Source: Lingula anatina (Eukaryota > Animalia > Brachiopoda). From it: a stretch of 64,000 nucleotides of DNA. A program made the position numbers and the translations under genes. Shown here piece after piece: positions 1 through 64,000 of this stretch; the first letter of the stretch is position 1; every line of letters begins with the position of its first letter. Below the pieces are notes generated by a model. The model did no database searches and was not told where the DNA came from. It was given only the letters and a program-made list of their open reading frames with translations. The stretch lies in NCBI GenBank assembly GCA_051362555.1, contig CM120649.1, positions 1,612,001-1,676,000 of the forward strand, read 5' to 3'.

Positions 1-201
1 GAACCATGTGATCAGTGAAATGTTGTCAACATATTAGGTTGATGACAAGTGTTTCTGTTGTAGGTCAATTTTTCAAGCAGTCGAGCCTTAACTCGCACCA
101 ACTATTCAGGATGTCATTCTCTTTAGAGTAGAAATGAATATATCTTAGTGAAATTGAATAATGATCAAGTTTTAAAATATCTGTACTTGTTTCTCTTGTA
201 G

Positions 202-1430
202 ATGATGGACACAGACCCTCTTGGCTGGCCACTACAAAACGCCCCCTGTTGGGTGCACGTAAGTTAACACTAACTTCACTCTTCTGTAGTGAACATATAA
301 TCTAGTCAAGAAGTACCCTGTACAAGGGCCACAGATTGACTTTTTACAGGATGTTTACAGATATTTCTTTAGATAAATAGACGGTCATTTTACTAACTCT
401 GGATTTTCCTATTTTTGCCTATAGAATCTGCCATCCTGGTTGATAGTAGTCAAGATGTGTGATTGAAGAAATGTCATTGATGAAAGGAGGGTGGGGGGGT
501 ATGATTTTTAAATGGATGCCTGTGTGGGTGCACACTTGAAGGTGCATACTGGTATATAGACCAATTCCGTTGTTGTTAATGTCATCTAAAAGAGCTGTCA
601 GCTTTGGAATTAAATCATTTTCTTGTTAATGAATGGATATTGGAATATTTTTCTTCATCTTTTCTAGCTGACGGCCACCGCCCAGCATGGCTAGGACATC
701 ATCATGACAGAGGTAAGGGTTGCTATTGCGCTCTCTTGTTGGCAGATCCACTTTCAAAGGCTGTGACTGGCAGTGGCATAGAAGTGACACCCACATTGGA
801 CTGGTGGTGACTTAAAAATTGCTAACCTACAGCATTTGTGGTGCTTTTGCTGCATAGAATAGAACAATAAAGTAGCTTTATTTTCCATTTTGATGTTGCC
901 ACTCAATAGGAATGTTCTCATTTTAAGAAATTGTGACTTAAAAAGTACAATATCTGCTTAATTCACAATTTCCCCCCATTGAATAGATAGAGTAATTACC
1001 ATAATGTAGTCTGTTCTGTATAGTTAAAACTAATTGCTCTGTTGTGCTACCTTTCAGATGGACACAGAAGACCACATGGGCACGACATGCATGGAATGCG
1101 CAGTACGTTCACATATTGATTTCACAACAAAATAAAACAGAATTTTAGGCTCAAACACACATATAGTAGTAGTACTATTAGCACACAGTGTTTGCAAAGT
1201 GATAAAGATAAGATGTTGATAGTTAAATTTTTATCTTAAAGATTACATAATAGCTCTGTCAGATGCTTATATCGGATTTACTATTTTTAAAATGGAGTAG
1301 GACATAAACTTAAAATTCTGTGATGGATACTCTTTCTATTTCAGACAAGAGAAGTGTGAAGAAAGACTTCAAGGTGGCCGTCATTGAAGGCAAGGAGGCA
1401 GTGGTAGAATACACTTTTAAATTTGAGTAA
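202..1430 (+). CDS. 3' end of a gene whose 5' part lies outside the window; probable ITM2/BRI2-type BRICHOS protein C-terminus
   Basis: AG/GT-bounded exons 202-258, 668-712, 1058-1102 (all phase 1-1) and 1345-1430 (TAA) splice in frame to ...DGHRPSWLATTKRPLLGAPDGHRPAWLGHHHDRDGHRRPHGHDMHGMRNKRSVKKDFKVAVIEGKEAVVEYTFKFE*. The RNKR furin site followed by a short beta-rich tail resembles invertebrate ITM2 C-termini. The family call is inference because no BRICHOS domain is visible. Confidence 0.6.
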
Positions 1431-1800
1431 TCAAAAAGAGAAGTTAGAATCAAGTACTTCTACTAGAACTATTTACTAACTCATTTGCACATTTCTAAGA
1501 GCTGACTACAAAATAGGTAGAAGTGGTCTCAGCAACTTCAAGTCATTCCTTAACATTTTATATGATTTTTCGGTGAGGAGTGATACATGTATTTCGAACA
1601 GAAAAAAAAGCACAGGCTTAATTTTCCTTGGAATATTGCAATTATTGTTAAAAGAATACAGAGACAAAATAATCCCAAGCACACATTTGATGATGATTTC
1701 TCCGATTTTGTGCCACTAAGATTCGATCAAAGCTCTAGCTTCTTTGTGTAAATGTCACTATATATTTTATTACATCACTTGATTCTGGTTGACTGTGATA

Positions 1801-1925
1801 GGATAGAAAAAAACTGTCGTTATGGAGACTCTATGGCCATGGGGTCATTGCTATGGAAACTACAGGATAGAAAAACTGTTGTTATGGAGACGCTATGGTC
1901 ATAGGGTCATTGCTATGGAAACCAC
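1801..1925. repeat. Two diverged tandem copies of a ~64-bp unit in the presumed 3' UTR
   Basis: ggatagaaaa..ctgtcgttatggagac..ggggtcattgctatggaaac starts at 1801 and again at 1865. Confidence 0.8.
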
Positions 1926-4900
1926 AAGGTTGTTGGGCTGTTCCAAACATTCAGATAGAAGTGCATTATTTCTCTAAGAAGGTTCACATTTTATACTTTA
2001 GAGTGCTTTGTTTGCTGGAATAGTTGGCATAGCAGATCACTTTTCACATTTCCAAGGTTCACACTCATGTTTTTGAAAAAAAAAAAATCAGATTTTTTTT
2101 TCTCCGCAAGATCCGTTGTTTGCCCTAAAAATGATCAGGCCTTGAGTTCTTCAAAACAACTGAATATTTCCATCTTAACATGGGTAAGAGAGGGAGAGCA
2201 GGCCATACAACAAAACCCTTGATCAAATAATTTTGCCTACACAACATTCTTTTCTTGTTTTTAAAACAACGTTCAAGTGTTGATGTCTCAAATTTTAAGG
2301 CTGCTTGCCAGCTCAATCTAATGCACAGGGTATCTACGCTCCCTCTTTGTATACCAGTGAAATATGAATTTGTAGGTCTGGCGTTGCCATTTAATTGTCA
2401 TTTTTATTCAAAATTTTATTAATTTGAACAACAACAGTTAAATATTGTCTTAACAGTGACCTTGTTAGTCTTTTATCTATATAGCCATAGCATTTGAAAT
2501 AACAGTAATTGTTCTCTTGATTTAAGGACATTTTCATACTGTCTAAAGTCATTATTTTGGTACGTATGGTTTGTAAATTAAAAGTAATCAGTGACCTTGA
2601 TATCTGGGTTTGTATCTTGGCGGTAAGTTAAACAATTCTCACTGGTGTGTTTTCTAAATGCGCAAGTACGAAAGCTCGCTGTGGCCGTCTAGTTAAAAGG
2701 TGAGTGCGAGCTTGGAAAAGCAGTGAACATGATGGGTGCCAAAATATGCATCACATGATTTCGACATCAAATTTAGCAAAGCTCTAAGTGTTAAATTAAT
2801 ATTCAGGTATATAAGACAGATATTGTTTTCTTGCCTAAGAATATAGCAATTGTATCAGAACAGCCCCTTCTGCACAGTGAATTTGTATATAAATCCACTT
2901 ATGATATTAATACCCGGATTTTTGATTGTTGTAATGTCTATCTCTTTACGTAATATTAACATTTTTAGATCTTTTTTCACTCCAGTATCATTCATGATAT
3001 GTGTTGAAGTCATGATTTCAGTGTAAATTTTCCAACATCCATAGACTTGAAAATTTATTGATTACTTCAAGTAACTGTTCTAAATAGTTGTATTTGGATT
3101 GCCTCAATTTAGCAGTTTTTATGTGAAAAATAAAAATGTAATATTTTTCAAAACTATTTTAGAAGGGAAAAGTAGAAATTTCCTTTGTGGAAATATTTGG
3201 ATACCGCTTAAAGAAAGTAACCATTTTCTTTCGGTTCAAAATTCAGTCCAGGTTTAAGTTACTGAAATCAGTTTTAAATTTGATTAGCTAAATCCATATA
3301 ATATCTATATCAAATGCATTATATAATAATATATATATTAATAATAATACAGGAAGCCATAAATGTTCTTTACAATTTGTTTGATTCTCTTCTTCACATT
3401 AAATACAAGTTGTTGCCAGTTACGACTGGTATGCTTTGATAATCCAGGATTTTTCTAGTTAATAACATCAGTGCAACTCTGTAACTTCTTCAAGCTAATA
3501 AAGTGATTTCTGATGTGAGATTTGTGTCGATTTTCTGTGGACAGATGCCGTGTCAGAGCATTAGTTATCAGCTGTGCTTGCCGTCATTGCCATTGCCATG
3601 TATATCACCATTCATGCAATAAATTGATAGTTATCTCTAAGCTAACCATCATAGCATCAGAATTTGTGTCAAACTAGAATATTGACAGCTTTCTTATTTA
3701 TGAGTTTTCTTAATGTTTTGCAATTTTATTTTAATATTTTTATTATTAATTTTTTATTAAAAACAATGTTTTTTGGTGCATGTAAATTTTTCATTCTGCA
3801 CACTCAAATTTTAATCGCCCTGGATTTTGGACCCGGGAAGCACTTAGATTCTTACTTATGTGCATTGCCAGTCAGTGTAATAAGCTTAATCTCCCCTCCC
3901 CTCCCCTCCCCTCCCACCTCGAGCAGCTAGGGAGTAATTTACTGCACTTTAGCGAGAATCTGTGCAGAGATGGATCGATCTTGCTGGTATGATAACTTGA
4001 ATCTGAACGCTCCCCTACATACAACATCCTTAAATTATTTTCCGCGATATGCAACTAGCATGTTAGGCTGAAAATTGAGAAGTTGCCAAGGTGAAACTGA
4101 ACATCTACTGGCCTGTTTTAAAACAACATTGTTAACATGAACTGTGCCTTGGTACCTAATGTAAAATTTTAAGTTGGTGGCTAATATGTTCTATCAATTG
4201 AAATTGCACACAATTTTTTTTTTCTTTTCTACAATGAATGACACATTTAAAAATGGAATGCTGATAATTCTCTGCCAACACATCCAAAATTAAAAATAAA
4301 TAAATATGAGTAAAAACTTGCCAAAATAGACACTTCTGATTGAATGAACATGGCAAAGTTGGTAATAGTCAAAACTGGACGTAAAATGCACTTCATTTAC
4401 AATATAACTACAAACAACAAGTTATATAAAGAGCTCATTTATTGATCCTCCACAGTACACGGACTGAGGCATCAATCCAAAGAATGAATGAATGAATAAG
4501 TAGTCACATTCAAATATACAGACTAAAATACTCAATAATTGTGAAAAATACAGCAGCGTGAAGACATATGACAGTGTGCAGTCGATTTCATGAGAGAGGT
4601 TTTCGTGGATCAGTTTACAGCCAGAAAAAAATCATTTATATATAACTAGTATACACTGGAGAATATTGGGCGTGGGTTTGAAGTACTCTCACCTGATAAA
4701 ATCCACCCATCATATTGGCAAATACAACTTAATTAACATATTCGACCAAAATAAGATTGTGCTAAAATAAATGTATACAATAATGATGATGAAAAAAATT
4801 AAAGTAATTGGAAGGCTATACAATATTGATAAGTTGGTTAATGAGCAGGGTCTTTTAGTAAACAGGGATGGTAGGTGACATTTATTATTATTGTTATTAT

Positions 4901-7530
4901 TATTTGTTTTTGAAAGTTGTTTTATAAGCATAGCACTGTGAGTGCTTTTATTAACATGAAAACAACAGCATTAAAATTCTTTTCCGAGTCTCTAGTAAAT
5001 TCCCCAGCTTACCAAGCCAATGCTTGATGCAAATAATAATAATAATAATAATAAATAAAATAAAATGATTTTTTTTTTGGTCTGCCTCATTAATTAACCA
5101 ACTCAACTATCTTGTATGGCCTAACAATAAAACTTTCTAATAAAGTTCCAATCGCAGATAATATATATAATTTATATCAATAGTGTCACTGGATGTGGAC
5201 TGTTGTTCTAACTTTTATATGTAAAATGTTAACAACATGCATACGACCTTCAAATAGCAGAAAAAAATGAGTTTTCATCAATTTTCATCAGCTTAAAGGC
5301 ATAATATCATATAATCCAAATCTGTTGAGAAAATAAGGATTTATAAATCCCTCTTCAATTTCTAAATAACTATTTAATTTCAAGTGAAATCCCCCAGTCT
5401 CCAGCATCAATAACAGGAGTGGCTCAAAAATAAGAGACTTAAAACCAAGTCATTTGACCTTGATTTTCTCCATGGATTTGGGTGCGCCGTTCATTGCTGG
5501 CAAGGGGAAACCTTTTGACATTTAGAGAACTTTTTTTTGACATTTTGCTATAAAAAGGTCCAACAATAATGACATGGCCTTGAACACAGTTGAAGTGACC
5601 ACTTGGCAGATACAGTGTGTGCTTTCTTCTTCTATACACTTGAACTGACCACCTGCTGGGGTAGTGCTGGCATTTTTTTTTTTTTCTCTTAGCCAAATCT
5701 CTATTTTTTCATATGTTTTTTCACTTGCTTTTCTCCATATGGTTTAAATTTGACTAAAACAAGTCACATCAACTAGTTTTTGTTTAGCCAACTTAATTCA
5801 GTTTTAGCATTTGGCTGAATCGGCAAGTGTAAGCGCTACCCCAGAGTCTTGATAAACACATTAATTTTACAGTATTGCCAATACAACTGTGACAACAAAG
5901 CATGCCTGTTTTGTAGTCTATAAAATATGACAATTACACAATACCAAATTTCTCCCCAAATCATATTAAATTCTTTAATATTATCAACAAGAGTGAAAGT
6001 ACCTCAAATTGACATTTTTTTTTAAATATTTAATATTTAACATGATGAAAACATATCTAATGCAAACATGAAACTTGTGAACAGATTCATATGCAGAGTA
6101 GCCAAACATGATGCAAAATCAAAGAGAACACGTTATGAAGAAACTGTGTTTAAAGACAACTTCTACTTTGAAATTTAAGTTAACTATGATATTGATATAC
6201 TCCATTAATGAGTGAATGATCTGACTTATACAGTGGAATTACAATCAAGAATCTACTGGTACATAAATCAAACAGTGAAACTTCAGTGGTAAAATCGATG
6301 ACAAGCAAGGCCTTCCCAGAGAACCATACAGCTGCCATTTCGACGACCAATAGCTTCATAAGACAGCTTATATTTTCAAAGGCAGACAGATGGCTTGCAA
6401 GATTTTTGGTTTTCTTTGATTGGGCCTGGGTTGAACCCCCTGTAAATCGATGACCAAATCTCCTTGAATTTTTACAACACAAGTTCCAGAACTTGATTTT
6501 TATACATGAATATTCTTGATACACACCAAACATTAAGTTCTATAAAATGTTGATTAAAAACAAACACTGAAATTTTAGATGCCTTTAAACCCTGCAGTGT
6601 ACATATTGTCAGTACTTATTATTCAAATGATGGTCTGCCTCGTTTTCTCTACACAAAGTTCTCATCACTGCCTTTTATTTCAAACCATGCAACTGTCAAA
6701 TATTCTCAAGCCCATAGGAAATTAGGGGTGTTCAAATCAACTGCTCTGAGGTCCACATTTTCAGAAAAACAAACACCATTCCACTTCCCCCCCTTTTGAA
6801 ATTGCTGACTACAGAACAGCTTTGAATTAGAATTGCACTGTACTTCCTCCACTGTGATTCTACTTTTGAATGTGTTTCCCAAAAGAGAGTATCTTGTTTG
6901 GTTTTCTTTTCTTCATAAAAAGGAAGAAATTCTCCCATCCCTGGTATTTTTATTTTTGTGGAACTGAATACCTCTCCTAAAGGTAAATGTCTCTCAATGT
7001 CTGATGAGTGGTGACTTTGGACATCGCCCATTCATTTCTGTACAGAACCATTTCAAACACTAGATTCTGCCAACATACATAACACCAAGTGTGACTTTCA
7101 CTGTCTGAGCGAAAACCCAGCTAAATCTTATATATCTCATGTATATATATATATGCCAATCACAAACACATAATCCTACCCAAACAGCTCGTCGTGAATA
7201 TGACTGCCATCTACAGTACTTGCATCCTTCCTTAGCATATGATAAGACTTCCAAAACAGCTCGGTTTGAGTGTGACTGCCACCTACTGGACAAAAAACCT
7301 AAACACACATCTGTACAACATCCACAACAGTCACAGTTCATTTTCCTAGCAATGTGGCCTGTCTTGTGACAACGTCCACCTACTTTAGAGACACACATGC
7401 AGTGTGGCCTGTCTTGTGGACATCTGCCACCTATCTTTGAGTAACATGCCATGCACTTCAACATCTACCATTTCAGTAAGAAATGGCACTAAAATTCCTA
7501 ATCAAAGTTTTTCTTTGTGTTCAGCATGTG

Positions 7531-10500
7531 TTATCCATCTAGTGGTTGTCCTAAGTAAACCATCGACACCTCTGTGTTCCCGTACACTGCTGATACCGCC
7601 GGATACAATTCCTGACTTGGTAGTCCTCTAAAAGCTACACCTGAAAAATAAAGAACTTCAATGAGTGTTGGAAGTGTTATTGGTATTCTTGTATAACTGA
7701 ACACAGAGTGATTTTCTGTTGGGTCATACAACTTAGCAGCAAAGGGGCCTCTCAGTGCACAGTCAGCTCCATGAGAGAACTCGAGGCCAAACGTGGGTTT
7801 GAGCTTTGGGACCAATAATTTTAGAATATTCTGATGCACGATAAATCAAAAGTAGACTGACTGAATGAAAAATCACATTTGTTTTGTAACAAGAAAGAAA
7901 TGGCTGATGCCATAAACCAATAGTTTGCATCTTTAATTGGACTACTGCAGAATTATGCTACTTAGGAATTATGAACAAAGTATTCAAACCAATACTGTGG
8001 TCTAAGGGCCCCTTCCCAATGATTTTATATTGATCTATCCCTGTGGGAAGTCTCACTAGATTACTGTCAGCTTAGCCGGCTTAAGCATCTGTCCCGCCTA
8101 CTAAAAGCTGTAAGGTATGGTGCGCGCTCGGTTGACTGCAATTTAGCGTGAACCCCAGGGAGTTAGGTCAATCTAAATCTTAATCTCTGGCTCGATCTAA
8201 ATCTCTGGGAATGCAACCTAAGGGTCCATTCCCAATGAAACATTCAGTCTAGGTAGATGGATCCAACCCTGTACGAACTTTCACTGAAGGCAATAATTTT
8301 AACAGATAAGTGTTCCTCCTACTGGCATTAAATACAATAAAATTGGTGATTTTTCCAGTACACTGCAAACAAAAAGAGGCTCTTTTATCTGATAAGCTGA
8401 TTGCATTCAAAAAGAGTCCCAATGGAGATGGATCGATCTACGAAGACCTATTGTTTCAATTAAAATGAGTCCAAAAGAAAAGGTGAACTTTTGGTCTGCA
8501 GTTCTATGAGACCTACACATGGAGTAAGTTACACTAGTCATACTGAAATGGCAGCCATTTAGCCATCAACTGACCAGAAATGATTTCGGTTGTGTACTTT
8601 GATAAAGTTCACTTACCTAAAAATTCATAATTCTTTTCAAATGCTATGGTGTTGTCTTCACAATCTAGTATAACTCGTATCCTTTCTCCTACCTGGAAAA
8701 TAAATAAATGAATGAATAAACAAATAAATGAATAGAAGGGGAATTTCCCATTATTTATGTGGTATTCCGTCCCGTATCAGGGAACAGAATTTATGGTTAA
8801 TGCTAAAATAAAATTAATAGAAGGGGAATTCCCCATTCTCAATGGCCTCACATAAATAAGCTCTGTTTAACTTTCATTCTTGAATATCTCAAATAAATCC
8901 AGATATATCTAAGCGCCCCCCCCCCCCCCCCCCCCCAATACACAAAGGAGAAGAATAACTGAAATATTCTTGAGCGCCTATATATACACACCAAAAAACT
9001 GAAATAACTGCAACTTTGAAATAAAATGACACACATATAAACAATAAAATTTTGCCAATGACACCCACTATAGAAATTCAAAACAATTTGTTTCATGACA
9101 TATTTACATTGGATTAATTGACAGCAAATACTGATATATGGCCACATAAGAAAACTGTCTTATTCAAGACTGCTCAAACAAGCCACTCCACACATACTAT
9201 TACTCAAAATCAAACTTAACTTACAGTGCACATAATACATTTATACAGCCAAAAAAGGAAAAAAAAAGAAAAAAAAATTATTTCTTTAGAAATTTCATAA
9301 TTTCCTATTCTTTTATGACCAATGTATAACCATCCAAAAATGGTGCCAAAAATACAATTTATAAACACATCTTTGAGTTTAAAATTCTAATTTTACGATC
9401 TTTGCTTTAAAGCGACAGTCTCTATTCATGGATAGTGACCCAAAATCCAGAAATTTATCACTAAAATTGGATCATAAATTATGCAGTTGGCTCCTGATAC
9501 AGAATAGCTTGATGACTAAGGGGGGTAGGGGGTGTTGAATTTTCCAAGAAAACTAGATAACCACTATAGATATAAAGGTCTTGCAGTCTATATTTGGGCT
9601 TTTCAAGATGCATCTGAAGTCTTTTTTTTTTTTTTAGCCACAAAATGCCACCATAAGTTTCAAATAACATAACTTAGAGAAATACCAAAAAGACATCATT
9701 TTATATTTCCAAAACAATATTTGAAAAAATTTTTCTGCTTGCTTTCCTGTATATAAAAGGGTCACATAAGAAGGTCAAATTTACCACCAAAAACGGTTTA
9801 GAGCTCTCTTAAGGCTGATCAGGTGATTGATTTGGTTATCCCTTGGCATGTGGACTTCATTTGAGTCATATAAGAAACAAGTAGAAGTTATTTACGGCTG
9901 TATATGCATTACTGCACAAACATTCAGTTCATATGTACCTTTAAAGCTGATTACCTTTCAAGGGGAGGAAAATATGAAACTAGCTCAAATAATATTTTAA
10001 ATCAATCTTCAAGGATCACAGGATTAATTTGGGATAAATTCTTGTCAACTTACTGCTCACTTCACCTTTAATCAAAGAATTCGAAGGAGATGCCATCATA
10101 CTAATAAGTGAAAAATTGAGGTTATTCTCTAATGATATCAGTTAATTTGGCAGGGTCCTAATTGAGGATACTATCTTATTAGATGACTCACAGCAAAATA
10201 ATGAAGTAAACATTGGAACATCTGCTATTACATGACTGGCCATTGAAAACTTGCAGCAAGAACAAGGCTATTGTTTTGCCAAAAATGTGTTTGAACATCA
10301 GCAGAAATGCTTTAAATGAATCACTCAATTTTCCTTACGTTTTATTCACTGTTATGGTGCACAATGACAGGTAAGCATTAAAATCCCCAAAGCAGGAAAA
10401 GAGATCACGATTTTCTCAACAGTTTTTGTAATTATATACCTTGGTGATGAATGAAAAACATTTTGGAAAAATACGTGTTTTTGAGAACTCTGAAGCTAAT

Positions 10501-11370
10501 TGATAACAAAAAGACTGCCATATGCATTGGACCCATGCACATAATAAAGGGGGAGGGAAGGTGAGAACTGAAAATTCCTTTATGGTCTCATCTGCACAAA
10601 AATCATGCGCAAGCACTCCTATTGACGATTGTGATAAATACTAGCAATGCTAGCTGGGTAGATATTCAAATCTTCAATAGGAGTGTAAGCACATGGATTT
10701 CATTCTAATGGTTTCACATGTCCACTTCCTCATTCCAACAACAGAGCAAATTCCATCCAATAACATCACATGATATTTCTCCAGCTACCTGATATTTAGG
10801 TGCATTATTCACGTGAGGGAAGTTGCCCTGACTATCTCCATTGTGCAATAAATCATTGTCCACTAGGTTCCAGCCCCAGCTCTGGTCATCCCCTCCCAAA
10901 AGGGGGACATAACCGTGACACTGGACGCTGGCTTTTTTGGTGGCTATTCCGATAACCGCAACCGTCCCAAGTGGACCTTCCCACCATATTTCCCAACAAT
11001 GTCTACCGTGCCTAAATCCGATTTTTCCCCGAGCACCGTCTGAGCTTTGCGCCACGGGGTTCCGATGTAGCGTAAAGCCGTTGGGTTTAATATAAACGTT
11101 TCTCGAGCAATCGTTTGGATTCCACGCGTGATAGAATGCCCTCAGTTTTGCTTTGTAAGTTGGGACGTTGCTAAGAAGGTCAGACTTTAAAGCCTCTTCC
11201 GCCAGTTTTCGAACGCAGTGTAAACGCCAAACGTCATTGTTTTCGTCGTTGAGAGTCTTGTACCAGGTCTTGCACACCAGAGAACAGTTCCGTAGGTCCT
11301 CGATGTCTAAATATGAGAAGATATTTTCAAGGGCTAGGGCCGGTAATCCCGTCCAATTGGGGGCAGCCAT
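7531..11370 (-). CDS. FBXO45: F-box/SPRY domain protein 1 (FBXO45/Fsn), 255 aa
   Basis: Exons 10789-11370, 8617-8692 and 7531-7640 (768 nt, GT-AG). N-terminal F-box ([13 protein letters not shown]...LVCKTW), SPRY domain ([37 protein letters not shown]) and C-terminus [25 protein letters not shown]. Confidence 0.97.
8004..8220. mobile_element. MITE of a family with ggccccattcccata-like TIRs; related copies at ~3842-3981, 27947-28190, ~28283-28407, ~30026-30399 and ~49062-49262
   Basis: The internal sequence matches the reverse complement of ~49150-49262. The 27947-28190 copy shows ~20-bp TIRs (agaccccattcacatagaca / tgtctatgggaatgaggtct). Confidence 0.65.
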
Positions 11371-11669
11371 GATGGTTTATGAGTCACGCGTAAGTCTCGC
11401 GAGACTATGAGGTCAGTGGGGTGTAGTTTCGAAACCGTATTTCCATAGAAGTAGAACATGGTTTCGTTTTGCGATTTCTTTTCACGGATATGATAAAAGA
11501 CCAACATACAGAAAGATCCTGAATTTAAATATTGGTGTGAACCTTTTTTCTCTCACATTCCATCGCCAGCTACTGGATTCGCCTCCCAATACTAGACATA
11601 GGACCTACTTAGTTTAATCATAGAAGTAGATTGGTTTAATGCAAGATTGGGAAAGGTCGAAACGATAGG

Positions 11670-11705
<36 letters not shown>

Positions 11706-14700
11706 GGCTACATAAATGCGCAGCAATTCTCTCGCAGTGCTTGTTATTTTACACAATTATTGTATGTTCATTATTATAAATCTTTTATTGTTACTTTTTT
11801 TTTTTTTTTGTATTTTATGTATTCGTTAATTAATTAATTTATTTTTTATATTGAAAGCTGGTGATTTTTTTTTTAAATGTTAATTTTTAACAATTGTGAC
11901 TATGTTTTTTTATTGAAATAAAGATGTTTTGGAATATTACCTTAAAAAGTTCAAGCTAAAAAGAACTTTGAAGAGTGTGAGGTGTATGTATACAGATCAA
12001 AATTCTATGGACCATCAAAATTTTACATTCTTAATAATAGAAATAAAAAATGAAAATTGCAACTGTGCCGTTTAATAAATTTATTTCACATCTCACATAT
12101 TCTACAGATGTTTTTCTCTAAGTAAATAAATATGTTAAATAAAATGTATATACTTTTAATTTATATGCGAAATTTTATACAACTGCTCGTGACCTTGATT
12201 TTCTGTTAGGTCCAATAATCTACCAACAGCTGTGAACCAGCAGCCGTCACTAAATATTTTAACACGTTTTCGGCTGATAATCTCCGGCTCTAGCATCAAT
12301 ACTTCACTAACTACCAGTTACATACACCAATTCACGTGCTGAAATATTTCTGTCTAAGGTGCAACAATAACATGTAGTCCCAATGATAGACTGTTCTTTC
12401 GTTTACATTTAAGTTACTACAGGCGTTTCCAATATATCTATCTTAACATAATGGACACAGGGACAAACCAATAAAAATGCCTTCCAAAGCATGCATCAAA
12501 ATTGCGCCTTTTTTAGATAAATACCTTTTATAGATCACGAAAAGCGCCACTATATAACGTCCCTGTATACACACGCAACTATCATTTCATTTTTAAATAA
12601 AAGTACCAATTTATCAGCATTACCATTAAAACCCCCATTAACAGATTATGGCACAACATGAAATATAAAACTGGAAACCTCTCAATGTCTCACTCTTAAC
12701 ATGGTGCACTGTCCTCTGTATATATGGCGTAATAACTGAGACACGACTCTGAATGAGTGCAAATGGAAAACGCATTAACAAACCCTTTGTAATCCTCAGA
12801 GAAACGTACAGTTAAATCACTCATGTGCGTTTCCCTTTCAAGCACTCGGATATCCATATAGGCCTACACACACCGGTGCATGTGAATAACAATAATGCGC
12901 AATGTAAAACTTTGACAGTAAACATTACATGCAATGTTATAAATAATGTTTAAACCTCGCTATGACACTCAGTGTACAGTTCACGCTCAGCGACTGTTCT
13001 CTACACATTGAATGGAATGATAAGGTTTTTAATGTAGGCCTATATGTAAAAGTTCGACCGGTTGCGAATCTTTTGTTACAGACAGATTGCGGGAGTTTTA
13101 CGTATTTTACGTTAAAAAACTTTTTTTTTTAAATATATTCCCGGTCGTGTAACAGCCTTGTCATATTTAATAAGTGTTAACTACACTTCCCTTACATTGA
13201 ATAAATTGTATCTAAAATTATTCATAACCTTATTATCAAAAGACATTTAAAACTTCAACCTATCGGTTACGCTTTTCTAAAAAAATATGTTTTAATAAGA
13301 GTACTTCTGTAAACATATTCTGTAGATATCTGAATACTGTAAGACTATATATCTACTTTATAAGAATCAGAATCTATATCACCCACGTTGCTTCATCTAA
13401 TAAATAAACCAAGTTTATTTCCATTCTTGAATGGATTGCTGACTTCTCTCCAATCTCAACTCTCTGAGGCGATCTGTATACCAGCCTTTTAGCCTTATGT
13501 TGTAGAAAGTTTGAGATACGTATTTGTTTTGTATGAACTTATACTCAACCCGAGAGCAGTGCGCATATTGTATAAAAACACACCATAAAAGGCGGACCTA
13601 CAATACTTAAAATAAATAGGTCTGAACATCACTTCAACGATATTCATGTATAAACCTATTATTTTGATGATATAAAAGATAGGCTAAGGGCTCAAACCCC
13701 TTAACAAAGTTGCTCTTTTACAAAATTAGACCTATATCAATTAAAAAAAATATACATGTTTTAATGAATATATAATGACCAATACACAATATTGTAAGAA
13801 GGCATAAATAAAGGGCCTAAACAGTCCAAAGCCCACTCAAACCTGCTATCAATTTTCTAAGGACCAGGGTTAAATTAGAAGTTTAACGTTCTGAAATATA
13901 AAATGCATAGATGTTCACCTCTTCATTTTTCGTGTCACCTTTGGTCGATGTTTTTATTACTGTAATTAACTAGACCTTTCAATATTCATGTTGTAACAAG
14001 AAGGTCTACATACTATTTCTTATATATAAAAATACCAACACACTGTAAGTGGTGGTTTTTGCAGAAACTAGTTTTCTCTTCTTTTTTGTAACAACTCGAT
14101 GTTGTACTTATTATATCATCAAGCGGTCGACAACTAAGCTTTTACTGCCGTTCTAAACGCCACCTTCACTCTGTCATTCTTCCCTGACACCTGCTTCTAT
14201 TCCACATGTCGTCTTCGGTGCCAAGAAAATAATTTTATTTTATAGTAACTGGCACAGCTAGGGGTCAATGGCCGAAATTAAGCCACACCCAATCATCCTC
14301 CGTGCCTCACATGTACTGTTTTCATGTACACTCCCACTTTCCGTCCTCATCCGTGCATTTAAAATATCTCGCTGTTACAGTTACTAAACATCAAGAGGTC
14401 GACGGCCCGACAGCAACTGCCGTTCTTTCCTCCATCTTTTCTTATATTGCTTTGATTCATTTGTCCATCGTTTGTCTGCTATGTAAAGATATATAGTAAC
14501 TCGCTGTCACAGTTCAAAAACCTCCACCTTCATTTTTTTTCTTATTCTTCAGTTACTAACACCGTACATCAAGGGGTCGACGACCCGGTAACACCTGTCG
14601 TCCTAACCTCCATCCTCACTTACTCTTTCATCGATGCCTAAACCATCTACTTTTCTTTTTGCCAGCGACGAGCAAGAATAGCGTTTGTAATAAATACGCC

Positions 14701-14950
14701 AGTTTAAATTTAACACTTACACTGGTATCACCTACAACTTAATTTTAGCAAAGTTTTAGCGACTTTGAATGTGTAAATAAATTTTTACGCAATGCGTCAA
14801 CTGATTAAAGAAAAAAAATCAAAATGTTCATACGAAACCAAAAACCATATGTTTTAGAAAATAATGTGATCTTCTAATAAAATCATATGAAAAATTAAAT
14901 TAAATGAATAAAGTTAGCATATTGTTGTTGACTATGTAACTGATAGTATT

Positions 14951-17406
14951 TTATTCCTCCTCGGCCTTTCTCTTGCTGCTCTTGCCCTTCCCTTTGCCTT
15001 TCCCGCCGCTAGCCATTACCTGTTGCAGCACCAGATCTTCCATGATTAACTCTTGCAGTTTCTGCTCACTCCAGTCGTCCCAAACCTCAACGTCCCCGTA
15101 GTTAACCTCGGTGCCGCCTGTAGCCCCAAGTTCACTTCCTGACAGAGCAGCGGCGATGGCACCTTTGGAGAGCACGGACTCCGAACTTAAAGAAGGATTG
15201 AGCTCAGCGACTGGCAGCACACCTGAGGGCTCGGCGGTCTCTCTATCTGGCTCGGGGAACTTGGTGTTGATGTCCAAGATCTTAACCGGCTTCTTCTTTT
15301 TCTCTTTCTTCTCCTTTTTTGGCTTCGGGACATAGGTCTTCCCCTTTTTCTCCATCTTGGCCTTTTTCTTTTCCTCTGCCTTTCTCTCTTTCTCCTCTTT
15401 CTTCCTTTCCTTCTCCATTTCCTTTTCTTCTTTCTTTCGCTGTTTCTCCTTTTGTTTCTCTACCTTTCTTTGGACGAGAACTCTGTCCACTAACTCCCCT
15501 CTAACTTTCCCATCCACTGGGCAGTCATCCGGAGGACAACATTTGTCGAACAGGTTTACAGGTCTTGGTTCCGGCCCCGGATTGGCTGGGGTGGGATAGA
15601 CGCCAGGGTCTGGCTGAAATAGATGATTTTCATATCAATTTACTTCGAAGATATACATAAATTTTAATTGTGAATTGATGATCGTGAGTAAAAGGGAAAT
15701 TTTAATTCGAATAAAAATCAAAGAACTCACCTGCAGAAAGCAGCAACAGAAAACGGCGAGGAATGCCTGCCATCTTGAGACCTCCTTGGGTATCTCTTCC
15801 ACCCTTTCTTCATCCTGCTTTGTCTCATATCTTTCTTGGGCCTCTCTCAGTTTTGCTTTAGTCTTCTCAAGACTATGCTCCTCAAAGACAGTCGATTTGG
15901 CTCTTTTTGGTAAAATGAAACAATTAAAAGTTATTAATTTGAATTGAAATGATCGAAAGAAAGGTACCTGAAATGTGACATAAATTTTGGATTATCAATT
16001 TTACCGAACCATGAGCGTAGCAGTGGCGGATCCAGGGTTATTTGAGGGGGGAAAGAGGGGGTCCTCGAATGCGAAGCCGACCCTCCCCCCCCTCATCCTT
16101 GGCATGCGGTGAAGGGTTCCGAAAATTTTTCTATTTTTGAAGGTGAACGGTGCCATATGGTACGGTTTAGAACTATGATTCAGCCAGTCAAAATTCTAAT
16201 TTCAAGAGAGAATCATTGGTGTGATATTTTCAAAAATCGAATGGAGGGGGGAGGGGACAGGCCCCCCTGACACCCCTCTGAATTCGCCACTGCGTAGAGT
16301 GCAAAATAAATAAATAAATTTGATAAATTTAGCCCATTGAAAATGGGCATGCAAATACATTAAACCCAACCCCAAACACACATACACTTTTTAACCTCGT
16401 CAATAATCTGTGCAAGCAGAAGGGATAGTATGTACCCCCCCCCCCGTCACTCACCCCCCCGTCACTCACCCCCCCTTCATTCACCCCCCCGTCACTCACC
16501 CCCCCCCCGTCACTCACCCCCCCCGTCACTCACCCCCCCCGTCACTCAACCCCGTCACTCACCCCCCCGTCACTCACCCCCCCTTCATTCACCCCCCGTC
16601 ACTCACCCCCCGTCACTCACCCCCCCTTCACTCACCCCCCCCGTCACTCACCCCCCCGTCACTCACCCCCCCCGTCACTCACCCCCCACCTCCCAACACA
16701 CACCTAAAATTATCAGATTGTGAGATTATTTTCATTACTTGCATTTTTAGTTAATTTCTTCCTTATATCGCTTCAGATAGAATAATAGCTGGACATATTG
16801 GTAGACAGATTAATATTTGATAAGAGTTTACATATACGTAAAAAAACAAACTGTATAATAATAATAATAATGAAACCTACCCTACAAAAGTTGGAGTGCG
16901 CTTCCGAATGTGTCTTCCTTGACTGTCCTTAGGTATTTGTCAAAATAAACAGAAATTAAATTTAAGTTTAAAAGCAATTTATATGTCTTAATAATTGTTA
17001 CTATATGATGTTTACTGAAGAAATTGACAATTTGAAAAATTTTAAAAATTCAGTATCTTTGTTTGCATTCAATATGCTTTCATGGTTCGGTTCATTAATT
17101 CTTTTTTACTTGCGAGGGTCACTTGAGTAAAGAAACAAGTAAAACAGTAGTTAATTTAAGCTTCTCGGTTGTTATCCAACATTACCCATCTAAATAAAAG
17201 GTTGGAGGTATTTGTATGTGACGTACCTCGATGAGCGCCTTGGGTTTCTCAGATTCCGGCTCTTCAGCTCGAGCGGAGTCGGGGGATGGAGCAATCCTTC
17301 TGCTCCGTCGGCGTATGCGAAATGCGCTTACAGCTCGAGACGCTACATTTCGAACACGTTTACGGGCGCGACTAAATCTACCTTCGTTTTCTTCGGATTC
17401 TTCCAT
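14951..17406 (-). CDS. Uncharacterised Lys/Glu-rich, largely low-complexity protein, 353 aa
   Basis: Exons 17227-17406, 16881-16927, 15731-15902 and 14951-15613 (1062 nt) join in frame via GT-AG sites. The product has an Arg-rich N-terminus, a WQAFLAVFCCCFLQ segment, a long K/E tract and a basic C-terminus. Confidence 0.8.
16021..16292. mobile_element. MITE with cagtggcg TIRs and 5-bp TSD
   Basis: cagtggcggatcc ... gaattcgccactg, with cgtag duplicated at 16016-16020 and 16293-16297. Confidence 0.85.
16434..16690. repeat. C-rich minisatellite, about 16 copies of cgtcactcac(c)n
   Basis: Directly visible 14-18 bp units; the minus strand is G-run rich. Confidence 0.95.
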
Positions 17407-17521
17407 TAAATCAAAATAACTTGATAAAAACTCGCAGTTTGATAAATTACGAACATCGCCATTGGCTTGGATATTGTAACTAACGTTACGGCAAGCGGTG
17501 TCGTGACGTAGTTGTAGCTTA

Positions 17522-17529
17522 TGACGTCA
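17522..17529. promoter_or_regulatory. Palindromic CRE (TGACGTCA) about 115 bp upstream of the K/E-rich gene start
   Basis: Exact TGACGTCA, with a second near-CRE (tgacgta) at ~17504. Function is inferred from position only. Confidence 0.45.
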
Positions 17530-18067
17530 CATGAAAACGTAACGTTTTTACAACAAAAGCGTAACGTTTGTTGGATTGCCAGTTGCAAATGCTATCTATC
17601 TATCTTGATGCAATAATGCATTTAGTTTTGAAAAAAAATCAAAGCTATTTATTTATTTATTTATTTATTTAATTACGATAATAATAATGTTTTATTTTTA
17701 TGTGGTGTATTGCGTTTAAAACCTCAATGTGCCTCATCATTAAGAATGAAACTTTGGTATTATTTAATGTAAGAATGACAAAAATGAGAGCTACGAATGG
17801 CAAATTAAGAGTTCAATATAAGTTATAGACAGCCTATCATCTTTCTTCTCAGTACTGTTTCTGGTGTCTTGCCTTGGGTAATATCAGGATATCAACTTCT
17901 TTTTACAGAAAATACAAATTTAATTGTTTAACAAAAATATGAAAAGTCTCAAAATAAATCTCGCCAAAATTACCCCCCATTCCACCCCATCTACATACAA
18001 ACGGTTCCTGATTCGTTGTACACAATTTACATTTGGTCTAGTGAATACACCATGGAAGGTGGCTATA

Positions 18068-18240
18068 CAGACCCGTAGCCAGCAAATGCGAAAGCTGGGG
18101 TCTTTTTCTTAAAATATGGACCTTCTGTCATGAAACCTTTGTTACCCAGACCAAATTTACCCAGAGTGGACCTTTCCCAGAAAAAAAATAAAAGGGGGAG
18201 GGTTCTTTCGAACCTCGGACCCCCCTTAGCTACGGGCTTG
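18068..18240. mobile_element. Short degenerate MITE
   Basis: Imperfect TIRs cagacccgtagccag / ttagctacgggcttg. Confidence 0.55.
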
Positions 18241-18330
18241 CTGAACATTTATTAAATTCCTCTTGTAGCTTCCATCCGTAGAATAGATCAGGTACTCATA
18301 CATATAGCACAGGCTCCAATGGACGGCACA

Positions 18331-18365
<35 letters not shown>

Positions 18366-19088
18366 ATTAATTAATAAATTAATTAATTAATTAATTAAAA
18401 AACAAAATTAATTGAGAATCTTGACCAAGTGGACAGCCCCCCCCTCCCAACAATATTGACAAACTATCTCAGCCCCTTCCATGCCTGGTGACATTTCCCA
18501 ATTTGTTCATTATTCTGGCAAAATTTCCTCTCTTCGTTTGCAAATGGTGATGACAGAAAAAACAATTTTAATTTCCCAAAACAGATAATTTTCCGTATTT
18601 TTTTAACACGTAAGAGAGGTCATAGGTCAACTTCACCGTGTCTCATGATGTCATACATATAAATAAATGTCTGCTTCAATAAATCAGGCGCGTTAGACAG
18701 TGAGACACGCCTTGGGTTAGGCGTGATTAGCTCATGTAATATGGTAATTAGTATTTATGACAGCCCAACTTGCCTATTGTAATTAAACCATAACGTGTTT
18801 TTGCGGGATATTTGCCCCAGTTCGAAAAAAAGGAAAATTGTTCTACTGAGACCTGTTCTTCCAAACATCATTAAAAGTACGAGATTGCACTGCACAAGGA
18901 AAAAATCAGTGGATGATTTAATCTAAATGTGATAAAACACTTCTACCAAGTTCACGTCCAAGTTTAACCACGTAATCAGGGTGCCACATAATGACTTGAT
19001 CGTCCTCATGACCATGAGTGAGACTCGGTAGAGCGGCCGGCCATTACGCCTTGGGGCCCCCCATGCAGCACAGTGATAAGTGATCTCC

Positions 19089-19131
19089 CTCGTGACGGCA
19101 CGTGACTTGTCGTGTATATTTCAGCACGTGA
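19089..19131 (+). promoter_or_regulatory. Clustered CLEAR-like E-boxes (TFEB/MiTF type) upstream of the LAMP gene
   Basis: ggcacgtgac at 19097-19106 (9/10 match to GTCACGTGAC), cacgtga at 19125-19131 and tcgtgac at 19090-19096, all 115-155 bp before the ATG. Confidence 0.6.
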
Positions 19132-19244
19132 ACCCATGTTGTAGATTACTGGGCGAAAGAGCGGGAGTGGAACAACACGTTCAGCAGTTCGAAGGAAGAG
19201 CGTTACCACCCGTGGAAGAGAAGGGCATCGCCAGTCGACTTGAG

Positions 19245-22200
19245 ATGAAGGGGATCTTGATAGCTGCGCTGATTTTGGCGGTTACTCGTAAGTATTATTT
19301 ATTTAGATTCATTTGTTAATTCCCATAATCAGCAGTTGTACATGTGTGATTTTTTCAATAGTCTTCGTCACCACGCCCTCACTTATTAAAGCCAGTTATT
19401 TGTGCTGAGCATGAGTAGCAATGGAAGGCGATTTTTTTACAACTGCGTCTTTAAAATAAAATATCTGACAAATATTACTTGGAGTCTTTACGAGGAATAT
19501 ATTGTCCTTCTTTGTTGGCTTTCACTGTGCCACTCTTTGGGATATAGGATTACAGCACAGATCTATCTAAGAACAATCCGGTTTAGAACTGAATTATTTT
19601 CAGAACTGTATTATGCTGAATTATTGCTAAAATATCAAGAAAAACACCGCCATCCTTTATTTTTTCTAGTGCCAAAGAAGGGGGGGGGGCAGGATAGCTT
19701 AATTCTAACGAATAGACTAAGTTATTTAACTGATACTGATAGTAAAATTAATGTAAATCAACTCTATATTGAGGACTAAAATGCTTAAAGTCTCACTACA
19801 CAGCTAATTTTACATATAAAATGCATAAATGATGAATTATTTAGAAAAGTAACTATATTAGACTGTGAAGTTAAGAGTTTGGTTAAAAAACCATCTAAAT
19901 ATGATCTTTTGTTTTTAACATATTGCAAAACCGATGTACAGTTATTTAAAAAAAAAATTGGTAATGTTTTTCATCGTTTTTCCTTGTCGTTGCTGTCTAA
20001 TTTATAGTCTGTGAGTTATGGCCTGTAGCCCCTGGGGTGAGGGTTTGTCTACGCAAAAGAACTCGCAACTGAACTAGCTAACTTGGCTGAAGTAAAAATC
20101 AGCAGTAGGCCAGTAACATGAACTAGTATGTCCATTTTACGAAAAACAAAATATAAATAAATAAATAAATAAAAATAAATAAAAAACGCGATTAATAATG
20201 ATTACTTTCTTTTAGTCCATTACTACGGACAATCTTTTGTTAAGGAAGATCAAAACTTCGATCTCAAGTCTCAGGCGAATTTTTTTCCAAAGCACTTTCT
20301 CTAAGCTTGTTTTAATAATAACATTATTTATTCATGCAACTAAAGGTTGGCTTTCACAAGTGCTATAAAAGACTGTTAAAAGTTACTTAAAAACATTATG
20401 AAACTACCCACCAAAACCAGATAATAAACAAATTGATTAAAATATTAAATCAATTTGATTCTAAAAATTGCTCAATCACATAAAAGAAGTATTGAATTTT
20501 TAAAATATGAAATCAACTAATTTCTTAATAGTTGAAAGTAATGAAGTTTATACATTATTTTTTGCGAGATAAAAGTCTTTGCAGCTAACAGTTCTAAGTT
20601 TTGGAATATAAAATATCTGAGAGTAACTAAGGGAAGGTGGTTTTTTTTTAACTTATGGTAATAAATGATTGAGTCTATGCCCTGCCATACACTTTCGTGA
20701 GCTGAGACAATAGATTGTAAGTTGTAGGTTAGCCCAGGGTGACAAGCCCATGTCCATGCTCTTGGCCGCGAGATAGTCTATATTGGTGCTATTATCACTG
20801 GTACCGTCTCGTGAAAGATCCATCGTTTTTACGACAGTAACTTTGGACACGTGCTCTGTATGATGATAATGGGGGAAACGGAAGGGGGAGGGGATTGAAT
20901 AATAAATTATTTGTTTTCCATGTTTCCAACTTCTAGATCTGTAAATTGGAAGTGTGCTTTTGTGTACAGAGAGGGTTATTGTGTTCAGGACTTTTGTTAG
21001 TGGTATTGTTTTCTAGGTTGTTACTTCGGTAATTATATCGATAGACATTTCTAAATTGCAGCTTCATATCTATGACCCTATTATTTTCTAAATAAGCGGA
21101 AATCAAGTACAAATCCTTTGGTATTAATATTTGGACCATTTATTAAATTAATTGGGTGTATTTCATTAAATCAAATCACACATACGTGTACACATGCCAC
21201 AAACACACACATAAAACCTAGCGTGCAAACAAACACACACACACACACACACACAGTTATTGAATTCGTGTACATTATTTTGATATCCAAGTAGAAAAGT
21301 ATCCAAAGTCAATATTATGTTGCAGCATCTAGCGCCCAAAGTTCGGCGTGGACTGTCAGCGACGCAAACACCACAGCAGTATGTGTCGTAGCTCGAATGG
21401 AACTGGACATCAAGATTTCCTACTTGGACGACACCGGGGCGGTAAGTGTGTGTGTGTGTGTGTGTTTTTTTTTAGTAGAGAGATGTTCATGCAAGTAACT
21501 TAGTGCATCTTAGTGCATTCAGCCCTTTACAAATAATAAATTATTTGTTTTCCATTTTTCCAACTTCTAGATCTGTAAAATTTACAAGAGTTTTGGCCCT
21601 TGTGTACGTTTACGTGTGTGTTGACATGGGTTGTGAGTAGGTGTGCAGACGCTTGTGAGGAAACGTGCATTATTTCGCGTGCTTGAACTAGTGCATGTGG
21701 TTGTGCGTTCAGCCATGCATATTTTAATACGGGCATCCCTTTGCGTAATAATGGTTGCCCTCCCCTTGAAAAGATTATAATCATATAAAAATAATGTCAA
21801 GTTTCCTGACGTTTCAGAGACTCAACACTACAATTGATTTCCCCGAAAACTTTGACAGAATCGGCGGTTTCTGCGAGGACGCCAGTTCCCCCAACACCAA
21901 CATGCTAACTCTGGAGTGGAAGAAGCAAGACACAACGTTCAGTCTCAGCGTCAAATTCACCAAAGTTTCGGAGGACGGAGGGCAAACGTACACTAAGTAT
22001 CAACTGGGGGAAGTGTCGCTCCATATCCCGATGATGCCAGAATTGTTCCCCAACGTGGAAGCAGCCGGTGAGTTTTACACTCATATTAACGAACAGAATT
22101 ATTATTGTTTTTTTACTAAAATAGTAAAGCTCCCTTTGGAGAATGTCGTACCAGAGATACCATTTGTCTAAAGCAATGATGTCCTATAAATAATTTAGAG

Positions 22201-22250
22201 TTTTGAATGTTCATTTTAATTTTCTCTCCTTTCAAAAATGGTGTTCAGTG

Positions 22251-22284
<34 letters not shown>

Positions 22285-25200
22285 TAATTATTAGTATTAT
22301 TATTATCCTCTACAGTGGCCAACCAGACTCTTGTGGTCAGGAACGTAGACGACGACGGCAATCTAATGGCGCCTGCCGGGTTCTCAACCCGACTTTCCCG
22401 ATGTCTGGTCTGCAACACGGAGCAGGTCTTTGAAGACCTGGAGGCTCACGGGACGGACGCTGAACATTACCACGATACGCTGGTGACACTGACGATCTCA
22501 GATGTGCAGTTCATCGCGTTCAAGGAGGATGAGACGACCCATATTTCTGACAGTGGGGAATGTAAGTATAGGAGGGTCTATGCAAGTGTGACAAGAATGG
22601 AAGTTCGAGGTCCCATATGATTATTATTATAGTAGAGGTTGGTGTTAGTCAGAGTATTGGGGTTAGTGAATGGGGCGAATGTCACCTGTGCAAAGTAATG
22701 CGTAACGGACTATTGTTCCTAACTGACTACCGTTCCTGCCACACCGGTTCTTGTTCATTGTAAAAACTAGTTTTGGATAATATCGCCTGTGAGACTTGGA
22801 GCGATTTCGTATCCAACAGACACGCAGTGGTCAGATTATCGGTAGATCGCCATAGTATTGGTGACAGATATTATGGAAATATAGATGTCGTGTACTTTTA
22901 TTTAAGGTATGTTATCTAATATAAGGTCTAAACTTTGAAAGATATGTTAATGTGACGGGTGTTTAGACGAAAAGATTTCTCTTTTCCTAACATGCACGCC
23001 ATGTACACGAAACTTGTGTAACGAAACTGGGGGTCCGTTTAACAGTACATCCGCCCTCCCTTTAGGTCCCATTCAGATCGAGAAGAGCCGAGTGCTAGCT
23101 AGGCCGCAGTCTTAATATGGCGGCCCTATATGAAAGGAAGACCGCTTAATCCTGTAATGGTCTCTCCGCCTCTCACACGCCTCCCCACGCGTCGTTCCTG
23201 CAGGGGCACACTAATTAAATCTCGGCTCAATACAGCCGGCCGAGGGACGACCCGCACGAAAATCCAGTAGTATCGAAATAGCAAAGAGGCATTAACGCAG
23301 TAGTGGTGTGGAGCATATTTGCAGTAGAAATGCAGTATAGCCTACTGCAATTCTACTCCAAAAAGTACATAGGTTTGTACAGAGGAGGAGCATTAATGCA
23401 GTAGATTAGCAGCATGATAGAAGCATGTTTCAAATATGCTAATTAGCTCCCTAATCGAAGCAGATTTGAGGCATGTTTGCAGTATGATTGCAGTAGTCTA
23501 CTGCGCTGGAGTATCTACTACGTTTTCTTGCGGGGACGCTTGGGAAGCCGTGTGAGAGGCGGAGAAACCATTACAGGATTAAGCGGTCTTCCTTTCATGT
23601 AGGTCCGCCATATTTAAGTCGCAGCCTAGCTAGCACTCGGCTCCTCTCGATCTGAATGGGGCATTAGTTATAATGGTTAGGGTTAGCCCGACCTAAGTGG
23701 GTCAAAAACTAGGGCGAGGCTTACCAGTGCAAGTGAATGGGAAGCGGACTCTCTACCCTTGGGGGGGGGGGGGGGAAGATGTCTGTCAAGTGACACCGGT
23801 GTAGCAGGAACGGAAATGTATGGGAATGGAAGTCAGGGCTCCCATAAGATTTGTACGGGTTAGGGTTAGTCGGAGTTTGGGGGTTAGCATATGGGACGAA
23901 AGTCACCTGTACAAAGAAATGGGAAGCGGGCAACGGTTCCTGGCGAACGTCCATTCCCGTAACACCGGTATACCATTTATTATAACGGAAGTCGTTTTTT
24001 TTTTATTCTACTTCCCCCAGGTAACAAATGTGTGATGGACATCGCAGAGGCCCCGGAAGACCGTTTTTTCGTCACCGGGTCTGCCGGAGAGGTCTGCATT
24101 ATTCTGGACATGGCCGCTAAGTTCGTTATCCCGTATAAAATGTATGATAACTCGGTGAGTGGAAAAAATGTTTGTTATTTCAAATAACAATCCCTAGAGC
24201 AAATTTCACCGGTTGGTCGGAATGAGGAGGTTAAAGACTTTGATGGACTTTATTGACAGTTGTGATAATAAAAAATTAATTTAGACATTTTCTCTATAAT
24301 TGGTGTGCGTGCGCCACACGCGGCTCATGTTTGACGGGTGCTATTTACCGGTAGTTTCAGACTCCAAACGGCGTATTGTACAAGTGACAGAGCAGTGGAT
24401 GGAACTGGATATTTGAAACGCATAAGTTATCTTTCACATGTCATAAATTTCCTACATGAATTGCCTCATGGTACTAAAAAATATGCCTAAAGGACCCTGT
24501 CTGTGAGAAATGAATGTTGTCATGTGTTTAGCATGAAATGCTGACGTATGGAATTCCACCTCCCAAATATTACGACGCATGTCGGATTCGGATAGGTTAA
24601 TTTCACAGTTGCAAATGCCGGTGTGACAAGAATGGTAGTTTATGGAATGGAAGTCAGGGGTCCCATATGATTAGTACAGGTAAGGATTAAACGGGGTATA
24701 GGGCTTAGGACATGGGGCAAATGTCAACTGTACATAGTAACTGTGTGTGTGTGTGTGGGGGGGGGGGGGGGGACTACGGTTCATAGCGGACTACCATTCC
24801 TGTCTCACCATTTCTTCGAGAGTGTTTCAGCTTAATTCCAATAGCGCTTATTTGTCACCCTCCGTTTTTTTTCTAGACTGGACACGGAATGTTCAATCTC
24901 CCGACACAAAATGAGACCACAGTAAGCGGTCAGTGCGACGAGAGGCGACAGACTGTCTCCGTGACGTTTTTCGAGGACTGGGTGTTGAGCGCCTCCTTTG
25001 AGAAGGATGATATAACGTCATCGGGGAATTACAACGTCAGCGATTTGTCACTGACCTTCACCTACAGTGATGAGAGATTCGTGGATCCCCATCCGAGTAT
25101 TGTCGGTAAGTATTAGCTTACGTTATCTAGGAAGCTAAGTAAAAGTTGTAGTAATCACAAGAGATACAACAAGCAGGACTCCGTGAGTTGATTAAAAACG

Positions 25201-26147
25201 TGAACACCTAATAGGCTAACTATCAAGTTAAAATTAATCGTTTTTATTTATCCATTCATTTAGTTATTTTCATGTGTCAACTTATATATTCATTTATTTA
25301 TTGATTTTCATCAAAGACTACAGACAAGGAGAGTTCTCTTCACTCCCTTTTTTTACATTTTTATTGAGTATATCGATTTCGACATTAAATTTGTTTTGTT
25401 ACTTTACGTGTCAAACTCTGATCCAAAAATCTGCACCTTTTCTTCCAGACACCACAGCCACTGTCCATCTGTCCTTGGGGAACCAGACCACTCTTGACCC
25501 ATTCCAGGCGGCCTTGGGACAATACTTCAAGTGCCAGAAAGAACAGACGCTACTTCTGGCGGACGAGAATGGCAACGGTGCCAGGCTGGACACCTATAAA
25601 TTCGACTTCCAAGCGTTTAAAGAGACTGATGATAACGATTTTTCCGATGCACAAAACTGTGAGTTTATATACACATTTTTTGCTTTTTTTCATTAAATTA
25701 CTATTGTAATTCATTAACATTGAGTTAAAATATTGCATAAATCCATATATTTTGAAATAAATGCCTTTGACATACTGATTTAGACAAAACTTTAGGCAGT
25801 ATAGCTAAGCCAGCATTTGGCTTCTTTTAAGCCAGCTAATGCAATAGTGATTTATCAATATTAGAATTTTTCGGACCAGCGATGGAATAATATAATTCTA
25901 ATAGAATAATTCCAGGACTAGACCAATAAAAAGTATATATTAATACTGTGCTATTTGTACATTTTCAGTTCACGAATGCTCTAGCGACAATGGTGGCGGC
26001 GGCGGCAGCGGTGGGGCTGAAAATGGAGATAGTAACGCAATAGTTCACGTCGTGATAGCTCTGGTAGTAGGTCTCGCTGCTCTCCTCCTCCTCGCTGTGT
26101 TCTTGATCAAACGCCAGAGGGCCAGGTCGTCGTATCAATCCATGTGA
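19245..26147 (+). CDS. LAMP: Lysosome-associated membrane glycoprotein (two LAMP domains), 468 aa
   Basis: Exons 19245-19287, 21326-21441, 21818-22067, 22316-22561, 24021-24154, 24877-25105, 25449-25658 and 25969-26147 (1407 nt, phases consistent). Signal peptide MKGILIAALILAVTPSSA, two Cys-framed LAMP domains (FQAALGQYFKC, FDFQAF), several N-X-S/T sites, one TM helix and a short tail ending YQSM. Confidence 0.93.
22588..24809. repeat. Three copies of a ~170-190 bp interspersed repeat with ccggtgt...acaccgg ends (~22588-22748, ~23795-23969, ~24618-24809)
   Basis: Shared core ggaatggaagtcaggg..cccata..gatt..gggttag..ggggcgaatgtcacctgtac. Confidence 0.7.
23068..23660. mobile_element. Non-autonomous element with ~120-bp TIRs, containing a nested CACTA-like MITE (23251-23534)
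   Basis: cccattcagatcgagaagagccgagtgctagctagg... is mirrored at 23540-23660. The inner element cccgcacgaaaa...ttttcttgcggg has a 2-bp TSD ga. Confidence 0.85.
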
Positions 26148-27324
26148 TAAACTTTCAGATTTTGGAATGTTTTGGAGTTCTGTTTTCAACCACATCTAAG
26201 CGTCAGTTCTACACTTGTTGACTCTTGGAGAAACTTAACTTACACTTAATAACTCTTTGTCTTTTTACTCATTTGATTCCGCTTTAAATGTTTTCTGTGA
26301 TTAGCAAAAGTGTAAGTAATTTGCTTTACAACAAAGCGAAGAAACAGCCAATTTCATAAGAAGTGTTTTGGATAGCGGGATGGCCTTTCGGGGCATAGGT
26401 AGAAGTAAACCTTGAAGAAGGCTGTGAGCACGTGATTAAATGGTTATGAAAAAAAAAAAACAGAAATAAACCAGCCAGAAAAATAAACAAATAAAAGTAT
26501 GATTAAGAAGAAACAGCCCATTGGAGTAGTTGGATTAGTTCGTAAGTTTTGGGATCTCCCAAAAAATAATGTAAATAGAATGTTAACCAGTTACAAATAC
26601 AGTACTTGTGACATGGTTCTTGTATTTATCAAATTGTTCGTTTACCTTATTATATTATATTATATTTATTTATTCATGTTTTGCGTATATGTAAATTCAT
26701 ATTGAATCGGCTCAAGGCTGCGTATTGCCTAGGTTTACAATTATTTCAGTGTTATACGAATGTAAATAAGAACGCAAAGTTGAGGTAATGCTTTTTAGTC
26801 CAGTTTCATATTCTTGTCTAGGTCAATTAGTTGTAAAGCGCAATGGAAAAAGCATGAAAATAAAAATGCTCGCACGCTTATTGTAATCTCACTGGTAGGT
26901 TTTACTTATCATTGCTGATGGATTTGGATAATATTAAAAGTAAACTGGTAAACGTTTATGAATTTCATTTATGTTCATTCTAAAACGAAGCGAACGGTCA
27001 GAATGTTTATGTTTACATTGACAGGCATCCAATTTATTATCAGATGGTTAAAATGGAGAATGGATCAAGAAAGACAATTACATGTATGAATATTGTCAGG
27101 GAATATCTCTGGATCCGCCCCTGTAATACTTAAATCCTGAGCATATTTTGACCGTCGCATAAATCACAAGTACTAATGTGTTAACCCGCGGGACGCATGT
27201 CTTACTGAGTATTCGGGAGTGTCAGAGCTTGACGTCATTATGGACACCTCGGGCGATGCCTTATCTGACATCTTGTCTCATTTGGCACTCATTGCTACGG
27301 ACGTAAATAAGGCTGTGGATTGCT

Positions 27325-28971
27325 CTAAGTGGAATGTTTCTTGATGAAGTCTGCAACTTTGGCATACGAAAAAGCAATGTTCTCCCTGAAGAATGCTGAA
27401 AAAAAATCACTGTTTAATAGAAAAAGTAACTGGTATATTTCAAAATACCGTTAAACTTCCGAGGAGCTTAACACTTTTATTAACAGACCAAAATGTGTCA
27501 CCTTTTATGCACTGTATCCACCCAAATGTTTACTTTACCCCATCTACGATGGCCAAGTTATAAAGACTCCTCGTTATTTTATCCGATACAAGTCGTTAAA
27601 GCTAAGGCAGCCTAGTCACCTGGTAGAACGAAATATGAATGGACCACGCCCTTCATTACGACCAGCTCCGTCTCCACGCCTGCGTCCTTTAATTTCTGTA
27701 CATATTCTTAAAAGAGAAAAATAAATATAGTTACAAATACACGGTGCAATTGACAATACCAGTACGTTGATAATTTCATGGTCTAATAAAGAAGCACCAA
27801 TAATTTTTTAAATCACAATTCTACATGAATCTCTACAAACTGTTTTATCCACACTAAGAAAGTTTATCTGTTCGGCATATATTCACCCTGAGGTACAAAA
27901 TGCTAATGATGACTATCTCTTGCCGCCCTCCGAGGCCGTTTCATCAAGACCCCATTCACATAGACACCATGGGTCTACGTAAATCGATCCGACATTGCGG
28001 GAACTCCCGCTGAGTGCAATCTGCAATCCTGGCACTGGGTACATGTGAAGAATACCGAAAAGGTGGTGATTTTACAAGAACGTTGGCAACAGGAGAAGGC
28101 ATGATCGGTTAAGCTGATTGCAGTCAGCGAGAGTCCCTGCAGAGCTGGGTCGATCCACGCAGACCGATGATGTCTATGGGAATGAGGTCTAAGGTTGATG
28201 GTCATGAAGGAGCCTGGTACTGAAACTGGAGATGAAGACCTGCCACGTCGAACATTACTAAAAACACAGCATTGATTAATTACCCCCTAACAGCTTCAGT
28301 AGGCGTGTCAGATACCAGAGCGGCGTAAGCTGAAAGCAATTTAGCGAGAATCCCCTCGGAGAAGGACCGATTCCGCTAGATCGAAGTAGGTATGGGAATG
28401 GGGTCTAAGATTCGGCCTACGGAAACCGCCGAGGTTTCCCGAAAGATACAAACCCATGTTTTCGTCCACCAAGACGTCACTTCCTGTCACGATACACAAC
28501 GCAGGCGGAAGATGGCTGAAGGACTGTCGCAGCAATGGAGAGGCACGCGGATCACTCTTTTCTTCTTCGTTATTTAAGAAGTGATTAGCATACCTGGAAC
28601 GATAATGATAATAATAATAAATGTAATAAAAGTACACTTCTTTCAGCAAGTTTTGATATTTGCTATTTTACTATTATACTCGTTTTCATATTTTCTTTCC
28701 TCGAAAGTAGTCACTTATTAGAATGAAATTGCATTTTACTGTGAACACAGCAAGAGCAGGCGAATGGGAACGGAATGGAACCATTTGGTTTCATACCACT
28801 GCATCTGTTTCTCTGTCAGCGAGTAGCCATCTGAGTAAAGTTTGTAGGATGCTGTGTTACAGCGAAGGTCGAACACAGGATAGACTAAAACCTGGAGAAA
28901 GACGATTGTGTTATAGCACCGCGCACTTTCTTCTGCATTAGACATTGGTATTATAGAAGTAGGGTTAGATA

Positions 28972-29008
<37 letters not shown>

Positions 29009-29262
29009 GCTCAAAGAAAACGGTCTACTTGATGTGTTTCAGTTATTGTTGAAACTGGCCCACGAGAAATCATCACCATGTGACCATGATTATAAGTTAA
29101 TAAAATGCTGCGAACTTTTGGTTATTAGAATACATTAAGATCCGTTAAGTATTTTACCTGAAATGAGACACCAGGAACATCATGTGCCGCAGACGCTGCT
29201 AAATGTCCGCCTGCGCTGTCACCACATACACCGATCTTGCTACTGACTGATCCACCTGGAAA

Positions 29263-29297
<35 letters not shown>

Positions 29298-31883
29298 ATA
29301 GTTGAAGTTCTTGAATATATTGGTAAACTATACCGTTACGGTTAACGAAGCAGGCTTCATCTAATCAATGCTTCAATTTTTCCCAAATGTGACCTGATCT
29401 TCTTTGTTTTGAAAAGATATTTAAAAAACCGTTTTATTCGTCACGCATAATTATGAAGTTAAATATCAAAACGTTCAGGCTTTATAAACGGGTTAGGTGT
29501 TTTCGAACGCGAGCCTCAAATTTGTTAGCACAAATCCCCAAACTAACGACTCAACTCACAAATAAAGAAGCCCGACTTAAAATCTGTAACCTCAAGCACA
29601 GTGCAAGGACCCACAATCGCGATTCCGCTGATCTACACGTTCGGTACGTGCCAAATGAGCCGAAGATTGTGGAGAACGCATTACTGTCATTGAGCAGAGG
29701 AAAGCTGGTCAAATTGTTTGTGTGGTCAGCGCTGTGCTCGTGGCTGCTTATTTTACATTGGGTTTCTTAATTTGTGACTTGAGTGTTTAATTTGTGTATA
29801 TGTCCTTCAGAATGTAAGGCTCGTGTTACCATACGGCAATTATCGTTTACGAGGCCTGAAGCTGCTCGCCTATTTTCTCCTTGTTCTCCATGCACCACCT
29901 AACGGCGACCTCAGCGTCCTCTAATGCGGCAGGAAACTTGTGCTCTGGCGCCAAACGGTACTCCACGCTTACAAATATACAACCCACGGTGCTGCAACAA
30001 ATACCAGTGTAATAACTCAAACATGACACCTCATTCCCACCGGCACCATCGGTCTAAGTAGATCGTTTTTCTACCGTTTTTCTCTATGTAACGTCAGTCA
30101 AAAAGTGGCCAATCATCGGCCTCGCTCTCTGGCCAATTTTTGAATTCCTTTGACAGGACCGCCTCAGCGGTCGTTTACGGCCTTGTGCAGTTTGCTAGGC
30201 ACGTGATGTAGCATGTGATGTAGCATGCGAAAAGTGTATATATTACTTATATCGATCGATTCATAATCACCGGTTTTTCCGTATTCTTCTCAACGTCAGG
30301 AGGAGGCGAGTCTTTCAGTTAAGCTGATTGCACTTAGCAAGACTCCCCTCAAAGTAGGTTGGTCTATGAAGACCAATAGTGTCTATGGGAATGGGGCCTT
30401 AAAGACCATGAAAATTCGTGTTTTAAATTAAAAGAAAAGCGATAAATAGCTTTTAGAATTATATCCGGAAATTTGTACCCTCTTAACATCATCACCATGA
30501 TATGACATATCGTAAAATTGTGGTAAATTTATGACAAATAAAACGTTTTTTTACTTCTATGAACTAATTTTCCATATTTTCTTATTTATTCATCGATTTA
30601 TTTCTGATCAGGTTAACACATTTAAGGAGCAATATATGCCTTAACTGTTTCATAACTCTATTATAAGCTACTCACTCGGTGAGAAGTTTGAGTGCAGGAT
30701 CGTGAGTTTTTCTGGAGCAGATCACCCAGCCTCCACCGTGGAAAAACACCACTATAGCGACATCTGGCGGGCACGGTTTCGGCTTGTATACCCAAGCCGG
30801 TATTCCTGCTGTAAAGATACAAAAATGAAAGAAAACGGCGCTGTGGTAATAGATTAAAAAATAACTCTGTAGAGTAATTACTGGATCACAGACAACATTA
30901 ATGGTAATTACTTGACCTTTTCAAGGGGCAAAAATTATCAAACTTTCAGATACTTAAATTTATTATCACACAAATTATATTTCTATATAGCATGTTTCTT
31001 ATCACTAGAAAAACGTTGAGCAATAAAATCAGCAAGGCAAAGACGTATATTTCAAACATCACACCTGTTTTTTTTCTTATTTTTTATTGATATTTTATTC
31101 CACCGTTTTTCTCTACGTAACGTCAGTCAAAAAGTGGCCATTCATCGGCCTCGCTCCTTTGGCAATTTTTGAATCCCTTTGACAGGATCTCCTCAGCGGT
31201 CGTTTACGGCCTTGTGCAGTTTGCTAGGCACGTGAGTTACATGTGGTTTAGCATGCAAAAAGTCTATATATTACTTACCTGGGTCATGTGGAGACGGTAT
31301 GGTGACGTCATCTCTTTCACCTTTGAAGTCATATTTGAAACCGGAGTGGAAATATTCTACCGTCGCCTCTGATGATTCGCGTGACTCTTTGACAGTATCC
31401 ATGTCTTCAAAGCTCTTTCCTCCACGCTGTTGTCAAAATGAGTAATTGTGGATGACATGGAAAATATCTTGTGCCATGTTTTCAAGATCTGCCCTGGTAA
31501 TTTTGGCGTACGTTTAGTTTAAATTGATTGCATTCCCTAATAATGACACCCATAAACGCAAAAGCTCTGTCACGCACACAAATTACACGCTTGCGCGTAC
31601 ACATATTTACACACAAACCAATTATAAGTTCACATTTCATACACCTTAATCTGAGCAAACGATTCTAATAGCTACTGTTAAACTGCGACCTTTCCGATTA
31701 GCGTAGCATATTGATGAGGAGATTTGAAAATTAAGTAACTGGCACGAATTTGAAACCCTGGCTTGGTGACTCCCAGGGACGCAATTAGTCAACGAGAGTG
31801 AAGTGTGACCTTACTTGTAGCGCTGCCTTGAGAAACGCCTGCGACTCCTCGTGGAGAGTGGCGAACGCTGCAGGTAGAGCCAT
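27325..31883 (-). CDS. Alpha/beta hydrolase fold-3 (GDXG / HSL-family) carboxylesterase, 320 aa
   Basis: Exons 31815-31883, 31279-31426, 30676-30808, 29870-29991, 29158-29255, 28797-28891, 28454-28593, 27620-27706 and 27325-27395 (963 nt). Motifs [35 protein letters not shown]...GSDVLVDE and GVVHSY give a complete Ser-Asp-His triad. Intron 4 needs a GC donor. Confidence 0.93.
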
Positions 31884-32466
31884 CGCGTTGAGACTGCTAA
31901 TGTACTGGTCACTACTTTAAGTCGATCGTGAGTTATCAGCCTGGTGAGTGTATAGGTCAGAAGATCGTGACATGTTTGCAGGTTTGTTGACTTGACCCAG
32001 ATAGAACCACTGTATGCGATAACAATATGCAGCAGATCTACCGACTTTTGGATCGATGATGAAATAGCCTACGTACACCAGTGAGGCGATTTACCTCTTG
32101 CGATTTCGGTGGGATGTGATTATAAATAAAATGTTTCTATTTATAAACAGAGATCTGGAGCCATAGGGCGTGTTTCATAAGTTCCACCTAATCGCCTGAA
32201 TATGTTACTTGTATTATAGTTAATAAACAGAGATCTAGAGCCATAGAGCGTGTTCCACCTAATCACCCGTTATATCACTTGCTATATTATAGTTTATAAA
32301 CAGAGACCTTGAGCCATATAACTTGATATCAGTCTATAGAAGTTACTCTTACTGGGACTTGTTGCTATCTTTTGGTATCAACATTTGCGAAGGTGAATTT
32401 TCTTTGTATTTCCTTTTGCTGATACAACTTACACATTGAGGGCAATATAAGAAGGATACGGCCTAC

Positions 32467-33172
32467 CTTTATCGCACGATTTTCCGTGATAACCCAGGGG
32501 ACAAATGTGTGGCATTTTAAACTGCACACTTTGCGTCATTCCAGCATTCATTCATGCGGTACAGATCTGAAATGATATATTGGAAGGATCATAAAATTCT
32601 ACGCATGCTCTTTCAGTTGATATATTTCAATTCTTATGATTTAAGCAGCTACTAAGACAGGGTAACTGATATCTATTGAATGCATTTTGTACAGAATATC
32701 CACCTGACACTTTTTTGCGTACTTTTGCTCAGCCCTTTTTCATTTTCTTCAGAATAAAAAGCATTTAAATAGATGTTTTCAATTGTGCGTATACATAGGA
32801 CCACCCTGCGCGATCAACAAATCAAAAGATGATGTCAGCTCTCCCCATTGATCATTTTGCAGAAAAAAACTAAAAATAAATAAAGAAAGAAAGAAAGAAA
32901 GACATAGTAAATAAATAAATAAAGAAAGAAAAACTGTTACATATAGAGGAAGACCCACTGCTAATGGATAAATTGTATTAAATGAAGCATATCTGTTGGT
33001 ATAAATTGTTGCAATATGAAACTTGCTAAATTCTAACATATTTCTAACATTTTGTATAACTATTTCCTGTTATCCACAAAGGACGAAATTGTTATCAGGA
33101 CACTGCTTACGAAATTTTGCATCTACTTCCGAAAAAATCCCCAAGGCAAGAGCACTGAAAGCCAGACGGATC
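32467..33172 (-). pseudogene. Inverted pseudogene of the secreted EGF-module family
   Basis: 33111-33172 is the 3' half of the EGF1 exon (DPSGFQCSCLGDFFGSRC; acceptor deleted, +1 nt before gtaagc). 32467-32566 is the EGF2 exon (100 vs 114 nt; first Cys lost, TAA, frameshift; ICPLGYHGKSC). Flanking introns match the reverse complement of ~60410-60720. Confidence 0.88.
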
Positions 33173-33735
33173 CTCAACACTAAATGATTTGAAAACGTCC
33201 GCAGAGAGTACTCCAATCTGGGGCAGGAGGTCATGTGTTTGATCCCCATGACCTGGTCATACCAAATACCATTATAATAGTATATGCTGTCTTCTGGTGG
33301 AGCACTCAGCAAATAGAGGTTGGAGAAGGAAATAGACCTGGTCATATGTTAGTGCTGGTTATTGTGAATGCTCATTACGAGGGCCACATATGCTGCAACT
33401 TGGACTGGGATGAAACGATTTGAAAAGTTTTCAATAAACGATGCCCTGTTTACTGTCAGAGACTGTTTGCAGTTTTTTCATAGGCTTCGTTTGTTCAGCA
33501 TGAAAGGTGTATTTTATATTTGACCTAGAACACTTACATATAGGGATTTCTATTAACACGTTTGTTGCTTGGCAAATATTAGTTTTGAGGTAAAGCGACA
33601 AAGAAAACTCTGTTAGTAAATTTTTACTTGCAATATCGTTCAGTCAAATCAAATGTATTATATTCTTTTTTCCGTGACAGCGGTCTAACTGTCAAATTTT
33701 TCTCTCTCCCCCTCTCTCTCTTTCATGGTCGTGTG

Positions 33736-33786
<51 letters not shown>

Positions 33787-36737
33787 GTGTTGCGCACGCC
33801 TTAACAGCTAGGTAAGGGCGAGATGGTATTGGAATAACCTCCAAAAAGTTCAACCAGAGAAGGCCTCTCACACCAATGAGATACTCGTATTTCATTTGCA
33901 TCACATATAGTCAATATCTATGCCACTTTGATACAGAACGTCGAAGTTCAACATAATGGAAACCCCTATGACGTGTTCGGTAATATGAAATTACTTTCAG
34001 TATATGACTAATGAAAAGTGATGCTTGTTTACTGCCTCTACCTTTCCATACAGTTTGGTATCCATGTCTTTCTACGAATCATATCAAAACAATATCATTA
34101 CTTTTATATTTGAATAATGACAAAATTAAAGTATGAACCTGAATGTGTCTCATACAAACCTGTGCGTGCCATTAATCTAATACGTCTATACTTTGTCATT
34201 CATATACCTGTACATGGTTTCGTGTTTTAGAAATAAAGCTTCGACATTTGCCAATTGCAAGGTTTCAGCTCTCCCTATTTTATACAATTGGCCAAAAATA
34301 TGGCTTTTCTTGTAACCATAGCAACACGCATTGTTGGGAGTAAATAAAGCCGATATTGCTGCTTTGGGCCAAGGTCTGGTATAGGACAAAAAAGGAAGGG
34401 GATATATTTTTGACCCTTGTCACATATATTTGTTTCCTACAAACGTCTTTCAAGACCATTAAAATGCATCGCCACTGTCACAGTGTACCTCGTGGTAATC
34501 GCGGCTCATATGAGAACCCACCAAGTCTCGATCGTGCCCACTTTAAACATTGCAAGTCGTTTAGCAGAAAGACTCCATTTGACCCAGAGAGCATACCTGC
34601 AGGACCGACGATTCTATATTCAAACAAGCACTATTGTGATTGGATGGCTCCCCACGTGCCAAGTATTTTACACTGATATCATTTGCAGTATATTATTAAC
34701 CAGTAGGAAAGAGAATTTTATTGCCTGACCTGACATCAACCAGGAAAAACGAGGTACGTTTTATGTTATCTGAGAAATGTGTTGATCAGTGCAATTCTGA
34801 AAGTTGTTGGTGATCCCCGGCGCACACCGATTGTTGCTAAACAAAGAATGAAATGTTTCTCAGTGGTCCTGGTGGAAGGTAGTGCTTCTCTTCAAATATA
34901 TGTTCAGTTTGGCCGAGAAACTGAATGCGTCCAAAGACTGCCTTACAGGATAGTTCAGACTTCGAACAACTGCTTTTCTAATTTTAAGAGAGTGATAATG
35001 AAGGTATGAGAAAAGGCATTTTCCAGTTGTTGAAACTACTTTTTTTAGACTCAACCATAGAAACTCAATCATAGAGCATATGCTATTTCAAGGGAATTCA
35101 CCATAGATTTATGGATGCAGACTATCAAGCAAATTGAATTAAAGCTTATTGCCAAGCTACGGGCGTGTTAATAGACGCCCGTCGATCCTGCAGGTAGGAT
35201 CTCTGAGACAAATGTGTTATATCCATATCTGCTAGACAAAAACGACAGGTATTTTCATAGCCTGCAGGTGTCTTGTAACGTTAGTTTTTAGCCACATTTG
35301 GGTATTAAGATGAGCATGATCGTGACTTGATGGCTTCTTATGTGCCACGATTATCACAAGGTACACTGGCAATGCAGTTTAATGGTCTTGAAAGGGCAGA
35401 CGTCTGAATGAAACAAATATATATATGTGAATGCAGTCAAAATATATATCCCTTTCTTTTTGTCCTTTCCCAGACCTTGGTCCATATGCATCACAACCAG
35501 CTTATATACTCGTAACACTGATTGGTGCTATGGTGTCATAGCAAGAAGTCTTCAATGATTTTTCAGTAATCTCTTGGGCAGTAACATTCACAACTGATAT
35601 CTGACTCCATTTGCAAGCGTTGGCTGTGGACGTAACTTAAGGCTCCTTCAAGACCACACTTGTTTAGAGCTCTTATCTGGTTTTTGGTTTGTTGCTGAAA
35701 TTTATTTTTTTTTGTGCACTCCACAAACGTTAGGAAGTGAAGAAGGTATTGCACAATTACAAATAATATAATTATATTTGATTGTGTAGCTATTCAGGGA
35801 ATCATTTTTATTCTTGGAATATAAAAATAACAAATACTGACATTTTTAGCGTTTAACACACAAAAAAAAAAAAAAAAGAATCAAAATAGTATACTCAATC
35901 TATGTTGTTACAAATTTTACCATTGCGACTATCCCACTTTTCATGATACTTGTTATCATGAGACTGATGTTATTGCTGATACATTGGTGAGCTTTGCTTA
36001 GTACAATAATAAAACACGCTGAGTGAGGTTACTGTGTGACAGAATGTTCAGTGAGGTTAAGCTTCAATTTTGTATTGAAAGTGAAAAGTTAAAAACTTAT
36101 TATCAATATTATTATAAATATATTGCACAGATGAAATGTCTAAAGTAGCATTTGGAATACTTAATTTTGAAAATTGTTTTGCATTATGTGAAAAAACATG
36201 AAAAAATGTGCATCAGCGTATTTTTTGTATTATTATTATTATTATTTTGATTAAATAATATCCCATAAACAAATTATTCTTCACGTGTAAATTTACAGCA
36301 AACAAAAAATATTCAAAAAGCCCTGCGATCCCATGGCACAGTTTCAGTTTCATCTTTTCTGTCACGTTTACGTCTAATGATACCATCTTTTATAAGCTAC
36401 CAAGCTGATCAAGATGTCATCGTAACCAGCACCCAAACTTGGTGCCATATTAAATTATATTGGATGCTTTTTAAAATGATGAATCACGCGCGCGCACAGG
36501 TAACTGCAACGATTTTGCCATGAGCATTGGTTGCAAATTGTAATGCTCCCGAAAAAGATAATATATTGCCATATCGCCTTATTTGCGTGCCTCGTAATCT
36601 GCAATGTTTTCTTAACACAAGCCTGATTTAGTTTAAAGATTGTCATACCTGTATGATGATGCTGAAATCTGAATATCTTATTTTATTCCAGCATAGAAGT
36701 GCTTTAAAAGAGTACTATATCCAACATCAACCAATCA

Positions 36738-38849
36738 ATGATGGGATTGTTGTTCTGCCCGAATCTTGCTCTGGCCTTGGTGACGTGCGTCTTTCTCAGC
36801 CAAACTCAGCTGAGTGAAACTTGTAAGTGTACAGAGACCAACTTGACATCCAAGTTCATGTAAATAGTATGTTTCCAATTCTGAGATATGGTATCAATTT
36901 TAGTTTCAGCATTTTGGTCATTCTAAAAATTCCTAGGGCATTCCGACAGCATTCGAAACATACTGATCGCGTTCGAGGGAGAACAGAAATGGCAAGACAC
37001 TGCAAATCCTGCTAGAATGCACCGGAATGCAACTCGAATGCATCTCCATGGCTGGCGAAATCCTATTTCAGCCAGGAATCGAACTACACTACGGTATTTG
37101 AAGTGTATTCTAAATATTCTGACTGCATTCTGAAAGCATTATCGATATTCCTAGTTTTCCACCTGCATTCGAGTTGCATTTGAGAGCTAATACAGCCGAA
37201 ATGTGCTATCATGCTGTTAAATCATCAAAAAAAGGCGACCCTGCTTGTTTTGGCAGTAAATCCTATGAGATGGAGAAAGAACTTTCAGAAGAGGTGTGTT
37301 TGCTATTGATGCTTTGAGTGATACTGAGTCCATTGATTATTTAACATAATTTATCAAATTGACAAATTGCTACAATTGCTACAAAAAAGGACCCATGCAA
37401 TCTCCGTTAGACAAATAATGTTTTATTTAACTAAAAGATACCTTTTAAAACGACTAAAAATTCTACATTGCTATTGACAGAATCTGCCAAACGTGCCAAG
37501 TCAGCCATTTTGTTAGAAAGTATGTCGCGACCTTGCCCTTCCACTGCAAATTGTAAACATTGCATGAGGCACAACTAATCCAATGTCAGCTGTTTTGACA
37601 CTGACACTAAAATATCTTGTAGATATTATTCCGATTATTTTAATGAATGCACCATCTCGAAATATATTTTCTGTGGGTAATTTATTTCCCAAATTTGGTA
37701 TAGATCACTTTTTGCAACTATCATGACTTTTACAGTGTTTATAGCAACCAGTTACATAACGGGGCTGCTTTTTCCAAATTTGGTATCGGATAAATTTCTT
37801 ATCCACTGGATCAGTATCATGCTGTTTATCCAGCCTTTGTGAAACACAAATATATATAGATGATAACTATCCAGAGATAAGAGATTTATACCATGGGTAG
37901 TGTTATCCATAGTCCTATTAAACTAGTTTAAAATATTCAAGTATTCAGTATCAGCCAAGTGCCAACGTACATGTATTTTATTTGATCTCAGCAAAATGTG
38001 GGGAAAACGTCAAGTGTCCTTTCAGTCCGTTCAATGCCCCATTGCCTGGGAACAATGACAACTGCGATTCATTAAATGACCAACTTTGTGTTTGCAACGA
38101 GGGTTACAGTGGGGACGGATTTAACTGCATTAGTAAGTATTATAAAACATTTGGATTTTTGAATAGTTCCGTTTTTTTTTCTAAGCTTTCTATTGTAAGG
38201 CAGGCCAACATTTTGGATACTTAATGAAACAGAACAACGGCATTATTTTTTATAGAGATATAATCAAACACGTTTTGTTGCACGATCACGTTCATTTTAT
38301 GTTTTTGACTCAAATGCTCTGTCATCATTACTTCACTCGTTGATAGCTAGGCGGCACCGAAAATTAACACTTAAGACCGTTGCAAGGACCATATAAGTTG
38401 GTGGTTGAAAAAATAAATGATATAAATATAAATGATAAATTCAGAAATTTAACGTCCGGTAATGTCTATATTAATGGGAACTAATCAAATATTTGGGGAA
38501 AGGGTAGTATGTATTACATAAAGATATGTACTTATATATACGACGTTAATGAAAGTCTGCATGTTCATACGTATTTATTATTGTGCGTTGTTAAGCATTT
38601 GATATGCATGACAATATCTAAAAGTATTTAAAACGTTGAAAGTTCCGAGGGGCTTTCAAAGCCATTATTTCCACATAATTACCAACAATTTCATCTCTCT
38701 GTAATAATCATCATTTTAGTAAAAATGAAAACACTGAAGAATTTTGTTTGTACCTGTATATTACTGAATGCATCAAAATAGGCTCTAATATGAAAACGGC
38801 GTCAAGGTGTAAATAAAACATTTCTTCACTTACAGGATCAACGAAATAA
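36738..38849 (+). CDS. Secreted EGF-like protein paralog A (signal peptide + 1 atypical EGF module), 79 aa
   Basis: Exons 36738-36822, 37992-38132 and 38836-38849: MMGLLFCPNLALALVTCVFLSQTQLSET-SKCGENVKCPFSPFNAPLPGNNDNCDSLNDQLCVCNEGYSGDGFNCI-RSTK*. All introns are phase 1 GT-AG and conserved in the paralogs. Confidence 0.85.
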
Positions 38850-39121
38850 ACACCCAAAAAACGAAATAACTAAAATATACAGGAGAGGATGCACAATTAT
38901 TTGACTAATGTTAGAAAAAAATATATAATAAATATACATTTGGACATTCATTGAAAATTATATCTGAATTAAGGATATCAATTGAAAATAAAATATTTTG
39001 GGCATTACAATTAGTTCTTTTTAATTCTCCACAGTTTTCACATCTAATTTATCTCTGAAAATAAACTAATATGGGCATTGCGTTTGGTTATTTTTACTGC
39101 TTCACCATTTGCTGCACCATT

Positions 39122-40200
39122 TGGTGAGAACACAGGTGATTTAATGGAAACCTGTAAAACGAATAATATACCACGTATGATGTTACTACTCGACTTTGAG
39201 CGGGCATTCGATTCCTGGGAATTTGTCTACAAAGTGTTAGACTATATTAATTCTTGGCATAATTTTAAACACTATATGAAAACATTAAATATTGGTGGGA
39301 GTCTTTGTGTTACACAAAATGGTTTCTTCTCAAGATTTTAATATAGGTCGTGGATGCCGCCAAGGCGACCCAATCACCTTATGTTTTTTTTAAATTTGTG
39401 TGTTGAGATTTTAGCAGTGCTAATTAGAAATAACAAATATAAAAAAGGTACAAAAGTTTAAGAAAAGGAATAAAATGTGCTATCCAGAAAAAATGGCCTG
39501 AAATTATAACGTCAAAAGATATGCTTATTAGACCCTATAGACCAAAGTTAATAGAAGTAAGGCTTAAAGATAAAAAAGGTCAGGGACAATCTACAATATT
39601 CTACTTATGGCTAGTCTGAAAATGCAATGCAAGTCATCATATGCAGTGAAATGGGAAAATAACTTAAATTGGAAGAGAATTTCAATTGGACAATTGTTAA
39701 CAAAAACATATTTTTAAGTACAGAGGAAACAAAATTTAGATGGTTTCAGTATAGAATAGTGCATCAAATTTTGGCAACAAACAGATACTTCTATTGCATT
39801 AAGGTTAAAGATAGTAATGTATGTACCTTTTGTAAAACAGAAGTAGAAAGTATTGAACATCTTTTTTTGTGAATGTATGCTTGTTCAGTATCTATGGGCT
39901 AGATTTTAATCAATTAAAATAAGATGGTTAAATGAATATACAAAAAACAATAATTGAACTAAATAGTCGTGACATTATATTATTCGGCTCTAATAAGATA
40001 GCTTTAAATCAATTAATACTTTTTGTAAAAAATATATAAAATATATATATATATGAAGAGAAGTGAAGAAGCTAAGTTAAATTTTAATGAATTGGAAAAA
40101 ATGATAAGGGCATCATTAATACACTTGTTTCAGAAAGAAGAAGAATGAATGAGGAGTGAGTGAGTGAGCAAGAGAACAATTTACATAATTTGTAACAAAA
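39122..40200 (+). mobile_element. Degenerate, internally deleted L1/Tx1-type LINE fragment inserted just downstream of paralog A
   Basis: RT motifs LLDFERAFDS..WEF and GRGCRQGDP, plus a C-terminal FQYRIVHQILATN...CTFC...ESIEHLF zinc-knuckle region, with stops and frameshifts. Absent at the equivalent site after paralog B (~51160). Ends are approximate. Confidence 0.85.
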
Positions 40201-41111
40201 TTTTCTTTCTGGGAGAATAAATATATCTAAAACAATATAAATCCTTGTCGTACTTATTTAAAATATGAACAGAAATGGATATTGAAGACGTGCTGCGGTT
40301 AATGGAATATTTTTCATGTTTTTAATATTTCAATAACAAATAACATATTGCCTAACTTCGTGTTGGCCACAACAGACTCATAGCCAGCTGCAATAACAGG
40401 TCTATTTTATGGGTATCAGAACATGCTTCGTCAAAGGAATTGCAGGAAGTTATTTACTTTATTGAAGTTCCAACCAGTTTCTGTGTTAGGAAAAATATAT
40501 CTTTATGTTCGGATCAAGTCTGATAATTACTGTCGTACAAACCAAACCATCTTGCTGAGTTTAAATGTCACATAACTTTACAAATATATCACATTGGTAA
40601 TTTTTCTCTTTTCGACTAAATGCCCTTCAATATCAACATATAACTTTAAAAACTTTTAGATGAATATTTATTATATGTAAGGAGGAAGTTTTCTAATTGA
40701 CTTTTTTTTTGGTTTTCTTAAAGGGATAACAACTATTCATTTTGGCCAAATAATGCATTTTCCTTGGGTAAAGGGCAATTTTCCCAAATTTCCCAATGGT
40801 AAATGAATCCATTCCCTAATTCAAAGTTGGTCACTGTTTTCTTTTCTTTTTTTTTTTTTTTTTTTGAATATTCTCTTAAGAAGTTATTACGAAATGTAAC
40901 CATCTACATTGTACATGTACGTAGGTCACGTGATGTGATGACAAGCATAAACTCCATTAATGGACTTTTTGGTGGTAAAATAGAATTTATTATATTGCTA
41001 TGAGTTGTTTGTAATTTATTTATGGTGAAATATGGATATCTTCCGAATAGTTGTTATCCCTTCAACATTTTCAACTACACTTCAAAAGTCAAACCAAAAA
41101 TGATGTATTAT

Positions 41112-42002
41112 CCCAGCAGGCAAATTATGTTGTTTTAACGTTGAAACAACGTTGAACCATAACGTTGAGTAGACATTGAATAAACGTTGGATTTGAAAGT
41201 TGTGTCAACCTCAGATAACAACGTTGTATCAACGTCAGAAAACAATGTTATATCAACCCCACCCAGTGGGACATTAGCCTGGATGTGTTTAGCAGTAGGA
41301 CATGTTTGATAGCTAAATATATGTAGGGTATAAATGTATCACCCTGAGCTTCAGAGATAACTTGACACTAACCTCTTCACTATAGCCTATCTTCATCGTG
41401 TCAAATTACCTCTGACCACATTCGATTGCCTCCGCCGCCCGCCAATCAAATTTAAAGCCCGCACTTAATGACTCATTGAACGATCTAGCCAATGAACGCG
41501 AACGAGTCAAAGCGCGCTTTGTTCAAATCCGGACCAATCAAAGATTAGGCTGAATATCAGGGACTTGCCGTAACCTGTGGGCAGCACGCAAAATACATCA
41601 TCCCTCAGTAGATAATTATGCAGGGCATCAAACTGCTCTGGTTTCAATTCCGATATATTCCATGCTTTCTTTGTGTACGGTTATGCACTCGGAACTACTC
41701 GGATGTCTCCGCACTCGACAATAACTATGTTGTTAGTATGGAGCTTGCGGAATCAGCCGAGGATTGCCGATTGACGGTCAACCAATCAGCGTTTTCACCA
41801 AACTTTGGTGAAAATTTTTGAAACATGGATTCGATTGGCTTATATAAACTAGGTCAAACTATTTTCGTCAGAGGTAACTTGACACGATGAAGATAGGCTA
41901 TAGTGAAGAGGTTAGTGTCAAGTTATCTCTGAAGCTCAGGGTGAAATGTATGGCCTTTAAGTTAGAATTTCCAAGATTTAGATTAATATATATAGTTCGT
42001 TT

Positions 42003-42068
<66 letters not shown>

Positions 42069-42529
42069 TCATCTTAACCTATCTATAATCTATAACATGT
42101 TACCAAGAACTGTTAACTCCATCACATTTACAGCAACTTATTCATCCTAGTATTAGCTGACCTTGCAAGCAATTCAGTTTATTGGAATGCATTTCTGAAT
42201 AACAAGTTAAGAAAATTCAATAGTTAACTAAAGACACAAAACAACTGTCAATTTTACTTTAAAACCATTTTGTTATTATTTTTATGAATTTATTTACAAT
42301 ATTAATAAACAAAGTATCACGTTTTCAATAATTAATATTTTAAATTACAATCCATAACTGCAAGGTTGTGTCATTGACCAAAATACAACGTTGAGTCAAC
42401 GTCACATTATGACGGTGTTTTGACGTGGCTGGATCAACGTTGATTTGACGTTGAATTTAGGTAGATCAACGGCAATTCAACGTATCAACCTGTTTTCAAC
42501 GTTGATCCAACGCAACTATGCCTGCTGGG
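41112..42529. mobile_element. Non-autonomous CACTA/EnSpm-like element
   Basis: TIR cccagcaggca / tgcctgctggg, subterminal caacgttg repeats, 2-bp TSD at; empty site at ~51710 in the next unit. Fragments of the same family lie at 46984-47029 (left end) and ~63420-63534 (right end). Confidence 0.88.
41340..41943. mobile_element. Young MITE with ~75-bp near-perfect TIRs and 8-bp TSD, nested in the CACTA-like element
   Basis: caccctgagcttcagagataacttgacac... / ...gtgtcaagttatctctgaagctcagggtg, with aaatgtat at 41332-41339 and 41944-41951. Confidence 0.92.
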
Positions 42530-45460
42530 ATTCCACTAACACATGTGTTAAACTGTTTTGGCATGGTTTAAGATAATTACCATTTTACTTAATCGGTTAA
42601 TATACTGGGACACGTTACCAAAATGAATTAACATAAAACCTACATGTTACGAGTTCAAAACAATTCATATCTGCAAATGGACAATGTTATCTGAACAACA
42701 TCATATAAACCAAAATTTATTTTGGAAAAAAATTAGCAATTGTCAAGATATAAACCACGTCTTCACTCCAATGATAGTGTCTTTTGTTACTGCAACTGTC
42801 ACTACTGTAATTTTGTCATTTTGGCAAATGTAAAAGTGAACATATTGTTTTGATTTGGTTCGTAGAAAGACATAGTCGTAAACAGTATGGTATATCAGAG
42901 GTCGTTAACAAGAAAATCGCTTTTTTTAGTCATATACTGGAAGAAAGTACATATTATCCAACGCGTCATGGGGTTTCCTTTATGTTTGACTTTGACGTCC
43001 TTTATCAAAGTAGCACTTAAAATAACTGGGTTATGCGAATAAAATAGCTCACGCTTACGAGCGAGAAAGAGGGAGAGAGAGGGAGAGAGAGACCAATGTC
43101 ACGGATAGAAGGATTTGTTTATTTACTCAGATTAAATCGTGTTTGATGACAAAGTCCAAATTCGCATCCAGTATAAACAATGCAGCTTAACAAGCAATTG
43201 TAATTTTTTCATATCATCCAAAGCGTCATACGGGTTTCCATTATTTTTAATTCCGACGGCCTGTATTAAAGTAGCACTGAAATCAACTGGGTGACGCAAA
43301 TAAAATAAAATAGCTAACTGGTATGAGATGCCTTCTTTAGTTTAATGTTTTGATTATTTTGGCTGTTATTCCATCACTGTGTCACACACACAGATACACA
43401 CATACACACGCACGCACACACACTTTACACACACATGACTAAGAGAGTTAAGCTAGCAAAGAGGGGGGTAAAAAAACTGATCAATGGCTGCCACGGATAG
43501 AAGGATATCAAATATTTGATTTAACTGAGCAATATACATATAATATTGCAATGCTGTTATAGACCTTAATGAACTCTGGTTGAATATTTTTGGCTATCTC
43601 TCACTATTTTGCCCCAATCCAGTAGTTGTTGTGGCGCACAGTCACAAACACACGAGAGAATTTCATTAGAAATCTTTATCGTAAGAACTGGGTCAATTCG
43701 ACGGGCAACATAATAATGAAAAAGGGTCAATTCGACGGGCAACATAATAATGAAAAAGACAAACAAATGGTTGGCTAGAGTCTCCTTTACCGCTTTACCT
43801 GAATACTAATATTTGCCAAGCTACGGGAGTGTTAATGGAAGTCACAACCTGTATGAATATTTTCTAGGTCAAATATAAAGTACACGTTTCATGCTGAACG
43901 AAAGAAGCCAATGAAAGACCGACAAATGGCGTGTCATAATAAACTGGGCATCCTATAGTCAAATAAGCACTATCGTGATTGGATAGTTTCTCATGTGCCA
44001 CTTAATTCACGAGATACACTGATGTCCCGGTGCTGGCTGTATATTATAACCAGGAAGTGAGGAGACGTTGCATTTCCTGACCCGACTTCGACGAGTAAAA
44101 AAGGAGGTAAGTTTTATGTTAACTGTGAAATATTCTGAGCGGTGCAATTCTGCAAATTTATGGTAATCCCCTGCACACACCAATTGTTGGCAACTAAGCA
44201 GTGACAACTCTCCCTGTGGTTCTGGAGGTGCTTCCTCTCAAATATGTTGTGTTCATGTTTGACCAGGAATCCAATGAACCTAAATACGAACAAAAAGTGA
44301 TTAAAACAGGAGATGATTACCTTGGTTCAAACTTTGAACGACCGCCTTTTGAATTCTAAGAAAGGAATAATGTCATTTCCCATTTGTTGAAACTATTTCA
44401 ATCATATTAAGAGCAAATTTTATATCAAGTGATTTCATCATACATTTATCGCTACAGACTATCAGGCAAATTGATTTGAAATTTATTGACATTGTACGGG
44501 CGTCCTAATGGACGCTTGTCGATCCTGCAGGTATGCTCTCCAAGTAAAATGGATTATATGCATATCTGCTGAACGAAAAACAGCTGGTATTTACAGAACC
44601 TGCGAATGAGTTGCAAAGTTGGTTTTAACAATATTTGGTCACTAAGATGAACACAATCTTGACTTGATAGGTCCCCATGTGTGTCACGATTATCACAAAG
44701 TACACAGTGACACTGGCAATCCATTCTTATGGTTTTAAAATGTAGTTGTCTGTATGAAACAAATGCATGTAACCACGCTCAAGGAATAGATATCCTTACT
44801 TTTTGTCCTGTGTCAGAACTTGGTCCAAAAGCACCAAAACCAGTTTTATTGCTATGGTTACATAGCTAATTTTTGGCCTATATTTTGAAAATCTTACAAT
44901 TGTTAGGTTTTGAAGCCTTATTAAAGACATTAAACCAAGTAATTATTTTTAAAAAGCCGATTCAGATAAACCGTAGTTTTAACTTTTTGTGGTACTTTTT
45001 GCATTATTAGATGTCCGATGTATCATTTGTCACTTGTATGCGAAGTGTTGTTAAAATTAACATTTTGACCAATTCTTAGAGAGTTTAGTCCCGGAAGTGG
45101 TCCCAGAAGTTTCAGATTTCCTCATAAGTGGGCCATAATAACTTTTTATTTATAGCAAGATGAATAAATCATTTAACGTTTTGTGAACAATGTTTATTTA
45201 TTGTTTTAAAGGGCCAATTTTAACTTTTTCCACATTTTAAATTTTGGAATGTATTTTATTGTGCAATATAACTCAATTAAATTTACAAATTATATATTTA
45301 ATTTGTCTTTAAAGTAGTTTTGAGGAAGTTTATGCTTTAAATTTGTATAAATGGTATGAAATACTGATATTTTCACAGATAGTTTGTATTCTCTCACCAA
45401 TAGTTCTTGTTAGATTTGGTATCTGGAATACAAATTACTGCCTGTACTGTAAGGTCTTCA

Positions 45461-45498
<38 letters not shown>

Positions 45499-45658
45499 GT
45501 TTCTACATTATATTCGTGTGTTTTAGTGACACACGCTCCGCAATTAGCAGTATCAAAGCACTCTTTTTACTTCAACTTTTTCATTTAGTTTTTATTTAAG
45601 GGAGGCAGCGTCCTTTAATTTTTCATTCGGTTCTTTCAATGACAGTTTATTTATCTAT

Positions 45659-45705
<47 letters not shown>

Positions 45706-46846
45706 TTATTGACTTACTTACTTATTGGTTGTTTATTTGTTGCCTGCAAAAAAGAGATCAATCATTTTTTTACAAGGTCGATGCCTTCTCTCTCCTCTCT
45801 TGGATCCTATCCCATCACAACGCAATGTTTGCCTTGACGGAAGTACAACTATAGCCTCGAAATCCACAAAAGTTTGGTCACCCCATAAAGTGAAGGAGGC
45901 ACTGCACAATTACACATAATATAATTATATTTGATTGTGTAGCTATTCAGGGGATGGTTTTCATTCTTGGAATATCAAAATGACAAAAACTGACATTTTT
46001 AGCGTTTGACACAAAAAATAAATAAATAAATAAAATAAATAAATAGATAAATAAATAAAAATAAAATGTTTATACTCAAATTATGTTGTTACATATTTTA
46101 CCATTGCGACTATCGTACTTTTCAATAAGTGATACTTGTTATCATGAGACTGACGCTATCACTGATACATTGGTGAGCTGTGCTCAGCTCCATAATAAAA
46201 CACGCTGAGTGAGGTCACGGTGTAACTAAATGCTTTGTGAAGTTAAGCATCAATATTGTGTAGAAAGTGAAAAGGTAAATCTTATGATTAAAATGTGCAT
46301 CAGTATATTATTTGTCTTACTATTATTATTATTTTGATTAAATAATATTCCATGAACAAAGTATTCTTCACGTGAAAACTTACAGCAAACAAAGAGTTTC
46401 TGATCAAAAAGCCCTGAAATCTCATGGCAGAGTTTCAGTTTCATCTTTTCTGTCACCTTTACCTAATGATTCCAGCTTATATAAGCTTCTAAGCTGAATG
46501 CGATGTTATTGTAACCAACACCCCACTCCGCAACCATGTTAAATTACATTGGAGACACTGTAAAATTGATAAATCGCTGGCACGCACAGGTAACTGCAAC
46601 GATTTTGGCATAAGGGTTCGGTCGTAAATTGCAATGCTCCCAAAAAAAGATAATATATTGTCGTGTCGCATTGTATGCGTGCCTCATAATCTGTGATGTT
46701 TTCAAAAAAGCATTCCTGAATTAGTTTTAAGATTGTCATACCTGTATGATGATGTTGAAATTTTACCACTTTCTTTTTCTGAACATCTTATTCTATTTCA
46801 GCATAGAAGTGCTATATAGAGTACTATATCCAACATCAACCAATCA

Positions 46847-49823
46847 ATGATGGGATTGTTGTTCTGCCCGAGCCTTGTTCTGGCCTTGATGGCGTGCGTC
46901 TTTCTCAGTCAACCTCAGCTGAGTCAAACTGGTCAGTGTGAAGAGACCAGCTCAACATCCAAGTTTATGTACAATAACATGTTCTCAGCGGGCAAATCAT
47001 GTTGTTTCAACGTTGAAACAGCGTTGAACTACCGTACATGTGTACAGCAAATATTGGAAAACATGTTTACTATTGCAACAATTGATGGCAGCACATATGT
47101 TTCATTTAATATAATGTTTCCATTATCAGTGTGTCTTTTAACAGGTGGGCATTTTGTACAAAATGAATTCCATAGATGTCAGTTACCCTGATTAGTAAAT
47201 GCTTAAAATATAAAAATTGAAATATGTAAACTGAAATAGCATGCGTAGCATTTTATAAACCTTAATTGTAATATCCTCATTTCAGGTTTGTGCGAATTCA
47301 GTAACTGCTTGAATGGTGCAACGTGTGCAGAAGATACTACAAATTCGAAAACCCGGTGCATTTGTCCCGAGGGATATAAAGGACCATCGTGCGAAATAGG
47401 TAAACCGTGCTTTTCTAATACTGTATATATTGTGTATCTCAGTATTGAAAGATAACAACAAATAGCTCTAAGTTGTGAATCATGCAGCAAAAGAAATTAC
47501 AAAACAAATTTACCAGCGCAAAAATTGATACCAGAAGATAGTAGCAAGAATCAGTAATAGACTTCTATAGACTGATAGACTGATACTAAGCCATATAGCT
47601 CTAGATTTCTGTTTATTAATTATAATGCAACTAAAATATTCAGGTGATACGGTGGACGTTATGAAAATGCGTCATGAAATAACGTCCATTAAGGCGGTTT
47701 AAAATTTCAAGTATCTTTTCAAATTACAGTATTTATTTGTTTTCAGCACAATGTGGGGAAAACGCCCAGTGCACTTACGCGCTGATTGATTTTCCAATGC
47801 CTGGGCACAATGACAACTGCGATTCATTAAGTAATGAACGTTGTGTTTGTAATGACGGTTACAGTGGGGATGGAATCAACTGCACTAGTAAGTCTTAGGC
47901 CGTATTCAGAACAGTGGAATAACTAGTCTGCTGGTCAAATGTGGCCGACCCACTTGAATACTTCCCCCTAATCTACGCAGTGTCTATTAGTGGATTGGAA
48001 GGTAGCGTTATTTGAACCATAGACTAATTAGTCCACTCTTCTTTGTCCCTCGGGACAAATGCACCAGGACAAATGCACCAGTTATTTTGGTACAGCAGAA
48101 GTTAGCTGAAATCATAACCTTAAAATAACCTAGGATCGACTCCCTCTCCCTCATGGACAGCCCAATCTACAGTTTCACAAAAGCTCTAAGTGCTCATGCA
48201 CACCCCTAGTGATAAGTATACCAAATTCCTTAAGTTTGAACTTTCTCAATCTAATGATCGAGGAAGAAAAAGCAGAAATTACGATATAGAAAAAGAAAAA
48301 ATAATAATATCAATCACCTCCGGGGACAGTCCAATCCCAAGTGTTACTAAATCTCAGTAATGCTCATGTACATCTTTGGCAAAAGATATTCTAATTACCA
48401 ATGTTTGAAATTTCTCAGCCTTTTTGTCTAGGAGACAACCGAACCAAGGGACAACCGAACCAAGGGACAGCCCAACCCCCTGTTGCAGTAAATTTCTGTG
48501 CAGGGATGCCCATGCACACTATTTAAGCTATCAAGAATACAATGTAAATATAAATAAGAATCCCCACCAACACTGACAAATCAAATCCCAGTTGAACTTA
48601 AATCTTCAGGTCTAATTATTCCCAAAGTTTAAACTTCCTTACCCTTATGGTCAAGGAGGAGTTAGCTGAAATTTCAAGTTAAAAAGAATTTGTTATCATC
48701 CAACTCCCAGGGACATGCCACCACACAATTCACTATGAAATTCCAAAGTCACCATGCACATGCTTCATAAAACAATAGGAAGGTCTACCATTACCGAAAT
48801 TTCCTCACTCTTGTGCTACAAGAGGGGATGGCAAAAATTACAATGTAAAGGGAATTAAGAATCAGAAGCAACTTCTTTTGTCTAAGAGGTGTGGGGATAA
48901 CAAGCAATCAATTTTGTCAAATGCAACGTTGTTTTGTCACTGATTACTATTTAACATAATGATAAGCCTGATAAAAATAATGAAATCTAAAAAAAGCAGT
49001 CTTACCCTGACCGTAACAATTTTAGGCCATTGTGGTAAATTATATCGACTTATCATAGACTGTGTTCCCATACATAGATCGATCCATCTGGATAACCGAC
49101 TTAAATATCTGTCATGCCTACCAAATCAGCTAGGGGGTAAGGATAAATACCCCCTTACAGCATTACTAGGCGTGACAGACATTTAAGCCGGCCAAGTTGA
49201 CAGTATTTTAGTGAGACTCTCTAGGGAGATAGATAGATCTAAATATCTGTGGGAATGGTCCCATAGTCAGCAATCAGATCTTTAGGAGTCTAAACTTAGA
49301 CCCATTGCGTTAAGATTTATTTATTTATTTATTCATTTATTTATTTTCCCCGCTCTTTGGTGACAAAATTCAAAGATATATTTTCCCGCCCGTCCGATAT
49401 TTTATGTTTTTGAGAGGACTTTTATTGTTTTTAATCGGCAAAATGGTAGATGCATTCTTGAATTAAAAAAAAAAAAATAATAAAAACATGTTCTGTGTTA
49501 TGATGATCAAAAACCTTTGAGTAACCTAAGAGTGCTAATAGGTAGTATTTTTTTTTGCTCCAGACATCTCACACGATGTCAATGAAAAACCAATTAAACT
49601 AGGCCGACTCTTAACAGTATGGGAAGTGCGGGGATGTGTGATGGCTACCCATTGTCGCCATCTAGTTGTGTATGAAACACGTCCCAGATAATTTGCTTCT
49701 TGTCTGGAGAAAACGATAGCCAATTCACAAGGGTACTTTTTAGAGTGAGAGAAAAAAAGGCGAGTTGAAGATTCTAATCAAGAGATAACAACACTCTAGC
49801 CAGTTGCAATATAGCATCTTTAT

Positions 49824-49900
<77 letters not shown>

Positions 49901-50951
49901 TTTTATTTTGAGTTTGGTTTATAAAAATAACTTTAGAAATTTGACGTCAGATAATGCCTATATCAACGGAATCTGATCAAACATTTGAGTAATGGAATAA
50001 ACATGCATGCATAACATTAAAATATGTACATAACATACAAGATTTATGTAAGTCTGTTCATTTAATATGGAAAAATGTGAAAGTACTTTAACACGTCAAA
50101 AGTTACAAGGAGCTCCAAAATAACATTGTTTCTATCATATTTATCATCACATTCATCTTATCATTTTTAATTAAGAAATAAACACTGAATTAATTTGCAA
50201 AAATGTTTATCAGCTTGGTAGCTGGATCATAAATGAAAATTATCAAACACAAGCCTAGAAAAATGGCTAACCGTTAGCTTTCCGTTGTGGGACAGGTAGA
50301 CAATATAAGACCAGGGTTAGTGGGGCGGATCCAGAGATATTTTCTGACAGTCTTCCAAAGTATATTTGCTGATTCATCGTCCATTTTTGACCGCCTTCCG
50401 ACAGAAAAAATTATAGCCATCAATATAAACTTGGAAATCTGACCGTCTTCCGGAAGACCCAGAAGACGGCCTCAATCCGCTCCTGATATAGACAATACCA
50501 GCTCTGTCATTTCTAAACATGTAATAAACACCGACCACAGTACTGACTGGAATTCAACCAAGATCCTTGAATCCGACTCGTCTGATATCCTACGTAAGAT
50601 ACAAGAGGCTATCAACATCAGCCGTCACCAGCCACCCATGAATAGGGTCGGGAAGGTCGATCTACCTGACATTTATAAGAGGGTCGTGGCCTCTATATAC
50701 TATAAAGTCAAACTTAAAATGATGACAGTGAGTATCAACATCTACGTACTCACGTCAGTCTGATGAAGGCCAACGTCCACGTTGGCCGAAAGCTAACAGT
50801 ATGAACGTTTTCTCGGCTTGTGTTTGATAATTTTCATTTAAGACTGAATAAATGTGTTTGTATATTACTGAATGCACAATGTGCTCTGATAAAAAACGGG
50901 GTCAAGGTGTCCATTAAACATATTTCTTTTCTTTCAGAATCGACGAAATAA
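46847..50951 (+). CDS. Secreted EGF-like protein paralog B (signal peptide + 2 EGF modules), 117 aa
   Basis: Exons 46847-46931, 47286-47399 (LCEFSNCLNGATCAEDTTNSKTRCICPEGYKGPSCEI), 47747-47887 (QCGENAQCTYALIDFPMPGHNDNCDSLSNERCVCNDGYSGDGINCT) and 50938-50951 (KSTK*); all introns phase 1. Confidence 0.9.
49826..49896. repeat. (TA)n microsatellite; others at ~42005-42065 and ~11672-11702
   Basis: Direct inspection. Confidence 0.95.
50331..50485. mobile_element. MITE (ggggcggatccagagata... family; inverted copy ending at ~27123)
   Basis: Ends ggggcggat / atccgctcctg. The left end matches the reverse complement of 27103-27123. Confidence 0.6.
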
Positions 50952-51181
50952 ACACCGGGAAAATGAAATAACAACCAAAAAAAAAAAAATGCAAGACAGG
51001 ATACACAGTTATTTGATTAATTTAAGAACCAACATTTTAATAAATATTCATTTGGACATTCATTGAAAATTATATATGAATCATGAAGTATTTTAATTGA
51101 TAATAAACTAATTTGGGCATTGCATTTGGTTCTTTATACTGCTCCACATTTTGCTGCTCCACATTTGTTTTGATATTTATG

Positions 51182-51219
<38 letters not shown>

Positions 51220-52232
51220 AGACAGAAATGGACATTGACGACGCCTTACGGTTACTGAGTTTTTTTTTTATGTTTTTTTTAATATTTCAATAACAAATAC
51301 CACATAACCAAACTCACCCGTTAGCCACAGCAGTCTCACAGCCAGCTGTAATTATTGGTCTATTTTATGGGTATCAGAACATGTTTCGTCAAAAAGCGAT
51401 TGCAGGGAGCTATCTATTTTATTGTAGTTCTAGAGGTAGTTTATACATCTGCATGTTCGGATCAACTCTGACAACGACTGTCAAACAAACCAAACCATTT
51501 TGCCGAATTATTATTTCACAAAACTTTATAAACTTCTCACATTGGTAATTCTTCTCTTTTCGACTAAATGCCCTTCAATATTGAGATATAGCTTAAAGAG
51601 CTTTTAGATACATATTTATTATATGTAATGAGGAAGTTTTTATATGACTAATTTGCTTTTTTTGCCATTTACAACTGCACTACAAACGTCTAACTAAAAA
51701 TGATGTACTATTCCACTTACATATTTGTTTAACTGTTTCGACATGATTTAAGATAATTACAATGTTACTTAATAGGTTAAGATAGTGAGACACGTTACCA
51801 AAATCAACTAACATAAAACCTACATGTTACATCTTGGAAAAAAAATAGCATTTGTCACTCTGATGATCGTGTCTTTTGTTACTGCATCTGCCGATACTGT
51901 AATTTTGTCAGTTTGTCAAATGTAAAAGTGAACATTTTTTTGGTTTTGATTTGGTTCGTGGAAAGACATGGTCGCCAAACAGTATGGTAAAGCAGAGTTC
52001 GTAAACAAATATCCCTTTTCTTTAGTCATATACTGGAAGAAAGTCGTATTATCCAACGCGTCATGCGGTTTCCATTATGTTTGACTATGACGTCCTTTAT
52101 CACAGTAGCACTTAAAATAACTGGTTGTTGCAAATAAAATAGCTCATTGGTGTGAGAAGAATACTTTTGTTTAATTTTTTGGCTATTATTCCAACAAATT
52201 CTCGCCATCACCTAGCTGTTTAGGGATGCACA

Positions 52233-54396
52233 CGGCTGTTTCAGGATCAGGGTGAACAATAAAATGTGGTTAATGTTACAAGTGTCTGATAAATTAATAA
52301 TTTATGATTGGAGATTGCTGATAGACTAATATCAAAGACACTGTTCATAGGAGCAAAATAAAAAAAAAAGAATTATAATAATCAGATTGTAGTGTATTAG
52401 CCTATGTATCGTTTACGCGTCACGCCAGGTGTCGCATGACACCTGGTACCATGTGACTTGACGCGGGAATCTTGAATGTAATAAAGCAGAACTCACAACA
52501 AGATTACAATTTACAAAAATATAGCCAATTATGTGTTCAAAAAGTACCCGTTTTTAGCTGTTACTGTGGGTCATTTGCAGTTAAGGTCATAAAGATGATG
52601 CACTAGCTCTTTATGTCAGTGATTTATGGTGAATATGATATTTGTATATAACTCCCACAACATCTGTCTTCTATTCTAGCAGGTTCATCCATAGATATGT
52701 TCTGAGAAAAAGAAATATTTTAACCATTTTGCAGAAACGGGCTTTGATACACATTTCACTTATTTTTGTTAATGCAATGAAAAACATATTTGATAAGGTC
52801 AAATATTACTTTGAAATCACCTACGTGATAATAAGATAAATTTACCTTAAACATAATAAAGGAGTTGTGCATATGTAACCATTATTATTAATGCTATGGT
52901 ATTTATAATCATGAGCCCCTTGGTGTCTCCTACTTTTTGTAGTGTCCGTACCCCCCCCCCCCCCCCCCTATCTGTTTTATTTAGGAATCACAGCATATTC
53001 TGTCTGATTTTATTATTCTATAATGTCTACACTGACATTTATTTTGCAGGAAATAAATAGCACATAACCCCTTATTATGAAAAGATATGCAATAATTTGG
53101 TGCCAAATGTAGTGTCCGTACCCCCACTGTAGTGTCCGTACCCCCAAGTTATACATTAACCATTGGATAACTAGCTACTTATCAATGATGATAAAACATC
53201 AAAATATGGTGCAAAATACTGTTTTAGACTATATAAAATGCATTCATGTCTTGTGATGTTTAAAAAAAACATTGTATATAAATATATATTCGATAAAGTG
53301 ATACTGATTAATTAGAGTCAGGCAAGAGATTTTGCAAAGAAATAATATCAGTAAAGATGCTACTCTTTGCATTCAAAATTAACAATATTGGTTTGAATGT
53401 ATTGCCAAATATAGCTAATTGCAAAATAATAAACTGTATATGGATTAATATTCTATGGATTAATGTATATAATATATTTTGAGGCGATATGAACACTTCA
53501 ATACATGCATAATTAACAGTACATTTATTATACTCTCAGTGAATGAAGTATCAAATATGGATGGCAATAAACAAAAAGCCAAATAGGGAAAGAAAAAATA
53601 ATTTGAAAAAAAAAAAGACGTCAAAGAGCTAATATCCGTAAAGATAATCTTGCTGTAGCAGGCAAGGAAGACGTTATACGTTAAATGCACGTAATATAGA
53701 AGAGAAGAAAAAAATGAAGAATCATCCTAGGCTGGCCCAGCAAAAAAGACTAAAGTAAAGAGAAGAAATTAGGGCATACTGACAGAGAGTTAAGGAGAAG
53801 CAGAAACCCAACAATCCTGAAAACAGTAGAACAAGAGGTGCAAATTAATGAGAGACGAAGAAGAAGAAAGGACTTCAAAAACAGGAATCAAGACTGAAAA
53901 AAAAAAAATGAATAATTAAAAAAGGTCAAGCAACAGAAAGAAAAGTTAAAATTAAAGTCTGGTGAATGAAAGTCACACTGAATGACACACAACCAAGCTC
54001 CAGCATCCGCTGAACAACGTGCTGTGGTGTTTCTCTAAAAAACTCTTTGATTAATACATGTACTTGTATCCTTTTGGTTAAAGTACTGCTGTTATATCTT
54101 TAGTTTGATATTTTTTAGAATTTTGGCAAAAATAACTGGTAAAAAATATTATATTTCAGTTACAAAAGCATCAGTTACTTGAATGTGTAGTGTCCGTACC
54201 TCCAGATCATAGTCTAAGGGGCGTTCTGTTAATTTGAGCGTAGCACAAAAAGTAATTAATATTGTGCTCTAAAAATTGTAGATATCATAGTTAAGATGTT
54301 ATTCTTTTTATCTTTTACAAAATTACACAAATGCATCAGAGTTCATTTTTCTCTCAATGTGACCCCTATTTTGTACCCCTGATTGTGAAACAGCTG
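52233..54396. mobile_element. ~2.2-kb degenerate DNA-transposon-like insertion specific to the B-C spacer
   Basis: Imperfect ~29-bp TIRs (cggctgtttcaggatcaggg / ccctgattgtgaaacagctg), four internal tgtagtgtccgtacc repeats, and absence from the A-B spacer. No intact transposase ORF. Confidence 0.7.
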
Positions 54397-54408
54397 ACAG
54401 CACACACA

Positions 54409-54457
<49 letters not shown>

Positions 54458-55809
54458 CATTCCAAGGATGGAAGGATTTGTTTATTTGTTTATTTACTCG
54501 TTTGTTTTATTTACTAAATCGTGTTTGATGACAAATTCCAAATTTGCATTCAGAATAAGCAATGCGACCTAACAAGCATCGCTTTTCATATAGTCATATG
54601 GTGGAAGTAATTTCATATCATCCAAAGCGTCATACGGGTTTCCATTATTTTTAATTCCTACGGCCTGTATCAAAGTAGCACTGAAATCAGCTGGGTGACG
54701 CAAATAAAATAAAATAGTTAACTGGTGTGAGATGCCTTCTTTAGTTTAATGTTTTGATTATTTTGGCTGTTATTCCATCACTGTGTCACACACGCACACA
54801 CACACACACACACACGGCAAAGAGAGTTGAGCTAGCAAAGATGAGAATAAAAGAACTGATCGATGACTGCCACGGATAGAAGGATATATAATATTTGATT
54901 TAACTGAGCAATACAAATATAATATTGCAATATAGACCTTAATGAACTCTGGTTGAATATTTTTGGCTATCTCTCACTATCTTTCCCCAATCCAGTAGTT
55001 TTTGTGGCGCACAGACACAAACACACGAGAGAGAGAGAGAGAGACTTAATTTCATCAGAAATCTTTATCGTAAGAACTGGGTCAATTCCACGGGCAACAT
55101 AACAATGAAAAAGACAAATTGTTGGCTAGAGTCTCATTTACCGCTTTACCTCAATATTAATATTTGCCAAGTTACGGGAGTGTTAATGGAAATCACGACC
55201 TGTATGAAGATTTTCTAGGTCAAATATAAAAATACACGCTTCATGCTGAACGAAAAAAGCCAATGAAAGACCGGCAAATGGCGTGTGATAATAAACTGGG
55301 TATCCTATAGTCAAATAAGCGCTATCGTGATTGGATAGTTTCTCATGTGCCACGTTATTCACGAGATACGCTGATGTCCCAGTGCTGGAAGTGAGGAGTG
55401 AGGAGACGTTGCATTTCCTGACCCGACTTCGACGAGAAAAAAGAAGGTAAGTTTTATGTTAACTGTGAAATATTCTGATCGGTGTAATTCTGCAAATTTA
55501 TGGTGATCCCCTGCACACACCAATTGTTGGCAACTAAGCAGTGACAACTCTCTCTGTGGTTCTGGAGGTGCTTCCTCTCAAATATGTGTTGTTCATGTTT
55601 GACCAGGAATCCAATGAACCTAAATACGAACAAAGAGTGATTAAAACAGGAGATGATTACCTTGGTTCAAACTTTGAACAACCGCCTTTTGAATTCTAAG
55701 AAAGGAATAATGTCATTTTCCATTTGTTGAAACTATTTCAATCATATAAAGTGCAAATTTTATTTCAAGTGATTTCATCATACATTTATCGCTACAGATT
55801 ATCAGACAA

Positions 55810-57050
55810 ATTGATTTGAAATTTATTGACATTGTACTGGCGTCCTAATGGACGCTTGTCGATCCTGCAGGTATGTTCTCCAACATAAATGGATTATATC
55901 CATTTCTGCTAAACGAAAAACAGCTGGTATTTACAGAACCTGCGAATGAGTTGCAAAAATGGTTTTAACAATATTTGGTTATAAGATGAACACACTCTTG
56001 ACTTAATGGGTCCCCATATGTGTCACGATTATCACAAAGTACACTGTGACACTGGCAATCAATTCTTATGGTTTTAAAATGTAGTTGTCTCAATGAAACA
56101 AATGTATGTGACCACGGTCAAGGAATAGATATCCTTCCTTTTTGTCCTGTGTCAGAACTTGGTCCAAAAGCACCAAAACCAGTTTTATTGCTATGGTTAC
56201 ATAGCTAATTTTTGGCCAATATTGTGAAAATCTTACAATTGTTAGGTTTCGAAGCCTAATTAAAGACATTAAACCAAGTAGTTTATTTTAGAAAGCCGAT
56301 TCAGATAAACCGTAGTTTTAACTTTTTGTGGTACTTTTTGCATTATTAGATGTTTGATGTCTCATTTGTCGCTTGTATGCGAAGTGTTGTTAAAATTAAC
56401 ATTTTGACCAATTCTTTGAATTCATTCCAATGATTTGAAATTAAATGACATTCTACGGGCGTGCTAATGGACGCTCGTCGATCCTGCAGATATGTTTTCC
56501 GAGAAAAATGGATTATACTCATTTCTGCTAAACATAAAACAACGGGTATTTACAGAACCTGCGAATGAGTTGCAAAGTTGGTTTTAACAATATTTGGTTA
56601 TTAAGATGAACACAGTCTTGACTTGATGGGTCCCCATATGAGTCACGATTATCACAAAGTACACTGTGACACTGGCGATGCATTCTAATAGTTTTAAAAG
56701 GGCAGTTATCTGTAAGAAACAAATAGATGTGGCTAAGGTAAAGGAAAAGATATTCATACTTTTTGTCCTGTAGCAGACCTTGGTCCAAAAGCACCAATAA
56801 AAAAAGAAGCTTTATTTACACCCAAGAATGCTTGTTGCTATAGTTACAGGCAGAACCTGATTTTTGGCCAATTTATTTTTAAATCGGGAGAGTTGAAAAC
56901 CTTGTAATTGGTAGGTATTGAAGCCTTACTCTTAAAACATTAAACCAAATACATTATTTTCAAAATCTGATTCATATAGAACGTAGTTTTAACTTTTTTG
57001 CCGTACTTTCAGAATTTTTAATTAAATGATCGAAATGTTGTTAAAGTTAA
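55810..57050. repeat. Local ~600-bp tandem duplication within the B-C spacer
   Basis: ~55810-56410 and ~56430-57050 are homologous to each other and to ~44470-45070. Confidence 0.8.
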
Positions 57051-57419
57051 CATTTTTTTTTTATTTCTGAAAGAGTTCCAGAAGTGGTGCTTTGTAAAGT
57101 TTTAGATTCCTAATACGTGGATCAAAATAAGATTTGATTATTCATAGCAAGAAGAGCAAATCCTCTATCGTTTTATCAACTATGTTCATTTATCCATTTA
57201 GGAGGCCAGATTGAAATTTCTCAATATTTCCAATTTTCGTATATATTTTATAGTGCCTGACTCAAATCAATTTAAAAATTTAATATGTTATTGGTCATGA
57301 GGGTAGTTTTGAGGAGGTTGATGTTTTAAATTTGTAAAAATGGTGTGAAATATTGGTATCTTCACAGGTACTTTGTATTTTGACAACCATATGTCTTGTT
57401 ATTTTTGGTATCTGGAAAA

Positions 57420-57948
57420 ATAAATAATAATAATATTTATTTATAGTCTTAACTCCAACATATGTTCAATAGACTTTACAGAATATATAAAATTCACAAT
57501 TAAAAGAAAAAAAGATACTAATGGTCATAAAATGAAAGAAGGAAAATGATAGAAGAAAAATTGTTTAAGTTATAAAATAGATATATAAAATGGTTTAGAG
57601 GTGAAAATTAAAACTATGAACTAAGAAACAATTCTTACAAGAATTCAAAAATAATATTGCATAAAAAGGTAGGTTTTAAGTTCCTTTTTAAAATGTCCAG
57701 GGTCTACAATTTGTCTATGGTTGATGGGTAAATTATTCCATTCTCTAGGTGCTGTAATTTTAAAAGCCTTGTCACCGTATGACACCATGCAATCTTGCCT
57801 TACACGCCTTAAAAAGAAGGTACTCACCTGATCTAAGATTTCTTGCTGATGTATAATGTGAAACAAGCTCATTTGAATAAAAGGGTGCAAGTTAATAAAA
57901 TGCTGCATGTGCAAACGTTAAAAGTGCAACTTCATTAAAACAGGGGCG

Positions 57949-57950
<2 letters not shown>
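57420..57950 (-). mobile_element. 3' fragment of an L2/CR1-clade LINE
   Basis: IAPVLMKLH remnant and YGDKAFKITAPREWNNLP...FKKELKTYLF (typical L2 ORF2 C-terminus), followed by a simple-repeat tail. Confidence 0.85.
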
Positions 57951-58007
<57 letters not shown>

Positions 58008-59469
58008 TTTTATTTATTTTTTATTTTTTTAGTGCTGTCAGTAGGAGAACAGATATGCTCTGTACATGAGCACTATCTAAAACAGTTTACAATTGTACGG
58101 TCATCAATTATTATTATATAATTATGTTTTAACTTTATTTCCATTTATTATAGAGACAAACGCTTCACAAATAGCAGTGTCATAGCATTATTTTTACTTC
58201 AGCTTATTCATTTCCTTATGAAGGGGGGCATCCTTCTTTCAGTTTTCATTGGATTATTAATGAAAGTTTATTTATTTATTTACCTATTTATTGACCTATT
58301 TATTGTTTGTTTGTTTGTTGCTTGCAAATATAGCAATCAAGTATTTGCGATGTCAATGAATTCCACTTCCTTTCTTGACATCTTTGCAATCACAACGCAA
58401 TATTTACGTAGACGGAAGTATAATTATAGCTTCAAACTAGACAAAAGTTGAGTCGTGCCATAAAATGAAAAAGACATTGCACAATTACACATAATGTAGT
58501 TATATTTGATTGTGTAGCTAATCAATATATTACAGGTACTTTCATTCTTGGGATATCAAAATTACAAATATTGACATTTTATGCGTTTGACACCACTAAA
58601 ATTCCAAAATCATATTATTTGTAATATATCTATGTTGTTACATATTTTATAATCCCACCATTCAATGCGCGATGCTTGTTATCATGAGACTGATGCTATT
58701 GCTGATACATTGATGAGTAGTACTCAGCCTCATAAGATAAAACACGCTGAGGGGGATAACGGTGTAACTGAATGCTGAGTGAGGTTTAGCTTCAATTTTG
58801 TGTAAAAAGTGAAAAGGTAAATCTTATTATTATTATCGATATACTGCACAGATCAATTGACTTAGCTATTTTTTTAAATGTTTAATGTTGAAAAATGTTA
58901 TGCATAATATGATAAAACATGATTTTATAAAATGTGCATCAGTGTATTTTTTGTCTTTTTCTTCTTCTTATTATTACTATTATTAAATAGTATTCCATGA
59001 ACAAAGTATTCTTCACGTGAAAATTTACAGCAAACAAAAAGATTCTGATCGAAAAGCCTTGAGATCCCACGGCAGAGTTTAAGTTTCATCTTTTCTGTCG
59101 GATTTACAGAATGATACCATATCTTATATAAGCTACCAAGCTGAGCAATATGTTATCGTGACCAGCACTTGATGCCATCTTAAATTACATTGGACGCTCT
59201 GTAAAAATGATGAATCACGCACACGCACAGTTAACTGCAACGATGTTGCCATGAGCATTCGGTTGCAAATTGCAATGCACCTGAAAAAAGATAATATATT
59301 GTCATATCGCATTGTTTACGTGCCTCGTAATCTGTGATATTTTCAAGAAAGCAAGCCCGATTTAGTTTAAAGATTGTCACCTGTATGATGATGTTGAAAT
59401 CTGAATATCTTATTCTATTCCAGCATAGAAGTGCTATAAAAGAGTACTATATCGAACATCAACCAATCA

Positions 59470-62400
59470 ATGATGGGATTGTTGTTCTGCCCGAGTCTTG
59501 TACTGGCCTTGATAGCGTGCGTCTTTCTCAGTCAAACTCATCTGAGTCTAACATGTAAGTGTATAGATACCAGCTTGACATCCAAGCCCTTACGGAACTT
59601 TCCTATAGGATCCTATAGGGCACCTTCCCATAAGATTTCCTATAGGATATTATAAGATTTCCTTATAGGGTTCTATAAGATTTCCTATAGGATCCTATAG
59701 GAAAATGGGACAATTTCCTATAGGAAATTATATAGGAAATCTTATAGGAAATCCTATAGGAAATCCTAAATTTTCGTAAGAGAGTTCATGTACAGTAGCA
59801 TGTTTGCAATTCTGAGATACAATGTCAATTTTCGTTTCAGCATTTTGGTCTCAACATTGCTTGTTTGCAACAATCATATGCCTGTTTTTATGGATCTTTT
59901 CAATTCTAAGTCATTCCCACCTTCCTGCGGAGAATGCAATCCAAGCTGCGGTATATCCGCCTCTTGTAGTTAAGAATCCACAATAACCATCACTGCCATA
60001 TGACTAGGTATTTTCCTTACTTCAATCTTAATATACTGAGTGCTAAGCGAGGAGACAGCCGATATTATTATTATAATGGCCTTTGGTATGACCAGGCCAT
60101 GGTGTGGACACTTTATACCTGTAAATCATTTAGACGTGGTCCAGGCGTTCAAGGCGTTATAGTGTAAAAACGATAAGATATGCATGATTTATCTATTCAA
60201 ATTGTTTGAATTTCAAAAAGTAATTAAACTATATGTGTGAAATATTAGAGCATGCCTGATATTTAAATTGCCTTATAACATCTATTTTCAGTCGGATGCG
60301 AGTCTAACAGTTGCTATAATGGTGGGTTTTGTGATGATAAACCTGACGATCCGTCTGGCTTTCATTGCATTTGCTTTGATAAGCATTTCGGAGAGAGATG
60401 CGAATTGCGTAAGCAATGCCCTTGTGACGTTTACTAGCCTCCTTTGTCGATAACAGGGAGTAGTTATGTATAGCAAAATATTAGAAAACAAGTTTACTTT
60501 TGCAACGATTGATGGCAACATATATGTTTCATTTAATATCATTTATCCATTATCAGTGTGTCTTTTAACAGGTGGACATTTTGTACAAAATGAATTCCAT
60601 AAATATCAGTTACCCTGATTAGTAACCTGTGCAATGCTTAAAATATAAAAACTGAAATATCTAAACTGAAATAGCATGCGTAGCATTTTATAAACCTTAA
60701 TTGTAATATCCTCATTTCAGGTAATTGCAAATGGGGTTACTGCTTCAATGGTGCAACGTGTGCAACAAATACTACAAATTCGAAACAGTTGTGTATTTGT
60801 CCCGAGGGTTGTAATGGAAAAATGTGCGAAATAGGTAAACCGTGCCTTTCTAATACTGCATGCATTCTGTATCTGAGTATTTAAGGATAACAATTAATAG
60901 CACTAAGTTGTGAAGCATGCAGCAAAAGAAATTACAAAACAAATTTACCAGCGCAAAATTGATGCCAGAAGATAGTAACAAGAACCAGTAATAGTAACTT
61001 CTATAGACTGATATTAAGCCATATGGCTCTAGATCTCTGTTTGTTAATTACAATACAACTAACATATTCAGGTGATAAGGTGGACGTTATGAAAATGCGT
61101 CATGAAATGACGTCCATTAAGGTGGTTTAAAAGTTTAATTTTTTATTTTTGCAGGCAAGTGTCAACGTACATTTTTTTATTTGTTTTCAGCACAATGTGG
61201 GGAAAACGCCCACTGCCAATACAAGCCGCATAAAATTCCATTGCCTGGGAAAAATGACAGCTGCAATGCATCAAATCATGAAGGTTGTGTTTGCAACGAG
61301 GGTTACAGCGGGGATGGAATCAACTGCACTAGTAAGTCTTAGGCCGTATTCAGAACAGTGGACTAACAAGTATGCCGGTCAAATGTGGCCGACCCACTTA
61401 AATATTTCCCCTTAATCTACTCAGTGTCTATTAGTGGATTGGACGGTCGCGTTATTTGACGCCTAGGCTATAGTTAGTCGACTCTTCTGATTGAATAGTT
61501 ATTTTGGTATAGCAGAAGTTAGCTGAAATCATAACCTGGCAACCGTTTCACAAAAAAACTTAAGTCGGTTTCCCTGACTAAGAGCTTGGTTACCAACGTA
61601 ATTAAGTCGTTACGGCACTAAGTCCCGTTTCACAAAGAATCTAAAAGGTCGCTTACGTCGTTTTTTTCTTAGCTGCTAGTCGACGATGTCTAGCCTCCTC
61701 GGGAGGAGCCTTAAGTCGGCAAGCTCAACTAAAACTCGGTAAATGAGAGCATAAACAACAAAAAATTGGAAAGAACATACCTCCTTCACGATATTGTGTT
61801 ATGATATCCTTGAATAGCACTGAAATTTATGGAATATTGAAATTAAAAATAAAATGCCACTTCACCCAGCCGATGGCGTGTTTGTTTATGTTTTTGACCA
61901 CTAGACATCCTTCAGCAGTGTTCCACGACAAGCTAATGTTTAACTGATTAGTAAAACTAATCAATAAAGTTCAAAAACAAACTTTGTTTGTGTTTTGGCT
62001 GATTTTTATTGTTGATAAACGATCGTTCTCGGCCGAGAGAGGCCATAAAATGTCATGTCTTGTGAAACTTTTGAAATTTTAAACCTCCTTTTCTTGAAGA
62101 GTTTCTCGTGCGCGTCGACTACGGTAAGCACACCAAGCTACGACTTTAGATTCTTTGTGAAACACTCCTAGTAGACTGCAGCGTAGTCGACCCAGCTAGG
62201 CCATTCAGTTCGAGCTAGTCAACTACGGATTTAATATTATTTGTGAAACGGGGGCCTGAAATAACTTAGAATCGACTCCCCCCCCTCGAGGACAGCCCAA
62301 TCTACTGTTTCACAAAAGAAAAACAAGGGCTCATGCACACCCCTAGTGATAAGTCTACCAAATTCCTAAAGTTAAATCTTTCTCACTCTAATGATCCAGG

Positions 62401-63998
62401 AAGAAAAAGCAGAAATTACGACGCAGAAAAAGGAAAAAAATACAATAATATCAATCACCCCCGGTGACAGTCCAATCCCAAGTGTTACTAAAACCCCGTA
62501 ATGCTCATGTACATGCTTGATAAAAGATATTCTAATTACCAATGTTTGAAATTTCTCAGCCTGTTAGTCTAGGAGACGAAGGAAAACACAAGGTATTACA
62601 AGAAGGATCAACCGCACCCAGGGACAGCCCAACCCCATGTTGCAGTAAATTTCTGTGCAGGGATGCCTATGCACACAATTTAAGCTGTCAAAAACACAAT
62701 GTAAATATAATTAAGAATCGCCACCCACACTGACAAATCAAATCCCAGCTGTACTAAAATCCTCATGTGCGAAACTCAGGTCTAATTATCCCCAAGGCTT
62801 AAACTTCCTCACGCTTATGGTCAAGGGGGAGTTAGCTGAAATTTCAAGTTAAAAAGAATTTGTTATCATTCAACTCCCAGGGACATGCCGCCACACAATC
62901 CACTATGAAATTCCAAAGTCACCATGCACATGATTCATTAAAAATATTAAAGTCTATCAATACCAAAATTATCTCACTCTTGTGCTACAAGAGGGGATGG
63001 CAAAAATTACAGTGTAAAAGGAATTGAGAATCAGAAGCGACGTCTTTTGTCTAAAAGGTGCGGGCATAACAAGCAATCAATTTTGTCAAGTGCAATGTTG
63101 TTTTGTCACCGATAACCATTTAACGTCATGATAAGCCTGATAAAATCACGAAATCAAATAGCCGTCTTACCTTGACCGGTGTAACAGTAATCAAAAGCCC
63201 CCTACGGACCTCGGTTCCTGGTAATGGTTGTCCGTAGGACTAACATTACTAGGGAATAATAGTCCTGCAGGGACTTAGGTTCCTGGCTCAGAATTAGAGT
63301 AGGTAGGACTTGTATTACTGTCGGACTTTCATTCCTATTTCATTCCTATGACGGTAATACAAGTCCGGCCATTTGAAAGTCCTATCTTTAGGCAATAATA
63401 CGGATAAATGAAAAAAACGGTGTTTTGACGTGGCTGGAGCAACATTGATTTTACGTTGAATTTAGGTAAATCAACGGCAATTCAACATATCTACCTGTTT
63501 TCAACGTTGATCCAACGTCACTATGCCTGCTGGGAGGGTGAATGAACACAGAAAACCAATGACTGTATATTGGCAATACCAGATCTGCCATTTCTAAACG
63601 TGTAATAAATACCAGTCACAGTACTGTCTGGAATTCAACTAAGATCCTTGAATCCAAGTCATCTGATATCCTACGTTAGATACGAGAGGTTATCAACATC
63701 AGCCGTCACCAGCCACCCATGAATAGGGTCGGGAAGGACAATCTACCTGACATTTATAAGAGGGCCGTGGCCACATATTGGTCACTGAGTATCAACATCT
63801 GCTCAAGTCATTCTGATAAAGGCCTTCATCCAGGTTGGCCGGAAGCTTCCAGTAGTTTTCTAGGCTTGTGTTTGAAAATATTCATTTACTACTTTATAAA
63901 TGTGTTTGTATATTACTGACTACGCAATGTGCTCTAGTAAAAACGGGGTCAAGGTGTCCATAAAATATATTTCTTTTCTTTCAGAATCGGCGGAATAA
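59470..63998 (+). CDS. Secreted EGF-like protein paralog C (signal peptide + 3 EGF modules), 156 aa
   Basis: Exons 59470-59554, 60292-60408 (GCESNSCYNGGFCDDKPDDPSGFHCICFDKHFGERCEL), 60721-60834 (NCKWGYCFNGATCATNTTNSKQLCICPEGCNGKMCEI), 61191-61331 (QCGENAHCQYKPHKIPLPGKNDSCNASNHEGCVCNEGYSGDGINCT) and 63985-63998 (KSAE*); all phase 1 GT-AG. Confidence 0.9.
59587..59782. mobile_element. CACTA-like MITE made of tcctatagga palindromes, in intron 1 of paralog C
   Basis: TIR cccttacgga / ttcgtaagag with 2-bp TSD ag. Empty site catccaagttcatg in paralog A (~36847) and an equivalent in B. Confidence 0.9.
61539..62255. mobile_element. PIF/Harbinger-like MITE in the last intron of paralog C
   Basis: TIR gcaaccgtttcacaaa / tttgtgaaacgggggc with 3-bp TSD ctg. 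Absent at the equivalent site in paralog B (~48120). Confidence 0.85.
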
Positions 63999-64000
63999 AC

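Follow-up and report, generated by a model that had tools for sequence, protein, structure and literature searches.

Small, probably secreted EGF-only proteins in Lingula anatina: a tandem array from a dispersed family with a long-loop module of predicted altered disulfide pairing

Introduction

Few small secreted proteins consist of EGF modules alone, and the examples that have been studied act as toxins, growth factors or matrix proteins. In the sea-urchin EGIP precursor, tandem EGF repeats alternate with dibasic cleavage sites; mussel foot protein 2 has approximately 11 EGF repeats with many Tyr/DOPA and Lys residues. The egg coats of ascidians contain polymorphic proteins with EGF repeats. 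Delta, Jagged and Crumbs proteins are recognized by DSL or laminin-G domains together with a transmembrane segment. In ErbB ligands a splice site lies between Cys4 and Cys5 and the EGF module is found beside a transmembrane segment (excerpts of PMC1618406). Ant and sea-anemone EGF-like venom peptides (Mg1a; Stichodactyla) comprise a signal peptide and then the EGF peptide, with no anchor (excerpts of PMC8851504). Here, an array of EGF-module genes was analyzed in 64,000 nucleotides of the Lingula anatina genome (GCA_051362555.1, contig CM120649.1, positions 1,612,001 to 1,676,000), a stretch referred to below as the window.

Results

Three paralogous genes, A, B and C, lie on the same strand; each starts its coding sequence in a signal exon, continues with EGF exons of phase 1-1 and closes with an exon of 14 nt. 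This arrangement, with products of 79 (A), 117 (B) and 156 aa (C), had been proposed in an earlier note, and all exons, splice ends and phases were verified: exon ends are AG/GT throughout, phases close, and coding lengths are 240, 354 and 471 nt, respectively. The note's statement that each module is a single phase 1-1 exon holds for all six EGF exons, which are 114, 117 or 141 nt (multiples of three). The features are as follows.

36738-36822, 37992-38132, 38836-38849, plus strand: coding exons of gene A (exon and phase check)
46847-46931, 47286-47399, 47747-47887, 50938-50951, plus strand: coding exons of gene B (exon and phase check)
59470-59554, 60292-60408, 60721-60834, 61191-61331, 63985-63998, plus strand: coding exons of gene C (exon and phase check)
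34690-34753, plus strand: putative non-coding first exon of gene A (5' end approximate; donor after 34753, conserved in the duplicated promoter block)
36692-36822, plus strand: signal exon of gene A (46 nt of UTR, ATG at 36738, 28 codons, phase-1 donor)
37992-38132, plus strand: E3 of gene A, a long-loop (L type) EGF module (phase 1-1, six cysteines spaced 5-15-7-1-10)
38836-38849, plus strand: 14-nt terminal coding exon of gene A with stop (AATAAA at 38927; no RNA support in four runs)
44040-44106, plus strand: putative non-coding first exon of gene B (5' end approximate; donor after 44106)
46802-46931, plus strand: signal exon of gene B (ATG at 46847)
47286-47399, plus strand: canonical EGF module E2 of gene B (O-fucose consensus; PF00008 at 28.1 bits against a cut-off of 21.5)
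47747-47887, plus strand: long-loop EGF module E3 of gene B (used for structure prediction)
50938-50951, plus strand: 14-nt terminal coding exon of gene B (AATAAA at 51039)
55390-55446, plus strand: putative non-coding first exon of gene C (5' end approximate; donor after 55446)
59424-59554, plus strand: signal exon of gene C (ATG at 59470; matches XP_013390330; two RNA reads join it to E1)
60292-60408, plus strand: canonical EGF module E1 of gene C (Pfam, XP_013390330 match, RNA reads)
60721-60834, plus strand: EGF module E2 of gene C, with a seventh cysteine
61191-61331, plus strand: long-loop EGF module E3 of gene C (XP_013390330 match)
61870-61904, plus strand: alternative last exon of gene C (RefSeq model), inside an element at 61627-62163 with 19-bp inverted ends
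63985-63998, plus strand: 14-nt terminal coding exon of gene C (homologous to the last exons of A and B; no junction reads in four runs)
32466-33178, minus strand: decayed copy D (E1-like 3' part at about 33110-33178; E2-like exon at 32466-32566)

Each ATG codon is preceded by 45 to 46 nt of an internal exon and by in-frame stops, and the putative non-coding first exon is found further 5'. That of gene A is preceded by a TATA-like motif, and no RNA support for it was found in the four runs searched. The last exon encodes four residues and the stop. As the note had claimed, there is no dibasic site or transmembrane segment: dibasic pairs number zero in all six modules, and the sole hydrophobic stretch of each protein is N-terminal (11-residue Kyte-Doolittle maxima of 2.9 to 3.4). 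A helix is predicted at residues 8 to 21 in the leader of XP_013390330, the one part used of a poor whole-protein model (pLDDT 54). Judged from sequence, the three products are likely secreted. EGF-clan Pfam matches were obtained for all six modules, the curated cut-off being passed by E2 of gene B only.

This anatomy is not due to chance: A, B and C can be aligned with one another for kilobases, through their introns as well, and C corresponds to a public gene model. One long multi-EGF or membrane protein was rejected as the main product, as a separate promoter block, signal exon and stop are present in every unit, with a poly(A) signal in A and B; rare read-through splicing may still occur.

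The public model, XP_013390330 (L. anatina, automatically named "delta-like 4"), differs from gene C at 2 of 149 compared residues and is gene C or a near-identical copy. It ends in a different last exon (61870-61904), its tail extending 12 residues beyond the last cysteine. The array belongs to a dispersed family of at least seven RefSeq loci on at least seven scaffolds, with two to five complete modules (XP_013390330, XP_013415194, XP_013385403, XP_013418649-51, XP_013382190, XP_013418876 and XP_013386451). These models share S and L modules with A, B and C, have a leader related to theirs, and carry automatic names only (delta-like 4, adhesive plaque matrix protein 2, crumbs-like, jagged-1a, stabilin-2, jagged-1-like and WIF1-like). 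Their architectures are LLSLL, SLL, SSLLL, SLLL, SLS, SS plus a partial L, SSLSS and SSL; every member thus has at least one L module, partial in one, and gene A is the L module alone. For A and B, the searches returned no matching public protein model.

End-to-end matches to the shared module E3 were confined to Lingula proteins (3 of 82 matches), and two bacterial matches among those 82 were dismissed as chance matches to a repeat. In the ESM Atlas, all that was retrieved was generic EGF clusters, with best scores of 0.89 and 0.90. Six RefSeq accessions of the family returned no papers in a literature search, in which no paper on the family or its cysteine arrangement was found either, most subscription papers being outside its scope. 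The sequence comparisons support the view that these small secreted EGF-only proteins form a family restricted to the lineage, which is unstudied and is misnamed in RefSeq. The earlier note had not recognized the family; no characterized match emerged, but RefSeq models already existed under misleading names. Such names could mislead inventories of Notch or Wnt pathways.

The three-module order recurs in XP_013418876 and XP_013386451 and, as its E1-E2 part, in copy D, and was therefore taken to be ancestral. Copy D, a fourth copy spanning about 32100 to 33600 on the minus strand, contains stops and a frame change, and no signal or E3 exon was found in it. Gene A retains the equivalent of positions 59805-59850 of gene C, a segment missing from gene B; thus A did not arise from B by further loss, and the two represent separate deletions. 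A gene unit of approximately 10 kb was duplicated in tandem, with separate deletions taking E1 from B and both E1 and E2 from A, and the phase 1-1 exons preserved the reading frame. Elsewhere in the family, RefSeq models show that modules were gained and shuffled, as LLSLL, SSLSS and SLS indicate gain by duplication, and isoform X3 of another member is without one module, as skipping predicts. The origin by in-frame exon loss that the note proposed is thereby supported in part, with two deletions in place of a single graded series and with gains in other members. Module trees built with corrected module boundaries had no starred branch and give no order of duplication; the groupings noted were E2 (93/95) and the window E3 modules with XP_013386451 (90/98). 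Exon gain and loss is in itself a familiar process.

When B and C were compared, E2 and E3 differed at 36 of the 166 sites that are first or second in a codon, against 58 of 711 positions in three flanking introns (P = 2.6e-6), a baseline that may be low because of gene conversion or the choice of alignable blocks. Third codon positions of the same exons differed at 15 of 83 sites and the upstream intron at 14%; in the signal exon, only 2 of 56 first and second positions differed. The comparison of B with C gave dN/dS values of 1.99 and 1.58, the excess of dN being nonsignificant (P = 0.32), and those for E3 in comparisons with A were 0.50 and 0.70. Among the three E3 modules, 17 of the 23 positions from Cys8 to Cys32 are variable, and 6 of 23 outside (P = 0.003), although in most proteins the loops are more variable than the cysteine scaffold. 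The module exons of B and C have thus changed faster than the surrounding introns, with variation among A, B and C concentrated in the hairpin insertion.

A mostly neutral birth and death process, in which weakly expressed duplicates drift to decay and A and B are intact-looking but silent deletion derivatives, would agree with the nonsignificant dN/dS test, the decayed copy adjoining the array, the lack of RNA support for A in the runs searched and the failure to return a public model for A or B. We regard it as very unlikely, since none of the three genes has lost a cysteine, a splice site, the 14-nt exon or its open frame despite exon divergence of 18 to 23%, and the signal exons are conserved at first and second codon positions.

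The oddest part of the array, the cysteine arrangement of E3, was overlooked by the earlier reader. A canonical EGF domain has six cysteines bonded 1-3, 2-4 and 5-6, and E1 and E2 have canonical cysteine spacing. In E3, modeling suggests that the canonical Cys1 is absent and that an extra cysteine lies in a 15-residue hairpin insertion. The first two cysteines would be canonical Cys2 and Cys3, and the hairpin cysteine would replace Cys1, pinning the 15-residue loop; the predicted disulfides are 1-4/2-3/5-6. The AlphaFold model of B E3 (pLDDT 87) has strands at 6-10 and 30-34, which places Cys8 in the first hairpin strand. Its structural matches (among them NELL1, chicken NEL and nidogen-1) have low Z scores (2.0 to 3.7) and span 30 to 33 of 46 residues, as with NELL1 486-516 (31 contiguous residues; Z 3.3; rmsd 1.9); this equals a Cys2-to-Cys6 span plus a 15-residue insertion. 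In 128 proteins outside the family, a Cys4-x-Cys5 pair was found after the motif C-x2-N-[ASG]-x-C in 355 cases (24 more had none), and in 354 of them no other cysteine came in between, whereas one or more extra cysteines intervened in 12 of 17 family cases. Contrary to the rewired reading, Pfam and HMMER alignments put the third cysteine of E3 at canonical Cys3. A PDB sequence search with B E3 gave no match at E values up to 10, and an E3 profile gave one weak PDB match, to thrombomodulin (E = 2.4). The Foldseek search that the note had suggested gave no match at E below 0.001.

As the best structural neighbors are NELL EGF repeats, which bind Robo3, the proteins could act within Lingula itself, as paracrine ligands of its EGFR, Notch, Robo or other receptors or as decoys for them. 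The signal plus EGF-only architecture, the Gly-x-Arg before Cys6 in E1 and the O-fucose consensus in E2 would suit such a role, which we nevertheless consider improbable: Z scores near 3 denote fold likeness only, A and B do without E1, and conservation is the rule for developmental ligands, whereas this family has no end-to-end match outside Lingula. The ErbB-ligand hallmarks given in excerpts of PMC1618406, an intron between Cys4 and Cys5 and a nearby membrane anchor, are also absent.

RNA evidence was sparse. Seven of nine listed runs were searched, each read to 6 to 26%, four of them against gene C and four against gene A; most matching reads were repeat-derived. Expression of A and C was near zero in the seven runs. 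In the four runs searched for gene C, two reads from a single run supported one junction (signal exon to E1) and no reads joined its 14-nt terminal exon (63985-63998); in the four searched for gene A, there was no junction or exon-level support. No exon-skipping junction was seen among reads matched to A and C, and a search of sequencing runs with gene B returned no matching RNA run. The splicing predicted in the note is thus supported by reads at one junction of C, and the reads gave no support for A or for exon skipping; A or B may be silent.

The near absence of reads, together with fast exon divergence, fits stage-limited expression equally well, and A, B and C could be surface proteins of gametes or embryos (from the egg coat, the sperm or the fertilization envelope) evolving fast under gamete recognition or sexual conflict, for which the ascidian egg-coat proteins offer a precedent. 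This appears unlikely, as the proteins are very short, and neither the Pfam matches of the exons nor the domains precomputed for RefSeq members include ZP or another coat-forming domain.

A 2026 supplement of the Lingula shell proteome (PMC13425148) was searched with nine RefSeq family accessions, A and B having none; 0 of 9 occurred, while a control accession occurred 21 times. This speaks against a structural or adhesive role in mucus, cuticle, pedicle or shell matrix that would resemble that of mussel foot protein 2, the degree of cross-linking being set by the number of modules. The automatic name of one member, the 3 to 7 Tyr per module in some dispersed members and the unpaired seventh cysteine of C E2 would favor that role, as would the shuffling of EGF domains into Lingula shell collagens (excerpts of PMC4595640). 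Window modules, however, have 1 or 2 Tyr and mostly net negative charge (-6 to +1), the one-module protein A would be a poor cross-linker, and matrix proteins are usually abundant, whereas A and C transcripts were scarce in the runs examined; we judge the chance of a structural role to be small.

Discussion

The reading we favor, at a probability of roughly 40%, is that A, B and C are small secreted binding proteins whose last module is a rewired EGF fold with a variable loop, and that they recognize or block outside targets such as microbes, parasites or predators, the defensive role being suggested by the evolutionary pattern alone. The loop would form the binding surface, canonical EGF modules may act as spacers or add avidity, duplication and selection would widen the target range, and expression may be restricted or inducible. 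Doubtful, in our estimate, is an EGF-derived display scaffold in which Cys1 was lost and its bond re-closed from the hairpin (1-4/2-3/5-6), the loop is hypervariable, and exon gain, loss and skipping with positive selection built a repertoire for immunity or chemical defense. If true, it would be an undescribed effector family in brachiopods. Where the note had proposed a lineage-specific effector, toxin or ligand, lineage restriction and the secreted EGF-only architecture stand, effector and ligand roles are conjectural, and "toxin" found no direct support; Lingula is a suspension feeder with no known venom apparatus.

The predicted cysteine relocation gives a clear example, amenable to testing, of how disulfides may be rewired in a widespread fold, gene A providing a natural stand-alone peptide of about 50 residues that carries the module. 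A disulfide-pinned variable loop, if present, would be a candidate scaffold for binder design.

Among known systems, a Delta, Jagged or Crumbs identity was rejected: no DSL or laminin-G Pfam hit was found in the exons of A, B and C or in the precomputed domains of RefSeq members, and family proteins are only 79 to 255 aa. ErbB ligands share the EGF fold, but the Cys1-Cys2 spacing of 4 here is that of Notch-type repeats; hallmarks of EGFR ligands such as EGF, Spitz or Vein are lacking, each module being one exon with no Cys4-Cys5 intron and no transmembrane anchor being present. Gene A alone shares the layout of venom peptides, a signal directly followed by one EGF module with no anchor. Those peptides mimic ErbB ligands, whereas the single module of A is of L type without Arg before Cys6, a residue found in C E1 only and missing from E2 and all E3, and B and C are multi-module. 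Resemblance to ErbB-mimic toxins was rejected on this absence, the E3 spacing of 5-15-7-1-10 and the lack of a PDB sequence match for B E3. The EGIP precursor and mussel foot protein 2 are, like A, B and C, secreted proteins mostly of EGF repeats, A, B and C having only one to three modules; the EGIP type was rejected for want of dibasic pairs, and the foot protein type for the few modules, the charge and the low Tyr and Lys content. The closest folds of E3 are the EGF_3-type repeats of NELL1/2, nidogen-1, thrombospondin-2 and Plasmodium MSP1-19, with which it shares the motifs C-x2-N-A-x-C and C-x-C-x2-G-Y-x-G-D-G. Compared with these repeats, E3 begins at their Cys2, carries 15 extra hairpin residues and an extra cysteine, and stands alone in a small protein.

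Gene models of the tandem paralogs

The sequence from 29500 to 64000 of the window was read and every exon was translated on its own, which exactly confirmed the exon models first proposed for A, B, and C, three tandem same-strand paralogs encoding small EGF-module proteins of 79, 117, and 156 aa, respectively. Each EGF module (E1, E2, or E3, the last common to all three genes) is a single exon; all six are phase 1-1, as the earlier note had stated, and no dibasic pair lies inside any module.

Exons of genes A, B, and C, from exon translation
36738-36822, plus strand, gene A signal exon
37992-38132, plus strand, gene A E3
38836-38849, plus strand, gene A 14-nt last exon
46847-46931, plus strand, gene B signal exon
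47286-47399, plus strand, gene B E2
47747-47887, plus strand, gene B E3
50938-50951, plus strand, gene B last exon
59470-59554, plus strand, gene C signal exon
60292-60408, plus strand, gene C E1
60721-60834, plus strand, gene C E2
61191-61331, plus strand, gene C E3
63985-63998, plus strand, gene C last exon

The three units align with one another for kilobases, a 2-kb promoter block being among the aligned parts. The ATG of each sits 45 to 46 nt inside an internal exon and has an in-frame stop upstream of it; 2.0 to 4.0 kb further 5' of this exon, a conserved donor points to a putative noncoding first exon. In A and B, but not in C (55360-55446), a TATA-like motif precedes the first exon. 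The first coding intron of C holds a short-unit tandem array (59587-59782) that is absent from A and B. E2 of gene C (60721-60834) contains seven cysteines, as does the RefSeq copy, and the unpaired cysteine could permit dimers.

The RefSeq model corresponding to gene C or a near-identical copy, XP_013390330, terminates with an exon at 61870-61904, which lies inside an element that has 19-bp inverted repeats at its ends. Judged from sequence, the 14-nt exon common to A, B, and C seems a likelier ancestral end than this predicted exon. The element (61627-62163, in the last intron of C) has perfect 19-bp inverted ends and attracts repeat-like RNA reads. Three further stretches (39150-39900, 50443-50763, and 63567-63780) look, by eye, like decayed coding remnants of retroelements; the latter two are homologous and lie within introns of B and C. 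Elsewhere, the window carries an F-box plus SPRY exon (10714-11376, minus strand), presumably FBXO45-like; exons, possibly in tandem, that are similar to the luminal domains of lysosome-associated membrane glycoproteins (21770-25696, plus strand; PF01299, E = 0.0006 for one of three); and an exon with an Abhydrolase_3 domain, from a gene for an esterase or deacetylase (28341-28667, minus strand).

Family members and distribution

Searching with a profile built from the E3 modules of A, B, and C gave three matches among 26 candidates, two of them Lingula anatina RefSeq proteins. By-eye comparison of XP_013390330 with gene C revealed differences at 2 of 149 residues over four exons, which assigns the window to Lingula. 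Further searches and look-ups identified nine RefSeq records from seven loci, on contigs that all differ in length; two of the loci share >90% of their sequence and may be redundant. With S denoting a canonical EGF module and L a long-loop E3-type module, the layouts are LLSLL, SLL, SSLLL, SLS, SS plus a partial L, SSLSS, and SSL, to which the window adds L (gene A) and SL (gene B). Isoform X3 of the SSLLL locus is SLLL, one module shorter, as would be expected from the exon skipping that the phase 1-1 exons had been said to allow. The RefSeq names (delta-like, jagged, crumbs, stabilin, WIF1-like, and adhesive plaque protein) are similarity labels, and the precomputed Pfam domains of these members are EGF only. 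XP_013418876 and XP_013386451 have an additional cysteine ahead of E1. The leader of XP_013382190 (P0100) is almost identical to that of gene B, with E1-like, L, and E1-like modules behind it, a combination suggestive of a recent exchange of modules among loci.

Using the E3 profile, 82 proteins were found at E values up to 0.001 among 1.84 billion representatives, and the three that matched at least 45 of the 46 profile positions were all from Lingula. The family is Lingula-restricted in the sense that it was not detected elsewhere in these searches, and other brachiopods are probably poorly represented in the sequences searched. It is real and apparently undescribed: no paper describing it was found by a literature search whose reach excluded most subscription papers and bioRxiv supplements.

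Origin of the module series

The order signal-E1-E2-E3 also occurs in XP_013418876 and XP_013386451, and D, a decayed fourth copy, retains E1-intron-E2 with 68 to 74% identity to C, which together make three modules the ancestral state here. B lacks the equivalent of C 59805-60466, which holds E1, and A lacks that of 59851-61111, which holds E1 and E2. A keeps the equivalent of C 59805-59850, which is gone from B. A and B are best read, on this alignment, as products of two separate deletions and not of a stepwise ladder; the in-frame exon loss first proposed stands. No E1 or E2 remnants were found in the introns of A and B. As modules are duplicated at other loci, the family employs gain, loss and, at the one RefSeq locus, skipping; the graded architecture itself is ordinary exon loss. 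D, on the minus strand (32100-33600), is oriented head to head with the array and retains a portion of E1 together with a disrupted E2; promoter-like blocks continue from it to about 35500.

Cysteines of the L module

The L module has a cysteine spacing of 5-15-7-1-10 and falls below all Pfam cut-offs. HMM alignments place its third cysteine at canonical Cys3, whereas a structural model and a motif test favor a different cysteine. In the AlphaFold model of gene B E3, built from an 8-sequence alignment (pLDDT, 87; pTM, 0.59; five models spanning 69 to 87), strands at 6-10 and 30-34 would put the second cysteine at the Cys3 site. Structural alignments to seven chains covered 30 to 33 of 46 residues at low Z scores (2.0 to 3.7). 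In three chains, 31 contiguous residues aligned (NELL1 486-516, chicken NEL 492-522, and nidogen-1 366-396), a span running from one before Cys2 to one after Cys6 of this EGF subtype and thus implying 15 inserted residues. The range aligned in MSP1-19 (11-42) is consistent with its Cys2 and Cys6 at residues 12 and 41. In 128 nonfamily proteins, the pair Cys4-x-Cys5 came immediately after the motif C-x2-N-[ASG]-x-C in 354 of 355 cases, a count that leaves aside 24 more nonfamily cases with no such pair nearby. One or two additional cysteines occur in the 21- to 23-residue loop in 12 of 17 family cases, and the predicted mature chain of gene A has no cysteine ahead of the module. On the simplest interpretation, Cys1 has been lost and its place is taken by a cysteine of the loop, with predicted 1-4, 2-3, and 5-6 bonds.

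Rate of change and expression

Between B and C, first and second codon positions of E2 plus E3 differ at 36 of 166 sites (22%), compared with 58 of 711 aligned sites (8%) in the three flanking introns (P = 2.6e-6); the signal exon differs at 2 of 56 such positions. The B-C dN/dS ratio reaches 1.99 in E2 and 1.58 in E3. Weighing against this are the lack of a significant difference between dN and dS (P = 0.32), third codon positions that likewise differ at 15 of 83, an upstream intron that differs by 14%, and E3 dN/dS ratios of 0.50 and 0.70 when gene A is one of the pair. In the three genes taken together, 17 of the 23 positions that separate cysteine 2 from cysteine 4 are variable, versus 6 of 23 outside. 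Diversifying selection on the modules is suggested by these comparisons but not proven. The predicted cysteine relocation and the hints of rapid change are the aspects worth pursuing.

A sequencing-run search turned up nine RNA runs carrying the species label, and no indexed RNA run that contained the gene B query. RNA reads bore out one predicted junction, that between the signal exon and E1 of C, and none of gene A. The former was found at the predicted place in two reads of one of four runs (X1), with the first mate on the minus strand and altered letters at the exon end; E1, E2, and E3 of C had no coverage in the other three. For gene A, four runs (X1, X2, X3, and X8) contained no joint, and reads over E3 or over the terminal exon were nearly absent. 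These figures rest on 6 to 26% of each run.

Function and comparison with known systems

The best fit for A, B, and C is as arms-race binding proteins (probability of roughly 0.4), given a short secreted product, an odd module that is always retained, a variable loop predicted to be disulfide pinned, copy birth and death, and low baseline expression. That they are reproductive proteins is a lesser possibility. A matrix or adhesive role is rather unlikely, and its shell-matrix form is weakened by the supplement of PMC13425148, which contains none of the nine RefSeq accessions and a control accession 21 times. An endogenous ligand or decoy is likewise rather unlikely, and neutral decay is improbable. 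The ErbB-ligand criteria of PMC1618406 speak against that identity. Ant and anemone venom peptides have a signal-plus-EGF layout, according to PMC8851504; gene A shares this layout but not their resemblance to ErbB ligands.

Follow-up and report, generated by a model that had tools for sequence, protein, structure and literature searches.

Organization of the EGF gene cluster

The analysed window, a stretch of 64,000 nucleotides of Lingula anatina DNA, contains a cluster of three tandem copies of a small EGF-domain gene (A, B and C) together with a broken, inverted relic. The features identified, by position in the window, are as follows:

32140..34546, minus strand: inverted, scrambled relic with a truncated EGF1, a frame-broken EGF2 exon and flanking intron pieces (self-BLAST, DNA alignment, tblastn)
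36738..36822, plus strand: signal-peptide exon of copy A, 28 codons plus 1 nt, homologous to the signal exons of B and C
37992..38132, plus strand: atypical EGF module exon of copy A, its sole EGF exon
38836..38849, plus strand: predicted short last coding exon of copy A with stop, by homology and with a predicted splice
46847..46931, plus strand: signal-peptide exon of copy B, 26/27 residues in common with P0004
47286..47399, plus strand: canonical EGF exon (EGF2) of copy B with the O-fucose-type motif C-x4-T-C, Pfam EGF 28.1 bits
47747..47887, plus strand: atypical EGF module exon (EGF3) of copy B, hypervariable loop in codons 9-31
50938..50951, plus strand: predicted short last coding exon of copy B with stop, deduced from its homologues in the other two copies
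59470..59554, plus strand: signal-peptide exon of copy C, identical to residues 1-28 of P0002
60292..60408, plus strand: canonical EGF exon (EGF1) of copy C, missing in A and B
60721..60834, plus strand: canonical EGF exon (EGF2) of copy C, with a seventh cysteine replacing a conserved tyrosine; P0002 has the same residue
61191..61331, plus strand: atypical EGF module exon (EGF3) of copy C
61869..61901, plus strand: last coding exon of copy C in the RefSeq model P0002 (tblastn, 10/11 residues), alternative to 63985-63998
63985..63998, plus strand: predicted short last coding exon of copy C, with homologous counterparts in A and B

All coding exons of the three copies have AG/GT ends and phase-1 joints, and each of the six EGF exons carries a single domain flanked by such joints. 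Reading frames are open in all three copies, which also keep their splice sites and the cysteines of the framework. The number of modules differs from gene to gene and modules have been shuffled between genes. The broken relic near the cluster was counted in favour of the explanation preferred below.

Family members and the atypical EGF module

Homology searches placed the copies in a family of proteins made up of a signal peptide followed directly by one to five EGF modules, with secretion predicted. Full-length relatives were found only in L. anatina; none of the database proteins retrieved corresponded to copy A or B, and the one other allele of copy C that was seen differed at 2/152 residues. 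Of 4 candidates, P0002 and P0004 alone were recovered by a search with the signal exon. Family members share 21-26 of 27 signal residues vs 17-27 of 43-44 module residues, and B and P0004 have 26/27 signal residues in common and only 18/43 in the module. Relative to the Pfam EGF cut-off of 21.5 bits, EGF2 of copy B scored above (28.1), EGF1 and EGF2 of copy C below (20.7 and 12.8), and P0001, P0004, P0009 and P0026 exceeded it. The exchange of the conserved tyrosine for a cysteine in EGF2 of copy C was counted against the explanation preferred below.

P0002, P0004, P0009 and P0026 comprise 155-251 residues and stop shortly after the last EGF. The DSL, laminin-G and transmembrane features expected of Delta, Jagged or Crumbs were absent from these four proteins as Pfam families at E 0.001, and the RefSeq labels 'delta', 'jagged' and 'crumbs' on the sister genes, which are automatic, were rejected. 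A search of the Atlas gave generic EGF clusters only (best 0.90), the whole-protein model of P0002 reached a middling pLDDT of 69, and the module tree was largely unresolved, with A, B and C clustering at 94/100. A literature search, with subscription papers mostly beyond its reach, found neither a description of the family nor papers for six accessions.

The EGF3 exon encodes an atypical EGF variant, which in this analysis turned up in Lingula alone, with the cysteine spacing C-5-C-15-C-7-C-1-C-10-C. Across the 12 modules compared, the framework is fixed and the loop columns hold 4-8 residues each. Pfam EGF_3 matched the C-terminal half of the module with 18-24 bits, below its cut-off of 28.5. 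The modelled module (pLDDT 85) had a single structural match, an EGF of NELL1 (Z 3.3, rmsd 1.9, 31/46 residues aligned), while Foldseek gave nothing at E 0.001 (matches at E 0.66 or worse) and a module-profile search of solved structures gave 0 sequence matches. The EGF_3-type domains of NELL1/2, thrombospondin, uromodulin and nidogen, which are the top, if weak, structural matches, resemble the C-terminal half of the module but differ from it in their cysteine spacing and in lacking about 15 residues of its loop. We infer an EGF fold in which the usual first cysteine would have been lost and a new one within the loop would staple a 15-residue display loop.

Divergence of exons and introns

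The original prediction held that the mature exons of B and C diverge faster than their introns and mostly by replacement, and a recount agreed with its figures. In EGF2 (47286-47399 vs 60721-60834), 25/114 nt differ, affecting 14 replacement and 2 silent codons, and in EGF3 (47747-47887 vs 61191-61331) 26/141 nt differ, affecting 17 and 3, respectively; the 8/85 differences of the signal exon fall in 4 replacement codons, 3 silent codons and one base of the junction codon. The motifs NGATC, CGEN, PG.ND and GYSGDG are indeed fixed, while the loops read PFSPFNAPL, TYALIDFPM and QYKPHKIPL. Within EGF3, change is concentrated in the 23 codons from the second to the fourth cysteine, and this expanded loop holds 21 of the 26 differences (21/69 nt vs 5/69 in the rest, p 0.0008).

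Together the two EGF exons show twice the divergence of the aligned coding-span introns (51/255 vs 211/2122 bases, the latter 9.9%; p 5.5e-6), and intron windows of exon length within this span never match the exon counts, reaching at most 20/114 and 23/141. The excess persisted when runs were collapsed to single events (35/255 vs 186/2122, p 0.009). Adjacent changes show no excess in introns (46/211 vs 0.19 expected), so that the clustering is specific to the exons, and CpG mutability was ruled out as a cause, since transversions account for 33 of the 51 exon differences and CpG transitions for only 8. Silent exon sites (6.5/52) do not diverge more than introns (p 0.26). The replacement majority is reproducible, but since some three quarters of coding sites are non-synonymous to begin with, it is borderline when taken alone (p 0.016 at kappa 2, 0.056 without weighting).

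Intron divergence had also been described as uneven on either side of EGF2. The 85 nt preceding this exon contain 2 differences and the 80 nt following it 11, close to the earlier hand count of about 12, but 2/85 proved to be a local minimum: overall, coding-span introns diverge evenly (variance 9.7 across 21 bins of 100 nt vs 9.0 binomial), both on the two sides of the EGF exons and between them.

Codon tests were performed on the three copies with custom code rather than PAML. In a joint intron and codon model with introns as the clock, omega was 2.74 for the EGF exons (EGF2 3.18, EGF3 2.43) and 0.64 for the signal exon, which served as internal control. The site models, which use codons only, favoured M2a over M1a (LRT 13.4, p 0.0012) and assigned a high omega to about 16% of codons, and the result held with free multi-base changes (p 0.012) and for B and C alone (p 0.002), while 0 of 85 null simulations reached the observed value. 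Five codons had a posterior above 0.9, three of them in the EGF3 loop, with three different residues in A, B and C. The remaining codons lie near omega 1, so that purifying selection is not demonstrable from three copies alone. Whole-exon dN/dS without introns was borderline (omega 2.2; p 0.10 by likelihood, 0.016-0.056 by counting). The original proposal of selection on a binding surface is partly supported: the exon excess over introns and the codon-only site model favour positive selection on a subset of EGF-module codons, while we infer the binding surface.

The caveat that gene conversion might distort the intron clock proved real. Along the gene, the genealogy relating the three copies changes (p 2e-26), showing that conversion or unequal crossing-over occurred, and the cluster is a recombination mosaic in which non-coding B-C divergence falls into three blocks of 6.9%, 17.9% and 9.9% (p 4e-22). 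Exon-length non-coding windows reach exon-level divergence in 6.6% and 12.5% of cases, all within 45054-46600. The effect size therefore varies with the block chosen as neutral: omega is 2.7 with coding-span introns and 1.41 (p 0.059) with the 17.9% block.

This mosaic is one argument for an explanation without positive selection, in which the copies would be older than their introns suggest. Conversion would have made the introns alike, whereas older sequence would have persisted in the exons or been brought into them, and the loops would be drifting as constraint relaxed in genes possibly undergoing decay. The silent count is compatible with the age of the most diverged block (P 0.13 at pS 0.18), omega for EGF3 against copy A is about 1 (A-B 0.77, A-C 0.96), and the extra cysteine of C, the exons lost in A and B, the broken relic and the failure to detect B in RNA would all fit decay. 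We nevertheless consider this explanation unlikely: intron divergence is even around and between both exons and matches the silent exon sites, the site test makes no use of introns and stays significant when restricted to B and C, and the three copies retain intact frames, splice sites and framework cysteines.

As to expression, RNA reads were mapped to the B region only (44001-50958, at 85% likeness, a setting at which EGF reads of C are too unlike B to map), and none fell on the EGF2 exon of B in 3/3 runs, of which 6, 6 and 25% were read and which carry no tissue labels. RNA depth at the bin containing EGF3 of B was rejected as expression, as the bin contains a repeat (DNA depth about 11,750), and an X2 contig matching EGF3 at both ends but differing in the loop was not counted as independent evidence, as copy C would produce the same.

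Candidate functions of the variable loop

Accelerated exon evolution in secreted cysteine-rich families is well known, and the pattern itself is unsurprising; the novelty lies in its bearer, a Lingula EGF family to which databases wrongly attach the names Delta, Jagged, Crumbs or mussel glue protein. In conotoxins, with which the original prediction had compared the genes, the signal peptide varies less than the mature region, the cysteine frame is fixed and replacements are in excess. The Lingula genes share this pattern, a conserved signal (omega 0.64) preceding a hypervariable, cysteine-framed mature region (2.74), but not the anatomy: they encode a multi-EGF body, the first cysteine module follows directly after the signal with no propeptide or basic cleavage site, omega is much lower, and 2/12 framework cysteine codons differ between B and C in this small set of sequences. 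Lingula is not known to have a venom gland or other venom apparatus, and the resemblance to conotoxins is one of pattern only.

Belief and doubt being close to balanced, we tentatively prefer the explanation that positive selection drove the rapid loop change in duplicated secreted EGF genes whose copies would bind different, fast-changing external targets, most likely microbial or parasite surfaces. The duplicated genes encode small, predicted-secreted proteins made of EGF modules only, birth-and-death duplication, exon shuffling and conversion would diversify the copies, and positive selection would alter the expanded loop until each copy bound a different target, probably in host defence. 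The analogy is with MgCRP-I of Mytilus, described as a lophotrochozoan secreted multigene family with a conserved leader, a mature part hypervariable between six fixed cysteines, and also with an M1 vs M2 selection test, multi-module members, very low expression and an open function (PMC4558851). It differs in a propeptide with dibasic cleavage, mature peptides of 25-38 residues all in one last exon and a cysteine codon bias (PMC4558851), whereas the Lingula proteins lack a propeptide and have every EGF module encoded by a separate phase-1 exon. By this analogy host-defence binding would be the likeliest role; gamete recognition ranks next.

Lingula spawns freely into seawater, and selection may instead have acted on secreted egg-coat or sperm EGF proteins, their loops diverging as in ascidian HrVC70 or the sperm protein SPE-36. 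The egg-coat proteins HrVC70/HaVC80 have EGF repeats with polymorphism between the third and fourth cysteines, and O-fucose consensus sites (PMC9265791); the variable Lingula loop is predicted at the same interval, EGF2 retains C-x4-T-C, and gonad-limited expression would account for the absent B reads. However, HrVC70 derives from a precursor in which a ZP domain accompanies 12 EGF repeats, and it varies strongly between individuals (PMC9265791), whereas the Lingula proteins have one to five modules, the five family proteins scanned lack a ZP module or membrane anchor, and variation lies between paralogs, the other allele seen being nearly identical. A gamete role is rather unlikely.

A structural role, with diversification for material properties in EGF proteins of adhesive, mucus or shell matrix that would resemble mussel foot protein 2, is very unlikely. 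P0001 carries the source label 'adhesive plaque matrix protein 2', and the Lingula shell matrix is reported to be rich in EGF proteins, with young matrix genes under positive selection (PMC4595640). However, the label is automatic, like 'delta', 'jagged' and 'crumbs'; five accession strings gave 0 matches in the 2026 shell-proteome supplement (PMC13425148), where a control accession gave 21, A and B having no accession; and the EGF-bearing shell proteins at places 3-32 of 86 in the 2015 supplement, which uses other identifiers, have at least 774 residues. Scarcely credible are defensive toxins acting via predators' EGF receptors like sea-anemone gigantoxin I: small secreted EGF-only peptides are toxins in anemones and perhaps bloodworms, and the evolutionary pattern matches toxin families, but gigantoxin I-type precursors have a propeptide, a single canonical EGF, venom expression and no atypical module (PMC4202326), whereas here one to five modules directly follow the signal and no toxin was among the homologs found.

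A more far-reaching version of the preferred explanation, which we regard as doubtful, is a Lingula-specific germline repertoire of variable binders for non-self recognition in immunity or fertilisation, in which a rewired EGF scaffold, its 15-residue hypervariable loop stapled by the new cysteine, would be encoded as interchangeable phase-1 exons. Shuffling of these exons downstream of a common signal exon would give proteins with one to five modules, and positive selection would diversify them. The immune and fertilisation molecules of brachiopods are little studied, and the group gains here a concrete candidate arms-race gene family with named codons. The module's small disulfide scaffold seems able to accommodate a 15-residue loop that varies throughout.

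Divergence and probable selection between copies B and C

Self-BLAST of the window places three tandem copies (A, B and C) of a small, predicted-secreted EGF-only gene on the + strand, each consisting of an 85-nt signal-peptide exon, EGF exons jointed in phase 1 and a last coding exon predicted at 14 nt. The reading frames are open in all three, which carry one, two and three EGF exons with predicted lengths of 79, 117 and 156 aa, respectively.

The conotoxin-like hypervariability of B and C (47286..61331) named in the original prediction is real and mostly as described, and all its hand counts were reproduced on recount. The claim that exons diverge faster than introns holds for the EGF exons, where 51/255 nucleotides differ compared with 211/2122 (9.9%) in the coding-span introns (p = 5.5e-6); however, the 2/85 intronic nucleotides also cited are no fair baseline. 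The corresponding intron baseline for the entire duplicate is 558/5313, and the signal exon differs at 8/85. Silent sites of the EGF exons are at intron level (pS 0.10-0.125) and replacement sites reach 0.23-0.25. In EGF3, the atypical module exon, 21 of the 26 B-C differences fall within the loop at codons 9-31. Copy C also has a cysteine replacing a conserved tyrosine in EGF2 and three N-glycosylation sequons that are absent from B.

Selection was assessed with our own implementations of counting, pairwise likelihood and site models. Counting gave omega values of 2.0-2.9, with p = 0.056, 0.016 and 0.004 at kappa 1, 2 and 4, respectively (kappa from introns, ~2). Pairwise likelihood resulted in omega 2.2 (p = 0.10) from codons only and 2.74 (p = 1.7e-7) with the coding-span introns as clock, under which the signal exon gave 0.64. 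Site models of EGF3 from A, B and C and EGF2 from B and C yielded an LRT of 13.4 (p = 0.0012), with posteriors >0.9 at EGF3 codons 9, 11 and 13 and EGF2 codons 1 and 22; none of 85 null simulations equalled this statistic. Gene conversion and multi-base changes are listed confounders in the available passages of PMC12737323; the site-model signal was p = 0.012 with free multi-base changes and p = 0.002 without A.

Across three consecutive blocks further upstream, the sites unique to A/B/C number 117/9/9, 21/20/41 and 28/43/25. Since these ratios shift, the cluster is a recombination mosaic, which is a caveat on selection. Three blocks of non-coding sequence show B-C divergence of 6.9, 17.9 and 9.9%. 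If the 17.9% block reflected the true age, the copies would be older than their introns suggest and omega would fall to 1.41 (p = 0.059), an age with which the silent-site count is compatible (P = 0.13). However, intron divergence is uniform around and between both EGF exons, and the site test is independent of introns. Comparisons of EGF3 with A gave omega 0.77 and 0.96, as expected under neutrality or, alternatively, for saturated loops on a fixed frame. Positive selection, which the original prediction placed on a binding surface, is supported by the site models and the intron clock, while the codon-only pairwise test, the comparisons with A, the mosaic, the tyrosine-to-cysteine change in C and the empty RNA bin of B weigh against it; on balance we consider it probable.

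The atypical EGF module and its family

The atypical module has the spacing C-5-C-15-C-7-C-1-C-10-C in 9 of 12 aligned modules, the loops of the others being 13-14 residues long. Its second half resembles Pfam EGF_3 with a score under the cut-off. A structure model of the B module (pLDDT 85; strands 6-10 and 30-34) aligned with an EGF of NELL1 over 31/46 residues (Z 3.3, rmsd 1.9), and the top Foldseek rows were EGF proteins, with weak matches. The first two cysteines would correspond to the usual EGF second and third, the usual first being absent; a loop-internal cysteine would replace it and close the variable 15 residues through predicted disulfides. In EGF2, the conserved NGATC motif agrees with the consensus for O-fucose given in the accessible part of PMC9265791, and such a motif is an ordinary EGF feature.

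Of 26 candidates from a search with an EGF3-exon profile, two were full-length relatives, both labelled Lingula anatina; one partial starfish match also appeared. The database protein P0002 (XP_013390330) is copy C, with two differences in residues 1-152 and a different last exon, which identifies the window as Lingula anatina or a species very near it; P0004, P0009 and P0026 with its isoforms are further members, all labelled Lingula, and the longest contig differs for each. A search of 1.84 billion representatives gave 82 matches, of which P0002, P0009 and P0026 alone covered the entire module in the best-matching stretch, and its cysteine spacing occurred in 7 of 97 proteins examined, all seven from Lingula. 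The module is apparently Lingula-specific.

Module architectures of the copies and of database family members (E, canonical EGF module; L, atypical module)
A: L
B: E-L
C: E-E-L
P0004: E-L-E
P0009: E-L-L
P0001: L-L-E-L-L
P0026: E-E-L-L-L

As a Pfam scan of five family proteins found neither DSL nor ZP domains, the database labels Delta, Jagged and Crumbs are unfit. For Lingula, passages of PMC4595640 report recent gene-family expansion, EGF shuffling, a heterozygosity of 1.6% and young matrix genes under positive selection; no description of this EGF family was found in them. Our literature search found none either, and subscription papers or the rest of the 2015 supplement might contain one. 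Fast-evolving secreted families are already known as a kind; the Lingula EGF-module version is new.

Expression of copy B and candidate roles

Three RNA runs from three studies, lacking tissue labels, were read to 6, 6 and 25%. In all three partly read runs the bin with B's EGF2 had zero depth; the bin with its signal exon had 0-2.3 per direction. No RNA-derived joint at B was among the joints listed (15 of 105). The empty EGF2 bin and missing joints suggest that B is silent, stage- or tissue-limited, or inducible.

Host defence would rank first among the candidate roles because of the likeness to mussel MgCRP-I, itself a candidate defence family whose function is open. As described in the available passages of PMC4558851, it shares diversity among paralogs rather than alleles, copy gain and loss, common leaders, divergent bodies and low expression. 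By similar analogy, gamete recognition would come second: according to the accessible parts of PMC9265791 and PMC11673550, the variation of HrVC70 lies between the same cysteines and nemertean egg proteins have variable EGF domains, but both bear ZP modules, which are absent from the five Lingula proteins scanned. A shell or glue role lacks support, and a toxin role is the least likely.

Remnants and surroundings of the cluster

Further features of the window are:
10714-11376, probably continuing 7531-7845, - strand: F-box and SPRY gene (Pfam)
19245-26150, + strand: multi-exon gene with signal, weak LAMP-like luminal match and hydrophobic C-terminal segment (Pfam)
32140-34546, - strand: inverted, scrambled relic with EGF1 truncated and EGF2 frame-broken (self-BLAST)

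The first is presumably FBXO45-like, and the weak match of the second hints at a lysosome-associated membrane glycoprotein-like product. The relic's EGF1-EGF2 segment matches C at 59937-61084 in self-BLAST, and copy A (36920-37911) has no equivalent of the EGF1-EGF2 region of C (59850-61112). As the relic segment is the counterpart of the one missing from A, the relic may represent A's own exons, displaced. Copy B lacks EGF1, and a short piece at the break (46983-47041), probably a repeat, also matches 41111-41157. Downstream of A, decayed sequence at 39048-40100 resembles a non-LTR retrotransposon remnant by eye; a Pfam scan of it gave no match.

A conserved upstream GT donor, ending at 34753, 44106 and 55446, lies ~2-4 kb before the ATG of each copy and probably marks a putative non-coding first exon. 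In run X2, one DNA-type contig (44044 to 46842) joins upstream-exon-like sequence to the start-codon region with 37 letters between; it may be an artefact, or else stem from a retrocopy or from a paralog whose first intron was lost. The first intron of C contains a local tandem duplication of ~600-950 bases (55812-57417), and inserted in its second intron (59599-59768) are short CCTATAGG-type repeats arranged as a palindromic array, which A lacks.
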